Source: Candidatus Heimdallarchaeum aukensis (GTDB taxonomy: Archaea; Asgardarchaeota; Heimdallarchaeia; Heimdallarchaeales; Heimdallarchaeaceae). Taken from it: a DNA stretch of 64,000 nucleotides. This document shows, piece by piece, positions 1-64,000 of this stretch. The stretch spans positions 1,248,001 through 1,312,000 of the forward strand of contig CP084166.1 of assembly GCA_021513695.1 (NCBI GenBank), written 5' to 3'. Numbering within the stretch: position 1 is the stretch's first letter; every line of letters begins with the position of its first letter. Below the pieces are notes generated by a model. That model searched no databases. It was given only the letters and a program-made list of their open reading frames with translations, and was not told the origin of the DNA. The translations under genes were made by a program, and so were the position numbers.

Positions 1-1377
1 CTTCATAATTTGAATTACCTGGATTTCCAGTGTTATCATATACTATTACAGTCATTGAATAATTACCGTCTGCTAACTGATAAGTATTGAACTCTAATGT
101 CCATTTTTTAGTATCTGTGTTATATGTAGCGTCTATATCTCCATCTATTAGTTCAAATGAGAAAGTATGACCAGTTAGATTCATAAATACTAAGTCAAAG
201 TATTTCTCATTTATTCCTGATGGGTCTGAAGCATATACTTCAATTGTAATAGTTGCAGACAAATCCCAAGATTCATTTGCGGGAGTAATTATGGTGACTG
301 TTGGCCCATTATTATCTTCTAAATTAAATGATCTTCCAGCGATGTTTACATTACCTGCTTCATCCACAACACGTAAAGTGAAAGTATATTGATCTTCAGG
401 AAGAGTGGACGTTTCTGTTCCAGACATAATATACTCTCTTGTAGTTTTTGTTATTCCCTCAATTGTTGAACCTGCAGAAGGATAGATATCTCCTTCTATA
501 ATTAATTCTTGGAGATATAACCCTGCCCCATCGATGGTAAGAACCCAAGACACGTTTACTGCTTGACCTTGATTTACTGTTATAATACCTGATGTTGTAT
601 CATTTAGATATAAAGTTATTCCTATTGCATTGTTATCAATACCAAATAAATAGGTCTGCTCTATTGACTGATTTAGTGTATCATTTGTCTTAAATACTAA
701 TTTATAGTTATTGTCATCTGGATATAGACTAGTATTGATGTTTTGAGTTATATCTTGGTCTAGAGCAATTGCTGTATCATCAGGATAATAGAAATCATAA
801 GTTACTGCAGAAGCTTTAAATCCTCCTGTAGATACTGCTTGAGGATCAAGTATTCCACTTGTCCAACTATTATTTACTGGATTGATAACTGTTAAACTTA
901 ATGGCTCAATAGTATTAACATACTTTAAGTTATCTTCAGCAAGAACAAAAGAACCATCAATTAGTGTTACTCTTATACGGAAAGTATTATCTCCTAATCG
1001 TATTAGAGGAACAGGGTTGAACGATATTGCGATGTCAATACGCTCGGAGACATCTACTTCTAATGGATAAACAGCCCCGACCAGCGTTGAACTATTAACA
1101 TAAGCATTACTATATTCAACATTTTGTATTGTAATGTTTATCTTGGAAATAACCGCTTGAGCTGTTCCAGTATTTTGCAATGTTATATAAGTTATATCTA
1201 CTGCATCATCAGAATCAGTATCAAACCATTGAGCAGTAATGATAGAAATAGATGCGCTTCCTTGTATCATTGGAACTACTAAGAAATAAACTAGAGAACC
1301 AGATACAACTACCAAACTAATAAGTAAAATTGTTGCAATGACAGGGGAAACAGCTTTTCTTCTCTTTAATAATTTTA
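1..1377 (-). CDS. Large surface protein with archaeal class III (type IV pilin-like) signal peptide. Partial: the C-terminus lies beyond the window start.
   Basis: Minus-strand ORF open to position 1. N-terminus reads LKLIKLLKRRKAVSPVIATILLISLVVVSG, matching the K/R-A/G-x-S-P-V-I-A-T prepilin-peptidase (PibD/FlaK) motif. TTG start at 1377-1375, preceded by GGAGGT 7 nt upstream and an in-frame TAA two codons upstream. Downstream is Thr/Asn/Ser-rich with an Ig-like/adhesin flavour. Absent from the ORF track, presumably because of the TTG start and truncation. Confidence 0.6.
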
Positions 1378-1528
1378 TAAGCTTCAATTTTATTTACCTC
1401 TTTCTACACAATATTTTTCTCTACCTATATGATTTATTTTAATCTATATATATTTTAGCCTAATCTAGAAATACTAATAACTAGTTTATTATTAATCCTT
1501 ATAAGGAGTATTTTCGTGCTAGTACACA

Positions 1529-2293
1529 ATGAAAAATGAAAGCTTTTTTCCTACTATTCAATCAGCAATAGACTATGATAATTTTATCAATTGGGAAATT
1601 AGATTGAAAAGAGAAATTCCCTTTCTTTTGCAATATTTAAGAAAGAGAACTATACTAGATATCGCTTGTGGCTCTGGAAGACATGCTATTGCTCTTTCAG
1701 AGAAAGGATTTAGAGTAGTGGGAATAGATTATTCGACTAATATTATCAAAATTGCTAAAGAAATTTCAAGAAATGCAAATAATGTTGCGTTTTTTGTTAT
1801 AGATGCTACAAATCAAAAATTAAAAGAATTTTTTATAAGTAAAGAGTATAAAACCTTTGATAACGCAATAATTTTGGGAAACTCTATTGCGAATATGGGG
1901 AGTTTAGAAAAAGCAAAAAAGGTTATTGAGAATATACATAGTATTTTGGAAAACAAAGGTAGATTTATTGCGCAAACTATAAACAAACCTAAAAAGCCAT
2001 ATTTTTTACCTTTAAGGAAACTTGAAAGAGGTATAATGCAGAGAGTAATGTTTCCTGTTTCAAATAACCAAGATGAGCATAATATTGAGTTACACTTTAA
2101 ACTGATTGATACATCAAACCTTACTTATTTAGAAACAAAGATAGACAAACTGTACATGTTTTCTGCTAAAGAATTCGAAGACTTAGTAATTAAAATAGGG
2201 TTCAAACTTATCAAAAAATTTGGAGGTTTTAATTTCGAGCCTTTCTCTTCTGGTGAAACTAAAACTGTTGTTTGGGTCTTTGAAAAAATTTAG
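1529..2293 (+). CDS. Class I SAM-dependent methyltransferase
   Basis: Motif I ILDIACGSGRHAIALSEKGFRVVGIDYS (GxGxG plus acidic residue), 254 aa. Confidence 0.7.
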   Translation: MKNESFFPTIQSAIDYDNFINWEIRLKREIPFLLQYLRKRTILDIACGSGRHAIALSEKGFRVVGIDYSTNIIKIAKEISRNANNVAFFVIDATNQKLKEFFISKEYKTFDNAIILGNSIANMGSLEKAKKVIENIHSILENKGRFIAQTINKPKKPYFLPLRKLERGIMQRVMFPVSNNQDEHNIELHFKLIDTSNLTYLETKIDKLYMFSAKEFEDLVIKIGFKLIKKFGGFNFEPFSSGETKTVVWVFEKI

Positions 2294-2350
2294 TTAATAG
2301 TCGAATCAATTAACTTAAAAGACCATCTAAATTTATTCAATTGAAAAAAA

Positions 2351-3001
2351 ATGACTCAAGAAAAAAAAGTTTCTGTAAAGAAAAAAGCTTATGTTTTGAA
2401 CGATGAGCTTGCTGATAAAATTCGTCAAGAAATGAAAGCCAAAAATAAGCGATTTTTCAACATAATGGGTTCTATTGGAGCTGGAAAAACAGCTATTCTT
2501 GAACAATTAGCTGAAAAGTTATCTAAAAAATATAGAGTCTTTGTTATTAACGGAGATGTAGCAACCACAATTGATGCAGATAGAATTGCTGAACATGGAG
2601 CAAAAACTGTTCAAATTAACACTGGAGGAGGTTGTCATCTTAACGCTCAACTTATCCAAAATGAACTTTCTAAAATCAATATTGATGATTATGATATTTT
2701 CTTTGCTGAAAATGTGGGCAATCTAATTTGTCCTGCTAATTGGGATGTTGGCGCTGAACTAAATATAGTTGTAGTAAGCATTACAGAAGGACAATATGTT
2801 GTTAAAAAGCACCCTATCATGTTTAAAGGAGCTGATATTGCCCTAATTAACAAATGTGATCTCAACATTCCTGGATTCGATGCTGATGCTCTTGTAAAAG
2901 ACTGTTCAATGATTAAATCAGATATGAAGGTTCTCAAAACTAGCGCTGTGACAGGAGAAGGAATAGAAGAATTAATAGCCACTTTAGGTATAGAATTGTA
3001 A
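2351..3001 (+). CDS. hypB: Hydrogenase nickel-incorporation GTPase HypB
   Basis: GSIGAGKTAILE P-loop, TGGGCHLNA, ENVGNLICPA, INKCDL; full-length HypB architecture. Confidence 0.9.
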   Translation: MTQEKKVSVKKKAYVLNDELADKIRQEMKAKNKRFFNIMGSIGAGKTAILEQLAEKLSKKYRVFVINGDVATTIDADRIAEHGAKTVQINTGGGCHLNAQLIQNELSKINIDDYDIFFAENVGNLICPANWDVGAELNIVVVSITEGQYVVKKHPIMFKGADIALINKCDLNIPGFDADALVKDCSMIKSDMKVLKTSAVTGEGIEELIATLGIEL

Positions 3002-3014
3002 AGGGATAATATAA

Positions 3015-3431
3015 ATGCATGAATATAGTTTAGCTTCAGCAATTGTTGACCAAGTTGAGCAAATAGCTCTAGAACATAAAGCTGTAAGAGTAAAAAAAAT
3101 CATTGTTTCAGCTAGTCCTTACGAGCTTATTATTCCTGAACTTCTGTATGGAGCTTATGAAATCATTATTTCAGAACGTGATATGTTTAAAGGCTCTACT
3201 TTAGAGTACAAAGTACAAAAAGCTGAAATTACTTGTTTAGATTGTGGATACCAAGGAGAACCTGATGAAGAAGGAGACCCTGAATTCGCATATAATTTTA
3301 AATGTCCAAAATGTGGGGGAAGAGATACACACATTAATATGAAGAGTATGGTTATCGAATCCATTGATTTAGAAATTCCCTCTAAAAATGAAGAAGAGAA
3401 GAAGGAAGAAGTTACTAATTTAAATCAATAA
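3015..3431 (+). CDS. hypA: Hydrogenase maturation nickel metallochaperone HypA
   Basis: MHEYSLA N-terminus (His2 Ni site), CxxC...CxxC zinc motif (CLDCG ... CPKCGG); immediately downstream of hypB. Confidence 0.85.
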   Translation: MHEYSLASAIVDQVEQIALEHKAVRVKKIIVSASPYELIIPELLYGAYEIIISERDMFKGSTLEYKVQKAEITCLDCGYQGEPDEEGDPEFAYNFKCPKCGGRDTHINMKSMVIESIDLEIPSKNEEEKKEEVTNLNQ

Positions 3432-4185
3432 AACGCAAAATTGCTTTTGCAGGAGTTGTTACTTCCTCATAAAGTTCAATTTTTTCTTTTTTTATAAAAT
3501 AATCTAAAGATTGCATTACTTTTACGTGAATTTCCAGAGGAACATTCCAAAATCTGGAAAGAGATTGACTTTTTATAATCTTGTAAATTTTTTCTAACTT
3601 TATTTTAGCTCTAATTTCTTTATTTTTTATAACTTGATTTCCCCACTTTTCGAGTTCTTTTTCTACCTTATCGAGAGAATTTGAAGGTGTAAAATAATTA
3701 TTTTTTTCCAATTCATTCACATAATAGGAAACAATAATGTTATCATACAAGCTTGTATAAAGATCTCCAATACATACATTTTTTGAAACTGACTTTAATT
3801 GTGTATAAAACTTCGTGATTGGCTTAACAAACTGGATTGTGTGTATCATTGAAACCAAGTCAAAAGAATGGCTAAAAGGTATTTCTAAAGCATTAGCTAC
3901 ACAAGTATAAACAGATCTATTTCTTTGTTTAGCAACTTTTAGCATTTCTTTATTTATATCAATTCCGTACAATTCTACATTTTTTGACCAAAGAGAAAGT
4001 TCTGCTCTTCCTGTTCCTATTCCAATACTTAACAAAGAATATCTTTTCTTTTCTGCACAATTAGTTCTCAGATAATTAATAACCTCATTTCTAAAAAAAA
4101 GTAAAAGTTCTTCTGGTACAGGACGAGTTTCGTCATACACAGACGCTAGATGACTAAATTTATGTAAATTCATTTCATTTCCCAA
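3415..4185 (-). CDS. SAM-dependent methyltransferase (class I)
   Basis: LLSIGIGTGRAELSL ... YGIDINKEML motif I/II; overlaps the downstream peptidase gene by 16 nt. Confidence 0.6.
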   Translation of the reverse strand: MGNEMNLHKFSHLASVYDETRPVPEELLLFFRNEVINYLRTNCAEKKRYSLLSIGIGTGRAELSLWSKNVELYGIDINKEMLKVAKQRNRSVYTCVANALEIPFSHSFDLVSMIHTIQFVKPITKFYTQLKSVSKNVCIGDLYTSLYDNIIVSYYVNELEKNNYFTPSNSLDKVEKELEKWGNQVIKNKEIRAKIKLEKIYKIIKSQSLSRFWNVPLEIHVKVMQSLDYFIKKEKIELYEEVTTPAKAILRFIDLN

Positions 4186-5264
4186 AAAATACGGTCAAAT
4201 TCGTAGATCCTTTCACTTTTATCCTTTCTCACTATCAAATCATCCTCGATTCTTATACCAAATTTTCCCGGTAAATAAATTCCAGGTTCATCAGTATGTA
4301 CATTCCCTGCAACTAGTGGCTGTTTATTTCCTTTAACAATATATGGATGTTCATGTATTTCTAATCCTAATCCATGCCCAAGCCTATGAGTGAAATATTT
4401 TCCATATCCTTTCTCGTCTATAATTTTTCTTGCTTCAAAATCAACTTGCTCTGCAGGAACCCCTTCTCTGGATGCGTCTAATGCTTTATCATTTGCTTTT
4501 TGAACTATAGCGTATATTTCTAAAAACTTACTAGAAGGCTTAGAAAATGTAGTAGTTATAGTAATATCAGAGAAATATCTATCACAACTTGTTCCAGAAT
4601 CGATTAATATAACTGAATCTTCTCTTAGTCTCTTACTTGATGCACTACTATGAGGAATAGCGCTGTTTTCGTCAAATTGAATCAATGCCCAACTTGGTTC
4701 TCTAGAGATTTCGCTCATTGTTTTTATAAGTTTGTTTTGAACTTCAACTTCTGTCATTCCAGTTTCTATTTCATTTAAAATAACTTTTACAGCTTTAATA
4801 GTAAATTCAGAAGCTCTTCTGATTCTTTCTATCTCTGCCTCAGTTTTTCTTCCTCTCACTTTATTAAATATCGTTGCAGCATTAAGAAAGTCTGAATTTG
4901 GGAATATTTCCTTAAATTTGAGAAAATTCTCAAAACGAGTAGTAGATTCAAGTGAAATCGTCTTTGGAGTGAAATCTAGTGATTCCTTTAATTTCAAATA
5001 TGGATCCTCATCTTCTTTCCAACCCACTACATTCTTTATATTTGTAGAATTTTGCATGCGTTCTACTTCAAATTCAGGTGCAATAAGTAATGGTTCTTCA
5101 TCTAGAAGAATTGCAGCACAGATCAATCTCTCTCGCATATCTAAAAATCCTTTAAACAGATAACCGAAGTTCACAGAAGGCGTTAATAGAATCAAATCAA
5201 CATTTTCCTTTTCCATTAATCTTTTAGTTTGTTCTAATCTTTTTCTATAATTTAGAGGTTGCAC
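4170..5264 (-). CDS. M24 family Xaa-Pro aminopeptidase/dipeptidase
   Basis: Pita-bread fold metal ligands: HRLGHGLGLEIHE, GIRIEDDLIV, DSGTSCDRYFSDITIT; N-terminal creatinase-like domain. Confidence 0.8.
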   Translation of the reverse strand: MQPLNYRKRLEQTKRLMEKENVDLILLTPSVNFGYLFKGFLDMRERLICAAILLDEEPLLIAPEFEVERMQNSTNIKNVVGWKEDEDPYLKLKESLDFTPKTISLESTTRFENFLKFKEIFPNSDFLNAATIFNKVRGRKTEAEIERIRRASEFTIKAVKVILNEIETGMTEVEVQNKLIKTMSEISREPSWALIQFDENSAIPHSSASSKRLREDSVILIDSGTSCDRYFSDITITTTFSKPSSKFLEIYAIVQKANDKALDASREGVPAEQVDFEARKIIDEKGYGKYFTHRLGHGLGLEIHEHPYIVKGNKQPLVAGNVHTDEPGIYLPGKFGIRIEDDLIVRKDKSERIYEFDRIFWEMK

Positions 5265-5347
5265 AATCAGAAATAAAAATTTGTTCTAAAAAATCTTTCC
5301 TCTAACAAACTAGTATCTATTTAACCTAGATCAATTATAATATAGAA

Positions 5348-5932
5348 TCAAAAAATTTCTCCTTTTTCTTTCAAAAAAGATTCCACCTCATTTAAGAATG
5401 ACTCTAGTTTATCACTAACACTCATTTCCTTGGCTTTTTCTTTAAGTTCTTCTTTATTTATAATCTCCATGTTTCTTATATAAACGGCGAGAGCATCCTC
5501 ATAATCTTGCTCGGAACCATACTTTAATTTAAAGAGAACGATATTTTGTGGATTGTCAATTTTAATACTAATCCCGTCATATAGTCCAACAATAGATTTA
5601 TCAATGCTTTCTCTCTCCAAAGCTGTGTATACACCCTTAATATCTATTCTAAACATACCATCTTTGTAAAAAATACTACAATGAGTCTGTTCATCAAATC
5701 CCTCAAAATCTTTCAATGTTGCATCGAAATTATTGCTTTTCAAAAAATTGACGAAATCTTCTCTGTCTAGTTTTGTATGATCGACAATAATATCAATATC
5801 CATTGTTAATCGGGATCTTCCAAGAATCAAAACAGAGACACCGCCTACTATTACATATGGAACATTACGTGAGTTGAAATACTCAACTAAGACTTTCAAA
5901 CTTTCTGATATTGGATCATTCAATCTAATCAT
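5348..5932 (-). CDS. Nucleotidyltransferase-fold protein (minimal NTase)
   Basis: VIVGGVSVLILGRSRLTMDIDIIV resembles the GG...G..R.T.DxD signature of pol-beta-superfamily minimal nucleotidyltransferases. Confidence 0.4.
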   Translation of the reverse strand: MIRLNDPISESLKVLVEYFNSRNVPYVIVGGVSVLILGRSRLTMDIDIIVDHTKLDREDFVNFLKSNNFDATLKDFEGFDEQTHCSIFYKDGMFRIDIKGVYTALERESIDKSIVGLYDGISIKIDNPQNIVLFKLKYGSEQDYEDALAVYIRNMEIINKEELKEKAKEMSVSDKLESFLNEVESFLKEKGEIF

Positions 5933-6110
5933 CCTTTGAATTGTTTTCTATAATTTTGGTTTTCTTTAAAGATAAGGCAAATTTAATGAAATTCGATGCT
6001 TCTTTAGTAAGCTGTTCTACTGTAAAATTTCTAGCACGATAAGCTGCTTCCATTACTTCTTTTCTTCGTTGCTTTACTCTTTTTTCATTTGGTTTTAGCG
6101 AAGTTTTCAT
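5925..6110 (-). CDS. Small basic protein overlapping the NTase gene; possible antitoxin/regulator partner
   Basis: 61-aa ORF whose stop overlaps the start of the 5348-5932 gene by 8 nt (translational coupling geometry). No recognisable motif. Confidence 0.25.
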   Translation of the reverse strand: MKTSLKPNEKRVKQRRKEVMEAAYRARNFTVEQLTKEASNFIKFALSLKKTKIIENNSKDD

Positions 6111-6222
6111 TAATTACAAATAGTTTTTTCACTAAATAAATGTTCGTTTGTTTATACCCACTAATTAAATTTTTATATCTAACTAGCAAAAAATTTATTG
6201 AGTTCTAAACCAAATTTAAATT

Positions 6223-8523
6223 ATGTATCTATCATTTTTTTATTCGCAACAAAAAACTAGGCCTTTCACAAAGTTCGTAGAGATAGAACTTGAGAGAGAT
6301 GAGCTGTATAAAGCATTCACTGAACTGGATGAACCTGAAGAGATAAGTAAAAAGTGGATTGTTTTTGCTGAAGATTGTTCAAAACATTTGGCATCAATAA
6401 ACAGTTTAGCTTCCATGGCTTTTGAAAGATTATCAGAAGCTTATTCAGTTGATGAAGATGAAGACGAATCTGTTCTTCCTTTACATAGATTGCTTTATGG
6501 TTCAATTGCCAATCAAATGCTTTCTTTAACCCAATTTCAGCTAAAACTTGGAGTTCTTATATACATTTACTCTCAAGTAAGAAATCGTGGAGTTTTCTCA
6601 TATGCGCCTGAGGATTATCAATACTATTATTATATTCAAGCAAAGGAAACTTTGGACGATGTATTGTATAGAATTATGGAAAAGAAACTTCCTGAGCCCG
6701 CAGAAGAAGGATTTACCCCCACTCCTACAGTAAATGATATGATGAATATAATGTTTCCCTTACTAAAACTAGAGCAGAGAAAAAGGTTAATTCCAATTCT
6801 AAAACAAATCCCTGATCATGACAAAAATCCATTAATTATTAAAAAAATAGGTGACTATGACAGATTACAAGGTATAACTTTAATGTCAAACATTATAGAA
6901 ATTATGGAAAATTCTGCTGTTGATTTCTGGTGGAAAGACCCTATTTCCACCCTTTCAATATTAGATCATGCTTTAGAGCATTTTAATTTAGTAGTAGAGC
7001 TCTGGAAGGAACAACCAGGAGAACTCACTGCTCTAGCTTCAAGAATAGAACAGGATTATATCCCAATTGTTTACGGTTCTCGTTTTATTACACAATCACA
7101 GCATTTTGTTTCGTTAGCAGAAAGTGCGCTGGAGTCATTTGATATCGACTATGCATCCAAATATTATGACCAAGCAATGAAAAAACTTGAAGAAGCTAAA
7201 GAATATTTATTTAAATCTAATAACATTTTAGCAAACCAGCTTTATGAAACAATAAAAAATCAAGAACAAGAAGTTCAAATAATTAGTACGTTAACTAAAC
7301 TTTCTAATTTATTCTCTTTAATTATGAATGATTTAGTTATAGAAAACAAGGAAAAAGCAATTGAATTATGCGATAAAATTAACCAACTAATAAAACTACT
7401 AGAATCTTCTATTCCTATTCCTTATCTATATGGAATTTCAGTTAGTTATGCAGCAGCAGCTTCAGCACTAGTTAAAGTGGTTGAACAAGATGTTTCTTAC
7501 TTAAATATCATAGATCGTTTTATGAGTCAATTTTCTTTTCCTCTCAATTCAATGAAAGAAGCAATTGCAAATATTAACTTGAATTCAATTCGCATAAATG
7601 ACAACAATCCCAGATTAAGCTACTCCTTTCTTCGTGAAATCGAAGAAAATCTCAAATACCTGAAGAAAGCTGTAGAAATGCTTCCTAAATTTCTTAATGA
7701 AAAAGTACTTCAACAAAAGAAAATCAGTGCGATATTATATTATGTAAGATCATACATTGCAGAAAACAAGATTTACATTTATGCTGATAATAACATCGTA
7801 TTAGATTTAATTCTAAGAGCTAGAGCTCATTACTTTGCAAAGAAAGCAGAGCAGCAAATTGCAGATACTGATGAAAAAGAGCTTCTAAGTCTAATTAAAA
7901 ACAGAATCTTAGAAACAAAATCTTCTGGAATTGTTACTGAAACAAATCTTTTGTCTTTAGGATTACAAACAGCTTATAGTAAAACAGTTAGAGATGTTAT
8001 TGAACAAATTCTTTTGTTTTATGACCAAATTGAAAAGCCACCTGAATTCATCTTAGAATCCGTGAAAAACCAGTTTGAAAGTATGACAGAGTTTAAAGAG
8101 TTACTTAACTTAATGGAGCTTGACAACAAGGAACTACTTGCTTTACGTCAAGAAATCACCCTTAAAGGACACGAGATCAATTGGGTTTTTGTTGAGAGAA
8201 GAGAAAGTTTTATTCCAGCAACCAAAAAAATGTTTACAACCATAGAATCTGTGCTTTTAGGAGAACTAGCTGCAGATATGGGAAAGAGAGATGATGCAAT
8301 TAATTACTATACAAAAGCAAAAAAGAATCTATATGAGATAAGTGATATATTAAGCAAAGTAGCGAAATACATTGAAGATAACAAAGAATTACCTAGCTTG
8401 ATCTATACTTTAGCTTTATTCACCCAAGAGAATTTAAATGCTATAAGAGACAGAAGAAAGAGAAATGAAGTTCCTTACAAAGAAATTGTAGGAATACTAG
8501 ATTATCTAATCCTTAACCTCTAA
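6223..8523 (+). CDS. Large all-alpha hypothetical protein (766 aa), first gene of an operon with a GTPase-roadblock gene
   Basis: Long ORF with uniform coding composition and no recognisable catalytic motif; ends 21 nt before the 8545 GTPase gene on the same strand. Confidence 0.5.
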   Translation: MYLSFFYSQQKTRPFTKFVEIELERDELYKAFTELDEPEEISKKWIVFAEDCSKHLASINSLASMAFERLSEAYSVDEDEDESVLPLHRLLYGSIANQMLSLTQFQLKLGVLIYIYSQVRNRGVFSYAPEDYQYYYYIQAKETLDDVLYRIMEKKLPEPAEEGFTPTPTVNDMMNIMFPLLKLEQRKRLIPILKQIPDHDKNPLIIKKIGDYDRLQGITLMSNIIEIMENSAVDFWWKDPISTLSILDHALEHFNLVVELWKEQPGELTALASRIEQDYIPIVYGSRFITQSQHFVSLAESALESFDIDYASKYYDQAMKKLEEAKEYLFKSNNILANQLYETIKNQEQEVQIISTLTKLSNLFSLIMNDLVIENKEKAIELCDKINQLIKLLESSIPIPYLYGISVSYAAAASALVKVVEQDVSYLNIIDRFMSQFSFPLNSMKEAIANINLNSIRINDNNPRLSYSFLREIEENLKYLKKAVEMLPKFLNEKVLQQKKISAILYYVRSYIAENKIYIYADNNIVLDLILRARAHYFAKKAEQQIADTDEKELLSLIKNRILETKSSGIVTETNLLSLGLQTAYSKTVRDVIEQILLFYDQIEKPPEFILESVKNQFESMTEFKELLNLMELDNKELLALRQEITLKGHEINWVFVERRESFIPATKKMFTTIESVLLGELAADMGKRDDAINYYTKAKKNLYEISDILSKVAKYIEDNKELPSLIYTLALFTQENLNAIRDRRKRNEVPYKEIVGILDYLILNL

Positions 8524-8544
8524 AATTTCGATGAATGTGATACT

Positions 8545-9456
8545 ATGAACAAAGAGCTGATCGTCAAAAGAAAAAATGTTCCAGTAAGTATTATTGGCTT
8601 AGAATATTCTGGTAAAACGACATTCCTTAACTGGCTGATTAAACAGCGATTTACTAGACCTAAACCTACTGTAGGTTATAACTTTGAAGTTCTTGAAGTT
8701 GCCAACATGCACATTAACATTTTTGATCTTTCTGGTCATGAAAAGTTTAGAGAAAATATTTGGAAAAACTTTGTTCAATCAAGTGTGGGTATAATCTTTT
8801 TTGTTGATTCTTCTGATAAAAATAAGCTTAAAAAATCAGCAGAGTGGTTCTGGAAAGTTATTAATGAGTGGTTACAAGAGATATATTCTGAATATGCTGT
8901 CTTGTTCATAGCCAACAAAGCAGATCTAAAAAATTCTTTGGATTTGGAAACAATAATAAAAACTTTTGACTTGTATAAAATGTCAAAGTATTCTAATATT
9001 TCTTTTCAAGTTTTTAAGACTTCAATAAAAGAAGAACTTAATATACAGATAGCTTTTCAATGGTTGGTAAACAAACTAAATTCCATTACAAAAAACCAAC
9101 ATGTAGACATTCATGCCTTAATTATCTCTGATAAATTTGCAAACACTTTATACTCATATGATCCTCATAACATTTCCTCTGACCATGAGTTATTATCTGG
9201 CTTTGTCAATGCAATTAGTAGTTTTAGCAACGAATTATTGGGTTATGAAAATCTCAAACTAGTTAGAATTGGTAAATATTATGTCCTTATTTCTCAAGAA
9301 CCTGATTATTCAGTTGCTATTTTTTCACAAAGTGAATCAAATCTCCCTGAAGCAAGAAGAGTAATCTATAACATACACAGAAAAATAAAAGAGGTACAAA
9401 AGAAGATACTTACTACAAAAGATTATCAAGAGATTGTCGAACAATTTATTTCTTAA
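8545..9456 (+). CDS. Arf/Sar1-family small GTPase fused to a C-terminal roadblock/longin-like domain
   Basis: G1 GLEYSGKTT, switch I PTVGYNFE, G3 FDLSGHEKFR (His in place of the catalytic Gln, as in Sar1/SR-beta), G4 ANKADL. The C-terminal ~120 aa show an alternating hydrophobic alpha/beta pattern (HALIISDKFANTLYSY ... KLVRIGKYYVLISQEPDYSVAIF) typical of roadblock/LC7. Confidence 0.75.
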   Translation: MNKELIVKRKNVPVSIIGLEYSGKTTFLNWLIKQRFTRPKPTVGYNFEVLEVANMHINIFDLSGHEKFRENIWKNFVQSSVGIIFFVDSSDKNKLKKSAEWFWKVINEWLQEIYSEYAVLFIANKADLKNSLDLETIIKTFDLYKMSKYSNISFQVFKTSIKEELNIQIAFQWLVNKLNSITKNQHVDIHALIISDKFANTLYSYDPHNISSDHELLSGFVNAISSFSNELLGYENLKLVRIGKYYVLISQEPDYSVAIFSQSESNLPEARRVIYNIHRKIKEVQKKILTTKDYQEIVEQFIS

Positions 9457-9531
9457 AGAAGTTTCTTCCAAAAGAATTATAAAGACTTTTAGAAATGAAA
9501 GATTAAAGTATATTGTATATCAAATGAGAGT

Positions 9532-10119
9532 GTGACGATTATGGAATGTAGATTTTGTAAACTACGAGATATAGAAAACGTTGAAAAAAATGTTTATCAC
9601 TGCAGTCATTGTGGTTACTCTTTTGAAGCGAGTAAGTGGGATATTTTCTACGATACACTTCTTCATATGCCTTTGTCTTCTTGGTTAGTTGCTAGTTTAC
9701 TCTGGGGAAGTGCAATGTTAACTGGAATTGTTTTTGGTGTTGGATTCAACAGTAAATCATTATCAATTACAACGTTGTTTTTGTATTTATATGGTATAAC
9801 AGCAGTTTTATATGGTGGGTCAAAGTCAGCTGACTATTTCCAAGCTTTATGGTTGTACTTCACTCAATGGATTAGAAGAAAAGATCCCCAATGGAATGAA
9901 ATCCTTGAAGAGATAAGAAAAAGAAGAAAAGAGAAGATGGCTAAAAAATCTACAGCATCAGTAGTAGCTACTTCTGGAACACACATAGAAACAGATATTA
10001 GGCCATCAGAGATGAGAATTCCTTACTTATCTGCTTCATTTAAAGCAGGACTTATCACTACGTTATTTGGTGTAATCTTTTCTATTGTTTACGGAGTCAT
10101 TTTTGCTTCTTCAATATAA
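9532..10119 (+). CDS. Membrane protein with N-terminal zinc ribbon
   Basis: CRFC ... CSHCGY zinc ribbon followed by about four predicted TM helices; 75 nt downstream of the GTPase gene. Confidence 0.45.
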   Translation: MTIMECRFCKLRDIENVEKNVYHCSHCGYSFEASKWDIFYDTLLHMPLSSWLVASLLWGSAMLTGIVFGVGFNSKSLSITTLFLYLYGITAVLYGGSKSADYFQALWLYFTQWIRRKDPQWNEILEEIRKRRKEKMAKKSTASVVATSGTHIETDIRPSEMRIPYLSASFKAGLITTLFGVIFSIVYGVIFASSI

Positions 10120-10184
10120 CTTCTTTAATCCTACTTTCTTTTTTTAACTAATTTTTTAAAAATAATTGAATGGAAAATAGGTTG

Positions 10185-11180
10185 TCAAAATTTGTAAGAT
10201 TTGGCCAACCTAAGATATTGTAAAGAGATATTTCTATACTCATTCCGAATTTTTTGTTCAGCACTATTTAAGGAGTGTAAATACATTGAATAATATACCT
10301 TTGACCTCACATAAGCTCTGTAGGATTTGTAGAAATTAACAAAATCTTTTACTTTTGAAGGGCTTTCATTCATCAAAACCAAGTATTTTTCTAATAAATA
10401 ATTAGCTTCTTTTCTTTTATTGTGATAATCTAGATCCATAGCTAGAAATGAAATTTCTTCTAAAATGTCTTGAATTCTTAAACTTTCATTAAATTCAATA
10501 CAATCAAAAATTACTACTTTTCCACTATCTATGAAAATATTTCTTAATTGCAGATCCCCATGTCCATCAATAATTTTACCTTTTTCTAGCCTTGTATCCC
10601 AAAAAAATCTGTTTTTTTCCATAAAATTATACACTCTATCTGCAAATTTTTTGTTAAAAGGAAAATCCTCATAATTCTGTGTAGTTCGAAAATTCTCGTC
10701 CCATTTCTCAAAGATGTTGGAAAAAACGTCTAATTCTTTTCTATAAATATTGTTCTTATGAAATTCAGATATAATCTCAACAATTTTTTCAATTATTACT
10801 TTATCTATGGAATTTTTTTGTATTAGATTGATTAAGAGTTTTTCTTGTGGTATTTCCTTCATTTTCACTAGATACTCAATAACATCACCCTCACCATCAA
10901 TCTTTTTATCTGAAGTAAAAGATACTAAACCCACATATAATTCAGGAGCTAATCTCTTGTTCAGCTCGACTTCTTGTTTACTTGCATTATATCTTTTTTG
11001 TAAAGTTGAAAAATCAAGAACATCTCCAAATTTAATTGTTTTTTTCATTTTATAAGCGAATTGTCCTGTTAAAAAAACCCAACTAACGTTTGTTTCAATA
11101 ACTCTAATTGGTTCTTGAACAGCATGGTTATATGTTACAGGTTTTTTTAACTCATTAACTATAGCCTTTTCTGATAACAT
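10185..11180 (-). CDS. Phosphotransferase (APH/choline-kinase-like protein kinase fold)
   Basis: Catalytic loop HGDLQLRNIFI and metal-binding IFDCIEF (the HGDxxxxN ... D motif of the APH family); overlaps the upstream P-loop kinase gene by 26 nt. Confidence 0.6.
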   Translation of the reverse strand: MLSEKAIVNELKKPVTYNHAVQEPIRVIETNVSWVFLTGQFAYKMKKTIKFGDVLDFSTLQKRYNASKQEVELNKRLAPELYVGLVSFTSDKKIDGEGDVIEYLVKMKEIPQEKLLINLIQKNSIDKVIIEKIVEIISEFHKNNIYRKELDVFSNIFEKWDENFRTTQNYEDFPFNKKFADRVYNFMEKNRFFWDTRLEKGKIIDGHGDLQLRNIFIDSGKVVIFDCIEFNESLRIQDILEEISFLAMDLDYHNKRKEANYLLEKYLVLMNESPSKVKDFVNFYKSYRAYVRSKVYYSMYLHSLNSAEQKIRNEYRNISLQYLRLAKSYKF

Positions 11181-11715
11181 TTTCGATCTTTTCCATTATA
11201 GAGTTTTTATCATAAACAATATTTACTTTTATATGAGGTAATCTTGTAGGTTGAAACCTCTCTTTTAATTTCAAGTAAATCTCATAATTTGCATCGCTTA
11301 GAGTTCTACCTGTACGTTTTTCTCTTTGCTCAAATCTTTGTTTTATTAATGATTCTGGGCATTCTACAAATACAAGAATAAATTTTGCATCGAATTTTTC
11401 AGCAATTCTCTTTATTTTTATCCTAAATGATTCTTTGTAGAAAGTACCATCTATGACGCAACCTATATTCCATCTCAATAGTGTATAGAGAAGATAATAA
11501 ATTATATTATAAACTACTACTCTGTTTTCAAAACTATAAGAACCTGCACCAAAGCTATTTTTTCTTACAGTAGGAAAAACTCTTTTTCTCACTGAATCTG
11601 TACTTATACGTTCTAATCTATATTTTTTTGACAGCCTTCTAGCTAATGTGCTTTTTCCTGTTCCAGGTAGCCCTGACAAAAGGATAACAAGAGGTTGTTT
11701 TTTTTTCATCCCCAC
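11155..11715 (-). CDS. P-loop nucleotide/nucleoside kinase-like protein (AAA_33-like)
   Basis: Walker A LLSGLPGTGKSTLARRL, 186 aa; gene order HerA-like, P-loop kinase, APH-like with start/stop overlaps. Confidence 0.65.
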   Translation of the reverse strand: MGMKKKQPLVILLSGLPGTGKSTLARRLSKKYRLERISTDSVRKRVFPTVRKNSFGAGSYSFENRVVVYNIIYYLLYTLLRWNIGCVIDGTFYKESFRIKIKRIAEKFDAKFILVFVECPESLIKQRFEQREKRTGRTLSDANYEIYLKLKERFQPTRLPHIKVNIVYDKNSIMEKIENVIRKGYS

Positions 11716-11721
11716 CCATAC

Positions 11722-14700
11722 TCACCTTTTTTTCTTGTGATCTGGGCAAACGAAAACCTCTTCTGTTTTAAATAATCCTTTTTTGGTCACTTTAATAGCA
11801 TGTTTAGAACAAATGACTTTTCCACAGACATCACAATAGATGATATCATTGTCGCAAACTACATTGTTACAGAACGAACATTGTTTAACATGCTCTGTTG
11901 ACACAACCTCTTTACAGACAGAACATACTGCTGCATGTTTATTACATATCACATCTCCGCTAATTGAACAATATATAGTATGATTTGCACAAAGTGTTCG
12001 ACCACAAACTTCACAATCGTTTGATATTGACACTAATTGCATTTTAGGGGTTTTCTTTTCATAACAAGAATCACATAAGATGCTTATACTGGTTCCCAAA
12101 GTTGATTCAGCTATTCCTCTGATAAGTAATTCGTGACCTTTTTCATTAACTATATTTATTTCTGCTATAGAAACAGGAATGTATATTATTGCCGCATAGA
12201 TGTCTTGGATTTCATTTTGATTCGGAATGCTAAATGATTTTTTCTTGACCAATTTATCAAGATCGTCAAGTACCTCGACTTTTGTTTGAGATTTAATTTT
12301 TCTGTCTAGTTCTTTAACAATTTCCACATCTTTTTCTATTTCAGAAGTATAATTTTTTATAACTTGAGGTCCATATTGTAAAGTTTCAACTGCCTTTTTG
12401 TAACGCTTCACATCTGCGTCTCTTTTATATTTGTACTTATTTGTTACAATTGGTTTTAGTGTTGCATAAATGCTCTTTGCTTCCTCAATCTGAGCTTGAA
12501 ACTTTCTTACTTTGTCTCTTTTTTCAATCATCTTTGCAAAGTATTCATCTCTTTGTTTAGTTAGCTGTTTAATCCATGAATCGATTTTGTCCTTATATTT
12601 CTCTTCTATTTTTACTAACGAATCTTCGATATCTCGCTTCCATTCATCTTCATACATGCTTTTATCCATCCATAGTACATCCTGGAATGATTCAAGAATG
12701 GCTCTTGGTTTTCGTTGAACTTCTATAGTCTGGATGTTCGCAGATGGAGGTGCTATCAAGCTTCCAAGGTTTTTAAGAGGAAGAATAGAAAGGAGTTCTT
12801 CAAAAACATCTTCTGCTTGAAAAGGTATACTTTCTAGTCCCCATATTTTATCTTTTGAATCAAATTCTAATTTGTCCACTAGTGGAAAAATTCTTTTGAT
12901 TGGAAAATCTAAAGTAATTTCTTCCTTAACTACTTCTTCTCCAACCTTGACTTCTATTTCTCTTTTTGCATTTATATTAAAGTCTAACAACAAAAATGGA
13001 ACATAAGCAAGTTGAAGATAGTTTGTTCCTAGGTAGCTGAATTTTTTATCACCAAAAAACTTTGATAAAAGTTCTTTCAAATCAATCTTATCATATTTAA
13101 GATATTGTTTTTTGATTGTTTTAATAGACTTACTAAGATCTATTTTCTTAAGTTTATATTCTTCTTCATATTCTAATTTTTGTTCAGTAAAATCACTTGG
13201 AGTAATGTCTGTACCTATATCAAGTGTTTCTGAAGGGACTTCTGGAAAATCATCAAGTTCTTGCAGTCTTACTTCTGTATCTAAAAGACTTTCAACTTCT
13301 GAAAATTCTTGCAATTTAGACATCTCTTTTTCGATATCATCTAAACTTAATTCTTTTTCAATATCGGAGAAGTCCAAACTATCAATATCATAGCTGTAAC
13401 CATTTACCTCTTTACAAATTGATGGTGGAGGGTTCTTGTAGAGTTTAGACACATCATCATCAGATAAAGCTTTGTGCACTGAATATAACCATCTGGTCTT
13501 GAAACGAATAGGCTTTGGATAATTATCTGGTGAGAGTAGATAAAATTCTCCTGGTTCAAAATTTGGAAGATCATCAAGAATAAATCTTGCTGTTGGATGT
13601 GATTGTATCATTTTTTCTACTGTTCTTAAATCCTGTGGAGCCATGAAACGACCAAAAAAGAATGTGGAGACCTGACCAAAAGCTTTGTAATCTACATCAC
13701 TGATATTTTGTGTCGCAACTAACATTGACACTCCATATTTTCGACCTTGCTTAAATAATAGTTGTAACCATTTTTTCGTTGGAGGATTACGAGGATAAGG
13801 TGGAATTAATCCAGCTAATTCGTCAATATAGAAAATCAGTTGTGGTTCATGGGAAGGGTTAGAAAGCATATAAGTGTATAATCTTTGAGAGATAGTAGAG
13901 ATATAGAGATTTTTCAATTTCTGCGTATTAAGTGTATTAAGATAAATAATTGAGATTCTACATTTTCCTTCATGAGAAGATGTTTTAAGCATTTGAATAT
14001 TCAATTTCGGCCCTAAATTAAAAACTAAAGACTGAGCACCAACGGTTAAGAATTTTATATTCTTCACTAAAGTTTCTTTTTCTTTCTTTTCAAGAAGAGA
14101 GCGGTAAGATTCTGGCAAATAAGCTTCATCTGTATTGATAAGGTCCATTAACATCTTAAAATCTTGAACTAAGATATTTCTTTTCATAAACTCTTCGAAG
14201 AGAGCAGTAAGATAGGCTTTTACTGCTTTACCTTTATTTGAACTTAATTTATATCCAAGTACATCAACTAAATTGGTAGCCATTCCGTCTATAGCTAGTA
14301 TTTTTTCTTCTCTATCCAGCTGAGTTGGAGGAGGAATCAATGGATTTATTGAGAGAGGAATACCCTTTTCTGAAGCTGGAGTAAAAATAACAACTTCAAT
14401 TTTTTCTTTATATTCTTCGTAAAAATCTCTATTTACACCATATTTTTCAAGAGCTTCCCATTCAGCAACCATAGAAAGGCTACTTATATCTCCTTGAGGA
14501 TCGATAATTATAGCAGGAATATTATTTCTAATTGCTTCTTCAATTACAACCTTACAGGCAACAGTTTTTCCACTTCCTGATTGACCAAAAATTGCAACAT
14601 GTTTTTTCAAAGCTTTAGTTGGTAGAGTAACTTCTTCACCTGTTTCCTTACTTTTTCCTAAAGATAATATTGGTGCACTTTTTTCGTCATTCATATTCTT

Positions 14701-14739
14701 CAATATCAATGTGTGGTTGTTATCCTTAAACCTTTCCAA
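11722..14739 (-). CDS. HerA/FtsK-superfamily (DUF87-like) ATPase with a coiled-coil middle region and a C-terminal array of Cys/His zinc-ribbon repeats
   Basis: Walker A HVAIFGQSGSGKTVA followed by AIIIDPQGD (HerA-type), Walker B IFYIDELAGL, VATQNISDV. The C-terminus carries five or more CxxC(x4-5)CxxH units (CEVCGRTLCANH, CSVCKEV, CSFCNNVVCDND, CDVCGKVICSKH). Confidence 0.65.
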   Translation of the reverse strand: MERFKDNNHTLILKNMNDEKSAPILSLGKSKETGEEVTLPTKALKKHVAIFGQSGSGKTVACKVVIEEAIRNNIPAIIIDPQGDISSLSMVAEWEALEKYGVNRDFYEEYKEKIEVVIFTPASEKGIPLSINPLIPPPTQLDREEKILAIDGMATNLVDVLGYKLSSNKGKAVKAYLTALFEEFMKRNILVQDFKMLMDLINTDEAYLPESYRSLLEKKEKETLVKNIKFLTVGAQSLVFNLGPKLNIQMLKTSSHEGKCRISIIYLNTLNTQKLKNLYISTISQRLYTYMLSNPSHEPQLIFYIDELAGLIPPYPRNPPTKKWLQLLFKQGRKYGVSMLVATQNISDVDYKAFGQVSTFFFGRFMAPQDLRTVEKMIQSHPTARFILDDLPNFEPGEFYLLSPDNYPKPIRFKTRWLYSVHKALSDDDVSKLYKNPPPSICKEVNGYSYDIDSLDFSDIEKELSLDDIEKEMSKLQEFSEVESLLDTEVRLQELDDFPEVPSETLDIGTDITPSDFTEQKLEYEEEYKLKKIDLSKSIKTIKKQYLKYDKIDLKELLSKFFGDKKFSYLGTNYLQLAYVPFLLLDFNINAKREIEVKVGEEVVKEEITLDFPIKRIFPLVDKLEFDSKDKIWGLESIPFQAEDVFEELLSILPLKNLGSLIAPPSANIQTIEVQRKPRAILESFQDVLWMDKSMYEDEWKRDIEDSLVKIEEKYKDKIDSWIKQLTKQRDEYFAKMIEKRDKVRKFQAQIEEAKSIYATLKPIVTNKYKYKRDADVKRYKKAVETLQYGPQVIKNYTSEIEKDVEIVKELDRKIKSQTKVEVLDDLDKLVKKKSFSIPNQNEIQDIYAAIIYIPVSIAEINIVNEKGHELLIRGIAESTLGTSISILCDSCYEKKTPKMQLVSISNDCEVCGRTLCANHTIYCSISGDVICNKHAAVCSVCKEVVSTEHVKQCSFCNNVVCDNDIIYCDVCGKVICSKHAIKVTKKGLFKTEEVFVCPDHKKKR

Positions 14740-14821
14740 AGAGTTAACATAGATGAAGTTAACTTCAAAACAGATAACTACAAAATAAGTAAATTAAATA
14801 AAAAATTAGAAATAAGAAAAA

Positions 14822-15547
14822 TTATTTTACAATTACTTTTGATTGTACAATATGAGGGCTCACACTTTTGTTAAAACGTACAACAACGTTATTTTCTCTT
14901 GATTTACGTTTTCCATGTATGCGAGTAATTTTTCCGATTATTTCTAGATTATTTTCAGGATTAGTTACTATAGCCTTCCTACCAATATAATTTGCTAAAG
15001 GCATTTCAATGTTCAGTAATTTTACAATTATTGAATTATTTGATGATCTCCCTACTTTATCATGAACTATAGTCTGTACAACACCATATGTTTGAGAAAC
15101 AACTTTCTCTTTTTTAGGCTTTCTAGTCTTTGGTTTTTTAGTTTTAGGTTTTACTTTTGGAATAATTGGTTCCTTTTTCTTAACAGGAGTTATCTTTTCT
15201 TTCTTAGGTTTGGGCTCAGCTTTCTTCTTGGGCTCAGCTTTTGGTTCAGCTTTTGGTTTAGCTTTTGGTTTAGCTTTTGGTTTAGCTTTTGGTTCAGCTT
15301 TTGGTTTAGGTTCGGCTTTCTTCTTGGGTTCAACTTTTGCAGGAGTAGCTTTTTCACCAGCTGATTCTAGAATCTCTTTAGCTGCTCTTCTCATTTTATC
15401 AGCAGTTACTTTACCTACACCTGGGATTTCTGTTAACTCCTCAAGAGAAGCATTAGCAATTTTTTCTACAGTGTCAAATCCTCTCTTTTTTAGATCCTCT
15501 GCTTTTTTAGCACCAATCCCCGGAATATCAGTAATTTTTAGTTCCAT
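14822..15547 (-). CDS. Ribosomal protein L35Ae domain protein with an N-terminal HhH domain and K/P/A/E-rich repeat linker
   Basis: The C-terminal ~85 aa align to archaeal L35Ae (YGVV..NN.IIVK....IGRK.....IIGKITRIHG....VVVRF). The N-terminus DIPGIGAKKAEDLKKRGFDTVEKIANASLEELTEIPGVG is an HhH motif. The middle is (KPKAEP)n, encoded by 18-nt tandem DNA repeats. Confidence 0.7.
   Translation of the reverse strand: MELKITDIPGIGAKKAEDLKKRGFDTVEKIANASLEELTEIPGVGKVTADKMRRAAKEILESAGEKATPAKVEPKKKAEPKPKAEPKAKPKAKPKAKPKAEPKAEPKKKAEPKPKKEKITPVKKKEPIIPKVKPKTKKPKTRKPKKEKVVSQTYGVVQTIVHDKVGRSSNNSIIVKLLNIEMPLANYIGRKAIVTNPENNLEIIGKITRIHGKRKSRENNVVVRFNKSVSPHIVQSKVIVK
15195..15330. repeat. Coding tandem repeat (about seven 12-18-nt units, gcttttggtttagcttttggttcagc...) encoding the K/P/A/E low-complexity linker
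   Basis: Direct reading of the DNA; the repeat lies inside the 14822-15547 CDS. Confidence 0.8.
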
Positions 15548-15699
15548 TCTCTACACCTTACTAACTCAGAACTCAATCATTGTTTTAAAAATTTTTAGAT
15601 TGATTTCAGAAAAGATAATAATAAAAAAGATAGAAGATTTTTAAAGAAACAATATTAACCTAAAAATAGTTTTTAATTAGAAACTTTTTCTTAACTATA

Positions 15700-16332
15700 A
15701 TGAGTGAAAAAGAAATAATTTTAACTGGATTTGAACCTTTTGGAGAATCAAAAACCAATCCTACTTCGAAGTTATGTGAAAAAATAAATAATAAGATGTT
15801 TAGAGGTTATAAAATTATTTCATACATCATCCCTTTACATTTTAACAAAATAAATGAATTTATAGAAAAAATCTTTGAATCTCATATACCTTCTGCTTTT
15901 ATTGCTACTGGTCAATCAAATAGAGATAGAATATCTATTGAACGAGTAGCAATTAACTTTGCTGATGCAAGAATCCCTTATAATTGTGGAACAAAACCAC
16001 AAGAACAAAAGCTCTTCTCTGATGGTCCTGTGGCATATTGGTCTACTCTTCCTGTAAGAAAAATCAAAGAAAAAATGATTGAAAATAACATCCCTACAGA
16101 ACTATCCTATTCAGCAGGAACATATGGATGTAATCAACTATTTTATTCTTTAATGCATTACATTACAAGAAAGAGAATCAATATTCCAGCAGGATTTATT
16201 CATGTTCCCTCTCTACCAGAGCAAGCTTTGAACAAAAAACTTCCCTCAATGTCATTAGAATTAATTGAAAAAGGGATAAAAGTAGCTATTGAAACTGTTA
16301 TTATAGATTTAGAAGAAAAAAATGAAGGATGA
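15700..16332 (+). CDS. pcp: Pyrrolidone-carboxylate peptidase (pyroglutamyl peptidase I, C15)
   Basis: IILTGFEPFGESKTNPT N-terminus and overall PCP length (210 aa). Confidence 0.8.
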   Translation: MSEKEIILTGFEPFGESKTNPTSKLCEKINNKMFRGYKIISYIIPLHFNKINEFIEKIFESHIPSAFIATGQSNRDRISIERVAINFADARIPYNCGTKPQEQKLFSDGPVAYWSTLPVRKIKEKMIENNIPTELSYSAGTYGCNQLFYSLMHYITRKRINIPAGFIHVPSLPEQALNKKLPSMSLELIEKGIKVAIETVIIDLEEKNEG

Positions 16333-16760
16333 CAATGAAAGAACAGACTTTCCTTGCTATTAATTCAAAGGAATTTATAGAAGCAATAGCTAAAATTGAA
16401 AAAGAAGATTTAAATCTGAAAGTTTATAAGAAAGATGAAAAGAAAATCGTTCTTTTATTTTCCATTTTATTTCCAATAGCCTATTTTTCATTTCAAATAT
16501 CTAAAGAGGAAAAAAATCAAATTTCTGTTAAAAAAAAGATAAATTACTTACCCTTGTTTATTATGTCAATTTTTTTACTTTCTTTTTTTGAGATTATTTT
16601 ATATTTGACTTTATTTATAGTAGAAAAACAGAATGTTATCAGTTATTTGCTAATAGTTATATTCTGGTTTTTTATTACATGGTACTTTATGGTTAAGGCA
16701 ATAGAAAAATTTGATAAAGTAATTTTTCTTGCTTTTAACATTAAAATAGAAAATTCTTGA
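16329..16760 (+). CDS. Small membrane protein
   Basis: Three or four hydrophobic helices; overlaps the pcp stop by 4 nt. Confidence 0.4.
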   Translation: MTMKEQTFLAINSKEFIEAIAKIEKEDLNLKVYKKDEKKIVLLFSILFPIAYFSFQISKEEKNQISVKKKINYLPLFIMSIFLLSFFEIILYLTLFIVEKQNVISYLLIVIFWFFITWYFMVKAIEKFDKVIFLAFNIKIENS

Positions 16761-16768
16761 GAAACTAC

Positions 16769-17842
16769 TTATTCAATCGGATAATGAATATTTCTATCTT
16801 CATTTATTTCTTTTAAAATAATAGACATTTCATTTTTTACCCAATCGTTTTCCAGTGTAAGTAAATTGTAGTTTACCAAGTCTCTAAATGAGAAGTATCT
16901 AAGTCTTTCTATTTTATTAGCTGCATACTCTTGAGCCTCATTGACGAGTGATTTTCTGGCAGATTTCTTTATTCTTTTGATTGACCATGTTTCAGGAAGT
17001 ATAGTTTTTTCGTCCAAGTTTTTAACTAGTTCCAATAATTTAATCGAAACTTGAAAAACCAAGAACCATCTTCTTTGATTCATTAAAATAGACATTAAGT
17101 TTACCAATTGTTGAATCTTAAACTTCAATATTTTTGCAGGATTTACTTGGTAATCTCTGATCCCTTGAAACAAAGCAACAAGTTTTATGACTTCATTTTC
17201 TGATTGCTCATTTTTTCTTTGTATTATCCTAAAAAAAATTGAATTTTTTTTCACTTGTAAAAAATCAATATTCTTTGTTTCAGTTATTACATCAAACTTG
17301 GATATTTTTAAAAAACAACAGCTAGGAGAAATACGAAAGAGATTTTCAATTGGTTTTTGTTTGTTTTCAACTAAAATCCTAATTAACCACTTTGTAACCC
17401 ATCTATCAAAGTAGAAAATCTCACTTAATATATTACCTGTATTATCCGAAAATGTGATAGTGGAACAATTATTTGTTTCAGATATCAAAGCTTTATATTG
17501 TGAACGAGTTATAAAGAATTTACCAGAAGTGACAAGAATATTATCATTAATAGCATGCTTCATAATTTTGTTTAAAGTCTCAACATCTATTCTCTTCTCA
17601 ATAGGAGAAATAACCTTAATCGGTGCAAAATCAGTTTTTTTATCAAATATTTGTCTTTCTTTGTCATTCATAAAAAAGTCAGTTATCAAGTCATTTGATA
17701 AGGATTTTAGTTTTTGAACATGTGAAATTAATTGCTCTACATTTTCGCAATTTAAGATAAATGTTGAAACATTAGTCTTATCTTTCTTTTTGGAATCAAA
17801 ATGTTGAACAGTTCGTTCTAATAATTTAACAATATTACTCAA
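16769..17842 (-). CDS. Hypothetical protein (357 aa)
   Basis: Long ORF with no motif recognised; its start overlaps the mobB-like stop by 4 nt. Confidence 0.4.
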   Translation of the reverse strand: MSNIVKLLERTVQHFDSKKKDKTNVSTFILNCENVEQLISHVQKLKSLSNDLITDFFMNDKERQIFDKKTDFAPIKVISPIEKRIDVETLNKIMKHAINDNILVTSGKFFITRSQYKALISETNNCSTITFSDNTGNILSEIFYFDRWVTKWLIRILVENKQKPIENLFRISPSCCFLKISKFDVITETKNIDFLQVKKNSIFFRIIQRKNEQSENEVIKLVALFQGIRDYQVNPAKILKFKIQQLVNLMSILMNQRRWFLVFQVSIKLLELVKNLDEKTILPETWSIKRIKKSARKSLVNEAQEYAANKIERLRYFSFRDLVNYNLLTLENDWVKNEMSIILKEINEDRNIHYPIE

Positions 17843-18369
17843 TGCTTTAATTCCTCCAATAAGATTTTAATTATCTGCTCAACTGATATAAATAAATCAA
17901 AACCATATTTTTCTACAAATAATTCAACATCTGTTCTGTTTTCTCTGTAAATATTTTTGGGACAATAAACACCAACTACATTATCTAAATTAAATAATGA
18001 CAAATCAATATCTTTTGTCCAAACAATTATTTTTGGAAAATTTCTTTTTTTGAAACCTTCAATTATTATAAGTTCAGAATCACTATAATCACCAATAAGT
18101 TTTATCGTTTTTTCCAGCGATAATTCATTAAAAGTAATCTGTGTTCCGTTAGAAAAAAGAACTGCAGTAGAGATAGCTCCACTAAAGAAGTTTTTATCTG
18201 AATCTTTACCATGATCAACTATTTGATGAGTAGGAGCCGATTTAATCGTTGACACTTTAATTTTTTTTTCACTAAGTTTTCTAATTATGCTTGTAACTAA
18301 AGTCGTCTTTCCAGTATTAGAAAAACCAACAATTTGGATAATTCTTTGTCTTTCAACTGAAATATTCAT
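17839..18369 (-). CDS. mobB: MobB-like P-loop GTPase (molybdopterin-guanine dinucleotide biosynthesis protein B family)
   Basis: IVGFSNTGKTTLV Walker A; KVSTIKSAPTHQIVDHGKDSDK matches MobB HxxDxD-GKDS. Confidence 0.7.
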   Translation of the reverse strand: MNISVERQRIIQIVGFSNTGKTTLVTSIIRKLSEKKIKVSTIKSAPTHQIVDHGKDSDKNFFSGAISTAVLFSNGTQITFNELSLEKTIKLIGDYSDSELIIIEGFKKRNFPKIIVWTKDIDLSLFNLDNVVGVYCPKNIYRENRTDVELFVEKYGFDLFISVEQIIKILLEELKH

Positions 18370-18403
18370 TATTATGAGAAAAAAAAATTAATAAAATTTA
18401 AAC

Positions 18404-19900
18404 TTACTTACCTAATAATTTTTTTGCATTAGTAATATATTTTTCTGCAGTTGCTGGGCCGATACCTTTGATTTTTACTAATTCATCTATAGATGCATTA
18501 GCAAGTTTATCTACAGTTTCAAATCCTGCTTCTTTTAACAATTCAGCTTTTGACTCTCCGATTCCGGGGACATCCACAAGAGAAAACTGTGATACTTCAT
18601 TTGATTCTTCATCAATTTTCATTGGAGTTGGAATTTCTGAATCAATGGTTTGTTTAGGTTTTGATACTTTATCTAGTTGATTTTGAGTAGGCTTTTTAAT
18701 TGTAAGAATCTTTTCTTGGTGTGGTGGAGTTTCTTTAGTTAGTAACTTCTCTTTTGTTTCGTCTTTTTTCTTTTTGAGCACTTCACTTGGTCTTAGCAAT
18801 GTATGTTCTTTCTTTTCATCTTGAGCAACACCTACAGTTCTTGAGACTACAGGAATTGTTTCTCTTTTTCTTAAATACTCTGAAGGCTTAAGTAATCTTT
18901 CTGAAGGAGCATCATCTTCTCTTACGTCGATTTCAAACATTTTACGTTCTTTATCAAAAATTGTCTCTTTCTCTTTTACTACTTCACTTGGTTTCAAAAG
19001 ATTTTTATCTGGAGGAACACGTTTACTTTCTTCTCTTTTTAATGGGGGTAACACTTGAACTTTTGGAGATTTTGTAGGTCCTCTATCAAGAATCTCACTG
19101 GGTTTGGTTAATTTATCGACTTGTGGTTCAAATCTTTTTTTTGGTAGGGGTAGAACGTTTTCATGAACAACAGGTTCAACTTTTTTGTCTTTAGGTTCAG
19201 AACTAGTTTCAATTTTTCTAATATCCTTAAAACTTCCAGCAGGCTGCAACTTCCTTACGGGGGCAGTTTCTTTTTGTTCAATAGGAGTGGGAATAACTTT
19301 TGCTTCACGGATTGGAACACCAGTAGACTTTAACCTCGCTCGGACATCAGCAGCAGTTTCTCCTAAAGAGTAATCTTTTTCTTTTCTAATTACAGATGGT
19401 TCAGACTTTGATTCAACAACAGGCTCATGATAAACAACTTTAGCTTCCCTAACAGGAACACCAGGAGATGACAATAGACTTCTATAGCTTGAAGGCTTTT
19501 CAGCAAGAGAAGGTTTTACTGGTTCATCATAAACTACTTTGGCCTCTCTTATTTTATGACCAGTCCGTTTTAGAGCAACACCTGTATTTAGAGGAAGTAA
19601 TTCTTCTTCTAATTTATCCTCATTTATATCTTGAATCCCAAAATCACTTAAGAATTCTGAAAACCAAAAGGAAAATCTTCTGAAATTTAGTTGACCAGCA
19701 ATAGTTCCTTCCCAAAAATTATAACACATCTTTGCTAATTGATCCAATGAACTAAATGGACGAGTTTCTATTGCATGTTTCCCATCGAAAAAATAAACAG
19801 TCCCACTTATTGTGGGTGAAAAAGTTGTTGATTTTGGTTCTAGAGCTACACCATATCTTGTAGAACCAATCAATCTTTTAGGTCTTTGCGGAATAGACAT
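18404..19900 (-). CDS. Repetitive Lys/Glu/Pro-rich protein with C-terminal HhH domain
   Basis: Three G(V/H)(P/K)IREAKVVY repeats and four L(L/T)KPSE(V/I/Y)L repeats. C-terminus VDVPGIGESKAELLKEAGFETVDKLANASIDELVKIKGIGPATAEK is HhH2. Confidence 0.5.
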   Translation of the reverse strand: MSIPQRPKRLIGSTRYGVALEPKSTTFSPTISGTVYFFDGKHAIETRPFSSLDQLAKMCYNFWEGTIAGQLNFRRFSFWFSEFLSDFGIQDINEDKLEEELLPLNTGVALKRTGHKIREAKVVYDEPVKPSLAEKPSSYRSLLSSPGVPVREAKVVYHEPVVESKSEPSVIRKEKDYSLGETAADVRARLKSTGVPIREAKVIPTPIEQKETAPVRKLQPAGSFKDIRKIETSSEPKDKKVEPVVHENVLPLPKKRFEPQVDKLTKPSEILDRGPTKSPKVQVLPPLKREESKRVPPDKNLLKPSEVVKEKETIFDKERKMFEIDVREDDAPSERLLKPSEYLRKRETIPVVSRTVGVAQDEKKEHTLLRPSEVLKKKKDETKEKLLTKETPPHQEKILTIKKPTQNQLDKVSKPKQTIDSEIPTPMKIDEESNEVSQFSLVDVPGIGESKAELLKEAGFETVDKLANASIDELVKIKGIGPATAEKYITNAKKLLGK

Positions 19901-20035
19901 TTCTTATCACATAATTAAATTAAATCAAGTTATAAAAAATTTACCTATTGTATTAATCATTAAATTAAGTTATGCTTCAACTGAAAAAAAGTAACAATAA
20001 AAGATAAAAGATAAAGAAAAAAGAATGGAAGAATT

Positions 20036-21538
20036 TTAGGAAGTTTCAACAGGTTCTTCTTTTACCTTTGCAGTCCAAGATTCTCTTGATTCTTTATCGT
20101 AATCTTCCAAGACTCTCTCTTTCACTCTGGTAATGTCTCTCTGTATGTCTTCAGACAATTGTGTTCTTCTTCCGCTTTTACCTCTAAATGGATCAGTTAG
20201 GTAGAAGAAAAGGATGGTCTTATAGGCTGTAGAAATAGGACGTAGAACAGCTGTCATTGGTAGATAACCAAAGAAGAAAAACATTATTGAAACTGCGATA
20301 CTGAATATTGCAATATTGGTTACGCTACCTAAGATTTGATAACCTAGCCAGTAATATCCGATGAAGAATCCGCCTATAGTGAAAATACTGAATGTCATAA
20401 AAATAAATAATCCTTTAGCTATATTAACTCCTGTCTTTCCTATAATAATGTCTGCTCCAGAATCTAATGCCAGTTCAGATGATCGAGCTATACTTCGTAT
20501 AAACCCTTGTTTTTCTACTACAATGATTGTTAATGTATAGTAGTTTAAGAATTTCAAGATCTTATAGAGCCATTTTATTAGAATTACGAATATAAAGAAT
20601 ATCACTGTTAGAATCTTCTTAGTAATATTCCAAGCTTTGTAAAACTTTGAAGTTTCTTTTATCTTCTTCGCCGCAAAGTATTGAACAATAACAACTATCC
20701 AGTGGAAGAAAGCCATAAATGTACCAAAAAGAACAATACTTCCTTTAACTTTCATGATTTCACGGAAAGCTTTTCTTATACTGGCATCTTTATAATTATT
20801 CCATCGCTTGAAGATACAAATATTGATTGCATCAGTGAAATATAACATCGTCCAATAAATATTTAGGTAAACATAAATAACTAAGAAGAAGACTAAAGTT
20901 TGCACCCATGAACTCTTGTCAGTCAATATATCACTAATATTGAACGCTGTCCATACAGAAGCTGCTGAACCGAGAATAAAGAGTACAATGCTAAAGAGGG
21001 CAAAGAAAATAATTGGAACAATTGTTCTCCTATTTTCGTTAACTGCTTCACAACTTGTTTCGAATATTTTTGCTCCGAGGATAATTCTCCTTGACACGAG
21101 TAAAACAATTACAATAAGAAAAGCTGTTGGAGCTAGAATTACTAGACCAATCCACATTGGATCTATATAAATAACTGAGTATATTCCTCCGCCTAATAAG
21201 AGCAAGGGGACACCAAAAATTGTTCCAATAACTATTTCTGCACCAAGGTAACTCATAAACCAGACTTCAATATATGCTAAGATAATTCCGAACAAAAAAA
21301 GTGCTCCTATAGTTCCAAGTACCCAATATTTGGTAGCAGAATCAACTGTGTATCCTGATAGATCACTAATAGAAAGTCCTTGAAGTTTTCCAATGATCCA
21401 GTCAATAATTCCTTGATTGCTTTGATATAAGTCATATATAGCAAAAACTCCGAAAGCTAATGCACCTAAAGCAACAAGGAACCAAATGTAAAAAATTAAT
21501 CCAAAATCTCTAACTTTTTCTTTGTTTTCTTTATTCAT
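20036..21538 (-). CDS. Polytopic integral membrane protein (500 aa)
   Basis: More than ten hydrophobic segments; acidic C-terminal tail. Confidence 0.5.
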   Translation of the reverse strand: MNKENKEKVRDFGLIFYIWFLVALGALAFGVFAIYDLYQSNQGIIDWIIGKLQGLSISDLSGYTVDSATKYWVLGTIGALFLFGIILAYIEVWFMSYLGAEIVIGTIFGVPLLLLGGGIYSVIYIDPMWIGLVILAPTAFLIVIVLLVSRRIILGAKIFETSCEAVNENRRTIVPIIFFALFSIVLFILGSAASVWTAFNISDILTDKSSWVQTLVFFLVIYVYLNIYWTMLYFTDAINICIFKRWNNYKDASIRKAFREIMKVKGSIVLFGTFMAFFHWIVVIVQYFAAKKIKETSKFYKAWNITKKILTVIFFIFVILIKWLYKILKFLNYYTLTIIVVEKQGFIRSIARSSELALDSGADIIIGKTGVNIAKGLFIFMTFSIFTIGGFFIGYYWLGYQILGSVTNIAIFSIAVSIMFFFFGYLPMTAVLRPISTAYKTILFFYLTDPFRGKSGRRTQLSEDIQRDITRVKERVLEDYDKESRESWTAKVKEEPVETS

Positions 21539-21631
21539 AAGTTAAATACCAAGTTGTTATTGAAAAATGTTTTCCAAAAGGTTAATAGAATTTACTAAAA
21601 ACAATTATTCTGAAAACCTTATTAAGACATT

Positions 21632-22552
21632 TTGTTTCAGAAATACAGTCAAATGAAATATGAAATTACTCTTATCAGTCATCTTGTTCTTGATGACAAG
21701 ATATTTTACAGAGAAAATAAGGTAATAGAAGAATATAATCAACTTGGTGGCCCTGCAACTTATGGGCTTTTAGTTAAACCATTCATAAACCATGAAATAA
21801 AGTTATTAACTTCTTGTGCTAAAGATTTTCCTATTTCTGAAATAAAAACTGAAGCTAAAAACATAACTATTATACCTTCAGAAACTACAACACGATTTAA
21901 GCATGAAATTTTCAATGACCATAGAAAATTATATTTGTTAAATACTGCCAAAAAATTAGATACAAAAATTCAAACAATTGATGAGGGAAAAGCATGTCTT
22001 TGTTCTCCAGTCTTCAAGGAAATAAGTACTGATTCTGTAAAATATCTTACAAAAAATCATGAAATTACAGTTGTAGATATTCAAGGTTTCTTGAGATTTA
22101 GAGAAAAAAATAATTTGATTACTTATAAATTCTCACAAGATGAAATAATAGATATTTTGAAAATGGCAGATTTTGTAAAAATTTCCTATGATGAAGCTAC
22201 AATAATAACTCAAGAAAGAAGTTTATCTCGAATATTCACAAAACTTGGAGGAAAATCTCCTATTATTACACTAGGTAAGGAAGGAGTAGCATATAAGAAA
22301 GAAGATAGAATCTTTAGGATTCAAGCTCCTTTAGTTAAGGAAGTAGATCCTACTGGAGCAGGAGATGTATTTATTACTGCTTTCCTTGCTAAAATGATTG
22401 AAACTGAAAATATAGATTATTCAATAGCTTTTGGAATCGCTCTTTCATCTCACGCAGTAACAACAAGAGGAGCAGCCCCCTTACCAAAGGTTAATTATGA
22501 AAAGATTACTGACCAATTGTTAGATACAAAAAGTGAAATAAAGATCAATTAA
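21632..22552 (+). CDS. PfkB-family carbohydrate/nucleoside kinase
   Basis: DPTGAGDVFITAFLA (PfkB signature 2) and N-terminal GG-containing motif. Confidence 0.8.
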   Translation: MFQKYSQMKYEITLISHLVLDDKIFYRENKVIEEYNQLGGPATYGLLVKPFINHEIKLLTSCAKDFPISEIKTEAKNITIIPSETTTRFKHEIFNDHRKLYLLNTAKKLDTKIQTIDEGKACLCSPVFKEISTDSVKYLTKNHEITVVDIQGFLRFREKNNLITYKFSQDEIIDILKMADFVKISYDEATIITQERSLSRIFTKLGGKSPIITLGKEGVAYKKEDRIFRIQAPLVKEVDPTGAGDVFITAFLAKMIETENIDYSIAFGIALSSHAVTTRGAAPLPKVNYEKITDQLLDTKSEIKIN

Positions 22553-23171
22553 CCTCTATTACTTTAAGAGTGGCAATACATTGATTAATTAATTGGGAGT
22601 AATTGATTTTATCCTCCTCGTTTTTCACTTTTTCTTCATTAGCTTGAGTAACAGGATGTTTAGGTCCTAGTATATCACAAACTTCTGGTCCTGAAGAAAT
22701 CTCAAAAGTCCCAATCTGTTTGGAATAACCAATTATTGTTTCTTTATCCATTGCTATTAATGGCTTTAGAACCCTAAATTTAGTTGCTTTTTCTATAACA
22801 TTTATGTTTAACAGTGTTTGACTTGAAACCTGACCTAGACTTTCACCAGTTACAATATAGCTAGCATTTTCTCTTTTAGCTAGTTCTGAAGCAAGAACAA
22901 GTAATAGTCGTTTCATAAAGACAAAAAAATAAGAGTGAGTGCATTCATTTACGAATGTCTGCAAAGAATTAGCTATGTCCATAACATACAATTTTGACCA
23001 ATTGAACTTTTTTGCAATTTCTATACATTTTTCTATTGTCCACTCTCCTACAAAATCTACATTTGATAAATGAAGAGGGATTATCTCAAATCCTTCTTTC
23101 TCCAATAAGTAACCTGCTACTCCGCTATCAAAACCTCCGCTTAACAGCAGTACTGCTCTTTCTTTTTTCAT
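22545..23171 (-). CDS. ThiI-like PP-loop ATP pyrophosphatase (THUMP-less; tRNA s4U / thiamine sulfur-transfer family)
   Basis: LLSGGFDSGVAGYLL PP-loop; TGESLGQVSSQTL, KPLIAMDKETII, IGTFEIS all match the ThiI C-terminal domain. Confidence 0.65.
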   Translation of the reverse strand: MKKERAVLLLSGGFDSGVAGYLLEKEGFEIIPLHLSNVDFVGEWTIEKCIEIAKKFNWSKLYVMDIANSLQTFVNECTHSYFFVFMKRLLLVLASELAKRENASYIVTGESLGQVSSQTLLNINVIEKATKFRVLKPLIAMDKETIIGYSKQIGTFEISSGPEVCDILGPKHPVTQANEEKVKNEEDKINYSQLINQCIATLKVIEVN

Positions 23172-23286
23172 TCAATTTGACATTTGTTTGTCGTTTTTTT
23201 AACCTTTGGATTTTTGAAAAATTTTATTAACGTGACCTTAATGTAGAAATAGAAATACACACATTATTAATTAAAATGGTGGTAAA

Positions 23287-23724
23287 ATGGAAATAAAAAA
23301 CTTTTCTATGGATTATTACGATGAAGTTTATGAATTATGGAAAAAAACGGGGCTAACTGTTACAAAATCTGACTCTAGAGAAGGAGTTAAGATAATGCTT
23401 GAACGCAATCCTGATCTTTTCTTGATTGGAATTGAAAACGACAAATTAGTTTCTGTTGTTTATGGTGGATTTGATGGAAGAAGAGGATTCGTACATCATC
23501 TAGCTGTTGATCCAAGTTTCCAAAGAAAAGGATTAGGAAAAATGATGATGGAAGAACTAGTAAAAAGATTCAAAAGAATGAATGTTGAAAAAATACATCT
23601 TTTTATCGAAAAAAGGAATTTAGGTGTAATAGAATTTTATAAAAGATTAGGTTGGTATTTAAGAGACGATTTAGTTATGATGTCTTTTGTACCAGAAGAA
23701 GAACTAGAAAAAGAAAAAGAATAA
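23287..23724 (+). CDS. GNAT family N-acetyltransferase
   Basis: HLAVDPSFQRKGLGKMMMEE (acetyl-CoA-binding motif A). Confidence 0.8.
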   Translation: MEIKNFSMDYYDEVYELWKKTGLTVTKSDSREGVKIMLERNPDLFLIGIENDKLVSVVYGGFDGRRGFVHHLAVDPSFQRKGLGKMMMEELVKRFKRMNVEKIHLFIEKRNLGVIEFYKRLGWYLRDDLVMMSFVPEEELEKEKE

Positions 23725-25497
23725 TTATTCTTCTTTTTTCTCCTCTTGAAACAGTGGTGGTGAAAGAATAGCAGTCGATTCTATACTTAATATTCCTTTA
23801 TCCATTGCTTTTTTGACATATCCAAAATAGTCCAGTTCATAGATATATTTCATCAATATTTCTTTACGAATATTTAGTATTTTAGACAATTCTTCGACTG
23901 TTAGAGCCCTTGAGAAGTCGTTTAAGATATAAAGTATCCTGTATTTTGGATCTGTATTGAGGAATCCTTCAAGATTCTTCAAGGTTATGCTTAGAGTATC
24001 TATTTTCTTTCTTAATTTTTGAATATCCAGCTCATATTGATATTTTTCTTCACTACTTATTGTTCCTTGTTTCTCTATTTTATCTAGTGTTACTTTAGTA
24101 CTTAGCAACTCTTTTTCAGTTTCTTCAAGTTTTGAAGTTAACTCTTTAATTTTTGCTTGTTGAGCTTCTAATTCCTTCTGTATTCTTTCTTTTTCTTCAG
24201 AGAGACTATTAGCTCGTTCTTGAAGTTCTCTTGATTCCGCATCTTTTTCTGCAATCTGAAGCATAAATTCGTCAATTTGTGTTTGTACTTCATGAAGTTC
24301 TCTTTCTTTTCCGCTTATTTCTTGTTGAAGTTCAATCATTGTTTCTGCTAAGCGTTCAATATCTGAATCTTTCTCCTTTAATTGAATTTGAAGTTCTGTT
24401 ACTTGATTTTCGAGACTCTCAATCTTTGATTGTTGTTCAACAATTGTTCTATCTTTTTCTTCAATTTGTTGCTTTAACTCCTTCTCGAGTTCTCCTAATT
24501 CAGATATCTTTGAAGTTTCACTTTCTTGTTCTTTCATTTTTTCTTGTATTAATTTTAATTCATTCTTTAAGTGTGTATTTTCCTCTTTTAACTTGTTTAT
24601 TTCCTCTTTTGCATGGTCTAAATCTATTTTTAGAGCCTCGATTTGATTAGCTTTCTGAGATATGTCTATTTTCTGATTTCTAATAGTATCCTCATTTTCA
24701 GCTATTTGATTTCGAAGATTAAAAATAGTCAATCTAGCTTTTTCTAGTTGTTTTTGAAGTTCTTCAAAAAACTGATCTTCTTTTGATACACTCTCTGAAC
24801 GAATAACTCTAAGTTTACTTTCTAATTCCTCCATTTGCTTTGCATAAGAATCTCGTTCAATTTTTATTCTATTAAGTTCAGATTGTAGATTAGTTTTTTC
24901 AAGGGTTAACTTCTGGATTTCTCTATCTTTGTCTCTGATTACCTCATCTCTTTCTTTTATTAAACTTTCATCGATTTTTGGAATTGCTGCTGTTTCTGCC
25001 AATTCAGTTATTTTTCCTTCTATGTTTTGAATATATGCTTGTGCTTCTGCAAGTTCTTTCTGTAAAAGAGCATTTTCTTTATTTAACTGCTTTACTTTAT
25101 TGTTTAATTCATCTCTCTCTTTTTCCAAAGAAGGAACTCTTTCTGACTCTTTCTTGTATCTTGCAAGTTGATCCAACATTTCTTCTTTTATAAAACCACC
25201 ATTTACAAATCCTTGTTCGATTGCAGTCCTAATCTTTGTTGTTCCCTCTGTTACAATCATTAAATGCACGTCATTTAAAACTTGAGAATAGCTTGACTTG
25301 AAACTTTTTATTATAGCATCAACTTCACTTACTGTATATTGAGATTTTCCAGGAGCTAAAGATTGGCTCTTGATTTCTTCAGCTTTAGCTTTAACTTGCT
25401 CTTGAGCACTTACTCTTAAAACTCTCATCTCGTTTAAAAACTTTTGAAGTTGATCCCTTACAATTTTAAAAGGACTATCGGCCACTGCTGATGCCAT
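23725..25497 (-). CDS. Long coiled-coil protein with C-terminal winged-helix domain
   Basis: About 370 aa of heptad-rich E/K/L/Q sequence; C-terminal ILYILNDFSRALTVEELSKILNIRKEILMKYIYELDYFGYVKK resembles a wHTH. Confidence 0.5.
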   Translation of the reverse strand: MASAVADSPFKIVRDQLQKFLNEMRVLRVSAQEQVKAKAEEIKSQSLAPGKSQYTVSEVDAIIKSFKSSYSQVLNDVHLMIVTEGTTKIRTAIEQGFVNGGFIKEEMLDQLARYKKESERVPSLEKERDELNNKVKQLNKENALLQKELAEAQAYIQNIEGKITELAETAAIPKIDESLIKERDEVIRDKDREIQKLTLEKTNLQSELNRIKIERDSYAKQMEELESKLRVIRSESVSKEDQFFEELQKQLEKARLTIFNLRNQIAENEDTIRNQKIDISQKANQIEALKIDLDHAKEEINKLKEENTHLKNELKLIQEKMKEQESETSKISELGELEKELKQQIEEKDRTIVEQQSKIESLENQVTELQIQLKEKDSDIERLAETMIELQQEISGKERELHEVQTQIDEFMLQIAEKDAESRELQERANSLSEEKERIQKELEAQQAKIKELTSKLEETEKELLSTKVTLDKIEKQGTISSEEKYQYELDIQKLRKKIDTLSITLKNLEGFLNTDPKYRILYILNDFSRALTVEELSKILNIRKEILMKYIYELDYFGYVKKAMDKGILSIESTAILSPPLFQEEKKEE

Positions 25498-25565
25498 ATT
25501 TATTTCCCTTAACTTTTTTTATAGAATAAGATATATTCTACATATAAATAAGTTTCTTCTAAGAA

Positions 25566-25675
25566 TAGTACTTCCGAATTATCTCAAAAAGTATGAATTG
25601 AGAACACGCCAATGATAGTATGAACTCCTATAATTTTAACCTATAGAAATCAGTCAACTTATTGCGGAAGTACTA
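25566..25675. mobile_element. MITE-like element, copy 1 (110 bp, perfect 11-bp TIRs TAGTACTTCCG/CGGAAGTACTA, flanked by TAAGAA direct repeats)
   Basis: Matches the copy at 41225-41334 (109/110 identical; the single difference is at element position 76, 25641 c vs 41300 t); terminal inverted repeats and 6-bp flanking duplications read directly. Confidence 0.75.
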
Positions 25676-26361
25676 TAAGAAATAGAAAAAGAGAATTTGT
25701 AAATCTTATCCTCAAACTCGTCGATTTCTCTTAAAAAACCAGGCAATTTAAACAGAGGAACAATAGGTACACCATTAAAAATCTTAACAGAAACATTTTT
25801 CCAAGAAACAACGAGTGCAATTAATTTTACCTTATTTCTAATGGGTAATCCTAGTTTAGTCATCAAATCAGAATATATTTCAGGAAATACTTCAATTAGA
25901 GAATCTAATCTTTCTTTCTGCAGTAAAGCAGCTTTAGAATAGTAACTTGGTGGGCTCTTTTTGTGGTATTTACAATCAATTAAAAAAAGGAAAGGAAATT
26001 TAAAAGCTATTATATCTATTTCATTGGTACTTTTAGACTCTGTCTTTATTCTGTAACTATGTAGAGTAGAGTACCCACTTTGATCAAATGCACTAGAAAC
26101 TATCAATTCAAAATCTTTCCAATTTATATGCTTAAGTATCAAATCAGGAACCGAAGAACAAACCAGTAAATTAAAAAGAAGAGAACCGCGCTCTTTTTCA
26201 CTAAAATTAGTATTAGAGTAGAATCGCTCTAATGAGATATTACTTCTTGATAATATAATGTTAAACTTATTTTTGTCAAGTTCATAAATTAACTTATCAT
26301 CATTTGTTAATTCATTTTTTATCCGGTGTAAGATAAATTTTGATACTTTATCAATTTCCAA
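25654..26361 (-). CDS. Hypothetical protein, possible PD-(D/E)xK nuclease fold
   Basis: EIDIIAF ... FLIDCKYHKK resembles a D ... (D/E)xK motif; the last 7 codons and the stop codon lie inside the MITE copy. Confidence 0.35.
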   Translation of the reverse strand: MEIDKVSKFILHRIKNELTNDDKLIYELDKNKFNIILSRSNISLERFYSNTNFSEKERGSLLFNLLVCSSVPDLILKHINWKDFELIVSSAFDQSGYSTLHSYRIKTESKSTNEIDIIAFKFPFLFLIDCKYHKKSPPSYYSKAALLQKERLDSLIEVFPEIYSDLMTKLGLPIRNKVKLIALVVSWKNVSVKIFNGVPIVPLFKLPGFLREIDEFEDKIYKFSFSISYSTSAIS

Positions 26362-26378
26362 AAATTACACCATTTAGA

Positions 26379-27146
26379 TTAAGCTGAACCTTTTGCAACT
26401 TTTATTCTATGAATAATTATCTCTCTTGTTAGTTGTTCTATCGGTTGTGCTACTTTTTGAACATTAGGTGGTCTTTCTCCTTTTTTCAATCTTCCATATT
26501 CATCAAGTTTTTCTTTTACGTTTGGACTTCGAAGAAGTGACATTAGCTCATTTCTAGCATTTAAACAAGAGATTTCCATTACTCGCATATATGCTTCTCC
26601 TTTATTTTGAGCCAAACCTTTTTCTACCACTAAATCGAGAAAATCATCTGTAGGTCTTCTTTTTTCTGCAGGAAGATCTATTTTGTTTAGTACAATCAAG
26701 AAAGGTAAAGAATTTCCGAGTTCATCCCCTTTAAGTTCAATTAGCTCATCAAGGCTTTCAACATTATCTTGCCACATTTCTTTAGATGGATCAAACATAA
26801 AAATTAGTCCATCTGCTCCTTCAAGGACTACCTTTCTTTGTATATGATGTCTTTTCTGTCCTGCAACTGTCCAAACTTGATATCTTAATTTAGGGACGCT
26901 TACTCCTTGACCTTTAGGCAATTCAAAAGTACTCTGGTCATAAAATATTGTTCTTCCAGAAGGGTCATCAATTTTCTTTAGTGATGAATAGATTGTTTCT
27001 GGATCTTCTACTTTTCTTAACACATTATATACTGTTAACATACTAGTTTTTCCTGCTAAAGAAGGTCCAAAAATAACGATTTTAAGGTAAGGAACACCCG
27101 AAGCATCCACTTTGAAGATATCGCTAATTGATAATTTACTTGACAT
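26379..27146 (-). CDS. MglA-like Ras-superfamily small GTPase
   Basis: KIVIFGPSLAGKTSML, GRTIFYD (switch I Thr), RYQVWTVAGQKRH (switch II), NKIDLP; close to bacterial MglA (KIVYYGPGLCGKTT ... LYTVPGQ ... NKRDL). Confidence 0.75.
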   Translation of the reverse strand: MSSKLSISDIFKVDASGVPYLKIVIFGPSLAGKTSMLTVYNVLRKVEDPETIYSSLKKIDDPSGRTIFYDQSTFELPKGQGVSVPKLRYQVWTVAGQKRHHIQRKVVLEGADGLIFMFDPSKEMWQDNVESLDELIELKGDELGNSLPFLIVLNKIDLPAEKRRPTDDFLDLVVEKGLAQNKGEAYMRVMEISCLNARNELMSLLRSPNVKEKLDEYGRLKKGERPPNVQKVAQPIEQLTREIIIHRIKVAKGSA

Positions 27147-27620
27147 ACTAACCTTTCCGTTAACTGTTCTTTTCTTTTAATTCGTTATTAGAGTTATAAA
27201 AATTTTGTTGGTTAGTTTTCTATAAATTTTTCTTTCTTATTAAGTTATCGGCTGTTTTAGCCAAAATTAAAATGAAATTTAAAAATCCTCATAGCAAAAG
27301 GAATAGACATATATTTTTAATGAGATGAAATATTAAGTAACTAACAAAAGCCTATATTTTTTAAATGAATTTTAAATAATGATTATTCCAAAAAATTCTT
27401 ATTCTTTTCTCGTTATGAGAACAAGTAATACAGTCAAGAGCAATTTCTAGTGTGATAGACTTACGAAATGATGACCATGAAAAATTTATATACCAAAATG
27501 TAAATATGTACGAAATATAGATATAGTTCAAAACGAAAAAGATAAAACCCATTATGCTGTATCTAGATAGAATAAATAAAGAGCAATAAAATTGTTGATG
27601 AATATAGTTAAGGTGAATTA
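27147..27620. promoter_or_regulatory. AT-rich divergent intergenic region between a MglA-like gene (-) and a GTPase-roadblock operon (+); likely holds both promoters
   Basis: 474-bp non-coding gap with multiple TATA-like tracts; the 88-aa ORF inside has non-coding composition. Confidence 0.3.
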
Positions 27621-28640
27621 ATGTCATTTTACGAATTTAGACGTCGAATATTAGAAGAAAAGAAACGACAACAAAAACAACAAAGTAAAATTGGAGAAAA
27701 AATATCTGCGTCATTTTCACAACCTGAACTAGAGACAGGTAGAACAAAATACAGTGTTGCTTTATTAGGATTGGAAAGAGCAGGAAAAACTTCTTTAGTT
27801 AAGAAGTTATTAAAACAAGACGACATAGTTACACGACCAACCTATGGAGTAAACATTGAATCATATCATTATCGAGATTTAAATTTCACATGTTTTGATC
27901 TTGGAGGCCATGCGCCTTTTAGATTAAGTTTATGGAAAAAGTTTATTGAAAGAGCAGATGGAATTCTATATTTAGTTGATTCTGCAGATAACTCAAAATT
28001 TGAAGAGTCAAAACAAACCTTTTGGCATTATATTAATTTCGCGAAACCTAATAGTCCAGTATTATTCTTAGCAAATAAAAGTGATTTACCTAATTCAAAA
28101 GAATTAGCTGAAATAAATGAATACTTCGAGCTAGATAAATTTCTAAGAAACCTTAGACCTTTTAATGTTAAAAAAATCTCTGCTAAAACTGGACAAGGAG
28201 TTTATGAGGCTTGGGATTGGATGGTCGAGATTCTTTGTGGAGCTCAGCAATGGAAAGTTAAAATTGCTGCAGCAGTATTAACTGATGTTTCTGGAAACAT
28301 TCTTTCAGAAGCTATGTTTGGTAGACCAGATGAACAAGCCCATTTAGCTTCTGATTTTAGAAAACTCAAAGAATTAGCCAAACTGTTTGCTATTGAAGCA
28401 AAAGATAGTATTCAAAGTGTAAAACTTGAAAGCTTATTTAAAAAACACGTCAGCCACGTTAAGCGAGGAGCTTATGCATTATCTGTAATGATAGACCCAA
28501 TTGATCCAGTTACTCGGGCACAACAAATTCAACTTCGGATTTTGGAATATTTCAGCAGAAATGCAAATATAACTCAAGATTCATTAGAAGATGTATTCAT
28601 CAGCAAGTTTCCTCTCGAAGTTGAGAAAGGAATTAGATAA
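27621..28640 (+). CDS. Sar1/Arf-family GTPase fused to a C-terminal roadblock-like domain (first of a tandem pair)
   Basis: ALLGLERAGKTS, TYGVNIE, FDLGGHAPFR (Sar1-type His), LANKSDLP, SAKTGQGVYEAWDWM (Arf-like G5), then a roadblock-like tail KIAAAVLTDVSGNILSE ... AYALSVMIDP. Confidence 0.75.
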   Translation: MSFYEFRRRILEEKKRQQKQQSKIGEKISASFSQPELETGRTKYSVALLGLERAGKTSLVKKLLKQDDIVTRPTYGVNIESYHYRDLNFTCFDLGGHAPFRLSLWKKFIERADGILYLVDSADNSKFEESKQTFWHYINFAKPNSPVLFLANKSDLPNSKELAEINEYFELDKFLRNLRPFNVKKISAKTGQGVYEAWDWMVEILCGAQQWKVKIAAAVLTDVSGNILSEAMFGRPDEQAHLASDFRKLKELAKLFAIEAKDSIQSVKLESLFKKHVSHVKRGAYALSVMIDPIDPVTRAQQIQLRILEYFSRNANITQDSLEDVFISKFPLEVEKGIR

Positions 28641-28643
28641 AAA

Positions 28644-29645
28644 GTGAGAAAAATGAGTAGTTACCTATCATTCCTTAGAGATAAAGTTATCTCCCAAAAA
28701 GGAGAAAAAATACCGCATATAGCAATTTTAGGCCTAGATAAATCTGGAAAGTCTACAACAGTTAATAGATTACTTTTTGGAACTGTGTCGGACGCTAATC
28801 CTCCTCAATCTACTTGCTTCATCAACATTTATTATGGTAAATCTCTGATTAGTGTTTTAGAAGCAGATGAGGAGACAGCAAGAGAAAGCCCCTATTTCCA
28901 AGATATCCTTTCTCAAATTGATGGGGTAATTTTTATTATTGATACTGAAACAAAACGTCATGTAGAAGCTTCTTTTGAATATATTTACAGTTTATTAGAT
29001 AAAATCCCCCAACAAACACCAATGTTATTCTTAGCGAATAAAATGGATATTGAAAATGCTATTCCCTTCGAAGAAATATTATTAGATCCTGCATTTCAAG
29101 TAATAACAGATGACATTAACCGTTCTGTCTCGATCTATGATATTAGTGCAAAAACGGGAGAGAACTTCTACACAGCTTTTGATTGGATAATATCTCGAAT
29201 TACAGGAAGAACACCTTTGAGAGAAGAAGTAACTTTGAAAAGAGTAATTATTTTACAAGAAGGAGGTGTTCCAGCATTTGATCACACATTTGATACAAAG
29301 ATTGAAGAACATGATAGCACTTTACTCGGGGGGTTAATTAGTGCTTTAAACATCATGGCTACAACAATTTTTGAGAGTGAGTCTGTAATGGACATAGTTA
29401 AACTTGGCCATTTCAAGCTAGTTATCAGAAAAATGCAAGGGTGGACAGGGGTTTTATTCGTAAATAGAGATGACAGTGAATCAAAAGCTCAATCTCTCGC
29501 TGAAGAAATATTAAAAGCATTTATTGAAGAAAAAAATAGAAAACCAGATCAAGAACTAGCAAGAGAAACAAAATATGAATTATTGCATAAAATACCAGAA
29601 ATTGCAATATTATTAGATCAAGAATTAGATCAAGAAATTAATTAA
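28644..29645 (+). CDS. Divergent small GTPase-roadblock fusion with degenerate switch II (second of the tandem pair; possible pseudo-GTPase)
   Basis: G1 ILGLDKSGKST and G4 LANKMD are retained, but the DxxG(Q/H) position reads LEADEETARE. C-terminal roadblock-like VIILQEGGVPAF ... FKLVIRKMQGWTGVLFV. Separated from the previous gene by 3 nt. Confidence 0.7.
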   Translation: MRKMSSYLSFLRDKVISQKGEKIPHIAILGLDKSGKSTTVNRLLFGTVSDANPPQSTCFINIYYGKSLISVLEADEETARESPYFQDILSQIDGVIFIIDTETKRHVEASFEYIYSLLDKIPQQTPMLFLANKMDIENAIPFEEILLDPAFQVITDDINRSVSIYDISAKTGENFYTAFDWIISRITGRTPLREEVTLKRVIILQEGGVPAFDHTFDTKIEEHDSTLLGGLISALNIMATTIFESESVMDIVKLGHFKLVIRKMQGWTGVLFVNRDDSESKAQSLAEEILKAFIEEKNRKPDQELARETKYELLHKIPEIAILLDQELDQEIN

Positions 29646-29657
29646 GGAGTTAAAAAA

Positions 29658-30425
29658 ATGATAAATCCAAGTCAAATGAGAGCACCAAAAATGGTCTTTA
29701 GCATTTTTAAAGATTATGGACCAGAAATAGAATTCAACAACACAAGCCTTACAGAAGAGCAAGCTTTAGCACTAGTTATGAGTGGTTTTACACTTGTGGA
29801 AATGAATAGAGATTATAAAGGAAGGTTAGATGGATCAAAGATGCCAAGAATGTTAGGACCCATTCCAGTTCCAGACACAACAATGAAAGCTATCGCGATT
29901 CCTTTCGAAACCAAAATAACTTCCTCTGAAGATGAAAGGATTGCAGAAGCAGGATATAGAGATTGTGTTGTTTTCTTCATTTTTGAGGGTAGTAAATTAA
30001 GAGAAGTATTAGATAGTTATGGAATTGTTGAACCCTATTTCTCTATGATTGCCCGAAGTTTAAGCGAAGAGAAATCTATCACACCAAGCAACTTGAAAAA
30101 GGTCTATGAACGTATGGTTGATATGTTTACAGGCCGAATTCCGCGTATTTTCAAGGTTAATGACGATAACACAGTTAAAGAGATTATTGGTAAAAGGCTT
30201 GAACATGCAGATGCATATCTAATATGTGATTTAGAAAGAAAAAATATGTACATACTATTGTATAACAGTGATATAGATATCTGGAGAAAAAGAGAAATAG
30301 AAAAAGTTTCTTCTGAAGTAAATTCAAAGATGTTTAGAAGTGCATTGAGAAGAAAGTTTGTTACAGATATTGGAGAAATATCACAAATTTTGAATTTACT
30401 AAATATTGAAATTGCTCCTGTATAA
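29658..30425 (+). CDS. Hypothetical protein, third gene of the GTPase-roadblock operon (possible longin/roadblock-like N-terminus)
   Basis: Starts 12 nt after the previous gene; AAGGAG Shine-Dalgarno-like motif upstream; no catalytic motif. Confidence 0.45.
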   Translation: MINPSQMRAPKMVFSIFKDYGPEIEFNNTSLTEEQALALVMSGFTLVEMNRDYKGRLDGSKMPRMLGPIPVPDTTMKAIAIPFETKITSSEDERIAEAGYRDCVVFFIFEGSKLREVLDSYGIVEPYFSMIARSLSEEKSITPSNLKKVYERMVDMFTGRIPRIFKVNDDNTVKEIIGKRLEHADAYLICDLERKNMYILLYNSDIDIWRKREIEKVSSEVNSKMFRSALRRKFVTDIGEISQILNLLNIEIAPV

Positions 30426-30545
30426 TTTTGTTTTTCTTGATTTGTTTAACTTCTTTTTTTATTTCCTTAGAAACATTATTTTTTTCATACGATTTTATGT
30501 AAAAAGTTAAAAACTATATAATAAAGTGAAAACAATGTGAATTAG

Positions 30546-31079
30546 ATGAGTGAACTAAACAATGAATTAGAAATGCATGACGAACGTAGTAAGTTAGAAA
30601 AAATTGCAAATAGAATCAGTTCAATCTCATATATACAGTCTGTAAGATCATTTTTGTCAAGAGAAAAAAAAATAGCAGTAATAGTTGATGGACCTAATTT
30701 CTTAAGAAAAGTAAAAAACAAACAGGTAAAACTTGACGATATTGAAGAAAAAATTAAGGATGAAGGAAAAATCGTTATCAGAAAAGTATTGTTAAATGAG
30801 TTTGCTGGCGAAAGTTTGCTACAAGCAGTTTTCAATAGTGGATATGAGCCAATTGTAACAGCACATGATATATACATTCAGATGGCTATAGAGGTAACAA
30901 AATTACTATCAGAAAAAATAGATTCTATATTCTTTGCTACACGTCATGCAAGAGCAGTGCCTATTGTCCAAAAATTGAAAGAAAAGGGAGTTGAAGTGGC
31001 ATTGATAACTTATGAAAGTGGTTTAAGCATTGCTCTAAAAAAGACAATAGATAAAATATTCTATATAGAAATTGATTAG
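30546..31079 (+). CDS. NYN/LabA-like domain protein (tentative)
   Basis: KIAVIVDGPNFLRK start and overall pattern resemble LabA/NYN, but the acidic active-site residues are not all evident. Confidence 0.3.
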   Translation: MSELNNELEMHDERSKLEKIANRISSISYIQSVRSFLSREKKIAVIVDGPNFLRKVKNKQVKLDDIEEKIKDEGKIVIRKVLLNEFAGESLLQAVFNSGYEPIVTAHDIYIQMAIEVTKLLSEKIDSIFFATRHARAVPIVQKLKEKGVEVALITYESGLSIALKKTIDKIFYIEID

Positions 31080-31104
31080 TGAACAAATTAATCAATTGAA
31101 AAAC

Positions 31105-32367
31105 TTATAATCCCTCATTCTGCCTTGTAGAAGAACTTAGTTTAACTCTTCTCTCTTTTTTACTAAATTCTGTTATAAGATATAAATCTGCAATTGTATT
31201 TAGGGCTGAATTCAATTTGTAATATGCTTTTCTATTTAAAGTTCTTTTAACAATTATATTCTTTTTTAACAGTTGAGACAAATGATAGGATATAGTTGTT
31301 TTTTGAATATTCAAATTTGATACTAGTTCTTCATAGCTTATACCAATATCTAAACCAATTGATTTTAGTGTAATTAGTGTTAATAAAAATACACGAGAGC
31401 TGTCTTCTTCATTAGAATAATTATAAAACTCATTAAAGGAATTATAATCTAAGAGAGAAGAAATATCATTAACAAGTTCAATGTAAGCTTTATCATAACC
31501 GTTATAGAAACATTCCTTACAGATTAAAGAAGTTAAATGTATTGCATTATGTAAATTAAGTAAAGAATTTTCAGATATCGCTTCAACAATTTCTGGACTA
31601 AATGGTTGTTGAATTTGGCCATTAATAGATAATCTTACTGATAAGATTTCGTAGATACTTTTCTCATCTAAAGGACTCAATTCAATTGCAGGTAAGGTTG
31701 AATTGTAAAATTGATCGGTATAATTTATTGTTGTAATTAAACTTTTTAATCTAATCCATGCGGGATAAGAAAAAACAAATAGAACTGAGGTTTTAGGAAA
31801 ACGAAATTTAAAAGATTCTAAAAATGTAACAAAGAAGTCAATTAGATAATCAGCATGATCAATTATTACTAAAGGAATCTCTTCATCATGAATATCATAT
31901 TTAGCAATTTCATTAATAATATTACGTGAAGAGAATGTAGGTTGGTAGTTTAAGTCTTTAGAGGACACAATTTCTTTTGCATCTATAATTATTGAGTTTT
32001 GCATTTCTTCTATTTCATTTTTTACGAGGATATGTGCTTTTTCAACTAAAGTGGATACACCACTACCCCTGTATCCAAATAATACTGCGTCAAGAAAGAG
32101 ATTATTTTGTCTGCTTTTATCTATATCAGCAATTAGAGTAATTATTTTACTTAGATTTGTATTGATTACCCCCTTTTCTATAAGAATGTTTATCTCATCA
32201 AAACTCACACTTTGTTCAAAAGGATTTTTCTGAAAACCAAATGCTCTGAAAGGGTCTTGAGAGGAAAATTCTATAGCCTTCGCTCTATCTATTGTTTCTT
32301 TCACAAATTTGCGAAGGTTTTCTGGAATTTCCATAATTTTTCCTCTATTGTAATATCTAGAAAACAT
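31105..32367 (-). CDS. Archaeal ATPase family protein (Arch_ATPase-like P-loop plus C-terminal wHTH)
   Basis: LFGYRGSGVSTLVEK P-loop-like; C-terminal ISYHLSQLLKKNIIVKR winged helix. Confidence 0.4.
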   Translation of the reverse strand: MFSRYYNRGKIMEIPENLRKFVKETIDRAKAIEFSSQDPFRAFGFQKNPFEQSVSFDEINILIEKGVINTNLSKIITLIADIDKSRQNNLFLDAVLFGYRGSGVSTLVEKAHILVKNEIEEMQNSIIIDAKEIVSSKDLNYQPTFSSRNIINEIAKYDIHDEEIPLVIIDHADYLIDFFVTFLESFKFRFPKTSVLFVFSYPAWIRLKSLITTINYTDQFYNSTLPAIELSPLDEKSIYEILSVRLSINGQIQQPFSPEIVEAISENSLLNLHNAIHLTSLICKECFYNGYDKAYIELVNDISSLLDYNSFNEFYNYSNEEDSSRVFLLTLITLKSIGLDIGISYEELVSNLNIQKTTISYHLSQLLKKNIIVKRTLNRKAYYKLNSALNTIADLYLITEFSKKERRVKLSSSTRQNEGL

Positions 32368-32617
32368 CTAACCTTTAAACTTTTTCGAATTATTCAAATT
32401 ATTCGAAATTTCGACAAAAAAACTAAATATTACGACAAAAAAGGGAACAATAAAAAAAACTATTTTGTTCAAACAGAAAGTATATAGTTATTTTCAAGTT
32501 TATTATTATTTGAAGAAATAATCTGAGAAAATTTATAAGTGCATCAATAAAGTAAAAATCAGAGAATGAAAAAATTTATAAGTGGGTGAATAAGTCCTGA
32601 GCTTTCGAGACCGAGAA

Positions 32618-33160
32618 ATGGATGAATGGCAGGTAAGAGCTAGAATTGATCAAGCACTTAACAATTCTACAAAAGTATATGCCATGGAAAATGGGCGGTT
32701 AGTAAGATTACATGATGTTATAAAAGTAAGAGAGCTCAACGCATTTCTTGGCTTAATTATTGCTTATTCTGCAGGAAGTTTTATGACAATTGATCGCTTT
32801 TATTTAGATAGTTTTCACCCAGTGAGACAAAAAAGAATAATAAATAGATTAAACAGCCACAGTGGTCAAATAAATACTGCATTATTATTGGAATTACTGC
32901 GGTTACGGGATAAAACAAAACTTAGTAAATATGATATTATCAGAAAAGTTCAACACAAATATTTCATTAATCAACCCATAGGTACAAGAGACATTACAGA
33001 ATCTCTCAACAGAATGCTAAGAAAAACAATGGTAGATTACTTCTGGTTTGAAGGAAAATACTTTAGAAGATCAAATTTTGACTTGCGTTTAATCGAACTA
33101 CCAAATAATGCAAACTATGATTTTATTAAAATAAATATCGACAATATAATACAATTCTGA
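32618..33160 (+). CDS. Hypothetical protein
   Basis: 180-aa ORF, no motif. Confidence 0.35.
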   Translation: MDEWQVRARIDQALNNSTKVYAMENGRLVRLHDVIKVRELNAFLGLIIAYSAGSFMTIDRFYLDSFHPVRQKRIINRLNSHSGQINTALLLELLRLRDKTKLSKYDIIRKVQHKYFINQPIGTRDITESLNRMLRKTMVDYFWFEGKYFRRSNFDLRLIELPNNANYDFIKINIDNIIQF

Positions 33161-33213
33161 GTTTTTTGTCTATCTTTTTGTTTTAAAAAGAAAAAAGAAA
33201 AGATGATTTTTTT

Positions 33214-33675
33214 TTAATCACTAGTTTCTTGTTTTATAGAAGGAGCAATTATGTTTACAGATTGCCAAATATCCTCTTTGTCCAAAAGTAAAACAGGTAG
33301 TCCTCTTATCAAGTCTGGTTCTTTTTTTAGTTCATTCTGTAAAAATGGTGGATAAAATCCTACAAATTTAAAATCATGTTCTTCCAATTCACCTAATAAT
33401 ATTCCTAGTAACATATTATTTGTATCTAAACCTAATATTAAGAAAAAACTATGTTTTGAGAAATCTTCTCCTTCAGGGCTAGATAATTTCACTAATCCCC
33501 CTGAAAGGTGATAATTTTCTTTATTTTTCGATTTTTCTATTATGCTTTGAAAATACTCTGTTTTCAAGATTATATTTGTATTTGTAGCATCATAATAATC
33601 TACAAATTCGAGATCAATTATCGCTTCCTTCCCTTCCTTATCCTTACTTGCTACTGAAGCTTTCCATACTTTCAT
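33214..33675 (-). CDS. Hypothetical protein
   Basis: 153-aa ORF, no motif. Confidence 0.35.
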   Translation of the reverse strand: MKVWKASVASKDKEGKEAIIDLEFVDYYDATNTNIILKTEYFQSIIEKSKNKENYHLSGGLVKLSSPEGEDFSKHSFFLILGLDTNNMLLGILLGELEEHDFKFVGFYPPFLQNELKKEPDLIRGLPVLLLDKEDIWQSVNIIAPSIKQETSD

Positions 33676-33836
33676 TGATTCAATTTCTCTAACACCAATA
33701 AATACTTTTAGAAAGAAACGATTTTGGAGGAATATGTTAGATTCACATTTACTTTTTCGAGTCTTTAGAATGCTATAAACATAGGTTAAACGCAGAATCT
33801 GGATAATTTTATGTTTATCAATGATAATCCTTATGA

Positions 33837-36800
33837 ATGCTTAACCATTCGCACTATTTGATGATAAATCCAATAGATGAAACCAAAGCAAGAAAAGTCT
33901 TTCTCAAATCGCTATTTATTATCACAAGAACATTCTACTATAAAATATTTCAATATTCAAAAATTAAACAGAAGATTGAAACAAGAAAAAACAATATTAA
34001 GTATATCATTGGGGTTCTTATTTCATTAGTATTCATATGGCTAATTCCTTTCTTGCTTCTATTGGATTTCCTTTTAATTCTGTTCCTCCCTAGTCTTCAT
34101 ATTTTTAAACCAATGTTCAAAGCTGGATGGAAGTTTAATCTCATCACTACTGTAGGTGTTGTTTTAGCTGTTTCAATTATTTCTCAGTATGTATTTTTTA
34201 TTTATTCATACCAGTATCAGGCTTTTGAATTATATCTTGAAGATGAACCACGCACATTCATTCAAGCACAAATAGACTCTGTTTATATTCAACCATCTTA
34301 TACTCAGACATATCTCATTGATAGAATAGCAGATATAACTATCCAGGAGATGAATCTTACTAATAACATTCTCCAAAGAGATCTTTTCTTCAAACGAGGA
34401 ACATTTACTTCTACTTATGATCCAATAGCTAAGCAAACATATTTACCAAACTTACCATTAGTTGGATTAACAGATAGATTGAGCCTGTTTTTGTCTAATC
34501 ACCTAACCCAAGGGAGATTCCCAGAGAATAATGGTGAAGTTTTAGCCTTCCTTACTAGTAATTCTTATAATCATTCAACAATAAGAGTAAATAGCACAAT
34601 TAGTTTATACATTCCAATCTCATTGCTAAAACAAGCTTCACTATCTGCACCTCAAGCTCAAACCGAGGTTACAGTTACAGGAATAGTTATTGCTGATAAT
34701 TTAACAGATTTTTCAGTAATTGGAAGTAACAAAGGTATTCCTTTTGATGTTTTTCTAAACTTGTACGAGGGAAATGCGGTTCTCGCACCTTGGATAATTG
34801 CAGCTAGAATTCTTTCTTCAATCCAACTCACCTATGGATTTGCATCTATTTATGAAAATTTATTTTATGATATCGGTACCATTGACACTTTTAATTTAGA
34901 CGGCGAAATTTCAAAGCTTAAAGAGTTAGCTATCAATCTCAAAGATTCTTATCTACAGATGGGAGGATATACTGGAGTAGATATTAATTCTTATCTTCTT
35001 ACAGCATTAGAAGAGTTCAAGGCTGAATATAATTTATATCAAATATTCATGTTTGCTTTTCTTGCACCAATTATAGTTTTAACTTTAATATTAACTATTT
35101 ATGCTGCAAACCTTGTGCGTAAAAAAAGAGAAAGACAGCTTACAATTCTTACTGAAAGAGGAACAACAAAAATAGAAATCGGAAGTTATCTAGCGCTAGA
35201 ATCTCTTATATTTGGAATTATCGCACTATTTTTAGGAATAGCTCTTGGAATACCCATTTCTGCTCTTCTTACAAAGAGTACGGGATTCCTTTCATTTAGT
35301 AATCAGACATCCAGTCTTCAACTAAAAATTCCTTCATTATCTCAAGCATTATTTGGTAGTTTATTAGTTATATTCATTATTCAAACATTTAATGTAATTA
35401 CTTTACTTAAAACTAGAAGCATTGAGGACTATGGTAAAGTGGAGAAAACATTACCTAACTTTTATCGCTACTATGTTGATATTATATTTATTAGTACTGG
35501 AGCCATATTATGGTTTATTTATCAACTTCCTGTGTTGAGTGGTTTCAGGGATAAAACTACTAAAAGCATCGGAATTCCAGCTATGATTGTTCTACTATTT
35601 GGTGTTGTTTTACTCATTCAAAGATTACTTCCCTTATTCTCTAAATTCATATTAAAAATCACACAGTTTCCTAATGATAAAGTAAGAAAAAAGCTTCGAC
35701 TAGATATTTTCTCTTTAGGAATAAAAGAGATAACTCGATATCAATCTAGTTTTGTTAGATCCTCTGTTATTCTTAGTCTTTCATTTGCAATTGTAGTTAG
35801 CGCAATCATCGTCCCTGCTTCTTATCAGAGATTTAACACTGACGGAGCTTATTATGATTTAGGAGCAGATATTGTTATTGAAAATTTTCCATTAGAAAAT
35901 AAATTCTTAATTGGAGAAATAGAAAACCTTACTGAAATTCAATCAACATGTGTAGTAAAATATGCTGCTCTCTCCGATGTTTCGGGTGATTATGCAATTA
36001 CACACGCTATACTAGGAATAGAAGTTAATAAATTCGCCCAAACAGCTTTTTTCAGAGAAGATTTTTCGGATTACTCCCTGGAGGAACTACTGTCACTACT
36101 AAGTGATGACACAACACTACTTGCACAAGAAGATGAGATAAAAATAATAAACAAAGGAGTTGGAGACTCTCTAATACTGGGTTATCGTGCATACAACGAG
36201 ACAAGAAGGGAAACAGATGGTTCACCATTTTATAGATCAAATATAACAGTTGAGATTGCAGGGTTATTCAAATACTGGCCCGTATTAGTTAAAGAAATTT
36301 CAACTACTAATGTTTTATCAATCTTGAACCATTTTGTTGCAAACATCTCAATCTTCAACAAACTTGAATTATCTCCTTTTGAAATTACAGACTACTTATT
36401 GATTAAAGTAAATCAGGGAGAGGATATTGAAGAAGTTACAAAGAAAATAAAAACAGTCGCAGGTTCAAATGTTGATAATGTTTATTCAAAGATTTTTGTT
36501 AGAGAAGGAAGTGCTAGATCATCAATTTTGTACTCTGCGATAAACTCTACTCTAATAATGTCGTTTACAATTAATTCTTTAATTATAGCACTCTACGCTT
36601 CTGTACAATTAATTGAAAGATCGAGAGAGATAGCAACTATGAAAGCAATTGGAGTTTCTAAAACACAGCTATTATTGCTTTTTCTATCTGAGTACGCAAC
36701 ATTACTAATTTTCTCAACTATTATGGGATTGCTAAGTGGTCTATTTTCTTCGTGGATGTTGATGAACATTATTACAATAAATCGTTCTATTCCTCCATTT

Positions 36801-36935
36801 ATCATGAAGTTTCCTGCATTCTATATTGCCTTAGTAGCTATTATTTTGTTTTTAACCGCATTTATTGGAGCACTTATCCCCTCTTTAACTGCAACTAACA
36901 AAAACATTGGAACAGATTTAAGGCAGTCAAGTTAA
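33837..36935 (+). CDS. ABC transporter permease, FtsX/MacB-like with large extracytoplasmic domains (1032 aa)
   Basis: Two four-TM FtsX-like modules separated by large soluble loops; followed directly by an ABC ATPase gene. Confidence 0.65.
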   Translation: MLNHSHYLMINPIDETKARKVFLKSLFIITRTFYYKIFQYSKIKQKIETRKNNIKYIIGVLISLVFIWLIPFLLLLDFLLILFLPSLHIFKPMFKAGWKFNLITTVGVVLAVSIISQYVFFIYSYQYQAFELYLEDEPRTFIQAQIDSVYIQPSYTQTYLIDRIADITIQEMNLTNNILQRDLFFKRGTFTSTYDPIAKQTYLPNLPLVGLTDRLSLFLSNHLTQGRFPENNGEVLAFLTSNSYNHSTIRVNSTISLYIPISLLKQASLSAPQAQTEVTVTGIVIADNLTDFSVIGSNKGIPFDVFLNLYEGNAVLAPWIIAARILSSIQLTYGFASIYENLFYDIGTIDTFNLDGEISKLKELAINLKDSYLQMGGYTGVDINSYLLTALEEFKAEYNLYQIFMFAFLAPIIVLTLILTIYAANLVRKKRERQLTILTERGTTKIEIGSYLALESLIFGIIALFLGIALGIPISALLTKSTGFLSFSNQTSSLQLKIPSLSQALFGSLLVIFIIQTFNVITLLKTRSIEDYGKVEKTLPNFYRYYVDIIFISTGAILWFIYQLPVLSGFRDKTTKSIGIPAMIVLLFGVVLLIQRLLPLFSKFILKITQFPNDKVRKKLRLDIFSLGIKEITRYQSSFVRSSVILSLSFAIVVSAIIVPASYQRFNTDGAYYDLGADIVIENFPLENKFLIGEIENLTEIQSTCVVKYAALSDVSGDYAITHAILGIEVNKFAQTAFFREDFSDYSLEELLSLLSDDTTLLAQEDEIKIINKGVGDSLILGYRAYNETRRETDGSPFYRSNITVEIAGLFKYWPVLVKEISTTNVLSILNHFVANISIFNKLELSPFEITDYLLIKVNQGEDIEEVTKKIKTVAGSNVDNVYSKIFVREGSARSSILYSAINSTLIMSFTINSLIIALYASVQLIERSREIATMKAIGVSKTQLLLLFLSEYATLLIFSTIMGLLSGLFSSWMLMNIITINRSIPPFIMKFPAFYIALVAIILFLTAFIGALIPSLTATNKNIGTDLRQSS

Positions 36936-36947
36936 GAAGGTGAAAAA

Positions 36948-37796
36948 ATGTCATTCATTGAAATTCAAGATCTAATCAAAATTTATGAAAGTAAAGAAAC
37001 ATTCATTCGAGTTCCTGCTCTCCGAGGAATAGAACTACAAGTAAAAAAAGGAGAATTTATATCTATAATAGGCCCTTCAGGGAGTGGAAAAACAACTCTA
37101 CTTTTAATTCTTGCAGGAATGACAGAACCTTCAGCTGGTTATGTAAGAGTAGATGATATCCAAATTGACAAGTTAGATGATACTCAAAGAGCATATTATA
37201 GAAGAAATCATGTTGGTACACTATGGCAACTTCCAACTAGAAATTTGATTTGGGAGTTACCTATTATTGAAAATGTTGAACTACCTATGAGACTATTAGG
37301 AGTAACAAGAGAAGAGAGAAAAAAACGAGCAAAAGAACTTTTAAAGGAAGTGGGCCTAGAACATAGAATAGAACACAAACCTCCACAACTAAGTGGAGGA
37401 GAAGTGCAAAGAGCAGGCTTAGCTACAGCACTCGCTCATCAACCAAAGCTTCTACTTGCTGATGAACCAACTGGAGAATTAGATTCACACACAGCAGAAG
37501 AGTTGCTTATCTACTTTAGAGATCTCAATAAGAGTTATGGAATCACTGCTATCATGGTTACACATGACTATTTCGTAGCATCAAAGACAAACAAAATTGT
37601 TCAAATTGTTGATGGAAGAATTTCGGGATATAACCCTGCAAGAGAACTAGAATCACTTATTGATATGGATAAGGTTTATATTGATAGATATGGTTGTATT
37701 CAACTTCCCAGACATATTGTTGAACAAATAGAAACACAAAAAGAGATTAAAGTATCAATGGAAAATGGTAAAATAATTCTAGAACAAAATAATTAA
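36948..37796 (+). CDS. ABC transporter ATP-binding protein (MacB/LolD-like)
   Basis: Walker A GPSGSGKTT, signature LSGGEVQR, Walker B LLLADEPTGELD, H-loop VTHD. Confidence 0.9.
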   Translation: MSFIEIQDLIKIYESKETFIRVPALRGIELQVKKGEFISIIGPSGSGKTTLLLILAGMTEPSAGYVRVDDIQIDKLDDTQRAYYRRNHVGTLWQLPTRNLIWELPIIENVELPMRLLGVTREERKKRAKELLKEVGLEHRIEHKPPQLSGGEVQRAGLATALAHQPKLLLADEPTGELDSHTAEELLIYFRDLNKSYGITAIMVTHDYFVASKTNKIVQIVDGRISGYNPARELESLIDMDKVYIDRYGCIQLPRHIVEQIETQKEIKVSMENGKIILEQNN

Positions 37797-37831
37797 ATTA
37801 TCAATGAGAAAACAGACACAAGCTGATAAAT

Positions 37832-38101
37832 ATGAAGCTTAAAAAGGGCAATAAAAAAGAAAAAGATGAAAAAGAAAAACCTGACAGGTTACTTGACCTA
37901 ATTATCATCAAAATGATGCTTGCTCTAACTTTAAGTGTCGTATTTTTATTTGGAGGGGGGACAATGTTTATTTATGCTTCTTTTAACAACATTGAAATTG
38001 AGGGATATAGTTCCATCTTTGGCTCAATTTTTGGAGTTCATATAGCAATTTTAATGCTTTATTATTCTGTTTCACTTTTCAAGTATATAGTTTCTGATTA
38101 G
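37832..38101 (+). CDS. Small membrane protein
   Basis: 89 aa, two hydrophobic helices after a K/E-rich N-terminus. Confidence 0.3.
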   Translation: MKLKKGNKKEKDEKEKPDRLLDLIIIKMMLALTLSVVFLFGGGTMFIYASFNNIEIEGYSSIFGSIFGVHIAILMLYYSVSLFKYIVSD

Positions 38102-38113
38102 GAGAATAAAATA

Positions 38114-38845
38114 ATGTTTGGGAAAAGAGAGAAAGACAAAAAAAAGAAAAAAAAAGAAATCGATTACATACACTTAACAAGAAATGAAAAAATAAAAAAG
38201 ATAATTATTTTCACAATAAAATCCGGTTTAGGAACTATTGGAACAATTGTTGTAATAAGCGTTATTTTATATTTATTCCATTACGACCCATTTTTCTTTT
38301 TTGAAAGATCGATTCTAATTATTTCTGCATTTATTCTTTTAACAGGAGGATGTATCGGAGGTCTAGGTCGGTACCACCCATCTCCTAAATTGAGAATAAT
38401 TGAACCAGAAGACCAAGGAGTTATTCCTCCTTCTTTTAGAATCAAAGTAAAGTATGACAAAGACCTAATCCAAAAAGAAACAATTACAATTAAAGTAAAT
38501 GAAAAAGAGATGCCTAAAAAAGAAGAAAAAGATGATGTAATTTCTGTTCCGAAAATATTCAAGACAGAACCAAAGAAGGCAATTCCTCTAGATATTAATG
38601 TTGTTGCTCTCAATAATAAAGGAAAGGAAATTAAAGACCAAATTAAAGTTATATGCGATCCTGATGAAGACCCTGAAGACTATGAAGATTACTGGGAATT
38701 CAAAAAAGATAATTATTGGACTAAAGAAACAAAATCAGCAAACAGATCTGCAAAACAAGGATTACGAGCTTTAAAATTAATATCACTCTCTATAACTTTA
38801 CTACTCATTAATGCTCTAGTTACAGCTATTAGAGGATGGGTATAA
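38114..38845 (+). CDS. Membrane-anchored protein with extracytoplasmic domain
   Basis: Lys-rich N-terminus, two TM helices, C-terminal TM. Confidence 0.4.
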   Translation: MFGKREKDKKKKKKEIDYIHLTRNEKIKKIIIFTIKSGLGTIGTIVVISVILYLFHYDPFFFFERSILIISAFILLTGGCIGGLGRYHPSPKLRIIEPEDQGVIPPSFRIKVKYDKDLIQKETITIKVNEKEMPKKEEKDDVISVPKIFKTEPKKAIPLDINVVALNNKGKEIKDQIKVICDPDEDPEDYEDYWEFKKDNYWTKETKSANRSAKQGLRALKLISLSITLLLINALVTAIRGWV

Positions 38846-38963
38846 AATTCTAATTAAGGAGGGAGATTTTAAAATTTCTATTTGCATTCTAGTGCACACA
38901 CGTAATAACCAACACTTTAAATATTTATTTTGAGGATATAAATTTAAGAATTAATTTTTATAA

Positions 38964-41198
38964 ATGTTAAGAGGTCGAAAATTGAATAAAAAAACAGTAT
39001 ACATTATAATTTGGAATATACTATCTATTTACATTTTGGTTTCTAGTTTATCATACCATAATGTAATTGCTGAAGATATAACAATAAATGAAAATAGTGG
39101 TGTTTCACCAAAAGATTTGTTTTTGAAAGACCCTACTAATCCTACTCAAGTATTGAAAGCAGAAATAAATCAGAAAAAAGATCAACTTGTTAGCTTTTCT
39201 CCAAGAGTATCGAATGACAAAGAATTTTCTGATGCATTAGATGATGAGAGGAGTTTCTGGACAATTCAGAGTTTTAATAGCTATCCTTATACATATGTTC
39301 AAATTACGGCAACATTATTGGCTATTGGAGACCACACTTATGTCTATGTTGCAAATAGTGTAATTAATAATGTAGGAAAATCTACTGCACAATCAAAAGC
39401 TGAAACTTACAGAGATGAATTTGATGATGTTATTTATCCATCAGATACGTTATACTTTGGCTCTCCTGATGGATATCTAGGAGATATTGATGGTGACCCA
39501 AAAGTAACCATGTTATTACTATCTCTTGATGGGGGTGTTGCTGGTTATTTTGATCCTATTAACGAGTACGTTGACTCGAATTCGAATCAAAGAGAAATGA
39601 TTTATGTCAATTATGATATGTCAGATATTCAATATAGCTTTGCTGTTATTGCCCATGAATTTCAGCATTTAATACATTTTAATCATGATCAAGATGAACT
39701 ATGGTTTATTGATGAAGGGTGTTCTGAATTTGCAACTTATGCCGCTGGATATTGGGCTGGAAATGACAATCTGACTTATTTTGCTGAAGATAATTTTGCA
39801 AATAATCCCATAGATTCTTTGCTTTATTGGAATTACGATAGTGAAGGAGGATACGATGTTAGAATCGATTATGGTGGAGCATATTTGTTTATATTTTATC
39901 TGGCAGAGAAATATGGCTTTCAAATAATTGAAACTTTAGTTGCTGAAACAGCAAACGGAGCTCAAGGAGTTGAAAATGCTCTCATTGATGAAGAGATTCC
40001 TCTCACATTCAACGATTTATATCTAAATTGGATCACTGCATTGACTATCGATGCACCGAATATTGAAGGCGGATTATATGGGTTCGTGAATTTAGACATT
40101 CAAATAAAAGTTAAGACTGAAATTTCAAATGTTCCTACAGAAAGTAATAATGAATTGCATAGATATTATGGTATCCATGTAACTAAAATTACATCCGGAA
40201 GCGATAATATATTCTTTGAAATTTCAGGTTCTGACCAATATGCAATAGGCTTTTCAATTGCAGTTTTGGATTCTGAGGGCTGGCATATTAATCAGTCAAT
40301 AAGTGACATTTCAACTGAATCTAAATTGGAGATAATACAAGGAAAAGACATTTTGCGCATTTATGTTATTACAAGTTTATTAGATCCTGACACACCTTTT
40401 GTTGACAGTAATGATCAATTTGGATTAGGTCCTTACGAATATCTGGACTTGAACATATATGTAGGCAATCCATTATCTATCCAAAATGTACATTCAACTT
40501 ATGAAGAATCAACATGGACATACATTATTTCTGGAGTACGTATTTATGATGTAAACAATACAGAACTCGATAACACTTCTCAAATTGATGTTTTCGTAGA
40601 ATTTAAGGGAAGCGAAGGATTTCAAATGATAAAATCGCTAAATTATTCAGATACAGATTATTGGAATGGTCAATTTTCATTACAAAGTTTTTCAGAAGAT
40701 ACTTATTCAGTAAAACTTTTTGCTAAAAATAGTTCAGCTTTTGGAAGAATCAATCTAGCCGACATTATTGTTGAACACATCATTACTGTAGAAAAACCAT
40801 CTATTGAAATTTCAGGAGATTACTTAGTTATAACTGTTGGAGCTTCTTACACTCAACTTAATGGTTGGGAAAATTTCACTAAATATGCCGAGGTAAAAGC
40901 AGTTATCTATGACATTTCTTCAAGTACTCCTGCAGATGTAATTGATTTATCTTATGACTCTGGATTAGATAAATGGACTAGTGGAAGCTACTATTATGCA
41001 AATCTTACTTATGGTGATTATTACGTGTCTGTAACTTTTAAATATGGTTACCGAACTGTCACATCAAATAATTCAGATATTTTTTCAATCGAGACAGAAG
41101 ACACTACACCTCCAAGCTTTACTCCTTTCCCATTAATATCGACAACTTTAGCAATTGCCACCCTTGTTGCTGTTTTAACCCTGAAAAAGCGAAAATAA
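38964..41198 (+). CDS. Secreted zinc metallopeptidase-like protein (HExxH) with C-terminal TM anchor
   Basis: N-terminal signal/anchor helix, HEFQHLIHF ... DEG (zincin-like motif), C-terminus PPSFTPFPLISTTLAIATLVAVLTLKKRK (TM plus basic tail). Confidence 0.55.
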   Translation: MLRGRKLNKKTVYIIIWNILSIYILVSSLSYHNVIAEDITINENSGVSPKDLFLKDPTNPTQVLKAEINQKKDQLVSFSPRVSNDKEFSDALDDERSFWTIQSFNSYPYTYVQITATLLAIGDHTYVYVANSVINNVGKSTAQSKAETYRDEFDDVIYPSDTLYFGSPDGYLGDIDGDPKVTMLLLSLDGGVAGYFDPINEYVDSNSNQREMIYVNYDMSDIQYSFAVIAHEFQHLIHFNHDQDELWFIDEGCSEFATYAAGYWAGNDNLTYFAEDNFANNPIDSLLYWNYDSEGGYDVRIDYGGAYLFIFYLAEKYGFQIIETLVAETANGAQGVENALIDEEIPLTFNDLYLNWITALTIDAPNIEGGLYGFVNLDIQIKVKTEISNVPTESNNELHRYYGIHVTKITSGSDNIFFEISGSDQYAIGFSIAVLDSEGWHINQSISDISTESKLEIIQGKDILRIYVITSLLDPDTPFVDSNDQFGLGPYEYLDLNIYVGNPLSIQNVHSTYEESTWTYIISGVRIYDVNNTELDNTSQIDVFVEFKGSEGFQMIKSLNYSDTDYWNGQFSLQSFSEDTYSVKLFAKNSSAFGRINLADIIVEHIITVEKPSIEISGDYLVITVGASYTQLNGWENFTKYAEVKAVIYDISSSTPADVIDLSYDSGLDKWTSGSYYYANLTYGDYYVSVTFKYGYRTVTSNNSDIFSIETEDTTPPSFTPFPLISTTLAIATLVAVLTLKKRK

Positions 41199-41224
41199 CT
41201 CTTTTTTCTTTTTTTTAAAAAAAT

Positions 41225-41334
41225 TAGTACTTCCGAATTATCTCAAAAAGTATGAATTGAGAACACGCCAATGATAGTATGAACTCCTATAATTTTAACT
41301 TATAGAAATCAGTCAACTTATTGCGGAAGTACTA
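41225..41334. mobile_element. MITE-like element, copy 2 (110 bp, same 11-bp TIRs, flanked by AAAAAT direct repeats)
   Basis: 109/110 identical to 25566-25675 (single difference at element position 76: 41300 t vs 25641 c); sits 44 bp upstream of the MglA-like gene start. Confidence 0.75.
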
Positions 41335-41378
41335 AAAAATCTAATAATGTTTAAATATATCGAAACCAATTTTTTATT

Positions 41379-42137
41379 ATGAGTCAATCAGAGCTCCAGT
41401 TATCAGATATTTTTAGCGTAGATAAAGATGGAAAGCCCACAATCAAAATTGTTCTTTTTGGTCCCACCTTAGCTGGAAAAACCAGTATGCTTACCGTTTT
41501 TAATGCTTTAAGAAGAATGGAAGATCCAGATCTTATTGTAAGTTCTCTTACCAAAATCCAAGAATATGGTCGAACAGTTTTCTTTGATCACTCTGTTTTT
41601 CAAACACCACCTTTCAAAGGTAAGAAATTTGATCGTCTTCGTTATCATCTATGGACAGTTCCTGGGGAAGAGAGACATAAGGCCCAAAGAGATATTGTTA
41701 TGAGAGGTGTAGATGCTGTTTTACTATTTTTAAATTTTGAAAAAACTGCTTGGGATTCAAATGTTAAAACAGTGAAAGAAGCAAAAGCAAAAATAGGAGA
41801 AAAATTCGGGAAAAAGATTCCAGTTGTTGCGTATATTAATAAATCAGACCTTCCTCCTGAAGAGCGTACAGATAAGCGTGCGTTTATTACATTTTTACAA
41901 GATATTGAAGCTATTCCAAAAGAGAATGTTGCAAACTATATTATGACTGGTAGTTGTCTTAATGCTCGTAATGACTTATTAACCATCTTAAAATCAGAAA
42001 ATCGTGATGAATACCTTGAAAATGAAAGATTGAAAACTAGTAAGCGTCCTGATTCAGTTTGGTTAGTGGTACGACCTATTCAAAAGCTTACACAATTAGT
42101 CGTACAGCAAAGAATGGAAGTTCTACAAGGCATATAA
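41379..42137 (+). CDS. MglA-like Ras-superfamily small GTPase (paralog of 26379-27146)
   Basis: KIVLFGPTLAGKTSML, GRTVFFDH, RYHLWTVPGEERH, YINKSDLPPE; matches MglA motif by motif. Confidence 0.75.
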   Translation: MSQSELQLSDIFSVDKDGKPTIKIVLFGPTLAGKTSMLTVFNALRRMEDPDLIVSSLTKIQEYGRTVFFDHSVFQTPPFKGKKFDRLRYHLWTVPGEERHKAQRDIVMRGVDAVLLFLNFEKTAWDSNVKTVKEAKAKIGEKFGKKIPVVAYINKSDLPPEERTDKRAFITFLQDIEAIPKENVANYIMTGSCLNARNDLLTILKSENRDEYLENERLKTSKRPDSVWLVVRPIQKLTQLVVQQRMEVLQGI

Positions 42138-42254
42138 CCTTTTTTTATCTTTTTTTCACGATGTTTATATAGTATTTTCTAGATTATTGTTTAAAGTAAA
42201 TCAAGTGTCTAATTCGATACTTATAATGTAGTAAATATAAAAGGAGTAGATAAA

Positions 42255-43301
42255 ATGCCAATAGAACCAATGACTAAGGCAGTTGGAGTAGATCTCGGTA
42301 CATCAACAATAAAACTAGTGAGTGGGAATCATTCTTATCGGATTCCCTCAGTAATTGGATCACCAAATCCTGGATGGTCAGGAATGGTGCAAGACAAAAG
42401 TTGGTTAAACAACTTAATAATTGAGGATGCAAATGGAAATGACGTTTATATCGGAGAACTCGCTAGATTACAAAGTGAAATACGTAAGTCTTTAGCTAGC
42501 GAGGGTAAAATGAAGTCTATTGAAAATAGTATATTAGCCTTAAAAGCAATTTTAAGTTTAATTATGAAATCCAATTACGAGCAATTTGTTGTTGCAACTG
42601 GAGTTCCTATTGCTACTGGAGTTGAAGAAAGTAAAGAACTAATTAGAGGACTTAAGGGAACCCACGAAATTAAGGTAAAAAATGATGCTACCGGAGAAAC
42701 AAAGCAAATGAAAATACTCGTGGAACAAGCTTTAGTTATGCCTGAGCCTTATGGAACCTATTACAATATATTAAAAACATCTGGAGTTACTACAGCTGTC
42801 GATTCAGTCATTGTAGACATAGGACATGGTACTACGGACATTTTATGTATGTATAATGGGCGTATAATGAGAGCCGCTTCAGGCTCATTAGAGGAAGCAA
42901 CAGATAGCTTAACAAGTGCCCTTTCAAGAGCAATTCAAGAAAAAAGTGGAAAAATCATTCGACCTTTTGATCTTATGAAAACTATAGAACAAGGCAAGAG
43001 GACAATTCTTGCGGGAGGAAAAGTATTAGACATCGGAAGTGCAGTAGATCAATCTATTGAAACTATCTCAGAAGTAATTATTGACGAGACAAATCGATTA
43101 CTAAATAACCTTCCACCTGATGCATGGATAGAAAAAGTTATGGTTACTGGTGGAGGAGCCTACATTTTTGGTAAATACTTAAAACAAGCTTTCTTTGAAG
43201 CAGACATTGTAAAATCGCCAGATGAAGTAATTGTTCCTAAAGATGCAGTAATGTCTAATGCTATTGGTTTTGAAATGATTGCAAAAACAAAAATGAAGTA
43301 A
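42255..43301 (+). CDS. Actin-fold ATPase (MreB/ParM-like actin homolog)
   Basis: Phosphate-1 VGVDLGTSTIKLV, phosphate-2 VDIGHGTTDI, adenosine motif VTGGGAYIFG; AAGGAG Shine-Dalgarno-like motif upstream. Confidence 0.75.
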   Translation: MPIEPMTKAVGVDLGTSTIKLVSGNHSYRIPSVIGSPNPGWSGMVQDKSWLNNLIIEDANGNDVYIGELARLQSEIRKSLASEGKMKSIENSILALKAILSLIMKSNYEQFVVATGVPIATGVEESKELIRGLKGTHEIKVKNDATGETKQMKILVEQALVMPEPYGTYYNILKTSGVTTAVDSVIVDIGHGTTDILCMYNGRIMRAASGSLEEATDSLTSALSRAIQEKSGKIIRPFDLMKTIEQGKRTILAGGKVLDIGSAVDQSIETISEVIIDETNRLLNNLPPDAWIEKVMVTGGGAYIFGKYLKQAFFEADIVKSPDEVIVPKDAVMSNAIGFEMIAKTKMK

Positions 43302-43332
43302 AAAAATAATTAAATTAACAAAATTAACAGAA

Positions 43333-44085
43333 TTAGCTATTTTTTTTATTGTTTCTTTTTTCTTCAAGCTTTAGCGCGTATTCTGGACTAAAAATAAGAT
43401 AAATAACCATGTAGGTTGCTAAGAAGTAAGCGGGATATACCATTATTGAAAAAGGAAAGAAGATGAAGCATAGTATAATAACAGTTGTACTTATAATCCA
43501 AAACAAGTCAAATTTACTAGGAACACCTTTAAAAGATGGAAAAGGTGTTTTTGAGATCATAAAACCAGAAATGACTAATGTAGCGATAATAAATTCCCAA
43601 GCAGGTGTTTCATGAAACACAACAAGACAAGATAAGACTAAAGCAGCAAATGGACTAGGAAGACCAGTAAAGTATAAGGTATAAAGAGGGTCTCTTTTAA
43701 CAAATCTATATAATCTGTACCATACTGAAGATAAATAAACTAGTCCTGTTAATACACCTACAGCAATGTGGATTGATGAAACTTCATAAGCTAGAAATAT
43801 TGCTGGTAAAATACCAAAAGCTATAGCATCAACTATGGTATCAATATCAACTGCTAGTTTCTTACTCCCACCTATCCTTGCTAATTTTCCATCTGTAAAA
43901 TCTAGGACTCCACAAATAGCAAGTATTTTTGCAAACCAAAGGATATAGTTATTCACTTCCAAGAATATGAAAACTATAGCAAGAATTGCTAATGAGATAT
44001 TTCCTAAAGTCATCAAATTTGCAAGTATAATTGCTGTTTTCTTAATCCAACCTTTTTGAAGAAATTCAATATCACTCCAACTCAA
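43333..44085 (-). CDS. pssA: CDP-alcohol phosphatidyltransferase (archaetidylserine synthase-like)
   Basis: DFTDGKLARIGGSKKLAVDIDTIVDAIAF matches D-G-x2-A-R-x8-G-x3-D-x3-D. Confidence 0.75.
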   Translation of the reverse strand: MSWSDIEFLQKGWIKKTAIILANLMTLGNISLAILAIVFIFLEVNNYILWFAKILAICGVLDFTDGKLARIGGSKKLAVDIDTIVDAIAFGILPAIFLAYEVSSIHIAVGVLTGLVYLSSVWYRLYRFVKRDPLYTLYFTGLPSPFAALVLSCLVVFHETPAWEFIIATLVISGFMISKTPFPSFKGVPSKFDLFWIISTTVIILCFIFFPFSIMVYPAYFLATYMVIYLIFSPEYALKLEEKRNNKKNS

Positions 44086-44095
44086 TTAAATCCAC

Positions 44096-44749
44096 TCAGT
44101 TATCTTTTAATTGTGCTAGAACACTTAATCCCGCACGAACACTTGTTGAAACAGAAACAGTTGTTAAAAAGTTTTTTCCGCCCACAATTTTCAAATGTGT
44201 AATTGAGCCAAACCTTATAGTTCCAATTTTTTGTCCTTGGGTTATTACATCTCCAGGTTTAACATATGATATTGTTCTTCTTGCAAAAATCCCTGAAACT
44301 TGAACTACATAAGCAATAATATCTAATTCTTTGTTAACTATTTTTATTGTATTTCTTTGATTTCTTTTTGCATAATTAGGAAAATAAACAGGCCAATGAG
44401 ATCCTTTTTTAAATTCTACACTTTCAACAGTTCCACTTATTGGTGCTCTATTCATATGAACATCGAAGGGAGACATACGTATTGTAAAATAAAGTTCATT
44501 TTCCTTTTTACTTACTTCTGATAATATCCCATCTGCAGGAGCTAATATTTGCTCTTCATTTAAACTAATCTCTCTTTCTGGATCTCTAAATGTCCAAATC
44601 AAAAATAAACAAATGAAGATTATTATTGAGGGAAACAAAGTAATCCAATAGTATTTAGTAATAATCAAAATAATGGAAACTACTATTGATAATGAGCTTA
44701 AAATTAAGCATAAACCGACTATTTTTTCCGAACTTTTGGCAACTTTCAT
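44096..44749 (-). CDS. psd: Archaeal-type phosphatidylserine decarboxylase proenzyme
   Basis: LAPADG, SPFDVHMNRAPISG, and IRFGSIT (the FGS self-cleavage/pyruvoyl site); adjacent to pssA. Confidence 0.7.
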   Translation of the reverse strand: MKVAKSSEKIVGLCLILSSLSIVVSIILIITKYYWITLFPSIIIFICLFLIWTFRDPEREISLNEEQILAPADGILSEVSKKENELYFTIRMSPFDVHMNRAPISGTVESVEFKKGSHWPVYFPNYAKRNQRNTIKIVNKELDIIAYVVQVSGIFARRTISYVKPGDVITQGQKIGTIRFGSITHLKIVGGKNFLTTVSVSTSVRAGLSVLAQLKDN

Positions 44750-44869
44750 TTTAACCGATTAATAAATTTGATAAAGGAATTTATTTAATTCTTTGAGTTT
44801 AAGCATTTTTTCAGAAATAAAAACATTCTGTTATTATATTCTAAAAAAGAAAAAAGAAAAGAAATTAGT

Positions 44870-47800
44870 TTAAAACTGTCTTTTTCTTAAAATATAGACT
44901 AAAGACATTAAGGTTACAAGCCCAACAAATATTGATGTATAAGGTGTTTTTGTTGGCTCAGTCTCTGTTGGTTCAGTAGGAGCAGTCTTATACAGTATAT
45001 AGTCTGCATCTAGAACATTTCCAAAATCATCTACTGCATATACATGAATAATATTCTTCTCTTGTGTTAAATGATATGGATATATTCTAAATGAAGCAGA
45101 TTTTGCACCAACAGAAAGTTGAACCTCTTCACCATTTAATGTTACTGAAATGTTATTTGCTGAACTCAATTCATCTTTAACAGTAAAGTCGATATAAGCA
45201 CCAGTCATAGCAGAACCGTTTGTCCAACCTCCACTTCCTATCAGAATAGGAGGTGTGCTATCTAGAATAAATTGACCTATGTATTTATCATCAGTAGTTA
45301 ATATTGTAAAAGTATACTTTCCATCTTCTTCAAGTGTCATTGAATATGAATAAGTTCCAGTTCCAGTGCTAGTAAGAGTAACATCTGTTTTTGTTTCTGT
45401 ACCGTTTACATCAACATATGTCACAGAAGCACTTAATGATGTAGAAGCGGGTATGGCTGTAATATCAAAATCAACTTTGTTGTCTGCTCTTGTAGCATAA
45501 ACAACTACTTTATTGTCTGCAAGTAACCACTTAATAAGATTGTCTGCAAAAACAGCATTTGTAGTTCCGTCATTATAATTTTCGACAAAACCTTCTGTAT
45601 CTATAAAGAAGTTAGTTGTACAAACTACTACTCTTCCTCCGTTCTCATTCTCAAAAGCTGCTGCTGTTGCTTCTCCTTCAAATTCTAATAATTCAACAGC
45701 TTTTCCTGTTGTTGTTAAGGAGGTTCCATAATGATCAACTTTGGCTACATTTTCAGTTATTCTGTGAAGATTTTTTACATTTGCAGTAAGAGGTTCTTCA
45801 AAACTATAAAATCCTTCATCTACTTGAATGTCATAAGGCTCAATGAGTTTGTTTACCATTGTAACATTGTTTCCAATAACCAACCCATAATCTGGATCCT
45901 TTGATGCTCCAAGAAGATCAATAAACAATGATCCTCCATTCGCCACATAGTCTTGTATAGCTGTTATTTCATCTGCTGTTAATGCGCCATAAGTTTGAGC
46001 TTTAGTGGATGGAAAATTTGGATAGATGGTATTAAATGGATCAGCGAACCAAATTGCATCGTAATCAGCTAGCAATTCTGAAGTTATTTCTCCTTTAGTT
46101 ATTTCGTTTACTGCTATTCCCTTACTGTTTAGATCTTCAATAAAGTAAATATATTGGCCTAATAAATGGTCCATTCCCCAGTTTGTATGCATCTTTGCTA
46201 GTAAAATTCTCTTTTCTCCAGGTACAACTTTAACTTTTATTATTGTCTCTGCTGTAACTCCTTTAGCTGTTTCAAAAGTTATTTTTCCTTCATAATCTCC
46301 TACAGCAGCATCTAGAGGGACATCAAAGATAAGTTCATAGTTTTTGTCCCAAGGATCTGTTGCTGGGGTGGTATTTAATGTGGCAATTTGAGTAATTGTT
46401 CCTGATAAGACTGGTGTTTTATCTTCCCAAGGAGTAGAAGATACAGATTTAACATAAATAGAAGCATAGAAACCTTGGTTTATCTCTTGATAGAATGGCA
46501 CATCAAGTTCTGGAATAGCCCATAATAGAACTGGAAAACCGCTATCGTTTTTAGGAGCGGCTTTAATTAAGTCTAATGCTTTTCCTAAATCTGGAACTCC
46601 TGCACCAAATTTCAAATAATCTAATCCTTGATCATCAGCTGAAAGCATCATTGCAGTCTTAATCATACCTGCATCATAAGGAATGCTCAATCCTTTTAAG
46701 ACATCAATAAGTACAGCTGCTGCTCCAGTAATTGCAGGAGTAGACATTGAAGTTCCTTGCATAGAAACATAATCAGTAGAACTTGCGATACCACAGCTCA
46801 TAATACCCATACCAGGAGCTGCTAGATCAGGTTTTACATATCCATCAGCAGTAGGACCGACAGAACTGAAATAAGCTTGTCCTTGACCGGTTTGTTTAGT
46901 TGCAGCTACAGAAATACTTTGAGCTTCTGCCCCAGGAGACTCAACTGTATAATAGTTTGTTCCACTATTTCCAGCTGCGACTGCAACAAGAATATTATTT
47001 AGGTAAAGTTCTCTAATCATTGCTTCTTCAGCATCTTGTCCTTCAGTATCTGTTCCACCCCAACTGAGGTTTATTACATTCACAATAGTTCCATTCTCTT
47101 TTAATTCTAGAGCATACTCAAAAGCAGCAATAAAAGCCTCAGGAGGAGCAGGACTTCCTAAGCGTCCTACAAGGATTTTTGCTTCAGGAGCCATTCCTAT
47201 ATATTCAGCATTTCCTACTCCAGCTCCAGCCATAATTCCAGCTGTGTGAGTACCATGTCCATTTTCATCTTCAATACTAGGATCATTAATATCATAACCG
47301 TTTTCCTTGGTAATGAAAGACTTACTTTCTTCCATTATTCTTCCTTGGAAATCAACATGTTGAGTATTAATTCCTGAGTCAATATCATATGCGATAATAG
47401 AGCTTCCCTTATATCCTAAATCCCATAAGAAACTTACATTTAGAATATCAGCTGTCTGCTTAGTCAATTTAATTTTTTCAGCATTAGATACAAGATAGAC
47501 TGGATCTTCTGGTTGCTTAATTTGAGTATATTTAGTATCAGTTAAATCGAAAACATTCTTTACTCCGTCAATTGATTTCAAGTTATCTTTTTCACTTAAC
47601 ATGTCTTCAACAATTACCATTTTTAAATAAGGATAGACTCGTTTTACATCATGTTGAGAGACAAAATTCTCTAATGCTTCAGGATTAGAGAAGTGAATAA
47701 GATATTTTCGCATCGAATCGACAAATGGTTGTTGAATTTCAACTTCTCTGGGTTCAATTGAAACTTCAGAACTTACTTGTTCTGTATTCGCGTGAATTAT

Positions 47801-47911
47801 TGAACCAGATTGTAATAAAATAAGCAATATTGTTATTGTACTGAACACATACATAATCTTTCTGCGGTTCATAATACAAGCTTTTTTGAGATATTCATAA
47901 AGTTTACTCAA
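44870..47911 (-). CDS. Secreted subtilisin-like serine protease (S8) with C-terminal domains and TM anchor (1013 aa)
   Basis: Signal peptide; Asp YDIDSGI, His HGTHTAGIMAG, Ser GTSMSTPAITG; C-terminal TEPTETEPTKTPYTSIFVGLVTLMSLVYILRKRQF. Confidence 0.85.
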   Translation of the reverse strand: MSKLYEYLKKACIMNRRKIMYVFSTITILLILLQSGSIIHANTEQVSSEVSIEPREVEIQQPFVDSMRKYLIHFSNPEALENFVSQHDVKRVYPYLKMVIVEDMLSEKDNLKSIDGVKNVFDLTDTKYTQIKQPEDPVYLVSNAEKIKLTKQTADILNVSFLWDLGYKGSSIIAYDIDSGINTQHVDFQGRIMEESKSFITKENGYDINDPSIEDENGHGTHTAGIMAGAGVGNAEYIGMAPEAKILVGRLGSPAPPEAFIAAFEYALELKENGTIVNVINLSWGGTDTEGQDAEEAMIRELYLNNILVAVAAGNSGTNYYTVESPGAEAQSISVAATKQTGQGQAYFSSVGPTADGYVKPDLAAPGMGIMSCGIASSTDYVSMQGTSMSTPAITGAAAVLIDVLKGLSIPYDAGMIKTAMMLSADDQGLDYLKFGAGVPDLGKALDLIKAAPKNDSGFPVLLWAIPELDVPFYQEINQGFYASIYVKSVSSTPWEDKTPVLSGTITQIATLNTTPATDPWDKNYELIFDVPLDAAVGDYEGKITFETAKGVTAETIIKVKVVPGEKRILLAKMHTNWGMDHLLGQYIYFIEDLNSKGIAVNEITKGEITSELLADYDAIWFADPFNTIYPNFPSTKAQTYGALTADEITAIQDYVANGGSLFIDLLGASKDPDYGLVIGNNVTMVNKLIEPYDIQVDEGFYSFEEPLTANVKNLHRITENVAKVDHYGTSLTTTGKAVELLEFEGEATAAAFENENGGRVVVCTTNFFIDTEGFVENYNDGTTNAVFADNLIKWLLADNKVVVYATRADNKVDFDITAIPASTSLSASVTYVDVNGTETKTDVTLTSTGTGTYSYSMTLEEDGKYTFTILTTDDKYIGQFILDSTPPILIGSGGWTNGSAMTGAYIDFTVKDELSSANNISVTLNGEEVQLSVGAKSASFRIYPYHLTQEKNIIHVYAVDDFGNVLDADYILYKTAPTEPTETEPTKTPYTSIFVGLVTLMSLVYILRKRQF

Positions 47912-50285
47912 AAAAGTGCTTTTAATTATCTAAATAAATTATTAAGTAAATTATTATGCAAAAAGTCGTACCAAAATTTTAAAAAATACCACTCAAACCT
48001 AAATATTAGCAGTTAGTAACTATTGTATCTATTATTTGAGAGATTCAACTATTAAATTAACAATAAGAATTCAACAGAAGTGGAAAAATGAGTGAAAAAG
48101 TAGGTATCATTGCATATGGAATATATATTCCGCGAAATAGAATTACTGTCGATGAGATCGCCAGTATATGGGGAGAAGATGCTAACGAAATAAAATCTCA
48201 ACTGCAAATTTTTGAAAAATCTGTTCCTTTTCCAGATGAAGATGTAGCAACCATGGCTGTCGAAGCAGCGCGTAATGCAATGAAACAATGGGGAGGAGAA
48301 GCAGAAAAAATAGGTGCAATATATGTTGGAAGTGAATCTCATCCATACGCCGTTAAACCAACTGCAACGATTGTTGCAGCTGCAATAGGCGCAGAAGGAG
48401 AAACGACGGCAGCAGATTTGGAATTTGCATGTAAAGCAGGAACTGCAGGCATGCAAATGTGTTTTGGATTAATTCAGTCAAACATGATCAAGGTTGGTCT
48501 AGCTATAGGTTCTGATAGTAGTCAAGCTAAACCAAAAGACCCATTAGAGTACACTGCGGGTGCAGGAAGTGCCGCATTTTTAATTGGTAAGCAGGATATT
48601 ATCGCAGAGCTTGAGGGTACATATTCTTACACTTCTGATACTCCAGATTTCTGGAGAAGAGAAGGAGCAACTTTTCCCTCTCATGGTCAAAGGTTTACTG
48701 GTATGCCTGCTTATTTTGATCATATTATAAAAGCAACAAAAGGATTATTAGAAAAAATCGATAGAAAGCCTGAAGACTATGATTACGTAACATTTCACCA
48801 ACCTAACACAAAATTTCCTTTAAGAGTAGCTAAAATGTTAGGTTTTTCTAAAGAGCAAATCGAAAATAGTTTGGCGTGTAAGTACGTAGGAAACACATAT
48901 TCTGCTTCATCTATGATTGGATTTGCAAAAATTTTGGATGAAGCACAACCAGGCGATAAAGTTCTTGTAACTTCATATGGAAGTGGAGCAGGAAGTGATG
49001 CTTTTTCTTTTAAAATTACAGAAAACATCGAAAAAATAAGGAGTAGATCTAAAACTGTTCAATATTATATTGAAAATAAAAGAAATATCAGCTATGGTCT
49101 CTATTCCCGCTATAAAGGAATTTTAAAGGTGTAAGTATGAGTAATGAAGTATATATAATTGGTACTGGACAAACAAAATTTGGTGAATTTTTTAATTTAA
49201 ACATTGGTGATCTTGCTTCTGAAGCAGTTAACAAAGCTATTGAAAACGCGGGAATAGGAAAAGATGAGATAAGAACGCTATTTATTGGGTCAACAGTTTC
49301 TAACTCTCTTTCTCAATCATCAATAGGCGGAATTTGTACTAGAAGTTGTAGTTTATCTTCTAACGCTTACAGGATTGAATCTGGAAATGCTAGTGGTGCA
49401 GCTGCATTCCACCACGCTTTTTTAAGCATAAAAAGTGGGTTATATGACGTTGTTGCTGTATTAGGAATTGATAAATTATCAGATTATATCCAAAATGGAA
49501 CAATTGAAAAAATTTTAGCTTCATCCATTGATTACCAATGGGAATACGAAATGGGAGCTACCCTCACAGGATTATACTCTTTTCTGACTCAAGCTCATAT
49601 GGAAGAATATGGAACAACATTAGAACAGCTAGCTTATATTCCAACGAAAAACCATCAAAATGGAGTTCTAAACCCAAAAGCTCAATATAGGTATGCTATC
49701 CCACTAGAAAAATTTCTTAATGCAAAAAGAATTGCTGACCCTATTGGAAGGTTTGATGTGGCTACACCTTGTGACGGTGCAGCAGTAGTAATATTAGCTT
49801 CTGAAAGATATATTGAAAATAAAAAACCACATTCTTACAAGGTAAAAATTCTCTCCTCATCAGCTGGTTCAGACACTTTAGCTTTGCAACACAGAGAAAA
49901 ACTAACAGAGTTAAAAGCAACTAGACTGGCTGTTAACGATGCTTACAATAAAGCCAAAATTTCAGCAAATGATATTAATGTTGCAGAAGTACATGATTCA
50001 CACCCAATTGGAGAGATATTAGCAATAGAAGATCTTGGTTTGGTACCTAAAGGTGAAGGAGGAAAAGCAACTGTAGAAGGGTTGACTGCGCTAAACGGAA
50101 AGATAACTGTTAACCCAAGTGGAGGATTAAAAGCTAGGGGTGATCCTTTCGGAGCAACAGGAATTGCACAGTTAATAGAAATCGTTGAACAAATAAGAGG
50201 AAATGCTGGAAAAAGACAAGTCGAGGATGTAAAATATGGGTTAACACAAAATGTCATGGGAACAGGGGTTATGTCCTATGTTTCT
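46101..50285. repeat. Unit A of a perfect 4185-bp tandem direct duplication
   Basis: All ORFs in 46101-50285 recur with identical translations at +4185 (48088/52273, 49137/53322, protease N-terminus 47911/52096). The junction near 50285-50288 shares a tatt microhomology. Confidence 0.85.
48088..49134 (+). CDS. Archaeal hydroxymethylglutaryl-CoA synthase (copy A)
   Basis: MSEKVGIIAYGIYIPRNRI N-terminus, catalytic Cys context EFACKAG, 348 aa; precedes a thiolase gene (HMGCS/thiolase/DUF35 operon). Confidence 0.85.
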   Translation: MSEKVGIIAYGIYIPRNRITVDEIASIWGEDANEIKSQLQIFEKSVPFPDEDVATMAVEAARNAMKQWGGEAEKIGAIYVGSESHPYAVKPTATIVAAAIGAEGETTAADLEFACKAGTAGMQMCFGLIQSNMIKVGLAIGSDSSQAKPKDPLEYTAGAGSAAFLIGKQDIIAELEGTYSYTSDTPDFWRREGATFPSHGQRFTGMPAYFDHIIKATKGLLEKIDRKPEDYDYVTFHQPNTKFPLRVAKMLGFSKEQIENSLACKYVGNTYSASSMIGFAKILDEAQPGDKVLVTSYGSGAGSDAFSFKITENIEKIRSRSKTVQYYIENKRNISYGLYSRYKGILKV

Positions 50286-50333
50286 ATTTCGTTTACTGCT
50301 ATTCCCTTACTGTTTAGATCTTCAATAAAGTAA
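49137..50333 (+). CDS. Thiolase (acetyl-CoA acetyltransferase), copy A, with a junction-derived C-terminal tail
   Basis: Identical to copy B for 382 aa, then reads SFTAIPLLFRSSIK across the duplication junction instead of LGRGDN. Confidence 0.7.
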   Translation: MSNEVYIIGTGQTKFGEFFNLNIGDLASEAVNKAIENAGIGKDEIRTLFIGSTVSNSLSQSSIGGICTRSCSLSSNAYRIESGNASGAAAFHHAFLSIKSGLYDVVAVLGIDKLSDYIQNGTIEKILASSIDYQWEYEMGATLTGLYSFLTQAHMEEYGTTLEQLAYIPTKNHQNGVLNPKAQYRYAIPLEKFLNAKRIADPIGRFDVATPCDGAAVVILASERYIENKKPHSYKVKILSSSAGSDTLALQHREKLTELKATRLAVNDAYNKAKISANDINVAEVHDSHPIGEILAIEDLGLVPKGEGGKATVEGLTALNGKITVNPSGGLKARGDPFGATGIAQLIEIVEQIRGNAGKRQVEDVKYGLTQNVMGTGVMSYVSISFTAIPLLFRSSIK

Positions 50334-52096
50334 ATATATTGGCCTAATAAATGGTCCATTCCCCAGTTTGTATGCATCTTTGCTAGTAAAATTCTCTTTT
50401 CTCCAGGTACAACTTTAACTTTTATTATTGTCTCTGCTGTAACTCCTTTAGCTGTTTCAAAAGTTATTTTTCCTTCATAATCTCCTACAGCAGCATCTAG
50501 AGGGACATCAAAGATAAGTTCATAGTTTTTGTCCCAAGGATCTGTTGCTGGGGTGGTATTTAATGTGGCAATTTGAGTAATTGTTCCTGATAAGACTGGT
50601 GTTTTATCTTCCCAAGGAGTAGAAGATACAGATTTAACATAAATAGAAGCATAGAAACCTTGGTTTATCTCTTGATAGAATGGCACATCAAGTTCTGGAA
50701 TAGCCCATAATAGAACTGGAAAACCGCTATCGTTTTTAGGAGCGGCTTTAATTAAGTCTAATGCTTTTCCTAAATCTGGAACTCCTGCACCAAATTTCAA
50801 ATAATCTAATCCTTGATCATCAGCTGAAAGCATCATTGCAGTCTTAATCATACCTGCATCATAAGGAATGCTCAATCCTTTTAAGACATCAATAAGTACA
50901 GCTGCTGCTCCAGTAATTGCAGGAGTAGACATTGAAGTTCCTTGCATAGAAACATAATCAGTAGAACTTGCGATACCACAGCTCATAATACCCATACCAG
51001 GAGCTGCTAGATCAGGTTTTACATATCCATCAGCAGTAGGACCGACAGAACTGAAATAAGCTTGTCCTTGACCGGTTTGTTTAGTTGCAGCTACAGAAAT
51101 ACTTTGAGCTTCTGCCCCAGGAGACTCAACTGTATAATAGTTTGTTCCACTATTTCCAGCTGCGACTGCAACAAGAATATTATTTAGGTAAAGTTCTCTA
51201 ATCATTGCTTCTTCAGCATCTTGTCCTTCAGTATCTGTTCCACCCCAACTGAGGTTTATTACATTCACAATAGTTCCATTCTCTTTTAATTCTAGAGCAT
51301 ACTCAAAAGCAGCAATAAAAGCCTCAGGAGGAGCAGGACTTCCTAAGCGTCCTACAAGGATTTTTGCTTCAGGAGCCATTCCTATATATTCAGCATTTCC
51401 TACTCCAGCTCCAGCCATAATTCCAGCTGTGTGAGTACCATGTCCATTTTCATCTTCAATACTAGGATCATTAATATCATAACCGTTTTCCTTGGTAATG
51501 AAAGACTTACTTTCTTCCATTATTCTTCCTTGGAAATCAACATGTTGAGTATTAATTCCTGAGTCAATATCATATGCGATAATAGAGCTTCCCTTATATC
51601 CTAAATCCCATAAGAAACTTACATTTAGAATATCAGCTGTCTGCTTAGTCAATTTAATTTTTTCAGCATTAGATACAAGATAGACTGGATCTTCTGGTTG
51701 CTTAATTTGAGTATATTTAGTATCAGTTAAATCGAAAACATTCTTTACTCCGTCAATTGATTTCAAGTTATCTTTTTCACTTAACATGTCTTCAACAATT
51801 ACCATTTTTAAATAAGGATAGACTCGTTTTACATCATGTTGAGAGACAAAATTCTCTAATGCTTCAGGATTAGAGAAGTGAATAAGATATTTTCGCATCG
51901 AATCGACAAATGGTTGTTGAATTTCAACTTCTCTGGGTTCAATTGAAACTTCAGAACTTACTTGTTCTGTATTCGCGTGAATTATTGAACCAGATTGTAA
52001 TAAAATAAGCAATATTGTTATTGTACTGAACACATACATAATCTTTCTGCGGTTCATAATACAAGCTTTTTTGAGATATTCATAAAGTTTACTCAA
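50276..52096 (-). pseudogene. Truncated duplicate of the S8 protease (N-terminal 606 codons only, no C-terminal domains or anchor)
   Basis: Identical to the first 606 aa of 44870-47911, then diverges at the duplication junction and terminates. Confidence 0.6.
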
Positions 52097-54470
52097 AAAA
52101 GTGCTTTTAATTATCTAAATAAATTATTAAGTAAATTATTATGCAAAAAGTCGTACCAAAATTTTAAAAAATACCACTCAAACCTAAATATTAGCAGTTA
52201 GTAACTATTGTATCTATTATTTGAGAGATTCAACTATTAAATTAACAATAAGAATTCAACAGAAGTGGAAAAATGAGTGAAAAAGTAGGTATCATTGCAT
52301 ATGGAATATATATTCCGCGAAATAGAATTACTGTCGATGAGATCGCCAGTATATGGGGAGAAGATGCTAACGAAATAAAATCTCAACTGCAAATTTTTGA
52401 AAAATCTGTTCCTTTTCCAGATGAAGATGTAGCAACCATGGCTGTCGAAGCAGCGCGTAATGCAATGAAACAATGGGGAGGAGAAGCAGAAAAAATAGGT
52501 GCAATATATGTTGGAAGTGAATCTCATCCATACGCCGTTAAACCAACTGCAACGATTGTTGCAGCTGCAATAGGCGCAGAAGGAGAAACGACGGCAGCAG
52601 ATTTGGAATTTGCATGTAAAGCAGGAACTGCAGGCATGCAAATGTGTTTTGGATTAATTCAGTCAAACATGATCAAGGTTGGTCTAGCTATAGGTTCTGA
52701 TAGTAGTCAAGCTAAACCAAAAGACCCATTAGAGTACACTGCGGGTGCAGGAAGTGCCGCATTTTTAATTGGTAAGCAGGATATTATCGCAGAGCTTGAG
52801 GGTACATATTCTTACACTTCTGATACTCCAGATTTCTGGAGAAGAGAAGGAGCAACTTTTCCCTCTCATGGTCAAAGGTTTACTGGTATGCCTGCTTATT
52901 TTGATCATATTATAAAAGCAACAAAAGGATTATTAGAAAAAATCGATAGAAAGCCTGAAGACTATGATTACGTAACATTTCACCAACCTAACACAAAATT
53001 TCCTTTAAGAGTAGCTAAAATGTTAGGTTTTTCTAAAGAGCAAATCGAAAATAGTTTGGCGTGTAAGTACGTAGGAAACACATATTCTGCTTCATCTATG
53101 ATTGGATTTGCAAAAATTTTGGATGAAGCACAACCAGGCGATAAAGTTCTTGTAACTTCATATGGAAGTGGAGCAGGAAGTGATGCTTTTTCTTTTAAAA
53201 TTACAGAAAACATCGAAAAAATAAGGAGTAGATCTAAAACTGTTCAATATTATATTGAAAATAAAAGAAATATCAGCTATGGTCTCTATTCCCGCTATAA
53301 AGGAATTTTAAAGGTGTAAGTATGAGTAATGAAGTATATATAATTGGTACTGGACAAACAAAATTTGGTGAATTTTTTAATTTAAACATTGGTGATCTTG
53401 CTTCTGAAGCAGTTAACAAAGCTATTGAAAACGCGGGAATAGGAAAAGATGAGATAAGAACGCTATTTATTGGGTCAACAGTTTCTAACTCTCTTTCTCA
53501 ATCATCAATAGGCGGAATTTGTACTAGAAGTTGTAGTTTATCTTCTAACGCTTACAGGATTGAATCTGGAAATGCTAGTGGTGCAGCTGCATTCCACCAC
53601 GCTTTTTTAAGCATAAAAAGTGGGTTATATGACGTTGTTGCTGTATTAGGAATTGATAAATTATCAGATTATATCCAAAATGGAACAATTGAAAAAATTT
53701 TAGCTTCATCCATTGATTACCAATGGGAATACGAAATGGGAGCTACCCTCACAGGATTATACTCTTTTCTGACTCAAGCTCATATGGAAGAATATGGAAC
53801 AACATTAGAACAGCTAGCTTATATTCCAACGAAAAACCATCAAAATGGAGTTCTAAACCCAAAAGCTCAATATAGGTATGCTATCCCACTAGAAAAATTT
53901 CTTAATGCAAAAAGAATTGCTGACCCTATTGGAAGGTTTGATGTGGCTACACCTTGTGACGGTGCAGCAGTAGTAATATTAGCTTCTGAAAGATATATTG
54001 AAAATAAAAAACCACATTCTTACAAGGTAAAAATTCTCTCCTCATCAGCTGGTTCAGACACTTTAGCTTTGCAACACAGAGAAAAACTAACAGAGTTAAA
54101 AGCAACTAGACTGGCTGTTAACGATGCTTACAATAAAGCCAAAATTTCAGCAAATGATATTAATGTTGCAGAAGTACATGATTCACACCCAATTGGAGAG
54201 ATATTAGCAATAGAAGATCTTGGTTTGGTACCTAAAGGTGAAGGAGGAAAAGCAACTGTAGAAGGGTTGACTGCGCTAAACGGAAAGATAACTGTTAACC
54301 CAAGTGGAGGATTAAAAGCTAGGGGTGATCCTTTCGGAGCAACAGGAATTGCACAGTTAATAGAAATCGTTGAACAAATAAGAGGAAATGCTGGAAAAAG
54401 ACAAGTCGAGGATGTAAAATATGGGTTAACACAAAATGTCATGGGAACAGGGGTTATGTCCTATGTTTCT
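50286..54470. repeat. Unit B of the 4185-bp tandem direct duplication
   Basis: See unit A. Confidence 0.85.
52273..53319 (+). CDS. Archaeal hydroxymethylglutaryl-CoA synthase (copy B)
   Basis: Identical translation to copy A. Confidence 0.85.
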   Translation: MSEKVGIIAYGIYIPRNRITVDEIASIWGEDANEIKSQLQIFEKSVPFPDEDVATMAVEAARNAMKQWGGEAEKIGAIYVGSESHPYAVKPTATIVAAAIGAEGETTAADLEFACKAGTAGMQMCFGLIQSNMIKVGLAIGSDSSQAKPKDPLEYTAGAGSAAFLIGKQDIIAELEGTYSYTSDTPDFWRREGATFPSHGQRFTGMPAYFDHIIKATKGLLEKIDRKPEDYDYVTFHQPNTKFPLRVAKMLGFSKEQIENSLACKYVGNTYSASSMIGFAKILDEAQPGDKVLVTSYGSGAGSDAFSFKITENIEKIRSRSKTVQYYIENKRNISYGLYSRYKGILKV

Positions 54471-54494
54471 ATTCTAGGGAGAGGTGATAATTAA
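53322..54494 (+). CDS. Thiolase (acetyl-CoA acetyltransferase), intact copy B
   Basis: 390 aa, thiolase fold motifs (GSGAGS ... CDG), native C-terminus; stop overlaps the DUF35 start. Confidence 0.85.
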   Translation: MSNEVYIIGTGQTKFGEFFNLNIGDLASEAVNKAIENAGIGKDEIRTLFIGSTVSNSLSQSSIGGICTRSCSLSSNAYRIESGNASGAAAFHHAFLSIKSGLYDVVAVLGIDKLSDYIQNGTIEKILASSIDYQWEYEMGATLTGLYSFLTQAHMEEYGTTLEQLAYIPTKNHQNGVLNPKAQYRYAIPLEKFLNAKRIADPIGRFDVATPCDGAAVVILASERYIENKKPHSYKVKILSSSAGSDTLALQHREKLTELKATRLAVNDAYNKAKISANDINVAEVHDSHPIGEILAIEDLGLVPKGEGGKATVEGLTALNGKITVNPSGGLKARGDPFGATGIAQLIEIVEQIRGNAGKRQVEDVKYGLTQNVMGTGVMSYVSILGRGDN

Positions 54495-54883
54495 TGGAAC
54501 CGCCAAAAATTTGGAGAGAACGCAGAGAGCGATACCTAGGAATAGGAATTATTTGCGAAGATTGTCAAAAAAAGAATTTTCCAAAAACAAGAATATGTCC
54601 TGATTGTGGAAGTGAAAACGTAAAACCTTACAAAATAGCAGAGAGAGGTACATTAAAGTATTTTACTCAGATCATGAATACTGGAGATGAATTAATATTC
54701 AACACACCTTATATTGTTGGTCTAGTCGAGTTAGAGGATGGTATTAAGGTTACAGCGCAAATTGTAGATTGTGATTTTAAAGAGCTAAGAAAAGGAATGA
54801 AATTAGAAAAAACATTCAGAGTACTAGCAAGAAATGGAAAAGAAGGATTAATTAAATATGGATTTAAGTTTAGACCAATCTAA
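54494..54883 (+). CDS. DUF35 zinc-ribbon/OB-fold protein, scaffold partner of archaeal thiolase/HMGCS
   Basis: CEDCQKK ... CPDCGS rubredoxin-like ribbon plus OB-fold; canonical third gene of the archaeal thiolase/HMGCS complex operon. Confidence 0.8.
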   Translation: MEPPKIWRERRERYLGIGIICEDCQKKNFPKTRICPDCGSENVKPYKIAERGTLKYFTQIMNTGDELIFNTPYIVGLVELEDGIKVTAQIVDCDFKELRKGMKLEKTFRVLARNGKEGLIKYGFKFRPI

Positions 54884-54894
54884 ACTTCTTTTTT

Positions 54895-56244
54895 TTACAT
54901 ATCTATGTGTATAAAAGAATGAATCTTTAGGTTTTTTTCTTTTAGTTTCTCTATTGTTTTATTGTAATCATGTGTATAAGTGTGTATATCTCCTGTATGG
55001 AAACCGTGTATTCCCCCTTGTATTAAATCATGAACAACTACAAAGCCAATTCCACACCCTCCTTTTTCTTTAGGACAATAGAAAGCTGAAGAATTTTCAA
55101 AAGATAGTTCAATCGATATCTTAAGATTGTTAACAATAGAACTATGTATAGCATTTTCTACTTTCTCAAAACCACAAATTGGGCACTTTGGAGAAAAAAG
55201 TTGTGTTAATATTTCTATACATTTGTTATATATTGACTCAAAAAAGTATCCTGAAGACAAAAGTAGAAGGTTTTGCTCATCAAATTTCTTTATTTCAGGA
55301 AGCTTATGTACAGATAAGAGTTCTTCGAGTTTAGCAATTTCAAATAAGTGTTTAAAGCCTTCTACTGTAGTTTTAATTACACCAATTTCAGAGGAATTAT
55401 CCTTAATTGAAAAAGGTTTCATATATGAATCTTCTTCAACAGAAGAAATATTAAAAATAATAAAGTCTGTATTTTTGGGAAAAGAAGTTGTTTTTGGTCC
55501 ATAATGATAAATTAAGAAGTCCATCAATACTGGTTTTACCTCATTATCATGGGTATCAACTAGAAAAATAAACATCAAATTTCTATCACGAAATTGAATA
55601 ATTAATGGTGGAAGAGAAGATTTGTCCAGATGTAAAGTCTTCATTATCCCTAATCTACGTTTGGAAAGAATATTTTCAATGGACTTTACTGTTAAAAGTG
55701 TAGATTCAGGAACACTATAAGGAACAGGTTTAGAAACTGATACTCCTTGATCTATTAACGATTTTTCAAAATCTTCTCCCCAATTCTCCTTCATCCATTG
55801 CCATGGAATAAAAACGACATTCTTCCTCTTATACCATGCCTTTGAAGTCCTTGTTTCTCCATCGTAATAATAAAATAATGGGTGATTTTTTGAAGATTTT
55901 TCATTAATAATTATAGGTACAGCTACTAAATCTGCATATTTAGAACAATTTTCATGATCAATTCCTAAGCTTAAAGCACGAATGCAGCTTAGCAATTTCA
56001 ACGCAGGCTCTTGAAGCTTTAATTCTACTTCATCTTCAGTCCCTTGAAATGGGTCTTCTGCATCTCCACTTCTAGCCTTTATACAAAGAAGAAGATCTCC
56101 TTTTTGAGCACAGAGTACAACTCTTTTGTAACTTTGATAGTAGTCTACGTCCTTTGTATAAATTGTACAAATTTCAGTCCTAAATCCATTATCATTAAGA
56201 AAAGCTTCTATTAGTTTCATGAAATTTGTTTTAAATATCGACAT
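54895..56244 (-). CDS. Hypothetical protein (449 aa) with C-terminal CPICG ... C..C zinc motif
   Basis: Long ORF with coding composition, no confident family assignment. Confidence 0.4.
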   Translation of the reverse strand: MSIFKTNFMKLIEAFLNDNGFRTEICTIYTKDVDYYQSYKRVVLCAQKGDLLLCIKARSGDAEDPFQGTEDEVELKLQEPALKLLSCIRALSLGIDHENCSKYADLVAVPIIINEKSSKNHPLFYYYDGETRTSKAWYKRKNVVFIPWQWMKENWGEDFEKSLIDQGVSVSKPVPYSVPESTLLTVKSIENILSKRRLGIMKTLHLDKSSLPPLIIQFRDRNLMFIFLVDTHDNEVKPVLMDFLIYHYGPKTTSFPKNTDFIIFNISSVEEDSYMKPFSIKDNSSEIGVIKTTVEGFKHLFEIAKLEELLSVHKLPEIKKFDEQNLLLLSSGYFFESIYNKCIEILTQLFSPKCPICGFEKVENAIHSSIVNNLKISIELSFENSSAFYCPKEKGGCGIGFVVVHDLIQGGIHGFHTGDIHTYTHDYNKTIEKLKEKNLKIHSFIHIDM

Positions 56245-56562
56245 TATCTTATTTGAGTGACAATCCTATAAAAGGATAATGGAGTACATAGAAGCAGAGA
56301 AAAAGCTTTTTCCTTTCCATATGGTGTAAAGGATTAAGAGACTAAGAAATAAGATTTGATAAATCAAATTTTTTACTTAACTGATTTCATTCTCTTCTTT
56401 TACTCGATACATATTGCCAAAGTTATAAAAGTTTAATAATAACATAATTCTATGCGTTTTGTAACCCTTTAATTGCTTGTATTCATAGAAAGGTTAATTA
56501 CAAATTTTTATAATTGCATTTATAAAAAAGAAATATGAAATAATATAAATAGGCTTTTTAGT

Positions 56563-57447
56563 TTGAAAACGAGAATGATGAGTATTAAGTTATTAACAGA
56601 TTCTACAACATCCATACCAAAAAGTTTCCTTGATGAGAAGAATATAGCTATGTTAGAGTTATTAATTGAGATAGATGGCGAGCTAAAAAAGGAGATTTCA
56701 GATATTGATATTGACAAATTTATTGAACAAATAGAAAAAGCAGAGAAGCCGTATACTACTAGTATGAGTTCTCCTCAACATGTTATTGAAACTTTTAATT
56801 CAATAATTAAAGAAGGATACTCTACTATATTATATCCATATATGACTTCTCAAACATCTAGCCAAATTAATGCTGTTAACATAGCTAAAAAACATATTGA
56901 TGGAAAACTAGATATAAAATTTTATGACACACAACTAGCGGGGCCTGCAGTTGCACCATTTATTCTTTACGGAGAAAAAATGATTAAAGAGGAATTAAGT
57001 ATTGACGAAATTATAAAAGTTTTTGATAAACTAAAAGAAAAAATTTACACAATAGGTTTCTCTGAGAATTTCAATGCTTTATTCAGAACAGGAAAAGTCA
57101 AAAAGAATCTCAAAACACAAGTAGTTACAAACATGTTAAATCTCAAGCCCTTATTCCAAATTAGAGTTGGAAAAGGTGTTGAAGGATTTGGAGGAGGAAT
57201 AGGATTTAATGGAGCTGTAAAGAAGATTAAAGAAAAAATATTGGATGAAACTGATGAAAAAATAATCTACAATCTTATTCTAACACACTCTTATGCAAAG
57301 GAAAATGCTAAAATGTTAGAGAAGGAAATCAAGAAAATCAGGAAGATCAAAGAAGTAAACTATTTCACTATCCCTCCAGTAATTGTAAATACTGTAGGTA
57401 AAGGAGCAATAATAGCTACTTTATACCCAATCTATGAAAACATATAA
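56563..57447 (+). CDS. DegV family fatty-acid-binding protein
   Basis: IKLLTDSTTSIP N-terminal motif and length typical of DegV. Confidence 0.65.
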   Translation: MKTRMMSIKLLTDSTTSIPKSFLDEKNIAMLELLIEIDGELKKEISDIDIDKFIEQIEKAEKPYTTSMSSPQHVIETFNSIIKEGYSTILYPYMTSQTSSQINAVNIAKKHIDGKLDIKFYDTQLAGPAVAPFILYGEKMIKEELSIDEIIKVFDKLKEKIYTIGFSENFNALFRTGKVKKNLKTQVVTNMLNLKPLFQIRVGKGVEGFGGGIGFNGAVKKIKEKILDETDEKIIYNLILTHSYAKENAKMLEKEIKKIRKIKEVNYFTIPPVIVNTVGKGAIIATLYPIYENI

Positions 57448-57482
57448 AATAGATTTTTCTTCTTTTTTTGGTGATTACTTAA

Positions 57483-58343
57483 ATGAAAAAAAAAGGAAAA
57501 ACAAAGTTTGATTTACTAGGCATTTCAGAATTTGAAAAAATTAGTGAAGAGATATTTATTGAAATGTCTGATCACTCAATACTCAGAATTTTACATGTTT
57601 CAAGTGAAAAAGAAACTTCCTACACTCTTCTAGTTATTGCAGGTTGGGCATCCATCCCCTTGGGTTGGAATGACTTCTTACTGGAAGCAAAGAAGAACTT
57701 TGAAATTTTTTATTTAGAATCTAGAGAAAAGAAATCTAGCATCCTTCCGCAAGATTCAATAAATGATATTGAGAGAATGGCATTAGATATTTGTGAAACT
57801 GTTGAAAAACTTAATTTAAGGCAAGATAAATTAATACTGTTTAGTTCATCCTTTGGAACACTTCTAACAGCACATGCGCTCTCTTATAAAATGATTAATC
57901 CTTTGCTTACTGTTCTAATCGGCCCAATTGCGAAAGTTGAAATGCCACCGCTAATTGGCTATCTTATAAAATTTCTTCCAATTCCAATTTTACGCTTGTA
58001 TAAACCTTTTGGAAAATTATGGGTAAAGCTATTTAAGAGTGAATCAGAAGAACAAGCAGCAAAGTATCTTCGCGTATTGAAGGAAGCTGATGAAGTTAAA
58101 TGGAAGAAAATTGGAAAAGCAATCGCCCAAAAAGAATATTGGAATATTTATGAAAACATAAGCCGATATCCCACATTAGTAATCGATGAAAGTAACGATA
58201 AAATGCATAACACAGAAGTTACTAAAAAAATAACTTCATTGATCAAAACTGCTAAGTATGTTGACCTTCATACAAATTATTTTACACATTCCGCAGATAT
58301 GGCTCACTTTCTGCAAGATTTCTTAAAAAACCTAGAATTGTGA
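57483..58343 (+). CDS. Alpha/beta-hydrolase fold protein (putative esterase)
   Basis: LILFSSSFGTLL nucleophile-elbow-like GxSxG context. Confidence 0.45.
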   Translation: MKKKGKTKFDLLGISEFEKISEEIFIEMSDHSILRILHVSSEKETSYTLLVIAGWASIPLGWNDFLLEAKKNFEIFYLESREKKSSILPQDSINDIERMALDICETVEKLNLRQDKLILFSSSFGTLLTAHALSYKMINPLLTVLIGPIAKVEMPPLIGYLIKFLPIPILRLYKPFGKLWVKLFKSESEEQAAKYLRVLKEADEVKWKKIGKAIAQKEYWNIYENISRYPTLVIDESNDKMHNTEVTKKITSLIKTAKYVDLHTNYFTHSADMAHFLQDFLKNLEL

Positions 58344-58544
58344 TACATTTTATGTGTTAGCTTAATTCTTTTTTCTTATTTGTCTGTCTCATTTGATAAT
58401 AAACACAAGCTTTTCTGGTTATAGTTATCGTTCATTTACTAGAAAACAAGATTAATATGCAAAGAGCTACAAAAAAATCAATTTGATTAAAATGGAAATG
58501 CTTATATTTAAATCTATTAGAGGAAACTTAAAGGTGAATAATCT

Positions 58545-58940
58545 ATGCCCTATCAATGGTTAAAAAGAAGCCGCAGAAAATTGTCAGGTGGATTAATTAA
58601 GAAAGCAGCATCAAAGAAAAAGCGAGACATGGGTCGATATCCAGCTGAAACACAAATAGGTGAAAGAAAGCTCAAGATTATAAGGACAAGAGGAGGAAAC
58701 ATAAAACAACGCCTATTACGTGATAATTACGCAAATATTTTCGATCCAGAAGAAAAGATCTCAAGAAAAGTTAAGATTACCAACGTTTTAGAGAACAAAG
58801 CAAACAGAGAGTATGCAAGAAGAAGAATCATTACAAAAGGTTGTATCATTGAAACTGAAATAGGTAATGCTAGAGTAACAAGCAGACCTGGACAAGATGG
58901 ACAAATTAACGCTGTTTTGATTGAAAAGAAAACAGATTAG
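58545..58940 (+). CDS. rps8e: 30S ribosomal protein S8e
   Basis: Characteristic S8e sequence [16 protein letters not shown] ... and 131-aa length. Confidence 0.85.
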
Positions 58941-59005
58941 TTCTCAACCATTTTTAATTTATTTTTCTAAAAGCATTAATATTATTTCTATTATTAATTT
59001 GGATA

Positions 59006-59290
59006 TTATTTGAATCTCTTTTTCTTTTGCTTTCTTTTTTTCTTAGGCTGAAGAGAATATAATATTGTTTCAGGAGATAGATACTCTTGAGCTCCTTCTT
59101 TTAATTTTACGCTTACGTAAGGAGCTTTTACAGGACCAAAAATATCATTTACAACCCCTATATGGACCATTTTCTCTGTTACTACTGCGCTACCTATTTT
59201 AGGAAGTTTATCTGGAGATTTAATAATCAAATTTCCAAGATCACTAATGTGAAGGAATCTTCCTAATTTTTTGATTGGAGGGGCACTCAT
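59006..59290 (-). CDS. gar1: H/ACA ribonucleoprotein complex subunit Gar1
   Basis: KLGRFLHIS ... IGSAVVTEKMVHIGVVNDIFGPVKAPYVSVK matches the Gar1 core. Confidence 0.75.
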   Translation of the reverse strand: MSAPPIKKLGRFLHISDLGNLIIKSPDKLPKIGSAVVTEKMVHIGVVNDIFGPVKAPYVSVKLKEGAQEYLSPETILYSLQPKKKRKQKKKRFK

Positions 59291-59296
59291 CTGTAA

Positions 59297-59623
59297 TCAC
59301 TTTTTCTTTTTTGGTTTTCCAGTTTGTTGTTTTTTCTTTAGTTTTCTTGCTATACTTGCAACATTATTAATTAATTCAGATTTATTTTTTACAGATTCTG
59401 GGTTTATTAGTATTCTTCCTTCACTATTCCACCAATTCTTAGAATATTTTTTTTCTTTTTCAACTATATGATCATAATTAAGATGTTTACATGCGAAAGC
59501 TATTTTTGCTAGAGAACAATCATCTACTGCCTTGTTTTTTGGTACTTTTCTTCCTTGATTTCGCGTAAGTTTCTTGTCAAAATATTCAGGATATAGGACG
59601 AAATACCTCTTTCTACGAAGCAT
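59297..59623 (-). CDS. srp19: Signal recognition particle protein SRP19
   Basis: YFVLYPEYFDKKLTRNQGRKVPK matches the SRP19 (Sec65) signature. Confidence 0.8.
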   Translation of the reverse strand: MLRRKRYFVLYPEYFDKKLTRNQGRKVPKNKAVDDCSLAKIAFACKHLNYDHIVEKEKKYSKNWWNSEGRILINPESVKNKSELINNVASIARKLKKKQQTGKPKKKK

Positions 59624-59743
59624 GATAAAAGTTTTGAAACTTTGCTAATAATCTTTTGGGTACTGAACCTAACCTTATTCACTAACAAAAAATCACAAAA
59701 AAGTTAATTCAATTAAAAAAGAAGAGAATAACATAGTTGGTAA

Positions 59744-60211
59744 TCATTTGATAAATTGTATTTCTTCTTCGATATAGTCAAATTCCTCAAATTTGAACTT
59801 CATTTTTTCTTGTTCTTCATGATTTATATCTTCAGAATAGATTAGCCATTCATTAAAAGCTTTGCATAATATTGGGTTGACGGGATTATTAATGCTGCAT
59901 TCGTGAATACGCTCACAAGTAAAGCATCTACAAACCATTGTGTCCCATCCTGTTTCTTCTTTACGAGGAATTGTGAGTAAATAATCTTTAACATTACCAA
60001 TTTCAACTGGGATTTTTAGGATTTTATTGTTATAAAGGAGTTCATCAATTTTCAATTTAATTGTTGAATGATCACCCAGTAAATCAAGTACTTCACTATG
60101 GAGCAATTTTTTCTCTTTTGTTAATTCGATTAGCTCAATAATTTCTTCTCCCAAAGCATTACTATAGCTTTGTTCTACCTTAATTCTTTGTTTAGGAATC
60201 ATAATTCTCAC
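59744..60211 (-). CDS. Hypothetical winged-helix protein with Cys cluster (CRCFTCERIHEC)
   Basis: 155 aa; wH-like N-terminus and a C-terminal Cys cluster (cluster/metal-binding). Lies among translation/transcription genes and could be TFE-beta-like, but this is unsupported. Confidence 0.35.
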   Translation of the reverse strand: MRIMIPKQRIKVEQSYSNALGEEIIELIELTKEKKLLHSEVLDLLGDHSTIKLKIDELLYNNKILKIPVEIGNVKDYLLTIPRKEETGWDTMVCRCFTCERIHECSINNPVNPILCKAFNEWLIYSEDINHEEQEKMKFKFEEFDYIEEEIQFIK

Positions 60212-60395
60212 TCACAATGTTTTTAGATCACATTCTATGGACTATACTGTCACATAACTACGTTATCTCTTCAAAAGTTACTATGTAATTTACTATATTT
60301 AAATCTTCATACAGATTCAAAAAACGTATGTGTGTTTTATATGCACAGTATTTTGAAACTGCTCAAAAAATATATTTAAAATATTTAGAATAGAA

Positions 60396-61061
60396 ATGAA
60401 CCCTATTTCAATTTATCATTTTAAGCAAAATTTATCATTTAATAATTTAACAACAACAAAAGGGAAAGTGACCAAAGTGCCACATGATGCAGATTACTTC
60501 TATGATAAAGCAAAAAAACAAGGTTATCGTTCAAGAGCTTCTTATAAACTCTTGCAAATACATGAGAAATTTCATATTTTCAAAAAAAATCAGATAGTTG
60601 TCGATCTTGGCGCATCTCCAGGAGGATGGACTCAAGTTGCATCAGAAAAAGTAGGCAATAATGGTTTAGTTATTGCAATAGATAAAGCCTATATTCCTCC
60701 TTTAAATCTAAAAAACGTGGAAATTTTACAGATGGATATAATGAATGAAATAATAAGTGAATACTTGAAAGACAGATATGGGTTGGTAGATGTTTTATTA
60801 AGTGATTGTGCGCCTAATGTAAGCGGAAAATGGTCTCTTGACCATTCAATTCAAATTATGCTCGCAGAAAGAGCACTAAGAATAGCTGAAGATATCCTGA
60901 AAGACGAAGGTTGGATAGTTGTCAAAGTTTTTCAAGGAGATCAATTTGCTAATTTTATCTCTTATGCAAAAAAAGTCTTCACTACAGTAAAATTATTCAA
61001 ACCACAAGCTTCAAGAAAGAAAAGCGCAGAAATTTATCTGGTTGCAAATACTAAAAGCTAA
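60396..61061 (+). CDS. rlmE: Ribosomal RNA large subunit methyltransferase E (FtsJ/RlmE)
   Basis: GYRSRASYKL, VVDLGASPGGWTQVA, LSDCAPNVSG. Confidence 0.85.
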   Translation: MNPISIYHFKQNLSFNNLTTTKGKVTKVPHDADYFYDKAKKQGYRSRASYKLLQIHEKFHIFKKNQIVVDLGASPGGWTQVASEKVGNNGLVIAIDKAYIPPLNLKNVEILQMDIMNEIISEYLKDRYGLVDVLLSDCAPNVSGKWSLDHSIQIMLAERALRIAEDILKDEGWIVVKVFQGDQFANFISYAKKVFTTVKLFKPQASRKKSAEIYLVANTKS

Positions 61062-61081
61062 AGACAAAGAGAGATATAAAT

Positions 61082-62263
61082 ATGAATAAGGAATTATGGG
61101 TTGAAATTAAAGAGGGAAAAACATCTTTCTTTCTAAAGAAAGATTCTGAAACTATCTATGATGCTTCTGTTTTTTACAACCCTAAAATGTCTATAAATAG
61201 AGATTTAGCTCTTTTGCATCTTTATACGATTGGAAATATAACAAAAAAAGGATTAATCATTATTGACCCTTTTGCAGGCTCAGGAATTAGAAGCTTTAGG
61301 ATAATTAATGAGCTTCCTAAAGAATATGTTAAGAAAATAATAATTTCAGATATAAGCGACAGAGCAATTAAGAATGTGAAATTAAATATTGAAAAGTTAT
61401 TCAATGACAAAAGAATTGTTGTTCATCGTGAAGATGCATTTAACATTATAGCTAAACAAATTTTAGATAAAGAAAATATTGATGTTATTGATCTTGACCC
61501 ATTTGGGACACCTATTTCATTTATTGATATAGCTGTTAGAGCTTTGGTAAAAAAAAGCGGATATTTGTTTTTAACTGCAACAGATCATCAAGTTTTGTGC
61601 GGTAAAGAGAAATCTACTTGTTTAAGAGAATATAACAGCAATTCAACAAATAATTATCTGTGTCATGAAATAGCTTTAAGGATTCTAATTTACAATATTT
61701 TGACAAGTTCTGGACGAATTGGTGCGTATGCTGAACCTATACTAGCTCTGCAATTTGAACATTTTTTCAGAATTCACGTAAGAATTGAAAAAGGAAAAAA
61801 AAGAGCAAATGAACAACATAAGGAGATAGGTTTTGTTTATGTTTGTGCTTATTGTAGTTTTTTTGAAACAGAGAGATTAAAAGAAAAAAAGAATTTACAA
61901 AAATGTCCAACATGTAACAAAGAGCTAGAAAAAGTAGGGCCTTTATGGCTAGGGCCTTTAGGAAATAAGAAAAAGGTAGGGGATCTTCTCAACTTTTTAG
62001 ATGAAATTGAATTTGAGCATAATAACAAGAAAAAAATTAATTTAATGTTATCAACATTCAAAGAAGAGATTGAACTCCCTCCAATGTTCTACAACTTACC
62101 TTTTTTATACAAAAAATATAAGAAAAATGGTGTTTCTCCTAATGAAATGATAAACAGATTAGAAAAAAGAGGATATAAGACCACAAGAACAATCTTCGAT
62201 TTTCAATCAATAAGAACAGAGGCACCATATTACGTTGTACATAATGAAATAAAGAAATTATAA
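61082..62263 (+). CDS. trm1: tRNA (guanine26-N2)-dimethyltransferase Trm1
   Basis: FYNPKMSINRDLALL, IIDPFAGSGIRSFR, C-terminal CAYC ... CPTC zinc finger. Confidence 0.85.
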   Translation: MNKELWVEIKEGKTSFFLKKDSETIYDASVFYNPKMSINRDLALLHLYTIGNITKKGLIIIDPFAGSGIRSFRIINELPKEYVKKIIISDISDRAIKNVKLNIEKLFNDKRIVVHREDAFNIIAKQILDKENIDVIDLDPFGTPISFIDIAVRALVKKSGYLFLTATDHQVLCGKEKSTCLREYNSNSTNNYLCHEIALRILIYNILTSSGRIGAYAEPILALQFEHFFRIHVRIEKGKKRANEQHKEIGFVYVCAYCSFFETERLKEKKNLQKCPTCNKELEKVGPLWLGPLGNKKKVGDLLNFLDEIEFEHNNKKKINLMLSTFKEEIELPPMFYNLPFLYKKYKKNGVSPNEMINRLEKRGYKTTRTIFDFQSIRTEAPYYVVHNEIKKL

Positions 62264-62265
62264 GG

Positions 62266-62943
62266 GTGATATTAATTCAAAAAATAATAGTAGGAATAGA
62301 TGAAGCTGGACGAGGACCAGTGCTAGGACCACTAGTCATTTGCGCCTATGCAATTGAAAAAAAAGATTTAGATCAATTACAAATTTTAGGGGCAAAAGAT
62401 TCAAAGATGCTATCTAAAAGCAAGAGAACAGATCTATATCAGAAATTAATTGATATTGCTGTTGATTATAAGACTATCCACCTATCTGCATCGGAAATTG
62501 ATGAAATGAGAAAAAATACAAGTTTAAATGATATTGAACAAAAAATTATGATAAAAGCTGTATTAGGATTAAAGGTTAAACCTTCAGAAATATACATTGA
62601 TGCAGCAGATGTAAAAGAAGAAAGGTTTGGTCTACTATTTAAGAACTATTTTCCAAAAGCTAAAATAGTCTCAAAACATGGAGCAGATAAAACCTTTCCT
62701 GTTGTTTCTGCCGCATCTATTATAGCTAAAGTAGAACGAGATAGAGAAATTGAAAAAATAAAAGAAGAAACAGGAGTTAACATTGGTTCAGGCTATCCTT
62801 CGGATCCTAAAACAAAGAAATTCTTAAATGAATATTATAAGAAACATAAAAAATTCCCTTCTTTTGCTAGAGAATCATGGGATACATGCAAAAAAATAAA
62901 AGAAAAGGATGTACAACAAGCTAAAATAAACGAATACCTTTAG
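62266..62943 (+). CDS. rnhB: Ribonuclease HII
   Basis: IVGIDEAGRGPVLGPLVICA N-terminal catalytic motif. Confidence 0.85.
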   Translation: MILIQKIIVGIDEAGRGPVLGPLVICAYAIEKKDLDQLQILGAKDSKMLSKSKRTDLYQKLIDIAVDYKTIHLSASEIDEMRKNTSLNDIEQKIMIKAVLGLKVKPSEIYIDAADVKEERFGLLFKNYFPKAKIVSKHGADKTFPVVSAASIIAKVERDREIEKIKEETGVNIGSGYPSDPKTKKFLNEYYKKHKKFPSFARESWDTCKKIKEKDVQQAKINEYL

Positions 62944-62954
62944 AGATGTGATTA

Positions 62955-63590
62955 ATGGACGAAAAAAATTTAGAAGAATCCTCTATTGAAGATTTTTGGA
63001 AGAAAAGTTCTCCGACCAGAGATTTAATAATTGTTTTCACTGTTATTTACCTGATTCTTACAATATTATCACTAACTTTTTTTGTAGACACAGGATATAC
63101 TGGCATTGTCAAAGTAATTTCAATTAGTCGAATCGTCTTAGAATGGACAGGACAGTATAATTTGTTAGTATTTAAAGGGTACATTTACGAGCTATTTAGC
63201 GCAATTTTTGTTCATGCGAATTTATTACATTTATTATCTAATCTCTTATTCTTCCTAATTTATGGATTAAGAGCAGATGAGAGACTATATACAAAACATT
63301 TTTACATCATATTTATTTTCTCTGCATTATTAGGAAATCTATTTACTCTAGTAGTTTATCCAGTAAATACTGTTTCTTGTGGAGCTTCAGGAGGTGTTTT
63401 TGGGTTACTTGGAGCTGACTTGATTCTGGCTTATGAAGAGGATGAAAACAGATCAATTTGGACTTATCTGGCTTCAGGTGCTATATTTTTATTTATATCT
63501 GCAGGAGTAAATGTGAATAGTTTAGCGCACGGTATTGGACTAGTTTCTGGAATAATATTAACCCTTTTTATTATTAAAAAGAGAAAGTGA
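62955..63590 (+). CDS. Rhomboid family intramembrane serine protease
   Basis: GASGGVFGLLGA (GxSG in TM4) and AHGIGLVSG (His in TM6); six TM helices. Confidence 0.75.
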   Translation: MDEKNLEESSIEDFWKKSSPTRDLIIVFTVIYLILTILSLTFFVDTGYTGIVKVISISRIVLEWTGQYNLLVFKGYIYELFSAIFVHANLLHLLSNLLFFLIYGLRADERLYTKHFYIIFIFSALLGNLFTLVVYPVNTVSCGASGGVFGLLGADLILAYEEDENRSIWTYLASGAIFLFISAGVNVNSLAHGIGLVSGIILTLFIIKKRK

Positions 63591-63695
63591 AAGAAAGCAG
63601 TTTAATTTTAAATAAACAAGCCAAAGTAGATTTAAATAGCCTAGTACAAACAGAAGATTTATTTGTTTAAATTGGATTAGAAACTAAGATTCAAG

Positions 63696-64000
63696 ATGAT
63701 TCCGTACCATGTACAAGTTTTGTTAACTAATGTACCAAACATCGAAGAAGTGTCAATCAAAGAACTTATCGAATTAGATGTGAAAAAAATTAAAGGTATT
63801 GGTGACAAATATGCAAAGGTCTTGTACAGAAAAGGAATCAAGAAAGTAAAAGATTTAGCAAAGTTAGATTCTCAAGAAATAGATTTACCCGAAAAAATAG
63901 TTACTAAATGGATAGTTGCTGCAAGAATTATCGTTAATTCACAAAAAGTTCGCAGAACTGGAAAAATTATTTTCTCAGGTCTATCTCAAGCTGGAAAAAC
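63696..64000 (+). CDS. HhH domain fused to an Arf-like small GTPase. Partial: the 3' end lies beyond the window.
   Basis: IKGIGDKYAKVLYRKGIKKVKDLAKLD HhH, then GKIIFSGLSQAGK (start of an Arf-like G1) at the window edge. Confidence 0.5.
   Translation, partial: MIPYHVQVLLTNVPNIEEVSIKELIELDVKKIKGIGDKYAKVLYRKGIKKVKDLAKLDSQEIDLPEKIVTKWIVAARIIVNSQKVRRTGKIIFSGLSQAGK

Follow-up and report, generated by a model that had tools for sequence, protein, structure and literature searches.

Five small GTPase genes on a Heimdallarchaeum chromosome and a conserved triad with a predicted longin-type regulator

A sequence-only reading of the 64,000-nucleotide stretch of DNA analysed here (the window) had described it as a concentrated sample of eukaryotic-signature proteins, with six small GTPase genes. 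This raises the questions of which GTPases the window encodes, what is fused to them, and whether genes lying so close together form a functional island.

Origin of the window and its GTPase genes

The window consists of ordinary chromosomal DNA of a Ca. Heimdallarchaeum species (Asgard, Heimdallarchaeia). Thirteen consecutive genes, covering 20 kb at about 86% DNA identity, are colinear with CP084167.1, the chromosome of Ca. Heimdallarchaeum endolithica PR6; protein identity ranges over 78–99%, and the GTPases reach 97–99% (ArfL2 98%, MglA1 99%), with ArfL1 at 93%. With a single exception, a Saccharibacteria match at 24% identity, the other related loci carry the labels Heimdallarchaeota, Asgard (one Thorarchaeota, one Promethearchaeati) or uncultured archaeon. 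Colinearity, protein identities and labels together bear out the Asgard origin proposed earlier. The archaeal markers named for this purpose were found by Pfam, namely S8e (58545–58940, + strand), SRP19 (59297–59623, − strand) and Trm1 (61082–62263, + strand), and the same region (58545–62263) also holds Gar1 (59006–59290, − strand) and FtsJ (60396–61061, + strand).

A scan for P-loop and NKxD motifs, combined with Pfam, gave five Ras-superfamily GTPase genes in the 64-kb window, three Arf/Sar-like (ArfL1, ArfL2, ArfL3) and two MglA-like (MglA1, MglA2), in four separate gene contexts. The only other protein in the window with both motifs is a HypB/CobW-family GTPase (2351–3001, + strand; Pfam cobW 2.3e-20), followed by HypA (3015–3431); such proteins are classed as SIMIBI GTPases and fall outside the Ras superfamily. 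The HypB/HypA pair also lies upstream of ArfL1 in two related loci, L034 and L035. No G domain was found by Pfam in the remaining ORFs of at least 100 aa, and stand-alone Ras/Rab-like forms are absent from the window, as had been stated. Five of the six proposed GTPases thus stand, while the sixth, a supposed HhH-Arf-like gene, is refuted, since both HhH proteins of the window lack a P-loop and a G domain. The most likely source of that call is the protein at 14822–15547 (− strand), in which an HhH domain (Pfam HHH_5 6e-16 over aa 5–58) is followed by a Lys/Pro/Ala-rich linker and a C-terminus with weak resemblance to L35Ae (E 0.005); in the second protein (18404–19900, − strand), the HhH is C-terminal.

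Arf-like G domains and their C-terminal extensions

ArfL1 (303 aa, 8545–9456, + strand; Pfam Arf 111.7 bits against a cut-off of 22.3) has an Arf/Sar-like G domain at aa 3–177, with G1 GLEYSGKT, G3 DLSGH and G4 NKAD, and a C-terminal longin/roadblock-fold domain at aa ~185–303 (window 9097–9453). Upstream by 22 nt on the same strand lies orf766 (6223–8523, +), which matched no Pfam family, and just downstream lies orf195 (9532–10119, +), whose two CxxC pairs, hydrophobic stretches and weak Pfam Zn_ribbon matches read by eye as a putative zinc ribbon with membrane segments. In both L034 and L035, whose ArfL1 proteins are only 40–43% identical to that of the window, counterparts of orf766 (764–765 aa) and orf195 (195–202 aa) occupy the same positions. 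The ArfL1 cluster is conserved and distinct from the ArfL2 operon, but ArfL1 has the same G-plus-longin architecture.

ArfL2 (339 aa, 27621–28640, + strand; Pfam Arf 125.4 bits, cut-off 22.3) starts with a conserved helix-like segment, MSFYEFRRRILEE, and a variable charged linker, continues with canonical Arf/Sar-like motifs (GLERAGKT, PTYGVN, DLGGH..R..W, NKSD, SAK), His occupying the catalytic position as it does in Sar1, and ends in a longin/roadblock-like domain at aa ~208–339. Its best PDB matches are Arf1 (5e-29) and 8ouk–8oun (about 1e-26), chains that we take to be Asgard ArfR structures. ArfL3 (333 aa, 28644–29645, + strand; Pfam Arf 66.3 bits, cut-off 22.3), whose translation probably begins at the Met at 28653, keeps G1 (GLDKSGKS), G4 (NKMD) and G5 (SAK), lacks DxxG, and also has a longin/roadblock-like C-terminus. 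Its non-canonical switch II, LEADEETARESPYFQDI, is kept across the alignment of 28 orthologues, and in the PDB it comes closest to Arl1, Arl3 and Arl8 (E 5e-14 and weaker). The N-terminal helices of ArfL2 and ArfL3 are moderately amphipathic, with hydrophobic moments of 0.57 and 0.50 compared with 0.70 for Arf1 and 0.64 for Sar1, and may confer nucleotide-dependent membrane binding. Pfam Gtr1_RagA scores of 19.7 and 15.8 bits lie under the cut-off of 22, ArfL1 has no such match, and Rag/Gtr chains do not figure in the 60 PDB matches listed with either ArfL2 or ArfL3; by sequence, the ArfL G domains are Arf-like rather than Rag-like.

The three C-terminal extensions, each of about 120–140 aa, give only a sub-threshold longin match in Pfam. 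Profile comparison indicates that they are mutually homologous: the ArfL3 and ArfL1 C-termini align with an hhalign probability of 84% (E 7e-6), and the ArfL2 family aligns with the joint ArfL1/ArfL3 profile at 93% (E 2.9e-7, 116 columns). The model of the ArfL1 domain (pLDDT 90.4) follows the strand order of longins, beta-beta-alpha-beta-beta-beta-alpha-alpha. That all three Arf-like genes encode fusions is thus correct, while the term "roadblock" applied to them was too specific. The complete earlier picture, of six small GTPases with an HhH-Arf fusion and three roadblock fusions, could draw on the HhH domains in the window and on roadblock proteins among the top fold matches of the modelled C-terminal domain; it is nevertheless very improbable, given HhH proteins devoid of a G domain, the modelled longin order, and Robl_LC7 matched by no ORF in Pfam, the three extensions included.

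Among known Asgard proteins, ArfR/AArf (Vargova et al., bioRxiv 10.1101/2024.02.28.582541; Zhu et al. 2025, PMC11914678) share the Arf-family motifs; the ArfR clade is distinct from a separate "ArfL" clade. ArfL2 matches the presumed ArfR chains and eukaryotic Arf1 about equally well, which is a PDB match and not a clade placement. Characterised ArfRs are single-domain proteins of 160–220 aa, whereas ArfL1–3 are fusions, with N-terminal helices in ArfL2 and ArfL3; extra domains have been reported on some ArfR/AArf members (bioRxiv 10.1101/2024.02.28.582541; PMC11914678).

The ArfL2-ArfL3-orf255 triad

ArfL2, ArfL3 and orf255 (255 aa, 29658–30425, + strand) are tightly packed on one strand in an operon-like manner. 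Each of the 25 related Heimdallarchaeota loci with sequence downstream of ArfL3 carries the triad, as does a more divergent MAG, at 38% identity for ArfL2, 30% for ArfL3 and 39% for orf255; in most related loci, the ArfL2 match extends 1–6 nt beyond the start of the ArfL3 match. No description of this triad was found in the literature searched. The nearest published case is that of Tran et al. 2024 (PMC10933270), in which "Rag-like" GTPases of Prometheoarchaeum MK-D1, annotated as Arf, carry fused longin or roadblock domains, and heterodimerisation in Gtr1/Gtr2 fashion is predicted for one pair encoded in an operon. Such fusions are abundant in Asgard genomes (PMC10933270; Liu et al. 2020/2021, bioRxiv 10.1101/2020.10.19.343400); the proteins of the window resemble them in joining an Arf-annotated G domain to a longin/roadblock-fold domain, and ArfL2/ArfL3 resemble the published operon pair, for which dimerisation through the longin/roadblock domains is predicted. 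The published examples come from MK-D1 and asCOG surveys, whereas the present case comes from the family Heimdallarchaeaceae and combines one subunit whose switch II is degenerate with a conserved third gene.

The RagA/B-RagC/D (Gtr1-Gtr2) system likewise has two paralogous GTPases, each with a roadblock-type C-terminal domain, but the ArfL G domains score as Arf and not as Gtr1_RagA, and no Ragulator-like roadblock genes lie near the triad. Adjacency, paralogy and analogy suggest that ArfL2 and ArfL3 may pair via their C-terminal domains, like RagA/RagC and Gtr1/Gtr2. Alternatively, each may act singly or as a homodimer, the C-terminal domain being an in-cis platform or regulator and the adjacency nothing more than an old tandem duplication; the binding of SR-beta to the SRX longin domain of SR-alpha is a model for such an arrangement. 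We consider this rather unlikely, since the two genes are still adjacent at 30–38% identity, the start of ArfL3 often overlaps the end of ArfL2, and the canonical and non-canonical subunits are each conserved as such; together, these features would be expected of an obligate pair.

The models of orf255 place a longin domain at aa 11–158 and a gelsolin-like domain at aa 163–247, the pLDDT of the five AlphaFold2 models ranging from 83.5 down to 41.3. At the sequence level, no match was found to any Pfam family or to NPRL2 residues 1–120; the top structural matches include Lst4, FLCN, FNIP2, NPRL2 and NPRL3. G21-P22 is invariant and is located in the model at the start of strand 2, and R94, R101 and R115 are all invariant, with no arginine finger pinpointed among them. 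On the modelled structure, orf255 is predicted to be an NPRL2/FLCN/Lst4-like GP-motif longin with a gelsolin-like domain, which may dock onto the ArfL2-ArfL3 pair as a regulator, probably as GAP for the canonical subunit. Longin domains are commoner in GEFs than in GAPs, and with Mon1-Ccz1, TRAPP and DENN as models of longin-based GEFs, orf255 in a real triad could instead be a nucleotide-exchange factor, a scaffold or an effector, or its gelsolin-like domain could tie the GTPases to actin. Such a role is judged unlikely, because the top structural matches Lst4, FLCN, FNIP2 and NPRL2 are GAP-type longins, and because the GP motif at the start of strand 2, reported to be specific to GAP longins and absent from non-GAP longins (PMC12290439), is invariant here. 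The modelled GP-motif longin domain is the likeness of the predicted GAP orf255 to GATOR1 (NPRL2-NPRL3) and FLCN-FNIP (Lst7-Lst4); it differs from them as a single 255-aa protein whose second domain is gelsolin-like, not DENN or the NPRL2 C-terminal domain. Matches to Sec23, the Sar1 GAP, are weak, with E about 5e-3 and a low TM-score, and offer an analogy only, as does haloarchaeal ArvA-ArvB-ArvC, whose DUF2072/DUF2073 partner is absent from the window.

MglA-like genes and the question of an island

The claim of two MglA-like GTPases is confirmed, MglA being the best solved relative of both. MglA1 (255 aa, 26379–27146, − strand), divergently transcribed from ArfL2, has a P-loop GPSLAGKT, switch I GRTIFYD, G3 TVAGQ and G4 NKID, and matches Myxococcus xanthus and Thermus thermophilus MglA at E 4e-15 versus 1e-6 for Rab11. 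Its paralogue MglA2 (E 1e-64 between the two; 252 aa, 41379–42137, + strand) has GPTLAGKT, GRTVFFD, TVPGE and NKSD and matches MglA at E 1.4e-14. In alignment with M. xanthus MglA, GRTIFYD and GRTVFFD pair with DRTLFFD, and TVAGQ and TVPGE with TVPGQ; the P-loop matches that of MglA, the switch I Arg lines up with the MglA one, and G3 has Thr for Asp (Thr-x-x-Gly for Asp-x-x-Gly). Both are MglA-type switches. Unlike the bacterial proteins, they are about 55 aa longer than the solved chains (in MglA1 the extra residues are C-terminal to the aligned region), have no MglB roadblock gene nearby, and in MglA2 carry Glu for the Gln of TVPGQ. NERD235 (25654–26361, − strand; weak Pfam matches to NERD, 1.6e-4, and Mrr_cat, 1.4e-3) follows MglA1 on the same strand at a distance of 17 nt, an arrangement repeated in PR6, where NERD235 is 78% identical. 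One neighbour of MglA2, 117 nt downstream on the same strand, encodes a ParM/Alp/MreB-like actin-like protein (42255–43301, + strand; Pfam ALP_N 2.6e-18, MreB-like_C 1.7e-15), and this arrangement recurs in metagenome contig L033 at about 87% DNA identity. Interplay of MglA with MreB is known in Myxococcus.

Across 62 Asgard assemblies, Vargova et al. (bioRxiv 10.1101/2024.02.28.582541) counted 2922 proteins of the Ras superfamily. This amounts to about 47 per genome, which for a 3.3-Mb genome gives a rough baseline of about 0.9 genes per 64 kb, an average from which the host's own count may differ. Against this baseline, the Poisson probability of at least five genes is about 0.002, and that of at least four loci, with the ArfL2/ArfL3 tandem pair taken as one, about 0.013. 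The density is thus somewhat above the rough baseline. The set itself is ordinary for the group, because Asgard archaea are already known to have GTPase-longin/roadblock fusions, MglA-like GTPases and NPRL2/FLCN-like longins.

That the five genes form no functional island, their co-occurrence reflecting the large number of Asgard GTPases plus one tandem pair, has a slightly better than even chance of being right. They lie in four unrelated contexts with housekeeping genes between them, MglA1 adjoins ArfL2 in the genus Heimdallarchaeum only, GNAT and ThiI genes come after the triad in other genera, and the enrichment counted by loci is modest. Five genes where about 0.9 are expected is still unusual, though, and a 365-kb contig of another MAG likewise carries both ArfL1 and the triad (L003, L034).

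The best explanation, which we hold with moderate confidence, is a Heimdallarchaeum chromosome with five GTPases in four contexts, among them a Rag-like ArfL2/ArfL3 pair that would be served by the longin-type regulator orf255. The useful new point is the conserved triad itself, in which a canonical Arf/Sar-like GTPase is joined by a paralogue with an odd switch II and by orf255.

Small GTPase genes and chromosomal origin

Five Ras-superfamily genes were found in the window by a motif scan combined with Pfam and phmmer searches: three Arf/Sar-like genes with C-terminal extensions, ArfL1 (8545–9456, +), ArfL2 (27621–28640, +) and ArfL3 (28644–29645, +), and two MglA-like genes, MglA1 (26379–27146, −) and MglA2 (41379–42137, +). 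Pfam was run on every ORF of at least 100 aa, and the five G domains were searched by phmmer against ORFs of at least 60 aa; no further G domain was found in either set. Arf (PF00025) was the top Pfam family for all three Arf-like proteins (ArfL1 111.7, ArfL2 125.4 and ArfL3 66.3 bits; cut-off 22.3), while MglA1 and MglA2 gave weaker Roc, Ras and Arf matches and are paralogous to each other (phmmer, E 1e-64). The sequence-only reading had counted six small GTPase genes; five are real, and the sixth is absent from the motif scan, Pfam and phmmer results alike. The co-occurrence of a P-loop and NKxD across all window ORFs did give six candidates, the sixth being a CobW/HypB-family GTPase (2351–3001) that adjoins HypA, and the CobW/HypB family lies outside the Ras superfamily by established classification. 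HypB, MobB and both HhH proteins were rejected as members of the superfamily because the Pfam and phmmer scans of the ORFs yielded no extra GTPase. An HhH-Arf-like gene, also proposed from the sequence, does not exist here: neither HhH protein has a P-loop or a G domain, and no window ORF combines an HhH motif with a G domain. One of them (14822–15547, −), an unusual protein of 241 aa, carries two N-terminal HhH motifs and a Lys/Pro/Ala-rich linker of the KPKA/KAEP type (~100 aa), and its C-terminus matches ribosomal L35Ae weakly (Pfam, E 0.005); the other (18404–19900, −) has a C-terminal HhH. The window has a G+C content of ~30%, and no tRNA gene and no match to an Rfam family was found in it; positions 1–1528 hold no listed ORF of at least 100 aa, and plus-strand frame 1 is stop-rich there.

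It has been reported by Vargova et al. that 62 Asgard assemblies contain 2922 curated Ras-superfamily proteins, ~47 per genome (bioRxiv 10.1101/2024.02.28.582541). With this average and a 3.3-Mb genome, ~0.9 such genes are expected per 64 kb, and the Poisson probability is ~0.002 for five genes and ~0.013 for four independent loci, the baseline being the all-Asgard average and not the source genome; this suggests mild enrichment only. Many small GTPases together with longin/roadblock fusions are textbook Asgard biology and already known.

The Asgard origin assumed from the sequence is borne out by homologue labels and by colinearity with PR6, the chromosome of Ca. Heimdallarchaeum endolithica (CP084167.1), which place the window inside the Asgard archaea. 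The source-named closest homologues of ArfL2, ArfL1 and orf255 (a 255-aa protein encoded at 29658–30425, +) bear the labels Heimdallarchaeaceae, Heimdallarchaeota, Heimdallarchaeum or Asgard group. No recorded sequence is identical to the window ArfL2; when one genome per species was scanned, it matched a protein on the complete PR6 chromosome at 98% identity. Thirteen consecutive genes are colinear with PR6 at 78–99% protein identity, and the DNA is ~86% identical over 20 kb, which points to another species of the same genus; an ANI of 88% between PR6 and Ca. H. aukensis has been reported (PMC8813620), and the window would fit the latter species. These taxonomic statements and the gene identities are near certain. 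Across window positions 17510–37835 the DNA is ~86% identical to the PR6 locus throughout, and the GTPase genes are far better conserved than their neighbours, with protein identities of 99% for MglA1, 98% for ArfL2, 97% for ArfL3 and 96% for orf255, against 78% for a NERD-like gene and 89% for orf420.

MglA-like genes, the ArfL1 locus and repeats

MglA is the best solved relative of both MglA1 (E 4e-15) and MglA2 (E 1.4e-14), with Rab11 next for MglA1 at 1e-6, in agreement with the two MglA-like genes that had been proposed. Their P-loops match that of M. xanthus MglA; the switch I arginine is shared (GRTIFYD in MglA1 and GRTVFFD in MglA2, compared with DRTLFFD), as is Thr for Asp in G3 (TVAGQ in MglA1 and TVPGE in MglA2, compared with TVPGQ), but the Gln of TVPGQ is replaced by Glu in MglA2. 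In MglA the arginine at this place is R53, the catalytic residue (PMC10933270). No MglB-like roadblock gene was found in the window, where no ORF of at least 100 aa matches Robl_LC7. The gene after MglA1 is the weakly NERD-like one (25654–26361, −), and a ParM/MreB-type actin-like gene comes after MglA2; both arrangements were confirmed within the genus only, and when metagenomes were scanned with MglA2, one contig, nearly identical, was recovered. Further downstream of MglA1, past the NERD-like gene and on its strand, lies a gene for a 590-aa protein (23725–25497, −) that is mostly coiled coil by eye and matches the Pfam crescentin rod domain far under the cut-off (5e-7); this order is kept in PR6. 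Upstream of MglA2, a 744-aa protein (38964–41198, +) has weak Pfam peptidase matches only; by eye, its sequence suggests a signal-like segment at the N-terminus, a metalloprotease motif (HEFQH) and a membrane anchor at the C-terminal end.

ArfL1 is flanked by orf766 (6223–8523, +; 766 aa, with no Pfam family match) and orf195 (9532–10119, +; 195 aa, which reads as a zinc ribbon with membrane segments). The order orf766–ArfL1–orf195, together with upstream HypB–HypA, recurs in two other genomes, where ArfL1 is 40–43% identical.

Two repeats were also observed. A 118-nt repeat occurs at 25561–25678, between the NERD-like and coiled-coil genes downstream of MglA1, and at 41220–41337, just upstream of MglA2; the copies are 97% identical and have terminal inverted repeats of 11–12 bp (TAGTACTTCCG...CGGAAGTACTA), and the NERD-like/coiled-coil site is occupied in PR6 too (95%; 8024–8141 of that locus). 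Transcripts of either strand would fold strongly (z −4.8 and −5.4), no Rfam family matches the repeat, and its appearance is that of a MITE or a small structured RNA. The other repeat, a perfect 4189-bp tandem duplication (46100–50288 and 50285–54473; 100% identical, gapless, period 4185), covers the 5′ 1.8 kb of a subtilase gene, which is its N-terminal coding part, as well as HMG-CoA synthase and thiolase; the C-terminus of thiolase is altered in the first copy (398 vs. 390 aa). The duplication either arose very recently or is an artefact of assembly; a related metagenome contig stops at window position 48020.

G domains and C-terminal extensions of the Arf-like proteins

The canonical motifs of ArfL2 are complete, with GLERAGKT, PTYGVN, DLGGH followed by R..W, NKSD and SAK; as in Sar1, DLGG is followed by His. 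Against the Arf switch II consensus DxGG(Q/H)xxxRxxW, ArfL2 (DLGGHAPFRLSLW) fits, ArfL1 (DLSGHEKFRENIW) is near and ArfL3 (LEADEETARESPYF) departs. The G3 of ArfL1 is DLSGH, and H or Q stands at that position in its orthologues. ArfL3 retains G1 (GLDKSGKS), G4 (NKMD) and G5 (SAK) and lacks DxxG; its switch II, LEADEETARESPYFQDI, is almost invariant across 28 orthologues, which indicates a conserved non-canonical state and not decay. The best solved relatives are Arf1 proteins for ArfL2 (E 5e-29) and Arl1, Arl3 and Arl8 for ArfL3; ArfL2 also matches the four PDB chains 8ouk–8oun (~1e-26, much as it matches Arf1), which we take to be solved Asgard ArfR structures. Pfam Gtr1_RagA (PF04670) scores below its cut-off of 22 bits with ArfL2 (19.7) and ArfL3 (15.8) and does not match ArfL1, and the 60 PDB matches listed for ArfL2 or ArfL3 include neither a Rag nor a Gtr chain. 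By sequence, ArfL1, ArfL2 and ArfL3 are Arf-like and not Rag proteins.

Conserved N-terminal segments occur in ArfL2 (MSFYEFRKRILEEK) and ArfL3 (SYLSFLRDKV), with helical hydrophobic moments of 0.57 and 0.50 (moderate), compared with 0.33 for ArfL1 and with 0.70 and 0.64 for reference N-termini of Arf1 and Sar1. ArfL3 and L. major Arl1 can be aligned at their N-termini from residue 7, and in ArfL2 a variable linker of ~25 aa separates the putative N-terminal helix from the G domain. A membrane-binding N-terminal helix is possible in both ArfL2 and ArfL3.

The three fusions that had been read as Arf/Sar1–roadblock proteins do exist, but "roadblock" is too specific a name for the extensions. Robl_LC7 (PF03259) is absent from the Pfam results for all three, and the extension that was modelled, that of ArfL1, departs from the alpha-beta-beta-alpha-beta-beta-beta order of Roadblock/LC7 domains. 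ArfL1 residues 185–303 were modelled from an alignment of 16 orthologues (mean pLDDT 90.4), and the predicted order of elements is beta-beta-alpha-beta-beta-beta-alpha-alpha, as in longins. Longins are among the structural matches of this model; below the top ones these include MP1/p14, delta- and zeta-COP, sigma- and mu-adaptins, VAMP7, MglB, LAMTOR proteins and the SRX domain. Longins account for the longer alignments. Because of the strand order, the lack of Robl_LC7 and the longin alignments, "longin/roadblock-superfold fusion, with longin topology" replaces "roadblock fusion". In predicted domain order the fusions match Rag/Gtr GTPases, whose G domain precedes a C-terminal dimerization domain of the roadblock type. 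The families of the ArfL1 and ArfL3 extensions align with an hhalign probability of 84% (E 7e-6), and a joint ArfL1/ArfL3 profile aligns end to end with the ArfL2 family (93%, E 2.9e-7, 116 columns); judged from these profile alignments, the three extensions are homologous. Searched exhaustively with HMMER, 1.84 billion proteins yielded just 5 matches to the ArfL1 C-terminal domain, too small a set to be informative; a profile of this domain found nothing relevant among PDB sequences, and Pfam at E up to 10 returned for the three C-terminal domains and orf255 only Intu_longin_1, sub-threshold at E 0.007.

The ArfL2–ArfL3–orf255 triad and its possible mechanism

ArfL2, ArfL3 and orf255 are separated by gaps of 3 nt and 12 nt. 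An orf255 orthologue follows ArfL3 in all 25 related Heimdallarchaeota loci with sequence downstream of ArfL3, and in most related loci the ArfL2 match extends 1–6 nt beyond the start of the ArfL3 match. The triad is kept in the more divergent MAG GCA_018238155.1 (ArfL2 38%, ArfL3 30% and orf255 39% identical), where the G3 of the ArfL3 orthologue is likewise non-canonical. In that MAG a stand-alone 173-aa Arf-like GTPase gene (8138–8659 of its locus) comes directly after the triad; neither the window nor the Heimdallarchaeaceae loci have this gene there. The five GTPase genes, which fall into four independent loci, may be functionally unconnected, and the ArfL fusions may each act alone, with the C-terminal domain working in cis like SRX on SR-beta. 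The support for a putative obligate heterodimer of the paralogues ArfL2 and ArfL3 is their conserved adjacency. The closest precedent is found in Prometheoarchaeum MK-D1, in which Arf-annotated, structurally "Rag-like" GTPases carry fused longin or roadblock domains; for one pair of these, encoded in an operon, dimerization like that of Gtr1/Gtr2 is predicted (PMC10933270). Liu et al. also reported that Asgard genomes encode Rag-family GTPase–longin fusions and proteins like FLCN and NPRL2 (bioRxiv 10.1101/2020.10.19.343400).

No Pfam match was found for orf255, and its homologues are all annotated "hypothetical". In the best AlphaFold2 model (pLDDT 83.5; the other four lower, minimum 41.3), a longin domain is predicted at residues 11–158, followed at 163–247 by a small sheet-plus-helix domain with a predicted gelsolin fold. 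Structural matches are a Lokiarchaeota longin (11.3), folliculin (11.0), FNIP2 (9.5), NPRL2 (8.8), NPRL3 (8.4) and C9orf72 (8.1); in an independent Foldseek comparison the top hits are chains from two GATOR1 complexes (E 1.1e-4 and 7.5e-4) together with the Lokiarchaeota longin (E 1.6e-4), and the modelled longin fold appears closest to the FLCN, Lst4 or NPRL2 type. A GP motif directly ahead of strand 2 in the longin domain has been reported to be specific to the GAP-type longins FLCN, NPRL2, SMCR8 and C9orf72, and to occur in Heimdallarchaeial longins, whose GTPase partners were posed as a question in 2025 (PMC12290439). In orf255, G21-P22 is invariant in 23 of 23 sequences, is kept in the 39%-identical orthologue and opens the predicted strand 2 (residues 21–27), as expected of a GP motif. 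R94, R101 and R115, all invariant, are candidates for the catalytic arginine finger, and "GYR101DCVVFF" resembles "YSR78NALLF" of NPRL2 by eye only; the NPRL2 sequence was verified against 6ces_N, and hhalign gave no significant alignment of the orf255 family with NPRL2 residues 1–120 and found nothing between orf255 and the three ArfL C-terminal domains. The GP motif would point to a GAP; in rival readings orf255 would instead serve as a GEF, as a scaffold or, through its gelsolin-like domain, as a link to actin.

In the proposed mechanism, ArfL2 and ArfL3 would pair via their C-terminal domains in the fashion of the Rag/Gtr heterodimer, and orf255 would be their regulator, most likely a GAP for the canonical subunit. 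This heterodimer-plus-GAP mechanism is put forward tentatively, as possible but rather doubtful. A fuller reading is about as doubtful: the Heimdallarchaeaceae triad might be a compact archaeal counterpart of the Rag heterodimer with a longin GAP of the GATOR1 or FLCN type, in which a canonical and a non-canonical Arf-like GTPase would be paired via C-terminal longin/roadblock domains and turned off by a GP-motif longin protein, its gelsolin-like domain possibly coupling to actin or being Sec23-like.

The window adds further members of known GTPase kinds and one conserved operon. Longin proteins resembling the GATOR1, folliculin and C9orf72–SMCR8 catalytic subunits had already been noted in Heimdallarchaeia, and the value here lies in gene linkage: the triad operon names candidate GTPase partners for Asgard GP-motif longins, which makes the proposal testable, and it encodes three small soluble proteins that could be produced and assayed together. 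If the proposal is true, the triad would answer the partner-GTPase question (PMC12290439), and the Rag-plus-longin-GAP module would predate eukaryotes and would have arisen on an Arf-like G domain.

Follow-up and report, generated by a model that had tools for sequence, protein, structure and literature searches.

Gene layout at the locus

Within the window (the whole stretch of 64,000 nucleotides that was analysed), which comes from the circularised Asgard genome of Ca. Heimdallarchaeum aukensis (PMC8813620) and has a base composition of ~30% G+C throughout, three genes follow one another on the forward strand. The first (6223..8523) encodes a 766-aa all-alpha protein of an uncharacterised family, modelled as a TPR-like alpha-solenoid or helical scaffold. 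The second (8545..9456) encodes a 303-aa small GTPase in which an Arf-type G domain is followed by a C-terminal domain of the longin/roadblock type, and the third (from an ATG at 9541, or a GTG at 9532, to 10119) a 192-aa Zn-ribbon protein predicted from its Cys motif and hydropathy to reside in the membrane. Orthologues of all three proteins, at 41–97% identity, were found in Heimdallarchaeaceae and in 'Heimdallarchaeota' MAGs; as they occur in 24+ genomes, the three ORFs are real genes rather than chance ORFs. Confident AF2 models were obtained for the GTPase and the 766-aa protein from only 22 sequences each.

A sequence-only reading of this DNA had placed an all-helical 766-aa ORF 21 nt upstream of the GTPase on the same strand, and a Zn-ribbon membrane protein after it. 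Both placements were confirmed: the coordinates hold, the AF2 model of the large protein is all-helical, and the gene that follows the GTPase encodes a CxxC...CxxC pattern together with three hydrophobic segments of TM length. The 766-aa ORF ends with a TAA stop at 8521–8523 and the GTPase ORF starts exactly 21 nt later. The intervening spacer (AATTTCGATGAATGTGATACT; 8524..8544, forward strand) contains a GTGAT Shine-Dalgarno-like element and is too short to leave room for a separate promoter in the gap. Together with the common strand, the 21-nt spacer suggests that the helical and GTPase genes are co-transcribed, and the A/T-rich intergenic stretch that precedes the 766-aa gene (6111..6222, forward strand), with TATA-like 'tttttatat' and 'aaaatttatt' sequences, is a candidate archaeal promoter. 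Stop-codon readthrough joining the two ORFs was considered and rejected: the two are in frame with each other in the window, but in H. endolithica a spacer of 22 nt separates them, so that readthrough is not conserved.

Domains of the GTPase

The G1–G5 motifs of the GTPase are intact and conserved in 22 orthologues. They comprise the P-loop GLEYSGKT (aa 18–25, nt 8596–8619), the switch I Thr42 (nt 8668–8670), the G3 motif DLSGH (aa 61–65, nt 8725–8739), the G4 motif NKAD (aa 124–127, nt 8914–8925) and FKTS at the G5 position. The AF2 model (pLDDT 85, pTM 0.84) contains two domains, aa 1–183 and aa 191–302, of which the first (8545..9093, forward strand) was identified as the G domain by Pfam Arf, PDB profile and Foldseek matches and most resembles Asgard ArfR and Arl8. 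Pfam Arf (PF00025) matches aa 3–177 with an E-value of 3e-32 (111.7 bits versus a cutoff of 22.3), far ahead of SRPRB, Ras and Roc. A PDB profile search with 22 orthologues returned the crystal structures of Asgard GerdArfR1 and HodArfR1 as best matches (109–127 bits), followed by human Arl8A/B (100–105 bits) and then Arf1 (~97 bits), the ArfR, Arl8 and Arf matches spanning 86–127 bits overall. In Foldseek searches the G domain reached a TM(target) of 0.81 to 8oum, 8ouk and 1zd9 (Asgard ArfR and Arl8). The best G-domain matches are thus Asgard ArfR/AArf and eukaryotic Arl8 (8oun, 8oum, 8oul, 8ouk; 1zd9, 2al7); ArfR and AArf GTPases have been characterised structurally and in yeast (10.1101/2024.02.28.582541; PMC11914678).

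The DLSGH motif had previously been taken as the mark of a Sar1/SR-beta-type switch II. The motif is present in the window GTPase, and a GTPase of the Sar1/SR-beta type, with a role in translocon targeting or COPII-like budding, would share with it both the His after DxxG and the Arf-superfamily fold; the Pfam SRPRB match is significant in itself (E 4e-13), and SR-beta binds a longin-like domain, SRX. We nevertheless regard such an identity as very unlikely and have rejected it. His and Gln alternate at this position among orthologues (11 of each in 22 orthologue clusters; seven His and 17 Gln at 24 distinct genome loci), so that the His cannot serve as a signature of Sar1/SR-beta. Arf reaches 111.7 bits and SRPRB 49.6, Sar1 is absent from the top 60 matches of the PDB profile search with the 22 orthologues, in which ArfR and Arl8 rank best, and Sar1 (1f6b) ranks only 38th in Foldseek searches with the GTPase model. 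Furthermore, the N-terminal membrane elements of these proteins (a TM segment in SR-beta, an amphipathic helix in Sar1) are missing from the window GTPase.

Judged from the aligned orthologues, His and Gln are freely interchangeable at this catalytic switch II position. The residue after DxxG would position the catalytic water, a role that either His or Gln may fill in this GTPase family. One orthologue (P0029/L025) reads DISGH, in a DISG context that otherwise occurs with Gln, which suggests, as read without a tree, more than one switch between His and Gln. A paralogue elsewhere in the window (27621–28640) also carries His, as DLGGH. The interchange constitutes a small natural experiment on the relation between the Gln state of Arf and the His state of Sar1/SR-beta.

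Only ~10 residues precede beta1 in the GTPase, and this N-terminus is non-amphipathic, with a hydrophobic moment of 0.05 versus 0.27 for an Arf1 N-terminal peptide. Neither an N-terminal amphipathic helix nor a TM segment nor a lipidation Cys was found in the protein. According to the authors of the ArfR work, an amphipathic helix at the N-terminus, docked in the GDP form, is the defining feature of the Arf family (10.1101/2024.02.28.582541); with its short, non-amphipathic N-terminus, the window GTPase lacks this feature. Thus, whereas ArfR and Arf couple an amphipathic N-helix to the interswitch toggle, the window GTPase has ten non-amphipathic residues in its place and an extra domain at its C-terminus.

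This C-terminal alpha/beta domain (aa 191–302; 9115..9450, forward strand) belongs to the longin/roadblock superfamily. In the AF2 model, DSSP assigns it two strands, a helix, three strands and two helices (b-b-a-b-b-b-a-a), which is the order of the longin topology. Since the domain opens with two strands and not with a helix, it departs from the roadblock topology, a-b-b-a-b-b-b(-a). Its only Pfam signal is to Intu_longin_1 (PF19031), the first longin domain of INTU/CCZ1/HPS4, and this sub-threshold signal was obtained in 6 of 11 orthologous C-domains (16.9 bits versus a cutoff of 23.7; best E 5.5e-4). By contrast, Robl_LC7 (PF03259) gave no match at E <= 1 in any of the 11, and a PDB sequence-profile search with the C-domain alone returned nothing, so that a roadblock label could not be upheld by sequence. 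The 'roadblock-like tail' proposed earlier therefore survives as a fused domain of the longin/roadblock superfamily, although not as an established roadblock.

Whereas the element order and the sub-threshold Pfam similarity favour a longin, alignment of the full-length protein leads to Gtr/Rag. The best Foldseek match in the PDB (E 2.5e-12, 313 columns) was between the full-length GTPase and S. pombe Gtr from the GATOR1-Gtr-Lam complex (8fw5_D), and full-length alignments to RagA/RagC (6s6a, 6s6d) were also obtained, the Gtr/Rag matches ranging over 299–322 columns. Full-length TM-scores to Gtr/Rag were 0.36–0.42, which indicates that the domain types match in order while their relative orientation differs. 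Among solved structures, the modelled two-domain layout of the GTPase corresponds to that of the Rag/Gtr GTPases. Pfam Gtr1_RagA (PF04670) did not match the window GTPase at E <= 0.01, and a precomputed Gtr1_RagA match exists for only two of 23 GTPase homologues.

The comparison with Rag/Gtr (RagA-D, Gtr1/2) and their Ragulator/EGO partners brings out likenesses as well as differences. Both consist of a G domain and a C-terminal alpha/beta domain (a roadblock domain in Rag/Gtr), and both are without a lipid anchor of their own, so that a membrane link would have to come from partner proteins. In addition to its different domain orientation, however, the window protein has a G domain nearer to Arf/Arl8 and a longin-like C-domain order. 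Rag/Gtr proteins also form obligate heterodimers of paralogues, whereas no paralogue adjoins the window GTPase; a better candidate for such an arrangement lies elsewhere in the window, where two Arf-type GTPases with ~130-aa C-terminal extensions are encoded 3 nt apart (27621–28640 and 28644–29645, forward strand). Given these two further fusions, it is fair to call the GTPase studied here the third of its kind in the window, as the sequence-only reading did. The second member of the tandem pair lacks DxxG at G3, reading LEADEE instead, and is thus probably a pseudo-GTPase; the pair as a whole recalls a heterodimer pair of the RagA/RagC kind. A 255-aa ORF without a Pfam match (29658–30425, forward strand) begins 12 nt after it.

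Fusions of a GTPase with a longin/roadblock domain have already been described in Asgard archaea, where they often bear an Arf annotation and have a Rag-like structure (PMC10933270). Like the window GTPase, the Rag-like/Arf-like fusions of Tran et al. 2024 (PMC10933270) combine an Arf-annotated G domain with a longin/RB domain and occur as many paralogues per genome. One operon-encoded Asgard pair in that study is predicted to dimerise like Gtr1/Gtr2, and the window, with its two further fusions in tandem, resembles MK-D1 and its Rag-like pair in this respect (PMC10933270). The GTPase-RB forms of Lokiarchaeon MK-D1 carry a switch II insert (PMC10933270), which the window GTPase does not have. 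PMC10933270 does not report a conserved operon in which such a GTPase is joined by a large helical and a Zn-ribbon membrane protein, and text searches of the literature did not find the operon with the present helical and membrane proteins. The GTPase is a member of a known Asgard fusion class, and its conserved partner set is the new element.

Two paralogous ~253-aa GTPases were also observed in the window (26379–27146, reverse strand, and 41379–42137, forward strand); both have long inserts and weak matches to Ras, Roc and Gtr1_RagA. An actin-like protein (42255–43301, forward strand; ALP_N and MreB-like_C, E 1e-15 to 1e-18) is encoded 117 nt after the second of these, with which it may form a GTPase-actin-like pair.

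The helical and Zn-ribbon proteins

The AF2 model of the 766-aa protein (pLDDT 88, pTM 0.88) contains 25 helices, many of them 20–50 residues long. No Pfam or NCBIfam family was found on the protein. One TPR motif, at ~aa 678–700, was detected in 14 of 22 orthologues (best E 1e-5), with no tandem TPR array visible by sequence in the family, and a PDB sequence-profile search with the family gave no meaningful match. Foldseek returned a single match below 1e-3 (TTC7B, E 4e-4), and all TM-scores were <= 0.16. TTC7 (of the PI4KA complex) and Ski3, the best Foldseek matches, are likewise long all-helical repeat scaffolds, but at an E-value of only 4e-4 and a TM-score of 0.12 they show neither global superposition nor sequence homology with the 766-aa protein. 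The protein is therefore best described, from its model, as a TPR-like alpha-solenoid without a recognisable relative, its similarity to others being generic. DENN, longin, TRAPP, HOPS and GATOR profiles had been suggested as possible identities for it; neither a profile nor a fold match to any of these was obtained.

It was also considered whether the 766-aa protein, instead of being a scaffold or effector, might be a dedicated GAP or GEF of the GTPase with a novel regulator fold. The conserved operon arrangement would be the same in either case. In favour of a GAP or GEF, the protein contains invariant charged or aromatic motifs (for instance YSQVRNRGVF, aa 116–125, and WWxDPIS, aa 236–242), and neither a GAP nor a GEF of Asgard Arf-like GTPases is described in the literature searched. 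Set against this, profile and fold searches revealed no similarity to Sec7, ArfGAP, TBC, roadblock or HOPS/CORVET proteins, nor to DENN or longin regulators; the best-conserved residues are common to distant relatives that have no adjacent GTPase; and the longin/roadblock domain fused to the GTPase is itself the usual platform module of GAPs and GEFs. On balance, a GAP or GEF role seems unlikely, and we favour that of a scaffold or effector.

A HMMER scan of 1.84 billion representatives with the profile of the 766-aa family identified 58 proteins, most of them 730–780 aa long and aligned end to end at 15–27% identity; the named proteins among them are from Heimdallarchaeota. Rosetta-stone fusions of the helical family with GTPase or longin domains were sought without success, the longer matches being ordinary TPR proteins. 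None of the six sampled loci of distant family members (15–27% identity) had an adjacent GTPase fusion, which shows that the helical family does not need a neighbouring GTPase gene. Small DUF1922 Zn-ribbon proteins flank the distant members at three of these six loci (L044, 8842–9054; L045, 5450–5635, reverse strand; L046, 2517–2747), and YjbQ at two. This hints that the helical protein was linked to a Zn-ribbon partner before it became associated with the GTPase. Homology between the Zn ribbon of the window membrane protein and DUF1922 was considered and dropped, as the scores were those of generic Zn ribbons only. At one distant locus (L041; features noted at 363–1106 and 8275–10521), the helical-family gene is preceded, 3.7 kb upstream, by a gene for a 247-aa Ras/Roc-type GTPase (363–1106); an oppositely oriented 1076-aa gene stands between them, and downstream there is a 748-aa ORF that looks unrelated.

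The Zn ribbon of the 192-aa protein is formed by Cys3/6/21/24 (CxxC at aa 3–6 and 21–24; nt 9547–9612). Hydrophobic segments of TM length lie at ~aa 47–69 (9679–9747), 73–94 (9757–9822) and 168–190 (10042–10110), and a basic loop of ~70 aa carries a conserved TDIRPxE motif. The membrane topology was assigned from hydropathy alone; on this footing, the positive-inside rule would put the basic loop, and with it the Zn ribbon, in the cytosol. Homologues of the protein were found only in the clade that has the GTPase/helical pair, and its gene adjoins the pair at all loci with a long enough contig. The orientation of the gene varies, being divergent upstream of the pair in L003/L004 and convergent downstream in L007. 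Such independent flipping in other lineages fits a separate transcription unit, which is the likely state of the gene in the window as well, where the 84-nt spacer 5' of it (9457..9540, forward strand) contains a TATA-like 'ttataaag' that may be part of a promoter of its own.

Conservation of the gene block and a possible module

Neighbourhoods were compared for six loci found by exact look-up and 32 loci from species-representative genomes. Wherever the contig continues past the helical gene at its 3' end, the GTPase gene comes next in the same orientation, and the helical–GTPase pair is kept in 24 of 24 distinct complete loci, with spacers of 21–93 nt. Conservation of the pair across relatives, which the sequence-only reading had named as one check of its proposal, is therefore well borne out. 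In L003/L004, a block of exactly two genes (helical and GTPase) is inverted relative to both flanks, which are otherwise as in L002/L005, with the Zn-ribbon and AP endonuclease genes on one side and M24 peptidase, methyltransferase and HypA/B on the other. With its flanks left in place, the inverted block indicates that the two genes moved together. The close helical subfamily, the GTPase subfamily and the Zn-ribbon protein also have an identical, narrow phyletic range.

An alternative explanation is that the gene order was simply inherited, without physical or functional coupling, and that the GTPase is one of many independent Asgard paralogues. The pairing is confined to one clade that is only about family-deep, which means that part of the synteny may be inherited; the neighbouring housekeeping genes (M24 peptidase, methyltransferase and HypA/B) are largely syntenic too, and distant members of the helical family are unlinked to GTPases. 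Co-evolution gave no help in this respect: the raw mirror-tree correlation between the helical protein and the GTPase (r 0.96) equals that with the unrelated neighbouring M24 peptidase (0.95–0.97), and the mirror-tree analysis, with partial correlations of 0.48 (helical–GTPase), 0.55 (helical–Zn-ribbon) and -0.11 (GTPase–Zn-ribbon), was set aside as uninformative. By contrast, the inversion of precisely two genes between unmoved flanks, their invariable common strand and short spacers, and their identical phyletic distributions are not what inherited order alone would lead one to expect, and we think it rather improbable that the arrangement reflects nothing more.

In the window, a DUF6036-like nucleotidyltransferase gene (194 aa) overlaps a 61-aa ORF at 5348–6110 (reverse strand). 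The two look like an inserted toxin-antitoxin-type unit that separates the M24 peptidase gene from the helical gene; in other genera these last two directly abut. Downstream, a 1005-aa HerA/FtsK-like ATPase (11722–14739, reverse strand), which has a long coiled coil in the middle and is rich in Cys at its C-terminus, is syntenic with the three genes in several genomes, together with AAA_33 kinase-like and 331-aa genes.

The reading we prefer, to which we assign a probability of about one half, is that the three genes form a module specific to Heimdallarchaeaceae, in which a GTPase of Rag architecture, an alpha-solenoid scaffold or effector and a membrane anchor would act as a complex. In this module, the co-transcribed 766-aa protein and GTPase would bind each other, the solenoid serving as a scaffold or effector, or as a regulator, that reads the nucleotide state of the GTPase. 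The fused longin/roadblock domain may mediate dimerisation or make an intramolecular platform contact with the G domain; longin/roadblock domains mediate contacts of this kind in Rag/Gtr, MglB, SRX and TRAPP. Since the GTPase presumably cannot bind the membrane on its own, the Zn-ribbon membrane protein would be its anchor, by way of a cytosolic Zn ribbon or the basic loop, and the persistent adjacency of its gene fits a membrane-linked module. The partners would differ in kind from those of Ragulator: in place of roadblock-domain subunits, the proposed module has an alpha-solenoid and a Zn-ribbon membrane protein.

Asgard archaea have dozens of small GTPases in their genomes, and almost nothing was found, in the literature searched, on what these bind or regulate. 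A GTPase that never occurs apart from one helical and one membrane protein thus offers a testable lead to partners, and the module could reveal how an Arf/Rag-like switch becomes attached to a membrane without an amphipathic helix or a lipid. If there is no complex, the protein is simply another Asgard GTPase paralogue. A more far-reaching version, which we put forward tentatively and consider doubtful, is that the module is an undescribed archaeal membrane-docked platform, with an Arf-type GTPase of Rag architecture, a dedicated Zn-ribbon receptor and an alpha-solenoid of a new effector or regulator class that has no counterpart in eukaryotes or bacteria. If true, it would be an independent Heimdallarchaeial solution analogous to Rag-Ragulator, Arl8-BORC and ARFRP1-SYS1, and could make the partner set of an Asgard Arf-like GTPase identifiable for the first time.

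Elsewhere in the window, positions 46100–50288 and 50285–54473 form a perfect tandem direct duplication with a period of 4185 nt, 100% identical except at the junction. The HMG-CoA-synthase-like and thiolase-like ORFs are present twice as a result, and a 1013-aa subtilisin-like protease has a truncated second copy of 606 aa. Either the duplication arose very recently or it is an artefact of assembly/scaffolding.

Follow-up and report, generated by a model that had tools for sequence, protein, structure and literature searches.

The ribosomal protein eL33 (L35Ae; Pfam PF01247) is a small beta-barrel protein of the large subunit, represented in archaea by the structures from Pyrococcus furiosus (PDB 2LP6; 4V6U and 9QF4, chain Bc) and Thermococcus kodakarensis (6SKG, chain Bf). 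In the yeast ribosome, eL33 is one of the proteins of the domain II/VI cluster; it contacts eL32, uL13, ES7 and ES39, and residues at its N-terminus face eL6, a protein that archaea do not have (PMC9700599). ES39, which adjoins eL33, is supersized in Lokiarchaeota and Heimdallarchaeota (PMC7594248). Both eL32 and eL33 are early-assembling proteins, and the same review lists the distribution of eL33 in Heimdallarchaeota as unknown (PMC9932298). Eukaryotic eL33 has a short N-terminal extension only, without an HhH domain.

An HhH domain on a flexible linker has been recorded on another ribosomal protein, the haloarchaeal eL32 (NCBIfam PRK12766/NF009401; chains of PDB 1JJ2, 1S72 and 9L94, the first two being L32e of Haloarcula marismortui). 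This protein begins with an HHH_5 domain, which is followed by repeats of the (K-P-K-A-E)n type. In crystals of the H. marismortui 50S subunit, the eL32 extension is reportedly not ordered. The literature searched contained no account of HhH-fused ribosomal proteins; the eL32 version appears to be known only as a database model, and a version on eL33 appears to be undescribed.

Here we analyse a gene of Candidatus Heimdallarchaeum aukensis whose product has the same order of parts, an HHH_5 domain and then repeats, on a carrier that is likewise a small archaeal/eukaryotic-type large-subunit protein. The carrier is eL33, however, not eL32; some eL32 versions have two HhH copies, and while fusions to eL32 are widespread, the one to eL33 is limited to a single Heimdall-group clade.

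Results

A single gene joins three domains

The window (the whole stretch of DNA analysed, 64 kb long) contains a single 241-aa open reading frame (ORF) with an ATG start. The preliminary description of this DNA had an L35Ae-encoding ORF running 150 aa further upstream, through a K/P/A/E repeat into an HhH motif, and the ORF list and the sequence agree with it exactly, down to the coordinates. The gene and its surroundings comprise the following features.

15583..15597, minus strand: A/T-rich, TATA-like element AAAAATTTTTAAAA, about 40-50 nt 5' of the ATG; putative function, from the sequence
15554..15559, minus strand: Shine-Dalgarno-like AAGGTG, 6 nt 5' of the ATG; putative function, read from the sequence
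14822..15547, minus strand: complete CDS of the HhH-linker-eL33 fusion, 241 aa plus TAA stop; from the ORF list and the sequence
15353..15547, minus strand: (HhH)2 domain, aa 1-65, with two HhH motifs (GIG and GVG hairpins); from Pfam, AlphaFold and Foldseek
15098..15352, minus strand: disordered polycationic K/P/A/E linker, aa 66-150 (about 84 residues); from composition and pLDDT
15234..15309, minus strand: tandem DNA repeat in the linker, period 12 nt (also 24), encoding (K/E)PKA units; from Tandem Repeats Finder
15092..15178, minus strand: basic segment before the barrel, aa 124-152 (..PIIPKVKPKTKKPKTRKPKKEKVVSQ); from the family alignment, pLDDT 53-63
14825..15097, minus strand: divergent eL33/L35Ae beta-barrel, aa 151-241 (fold aa 153-240); from hhalign, Foldseek and pLDDT 82-91
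14789..14821, minus strand: oligo-T runs immediately 3' of the stop codon; candidate archaeal-type terminator, from the sequence

The AAGGTG motif is identical in an alignment with Ca. Heimdallarchaeum endolithica and with L001, a contig nearly identical to the window. The TATA-like element falls within 55 nt of sequence shared by the two Heimdallarchaeum species at 100% identity, and the oligo-T runs after the stop codon are conserved in the alignment. With a putative ribosome-binding motif and a TATA-like element upstream and oligo-T runs downstream, the gene looks, as far as its sequence goes, like a transcription unit of its own (monocistronic).

The preliminary description had also stated that no internal Met or stop separates the parts. 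This holds for the linker, as no in-frame ATG, GTG or TTG occurs between aa 53 and 181 of the window gene. Within the domains themselves, in-frame start codons are present at M52 (inside the HhH domain) and at M182 and V229 (inside the barrel).

The HhH domain and the linker

The N-terminal domain belongs to the HHH_5 family (PF14520), which matches aa 5-58 with E=6.1e-16 and 59.1 bits against a cut-off of 27, and its two hairpins read PGIGAKKA and PGVGKVTA. The AlphaFold2 model, for which an alignment of 12 family sequences served as input, gives this domain a pLDDT of 76-88 and helices at residues 13-21, 27-32, 35-38 and 46-65. The closest solved fold for aa 1-60 is the N-terminal (HhH)2 domain of RadA/Rad51 (Foldseek; 38-39% identity, rmsd 1.1-1.5 Å). 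In RadA/Rad51, however, the HhH domain is attached to a recombinase ATPase core, and there is neither a polybasic linker nor a ribosomal context. Weak matches include the NusA C-terminal repeats and the C-terminal domain of RNA polymerase alpha. A non-ribosomal protein encoded four genes away (18404-19900) carries the same HhH on a long disordered linker.

The linker of the fusion consists of 40% K, 21% P, 12% A and 11% E and has a net charge of +26. It has a pLDDT below 50 over aa 67-123 and of 53-63 from there to about aa 150. Tandem Repeats Finder reports a period of 12 nt (24 and 36 being multiples), 6.1 copies, a 96% match and scores of 125-141; the tandem DNA units, earlier given as 18 nt long, are therefore of 12 nt, with KPKA/EPKA as the peptide unit. 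The repeat at 15234..15309 is the site of a 53-nt length difference from L001. The earlier expectation that the repeat is length-polymorphic agrees with the orthologues, whose linkers are about 67-163 aa long and made of differing repeat units.

In being Lys/Pro-rich, disordered and of low complexity, the linker resembles the basic tails of eukaryotic ribosomal proteins, the C-terminal tail of histone H1 and TonB-type (EP/KP)n spacers, but this is compositional analogy and not homology. The term 'histone-tail-like' used in the preliminary description can be kept as an analogy only; in true kinship, the extension stands closest to the HhH-linker modules of archaeal eL32 and uS4. Matches to TonB, PARP and the circumsporozoite protein were rejected as compositional similarity to the linker alone. 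The basic segment of aa 124-152, partly shared by the family members in the form (I/V)P.(I/V)K.KK, may contact rRNA.

The C-terminal barrel is homologous to eL33

Matches of the window protein to curated models of the L35Ae family fall below their cut-offs: PF01247 matches aa 187-240 with E=0.011 (16.3 bits for the whole protein and 19.3 for the domain alone; cut-off 27), and the archaeal L35ae equivalog PRK04337/NF003326 matches aa 169-239 with E=7.7e-6 (25.9 bits; cut-off 85). PF01247 is matched by nine of ten members of the fusion family, the best with E=7e-6. When the family profile was aligned by hhalign with a profile of 20 canonical L35Ae proteins, the probability was 98% and the E-value 1.8e-13 over 83 of 96 columns, and a profile of ten family barrels searched against the PDB with hmmsearch matched eL33 chains alone. 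Since the PDB search hit nothing but eL33 and the profile alignment extends from end to end, the homology of the barrel to eL33 is secure. The structural comparison gave the same picture: the best 38 PDB matches of the AlphaFold model in Foldseek are without exception eL33/L35Ae chains of archaeal or eukaryotic ribosomes, with TM scores of 0.78-0.79 to the eL33 of P. furiosus and T. kodakarensis, and the model has a pLDDT of 82-91 over aa 153-240. What had been called a convincing alignment of the C-terminal 85 aa with L35Ae thus stands as homology by hhalign and Foldseek, but not as a direct family match above the curated cut-offs.

The fusion protein shares the beta-barrel of canonical eL33 and aligns with it over the whole domain, but differs by its 150-aa N-terminal extension and by two changes within the barrel. 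The L35Ae signature, compared with alignment A8, has the consensus G-K-[LIVM]-x-R-x-H-G ... [LI]-P-G-Q. Its first half is present in the fusion barrel as GKITRIHG, together with G/N/R positions, and its second half is absent: the P-G-Q that is invariant in the 20 canonical proteins is replaced by S-P-H (V-S-P-H), and four residues are inserted after the conserved HG. The barrel is about 25-32% identical to canonical L35Ae, whereas canonical proteins are 33-86% (mostly 38-53%) identical to the Pyrococcus protein. The canonical proteins are stand-alone and 83-117 aa long, in line with the size of about 87 aa cited before as normal for archaeal L35Ae.

Orthologues and gene neighbourhood

A scan of one genome per GTDB species, with patterns specific to the fused family (alignment A6), detected the fusion in 15 species-level genomes that bear the label Heimdallarchaeota, among them the complete Ca. 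Heimdallarchaeum endolithica chromosome; the named family members at NCBI are labelled Heimdallarchaeaceae. Fourteen of the 15 orthologues are complete and uninterrupted, with the HhH domain first and lengths of 218-313 aa, and the fifteenth runs off the end of its contig. The HhH extension is therefore present in every related species found, and the architecture proposed in the preliminary description, with HhH domain, K/P/A/E linker and L35Ae in one polypeptide, is correct and conserved across species. The end domains are conserved within the family (mean pairwise identity of 65% for the HhH domain and mean identity of 57% for the barrel) while the length and the repeat unit of the linker change.

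A search with the barrel only, among 1.84 billion representative proteins, returned 13 matches at E<=0.001. Below E=1e-10, every full-length relative shows the same architecture, with a length of 200-282 aa and the barrel at the C-terminus. Two other matches are fragments of 60 and 67 aa, and the sole canonical L35Ae at this threshold scores E=2.6e-4.

The synteny of the locus is conserved. One side is occupied by a PHP-domain gene, a small membrane protein and a pyroglutamyl peptidase gene (pcp), and the other by two small membrane proteins (absent in Heimdallarchaeum) and then a HerA-like ATPase of 1000 aa; a HerA/FtsK-like ATPase gene adjoins the fusion in 16 of 16 loci. The fusion gene lies outside any ribosomal operon, and with neighbouring genes showing identities of 49-76%, it is no better conserved than they are. 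Its existing annotations read 'hypothetical' or 'HhH domain-containing protein'.

P0031, the canonical L35Ae closest to the fusion, was considered as an Asgard eL33 and rejected: the one named member of its group comes from Desulfurococcales, so that P0031 says nothing about Asgard archaea. Positional orthology with P0031 was likewise rejected, its gene lying between a Mut7-C gene and topoisomerase VI and the fusion gene between pcp and the HerA-like gene.

Split gene calls arise at the linker repeats

Some metagenome-assembled genomes (MAGs) have two gene calls in place of the fusion. In L001, whose linker contains two insertions (53 nt and 5 nt), the calls are of 136 aa and 60 aa; those in L025 are of 74 aa and 229 aa, and those on another contig of 98 aa and 171 aa. 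The split L025 and the intact L026 are 100% identical save for one 10-nt deletion on the border of a 27-nt tandem repeat. In the downstream piece of the split versions there is no start codon from which a full barrel could be translated, and the 60-aa product begins at M182. Because the breaks lie in or next to repeats, the sequences are otherwise identical and the barrel is left without a usable start, the split calls read as assembly errors or rare variants and probably do not represent two genes.

These two-gene calls are also what could be cited for the opposite case, in which an indel in the low-complexity repeat would have merged an HhH gene with a normal L35Ae gene during assembly or annotation. 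We regard such an artefact as extremely unlikely. The fusion is one ORF in 14 independent species genomes and in three independent H. endolithica assemblies, L025 and L026 differ by just those 10 nt, a barrel split from the rest is either truncated or preceded by a linker without HhH, and no start codon or Shine-Dalgarno sequence is conserved ahead of the barrel. An artefactual fusion was accordingly rejected on the strength of the 14 intact orthologues and the L025/L026 comparison, and the fusion survives the possibility, raised in the preliminary description, that a frameshift or stop separates an upstream HhH gene from an L35Ae gene of normal length. In practical terms, frameshifted gene calls arise in MAG assemblies because of the tandem repeats in the linker.

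The same module on eL32 and uS4

In Loki-, Thor- and Hodarchaeota, eL32 was found to begin with an HHH_5 domain and K/P/A/E repeats. In metagenomes, 35 of 36 complete Asgard-type eL32 loci carry the HhH module, in one or two copies; the scan comprised 44 eL32 loci, all with 42-55% G+C and none from 3300033149 or 3300033150, the metagenomes that hold the Heimdallarchaeaceae-type clade. In a Hodarchaeota MAG, the HhH-eL32 gene lies between those of uL6 and eL19 in the spc operon, which indicates that the eL32 fusion is a working ribosomal protein. Residues 4-148 of the window protein match positions 11-157 of the 238 positions of PRK12766/NF009401 (E=2e-11), with 43.9 bits against a cut-off of 239, and the L32e domain PF01655 has no match in the fusion protein in Pfam; the protein is thus not a member of the PRK12766 family.

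The small-subunit protein uS4 is a classical assembly initiator. Among archaeal metagenome proteins (P0011-P0017), it occurs with a K/P/E-rich linker and a homologous HhH domain, which is up to 59% identical to the HhH of the eL33 fusion. Its gene lies between uS13 and uS11, and the carrier is again a genuine ribosomal protein, but the module is C-terminal and the carrier belongs to the small subunit, so that the module has no fixed place on the ribosome. The HhH domains of the eL33, eL32 and uS4 fusions are mutually 34-60% identical, and the uS4 HhH is as close to some copies of the eL33 fusion as those copies are to one another. That genuine ribosomal proteins carry the HhH module supports the eL33 fusion as a ribosomal protein.

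Discussion

We favour, with a probability of roughly 0.6, the reading that the fusion protein is the divergent large-subunit eL33 of Heimdallarchaeaceae-type Asgard archaea, equipped with a permanent N-terminal arm. The contacts of eL33 in yeast, the supersized ES39 and the early assembly of eL32, eL33 and uS4 lead us to propose an anchored barrel, a projecting linker and an HhH domain on duplex nucleic acid. The barrel would dock where eL33 normally sits on the solvent face of the 50S subunit, at the junction of 23S rRNA domains II and VI and adjoining eL32, uL13 and the ES7/ES39 region, and the basic segment before the barrel would rest on rRNA. The Lys/Pro-rich linker, with its charge of +26 and probably extended, would project outward as a flexible polycationic tether, and the (HhH)2 tip would grip the backbone of duplex nucleic acid without sequence specificity or bind a protein partner. 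Likely targets would be the enlarged ES39 rRNA, or DNA or nascent rRNA during early co-transcriptional assembly of the subunit.

A serious rival to this reading, given that the barrel is no better conserved than the neighbouring genes and that the gene is outside a ribosomal operon, is a non-ribosomal paralogue: a nucleic-acid-binding protein, associated with chromatin or RNA, in which an L35Ae-like barrel has been put to new use alongside an HhH domain and a basic, H1-like tail, the canonical eL33 being encoded elsewhere or lost. The divergence of the barrel would fit such a protein, with S-P-H for P-G-Q, the insertion after HG and scores under the curated cut-offs, and so would the constant position beside a HerA/FtsK-like ATPase. 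HhH domains and K/P/A tails are typical of DNA binders, the nearest solved HhH is that of RadA/Rad51, the non-ribosomal protein four genes off uses the same HhH on a disordered linker, and eL33 has often been lost in archaea (bioRxiv 10.1101/2021.01.31.429008). Yet the homology spans the whole L35Ae domain, with the core G-K-I-x-R-x-H-G kept, and carriers of the same module include proteins whose ribosomal nature is certain. Nor did a second eL33 come to light: a family HMM run on all six-frame ORFs of the window matched the gene itself and no second L35Ae copy, and a non-exhaustive search, in which 143 word-sharing candidates were scored with a profile of three canonical L35Ae, yielded no canonical eL33 named Heimdallarchaeum or Heimdallarchaeaceae and no hit on the 3.33-Mb chromosome of H. 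endolithica. On balance we consider a paralogue somewhat unlikely.

If the protein is a genuine eL33, its arm might still serve mainly as a handle that recruits a protein, such as RNA polymerase, an assembly factor or a membrane partner. Some (HhH)2 domains do work through protein contacts, and the weak matches to NusA and RNA polymerase alpha point the same way, but the gene neighbourhood suggests no partner and the strongly cationic linker argues for contact with nucleic acid, which makes such a handle highly doubtful.

Under the favoured reading of a divergent eL33 with a permanent arm, the fusion probably fills the eL33 gap left for Heimdallarchaeota, whose listing as unknown is consistent with an eL33 hidden under the annotations 'hypothetical' and 'HhH domain-containing' (PMC9932298). 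The finding corrects the annotation of the gene, and the fact that standard family cut-offs miss the fusion matters for marker sets of ribosomal proteins and for the presence/absence tables used in debates on the origin of eukaryotes.

A wider interpretation, which we regard as distinctly doubtful, would see in the HhH-tether a mobile accessory module of Asgard and haloarchaeal ribosomes, repeatedly joined to the early-assembling, rRNA-nucleating proteins uS4, eL32 and eL33 and holding them on DNA or on nascent or expanded rRNA (ES39/ES7). If this were true, the module would represent a primitive concentration of ribosome assembly at the rRNA genes, or a coupling of ribosome and nucleoid, and the arm would fill the place that the eukaryote-specific eL6 and long protein tails have in the 60S subunit. 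As a corollary, Heimdallarchaeaceae would have moved the module from eL32 to eL33, its physical neighbour.

Together with the eL32 and uS4 fusions, the sequences collected here point to a recurrent, essentially unstudied nucleic-acid-binding arm on archaeal ribosomes. On eL32 and eL33, the arm would sit beside the rRNA expansion segment ES39, whose size is increased in these archaea, close relatives of eukaryotes; should the arm bind ES39 or DNA, prokaryotes would have in it a counterpart of the extensions of eukaryotic ribosomal proteins.

Genomic setting of the fusion gene

The 55 nt preceding the start codon of the HhH-eL33 fusion gene are 100% identical among the window, the near-identical contig L001 and Ca. 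Heimdallarchaeum endolithica, unlike the fusion coding region, which differs by about 10–15%. On this sequence comparison, the identical stretch could represent a conserved promoter, leader or regulatory element.

Features flanking the fusion gene:
Window 15548-15602, minus strand: identical 55-nt upstream stretch
Window 11722-14739, minus strand: HerA/FtsK-like ATPase (DUF87), 1005 aa
L007 3321-3680 and 3747-4100: tandem glycine-rich membrane-protein genes (example)

Downstream of the fusion gene, a gene for the HerA/FtsK-like ATPase, which has a coiled-coil middle and many CxxC zinc-ribbon repeats at its C-terminal end, was found at all 16 loci. Of 15 genomes, one per species, 14 (L007-L020) carry two tandem paralogous genes about 40 nt downstream of the fusion gene, each encoding a glycine-rich membrane protein roughly 120 aa long. 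These genes are absent after the fusion gene in locus L006 and in the window; thus, neither Heimdallarchaeum genome has the pair.

Elsewhere in the window, a gene pair encoding HMG-CoA-synthase-like and thiolase-like proteins is duplicated (48088-50333 and 52273-54494; also 42255-43301), and a 300-nt direct repeat is present at 46083 and 50268 in copies that are 97% identical.

Split gene calls at the fusion locus

The gene calls at the fusion locus are split in several metagenome-assembled genomes, all from one sequencing project.

Split calls:
L001 3007-3790
L025 1280-2190, compared with the intact copy L026 1501-2421

Indels aside, the split copies match the intact copies in sequence. Small indels within or close to the tandem repeats of the linker cause the splits: L001 carries an extra 53 nt and 5 nt, and L025 lacks 10 nt. 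Repeats of this kind are likely to pose a systematic assembly problem.

HhH modules and basic extensions in other proteins

A second protein encoded in the window follows the same plan as the eL33 fusion, and the HhH module was also found on two other ribosomal proteins.

HhH-bearing proteins:
Window 18404-19900, minus strand: HhH-bearing protein, 498 aa
L023 6001-6900 and L024 2040-2939: uS4 with C-terminal K/P/E linker and HhH domain
L022 5001-5825 and L028-L068: eL32 with N-terminal HhH (metagenome loci)

The 498-aa protein, which has an orthologue in Ca. H. endolithica (L002 4368-5861), begins with about 95 aa that have no Pfam match, followed by a long, disordered, repeat-rich middle (GVP[IV]REAKVVY three times, LLKPSE[VY]L.K four times) and a C-terminal HHH_5 domain sharing 51% identity with the HhH of the eL33 fusion. 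Basic N-terminal additions to eL33 also occur elsewhere, since P0132, a 117-aa JGI metagenome protein, is a canonical L35Ae apart from a short Lys-rich N-terminal extension containing ..KETAEPKAVKKEVKAKPKVE...

The gene for the HhH-bearing uS4 is flanked by those for uS13 and uS11 on an archaeal metagenome contig, and its HhH shares at most 59% identity with the HhH domains of the eL33 fusions. The HhH-eL32 gene lies in the spc operon, with uL6 on one side and eL19 on the other. One or two N-terminal HhH domains with (KPKAEA)n linkers were found at 35 of the 36 complete Asgard-type eL32 loci; the eL32 of L050 carries a long, K-rich extension in which HhH is not recognisable. An N-terminal HhH with a linker is the rule for Asgard-type eL32.

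Follow-up and report, generated by a model that had tools for sequence, protein, structure and literature searches.

The stretch of DNA analysed here (64 kb, called the window throughout) has about 31% G+C, and 92% of its length lies in ORFs of at least 100 aa. Positions 25326-32604 are about 88% identical at the DNA level to the genome of Ca. Heimdallarchaeum endolithica PR6 (CP084167.1, hereafter PR6), and because the identity over this aligned stretch is only about 88%, the window comes from a different, Heimdallarchaeum-like genome that is related to PR6 yet distinct from it. Logan contigs from SRR15988954 and SRR15988958 match the window at 99.9-100%. When the window was compared with itself, a 110-bp element present in two copies and one unrelated tandem duplication were the only repeats found.

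The two copies of the 110-bp element (Table 1) are identical at 109 of 110 positions, and the sole difference is C at 25641 versus T at 41300. Both start with TAGTACTTCCG and end with its reverse complement CGGAAGTACTA, which means that the TIRs are perfect over 11 of 11 bases; once extended, they become imperfect (14/16). A search for the TIR 11-mer with up to one mismatch gave four matches in the window, every one at an end of the element, where about 0.57 matches were expected and 0 of 100 shuffles reached four. The sequence-only reading had described a near-identical 110-bp pair with perfect 11-bp TIRs and a different 6-bp direct repeat around each copy, and we found all of this in the window as described. 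The coding content of the element is limited to an 8-codon remnant of a transposase start, and no transposase gene is encoded within the 64-kb window.

Table 1 Coordinates and properties of the MITE copies, associated features and related loci (window positions unless a handle is given; L numbers are our handles for contigs and loci)
Feature	Position or sample	Strand	Remarks
MITE copy 1	25566..25675	+	110 bp; oriented from IS left end to IS right end
MITE copy 2	41225..41334	+	110 bp; oriented as copy 1
Copy 1 left TSD	25560..25565		TAAGAA
Copy 1 right TSD	25676..25681		TAAGAA
Copy 2 left TSD	41219..41224		AAAAAT
Copy 2 right TSD	41335..41340		AAAAAT
Copy 1 left TIR	25566..25576	+	TAGTACTTCCG; IS-type left terminus extends to position 17 (GAATTAT)
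Copy 1 right TIR	25665..25675	-	CGGAAGTACTA on + strand; last 18 bp match IS right end
Transposase-start remnant	25620..25646	+	ATG plus 7 codons, then TAG; aligned to IS left ends and homologous to the start of the IS transposase gene
NERD-like ORF	25654..26361	-	duplicated hexamer and MITE copy 1 supply its last 7 codons and TGA stop
PR6 TSDs	18 copies		16 perfect 6 bp, one 7 bp, one 5/6
CAZHRF01 TSDs	9 copies		seven 5 bp, one 6 bp, one none
Metagenome TSDs	7 copies with both flanks		five 6 bp, one 5 bp, one none
CAZHRF01 relatives	L001, L002, L004-L006, L009, L014, L017, L025		108-110 bp
States of the copy-1 site			empty in L079; MITE in the window; MITE in PR6 (L003 240-349, same orientation); left end of full IS in L080

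The MITE family and its parent IS

To count the members of the family, species-representative genomes were scanned for the pattern TIR-N(75-105)-TIR; only copies with exact TIRs were accepted, so the numbers are lower bounds. The scan returned 27 loci, of which 18 are in PR6 (all 110 bp) and nine are in the CAZHRF01 MAG, an "uncultured archaeon" (108-110 bp). The metagenome collection added eight real copies and one unrelated palindrome. The 18 copies of PR6 differ from each other at a mean of 2.2 of 110 bases, seven of them are identical to their consensus, and the two window copies differ from this consensus at two and three positions. The CAZHRF01 elements have kept the 16-17 terminal bases and the length, and their interiors are highly divergent and largely unalignable; L006 1610-1717, L017 7217-7324 and L025 3878-3983 are degenerate copies. 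The palindrome from the metagenomes (L034 1950-2061, Ga0105051_10117101) is perfect over 112 bp and lies in inverted flanks where its contig ends. It carries the same 11-nt ends yet is unrelated to the MITE family, and it is probably a fold-back assembly artefact. A search of IMG/VR for carriage by viruses gave 0 matches to the TIR-pair pattern, and 36 single matches to a degenerate 16-mer were judged to be chance, as no oppositely oriented pairs were among them.

The duplicated sequences at the family members are all different from one another, and the chance of a single perfect 6-bp match is about 5e-4 (computed from about 69% A+T). The reading of the element as a non-autonomous transposon with TIRs and a 6-bp TSD, proposed from the letters of the window, is thus strengthened by duplications that recur across more than 30 copies. 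The flanking hexamers are not coincidental: 16 of the 18 PR6 copies carry a perfect 6-bp TSD. Two copies are without any TSD (L002 4481-4588 and L036 49-157), as would be expected if one copy had recombined with another.

A parent IS with the TIRs of the MITE, which the sequence-only reading had envisaged, was found in PR6 with the same termini and TSD length. One IS (L030 2947-4163) is 1217 bp long, has the same TIR as the MITE and a TTCTAT TSD, and encodes an intact 355-aa transposase (P0001, UJG42406.1). A second (L026 4231-5460) is 1230 bp long with the same TIRs and a GAAAAT TSD, and its DDE transposase gene has at least five frameshifts. P0001 was found by searching with a protein stitched together from this frameshifted gene. 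Its 90% cluster includes proteins of Ca. H. aukensis and of other Heimdallarchaeaceae MAGs, and a search by exact match returned no record for the Ca. H. aukensis IS protein.

Alignment with these IS copies showed how the MITE is built. Positions 1-92 of the MITE correspond to the IS left end with 71 of 92 bases identical (about 77%), its final 18 bp are those of the IS right end, and all that lay between these two parts is gone. The retained left 92 bp of the IS comprise the TIR, the stretch that precedes the transposase gene, the ATG (MITE 55-57, window 25620-25622) and about 12 codons. All Heimdallarchaeum copies of the MITE have one common deletion junction, and they therefore go back to a single deletion derivative that was later amplified. 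Since the identity to the known IS left ends is only about 77%, the source of the MITE is an unrecovered IS variant that is about 23% diverged. A 108-bp variant from a metagenome (L033) is intermediate in sequence.

We estimate a probability of roughly 93% that both repeats in the window are copies of a MITE which is a non-coding internal-deletion derivative of a Heimdallarchaeum ISH3-like IS of about 1.2 kb. As no transposase is encoded in the 64-kb window, the partner IS is taken from relatives and from a sister strain. The DDE transposase encoded by the IS would move the MITE in trans by way of the common termini, would cut an AT-rich, palindromic target between genes with a stagger of 6 bp (sometimes 5 bp), and repair of the stagger would give the TSD. 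The chemistry would be cut-and-paste; the steps that go past the anatomy of the element lean on what known DDE transposases do.

It is improbable, but deserves the most weight among the alternatives, that a different transposase mobilises the MITE and that the likeness to the ends of the ISH3-like IS is only historical. The interior of the MITE, only 77% identical to the recovered IS left ends, would agree with this, as would the lack of an encoded transposase in the 64-kb window and the TSDs of the CAZHRF01 relatives, which are mostly 5 bp and not 6 bp. But the 17-18 terminal bases at each end of the MITE are those of the IS, the IS copies share the 6-bp TSD length and a similar target, and in a sister strain an IS sits at the very insertion site of the MITE (L080, see below). 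Independent in-situ decay of full-length IS copies, with no amplification of a miniature element, has a precedent in the frameshifted, decaying IS copy of PR6 (L026) and is very hard to credit, because the deletion junction is identical and the length is 108-110 bp in all Heimdallarchaeum copies, the copies are about 98% identical mutually and only 77% identical to the IS, and copy 2 is absent from a 96-99% identical strain, which means that the 110-mer itself was inserted.

The transposase P0001 was compared with profile collections for the assignment of the parent IS. Its best NCBIfam profile was NF033541 (ISH3 family; E 5e-39, positions 2-290 of 298) and the second best was IS4 (9e-10), but the score of 134 bits for NF033541 is under the curated cut-off of 225 bits. 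The protein also matches Pfam DDE_Tnp_1 and contains LAVDT, YADRGF and HRWGIETSYRLLK. Its motif YCHRWGIETSYRLLK (which reads ...DYCHRWGIETSYRLLK...) fits Y-(2)-R-(3)-E-(3)-R, the variant form that the YREK motif takes in ISH3 (De Palmenaer et al. 2008, PMC2266710). According to that 2008 survey, ISH3 elements are 1225-1500 bp long, end with CRGT, have direct repeats of 4-5 bp and occur in only two phyla, preferentially in Euryarchaeota (PMC2266710). The parent IS likewise has one DDE transposase with ISH3 as its best profile and an archaeal host, and short TSDs of about half a helical turn are common to both; its length (1217 bp intact, 1230 bp frameshifted) is at the lower edge of the ISH3 range. 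Unlike ISH3, it ends with TAGT in Heimdallarchaeum and has a TSD of mostly 6 bp, with 5 bp in CAZHRF01 and in one metagenome copy, and its host phylum is Asgardarchaeota, in contrast to the two-phyla distribution of the 2008 survey (PMC2266710). A relative from metagenomes (P0002, 49% protein identity) belongs to an IS that ends with CAGTACTTCCGAATTA, in which CAGT is the canonical CRGT. Because of the score below the cut-off, the TAGT ends and the mostly 6-bp TSD, we use the label "ISH3-like", and by these sequence features the parent would be classed as ISH3-like and not as a strict member of ISH3.

Target sites and neighbouring genes

A target profile was built from 19 independent Heimdallarchaeum sites, from each of which the element and one duplication had been removed. 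All 19 sites have T at both -7 and -6, and 18 of the 19 have A at both +6 and +7; the left arm of the target is T-rich and the right arm A-rich. The target is thus a palindromic TT-N16-AA with the duplicated hexamer in its centre, and the transposase would meet a T-rich arm, TT at -7/-6, the duplicated N6, AA at +6/+7 and an A-rich arm. As read from their sequences, both IS copies also have AA at +6/+7, while positions -7/-6 are TT in L026 and TA in L030. A target matrix trained without the window sites and without their PR6 orthologue ranked the copy-1 target 5th among 63,742 positions of the window and the copy-2 target 140th, and positions no more than 10 bp from the copy-2 target took the 3rd-10th ranks.

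Among about 34 independent insertions, none interrupts a long ORF, and most lie 5-60 bp from a gene end. With 92% of the window in ORFs, the probability that all would be intergenic by chance is about 0.08^34. Position near gene ends would also suit a conserved structured RNA, or a gene-associated regulatory or terminator hairpin that is not mobile, and the suggestion from the letters alone that the element may fold into a stable hairpin held in so far as each strand folds better than shuffles (z about -3.5). The further reading as an sRNA or terminator was rejected, because this z stems from the TIR stem: RNAalifold on 12 diverse members recovered no structure except the TIR stem and no covariation, nothing inside the element matched when copy 1 and its flanks were scanned against Rfam, and the subfamilies have interiors that do not align with each other. 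An RNA gene would also not be expected to have TSDs, precise empty sites and a parent that encodes a transposase. The 110-mer is a discrete element and not part of a longer gene-associated structure, and we regard a non-mobile RNA or hairpin as highly improbable.

The insertion of copy 1 changed the end of a gene. If the insertion is removed, the NERD-like ORF would end at a TAG that overlaps the duplicated hexamer and would have 228 aa; with copy 1 it gains seven codons (YSTSAIS) and stops at a TGA at 25654-25656, which gives 235 aa. The PR6 orthologue (79% aa identity) has the same YSTSAIS tail. The sequence-only reading had noted that copy 1 supplies the last codons and the stop of this ORF, and the extension from 228 to 235 aa agrees with it. 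For annotation this means that at least one gene has a transposon-derived C-terminal tail. Copy 2 lies 26 bp past the stop of a 744-aa ORF, just beyond the T8 run of this ORF, and upstream of a TATA-like TTTAAATATA located 24-33 nt before the ATG at 41379 of ORF 41379-42137. It probably separates a putative terminator from a putative core promoter and breaks neither, both assignments being made from sequence.

Eukaryote-like signature genes are clustered in the window at 26379-27146, 27621-28640, 41379-42137 and 42255-43301, and their products are several small GTPases of the Arf, Ras and Roc types and an actin-like (ALP/MreB-like) protein. Genes for Roc-like GTPases adjoin both MITE copies; this proximity is probably a coincidence, as such genes are numerous.

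Polymorphism and reuse of insertion sites

Empty counterparts of both window sites were found in close strains. A JGI contig (L028) that is 96-99% identical to window positions 34295-43641 is without exactly copy 2 and one AAAAAT, and its junction reads T8-A7-T-CTAAT. Another contig (L079), with flanks 98.3% identical to the window, is without exactly copy 1 and one TTCTTA, and the empty allele ...CCATTTCTTA|GAAGAAAC... has a single hexamer. These single-hexamer junctions mean that both window copies are insertion polymorphisms with precise empty alleles, and the footprint of transposase-mediated insertion that had been recognised in the two copies is thereby confirmed. Copy 2 is a recent insertion. 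The locus L012 was considered as the PR6 orthologue of the copy-2 locus and rejected, since its flanks are unalignable with the window and only a similar T-run/A-run target is present.

Copy 1 has 97.3% identity between the window and PR6, the flanking genes have 79-92%, and the 62 bp of adjoining intergenic DNA have 93.5%. Selection or concerted evolution acting on copy 1 was considered and dropped, because the contrast with this intergenic stretch was not significant. In its consensus, the MITE is 97-98% identical between these two genomes, which over the aligned stretch given above are only about 88% identical. This high MITE identity suggests recent activity of a master copy that the species share or have exchanged, or else that the element moved horizontally from one Heimdallarchaeum species to another.

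Insertions have used the copy-1 site repeatedly, and four states of it were recovered (Table 1). In L080 (4494-4584; JGI 3300033150, Ga0366835_1019421) the left end of a full IS lies at the copy-1 junction in the opposite orientation. This strain is 98.3% identical to the window and belongs to the window's own species. The contig ends inside the IS; 113 nt of the left end are present with eight mismatches to L030, and they run beyond the deletion junction of the MITE. Because L080 is occupied by the IS and the sister sample L079 is empty, the full-length IS appears to be currently active in the population of the window species.

Three more reuse pairs were obtained when PR6 was compared with metagenome strains that are 95-99% identical to it. 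L026 2151-2260 and L037 1429-1538 have the same flanks and TSD, with the MITE flipped. L024 1551-1660 and L033 1980-2087 have the same TSD and orientation, and the elements belong to different subfamilies. Between L023 243-352 and L039 656-765 or L032 4878-4987, the MITE is flipped and shifted by 1 bp (AAAGAA versus AAGAAA), and the reconstructed empty sites are identical; these are unambiguously independent insertions.

A sequence hot spot as a sufficient cause of this reuse was rejected. From the matrix, some 700 effective sites are expected per genome, with about 0.06% of insertions at the copy-1 site, so sequence preference alone does not suffice. The reuse would then reflect either targeting that is much sharper than the matrix describes, or a preference for replacing or re-inserting resident elements. 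The more specific proposal, that the transposase picks a few intergenic sites with a precision near a single nucleotide or else preferentially replaces resident members of its family, is possible, and we hold it only tentatively as an idea that is rather unlikely to be right. If true, the local sequence would not be the only guide of integration; a host factor, the shape of the DNA or the resident element itself could play this part, and narrow targeting in particular would be a natural archaeal example of precise, sequence- or context-guided DDE integration.

Relation to known systems

Redder et al. (2001) reportedly described SM1-SM4 as MITEs of the archaeon Sulfolobus. SM1-SM4 and the ISH2/MITEHsal elements of Halobacterium are, like the present element, short, non-coding derivatives of resident IS elements bounded by TIRs and TSDs, which are multi-copy, strain-polymorphic and mobilised in trans (the last by inference for our MITE). 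As far as the accessible tables of the article on the Halobacterium elements (PMC7002104) show, no MITE falls under the ISH3 group. Our MITE has no sequence relationship to SM1-SM4 or ISH2/MITEHsal, is smaller (110 bp) and keeps the start codon of the transposase.

The MITE may also be compared with systems from other domains of life. Unlike the MITE as seen here, Correia elements of Neisseria duplicate TA and have a documented function as promoter, terminator or RNase III site. They and the MITE are both small and intergenic near gene ends, with many near-identical copies and an occasional overlap with the end of an ORF. Targeted transposition or replacement of the Drosophila P element involves a eukaryotic transposase and staggered donor cleavage. 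There, one member of a family takes the exact place of another, facing either way and with the TSD kept; L026/L037, L024/L033 and the MITE and IS of the copy-1 site resemble this. In contrast to P-element replacement, one of our cases has a 1-bp shift and an empty allele exists alongside the occupied ones, so that simple re-insertion at a hot spot is no less likely than replacement.

The claim that the element is undescribed stood within the searchable literature. The Heimdallarchaeum genome paper reported non-tandem repeats and 11 transposase/integrase families; MITEs are mentioned neither there nor in the 2024 Asgard MGE paper, and a 2026 archaeal IS survey has them in one generic sentence only. 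Full-text searches for the TIR sequence, or for "Asgard" together with "miniature inverted", found no mention, and bulk MITE catalogues may include the element unnamed. The element is of an ordinary kind, although it apparently has no name yet and lands with unusual precision; reuse of sites to the exact nucleotide is the one unusual trait of this IS/MITE family.

The family offers a concrete active IS/MITE pair for Heimdallarchaeum, which is among the lineages closest to eukaryotes, and the insertions are usable as strain-level markers. The MITE also explains breaks of short-read contigs, since L029, L032, L081 and L082 end in or at the element.

The unrelated tandem duplication of the window is perfect (4,189 bp, 100% identical) and occupies 46100-50288 and 50285-54473. 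It carries an HMG-CoA synthase-like gene, a thiolase gene and the N-terminal part of an S8 subtilase gene, which is present there as 1013 aa versus 606 aa. The boundary of this repeat, at 46129, is also where an independent short-read contig (L029) stops, and the duplication is either a very recent event or an assembly artefact. An intragenic tandem repeat is also present at 15204-15339 in ORF 14822-15547 (minus strand); it consists of 12/18/30-bp units that are TTTGGTTTAGCTTT-like, and it resembles the intragenic repeats reported for Heimdallarchaeum genomes.
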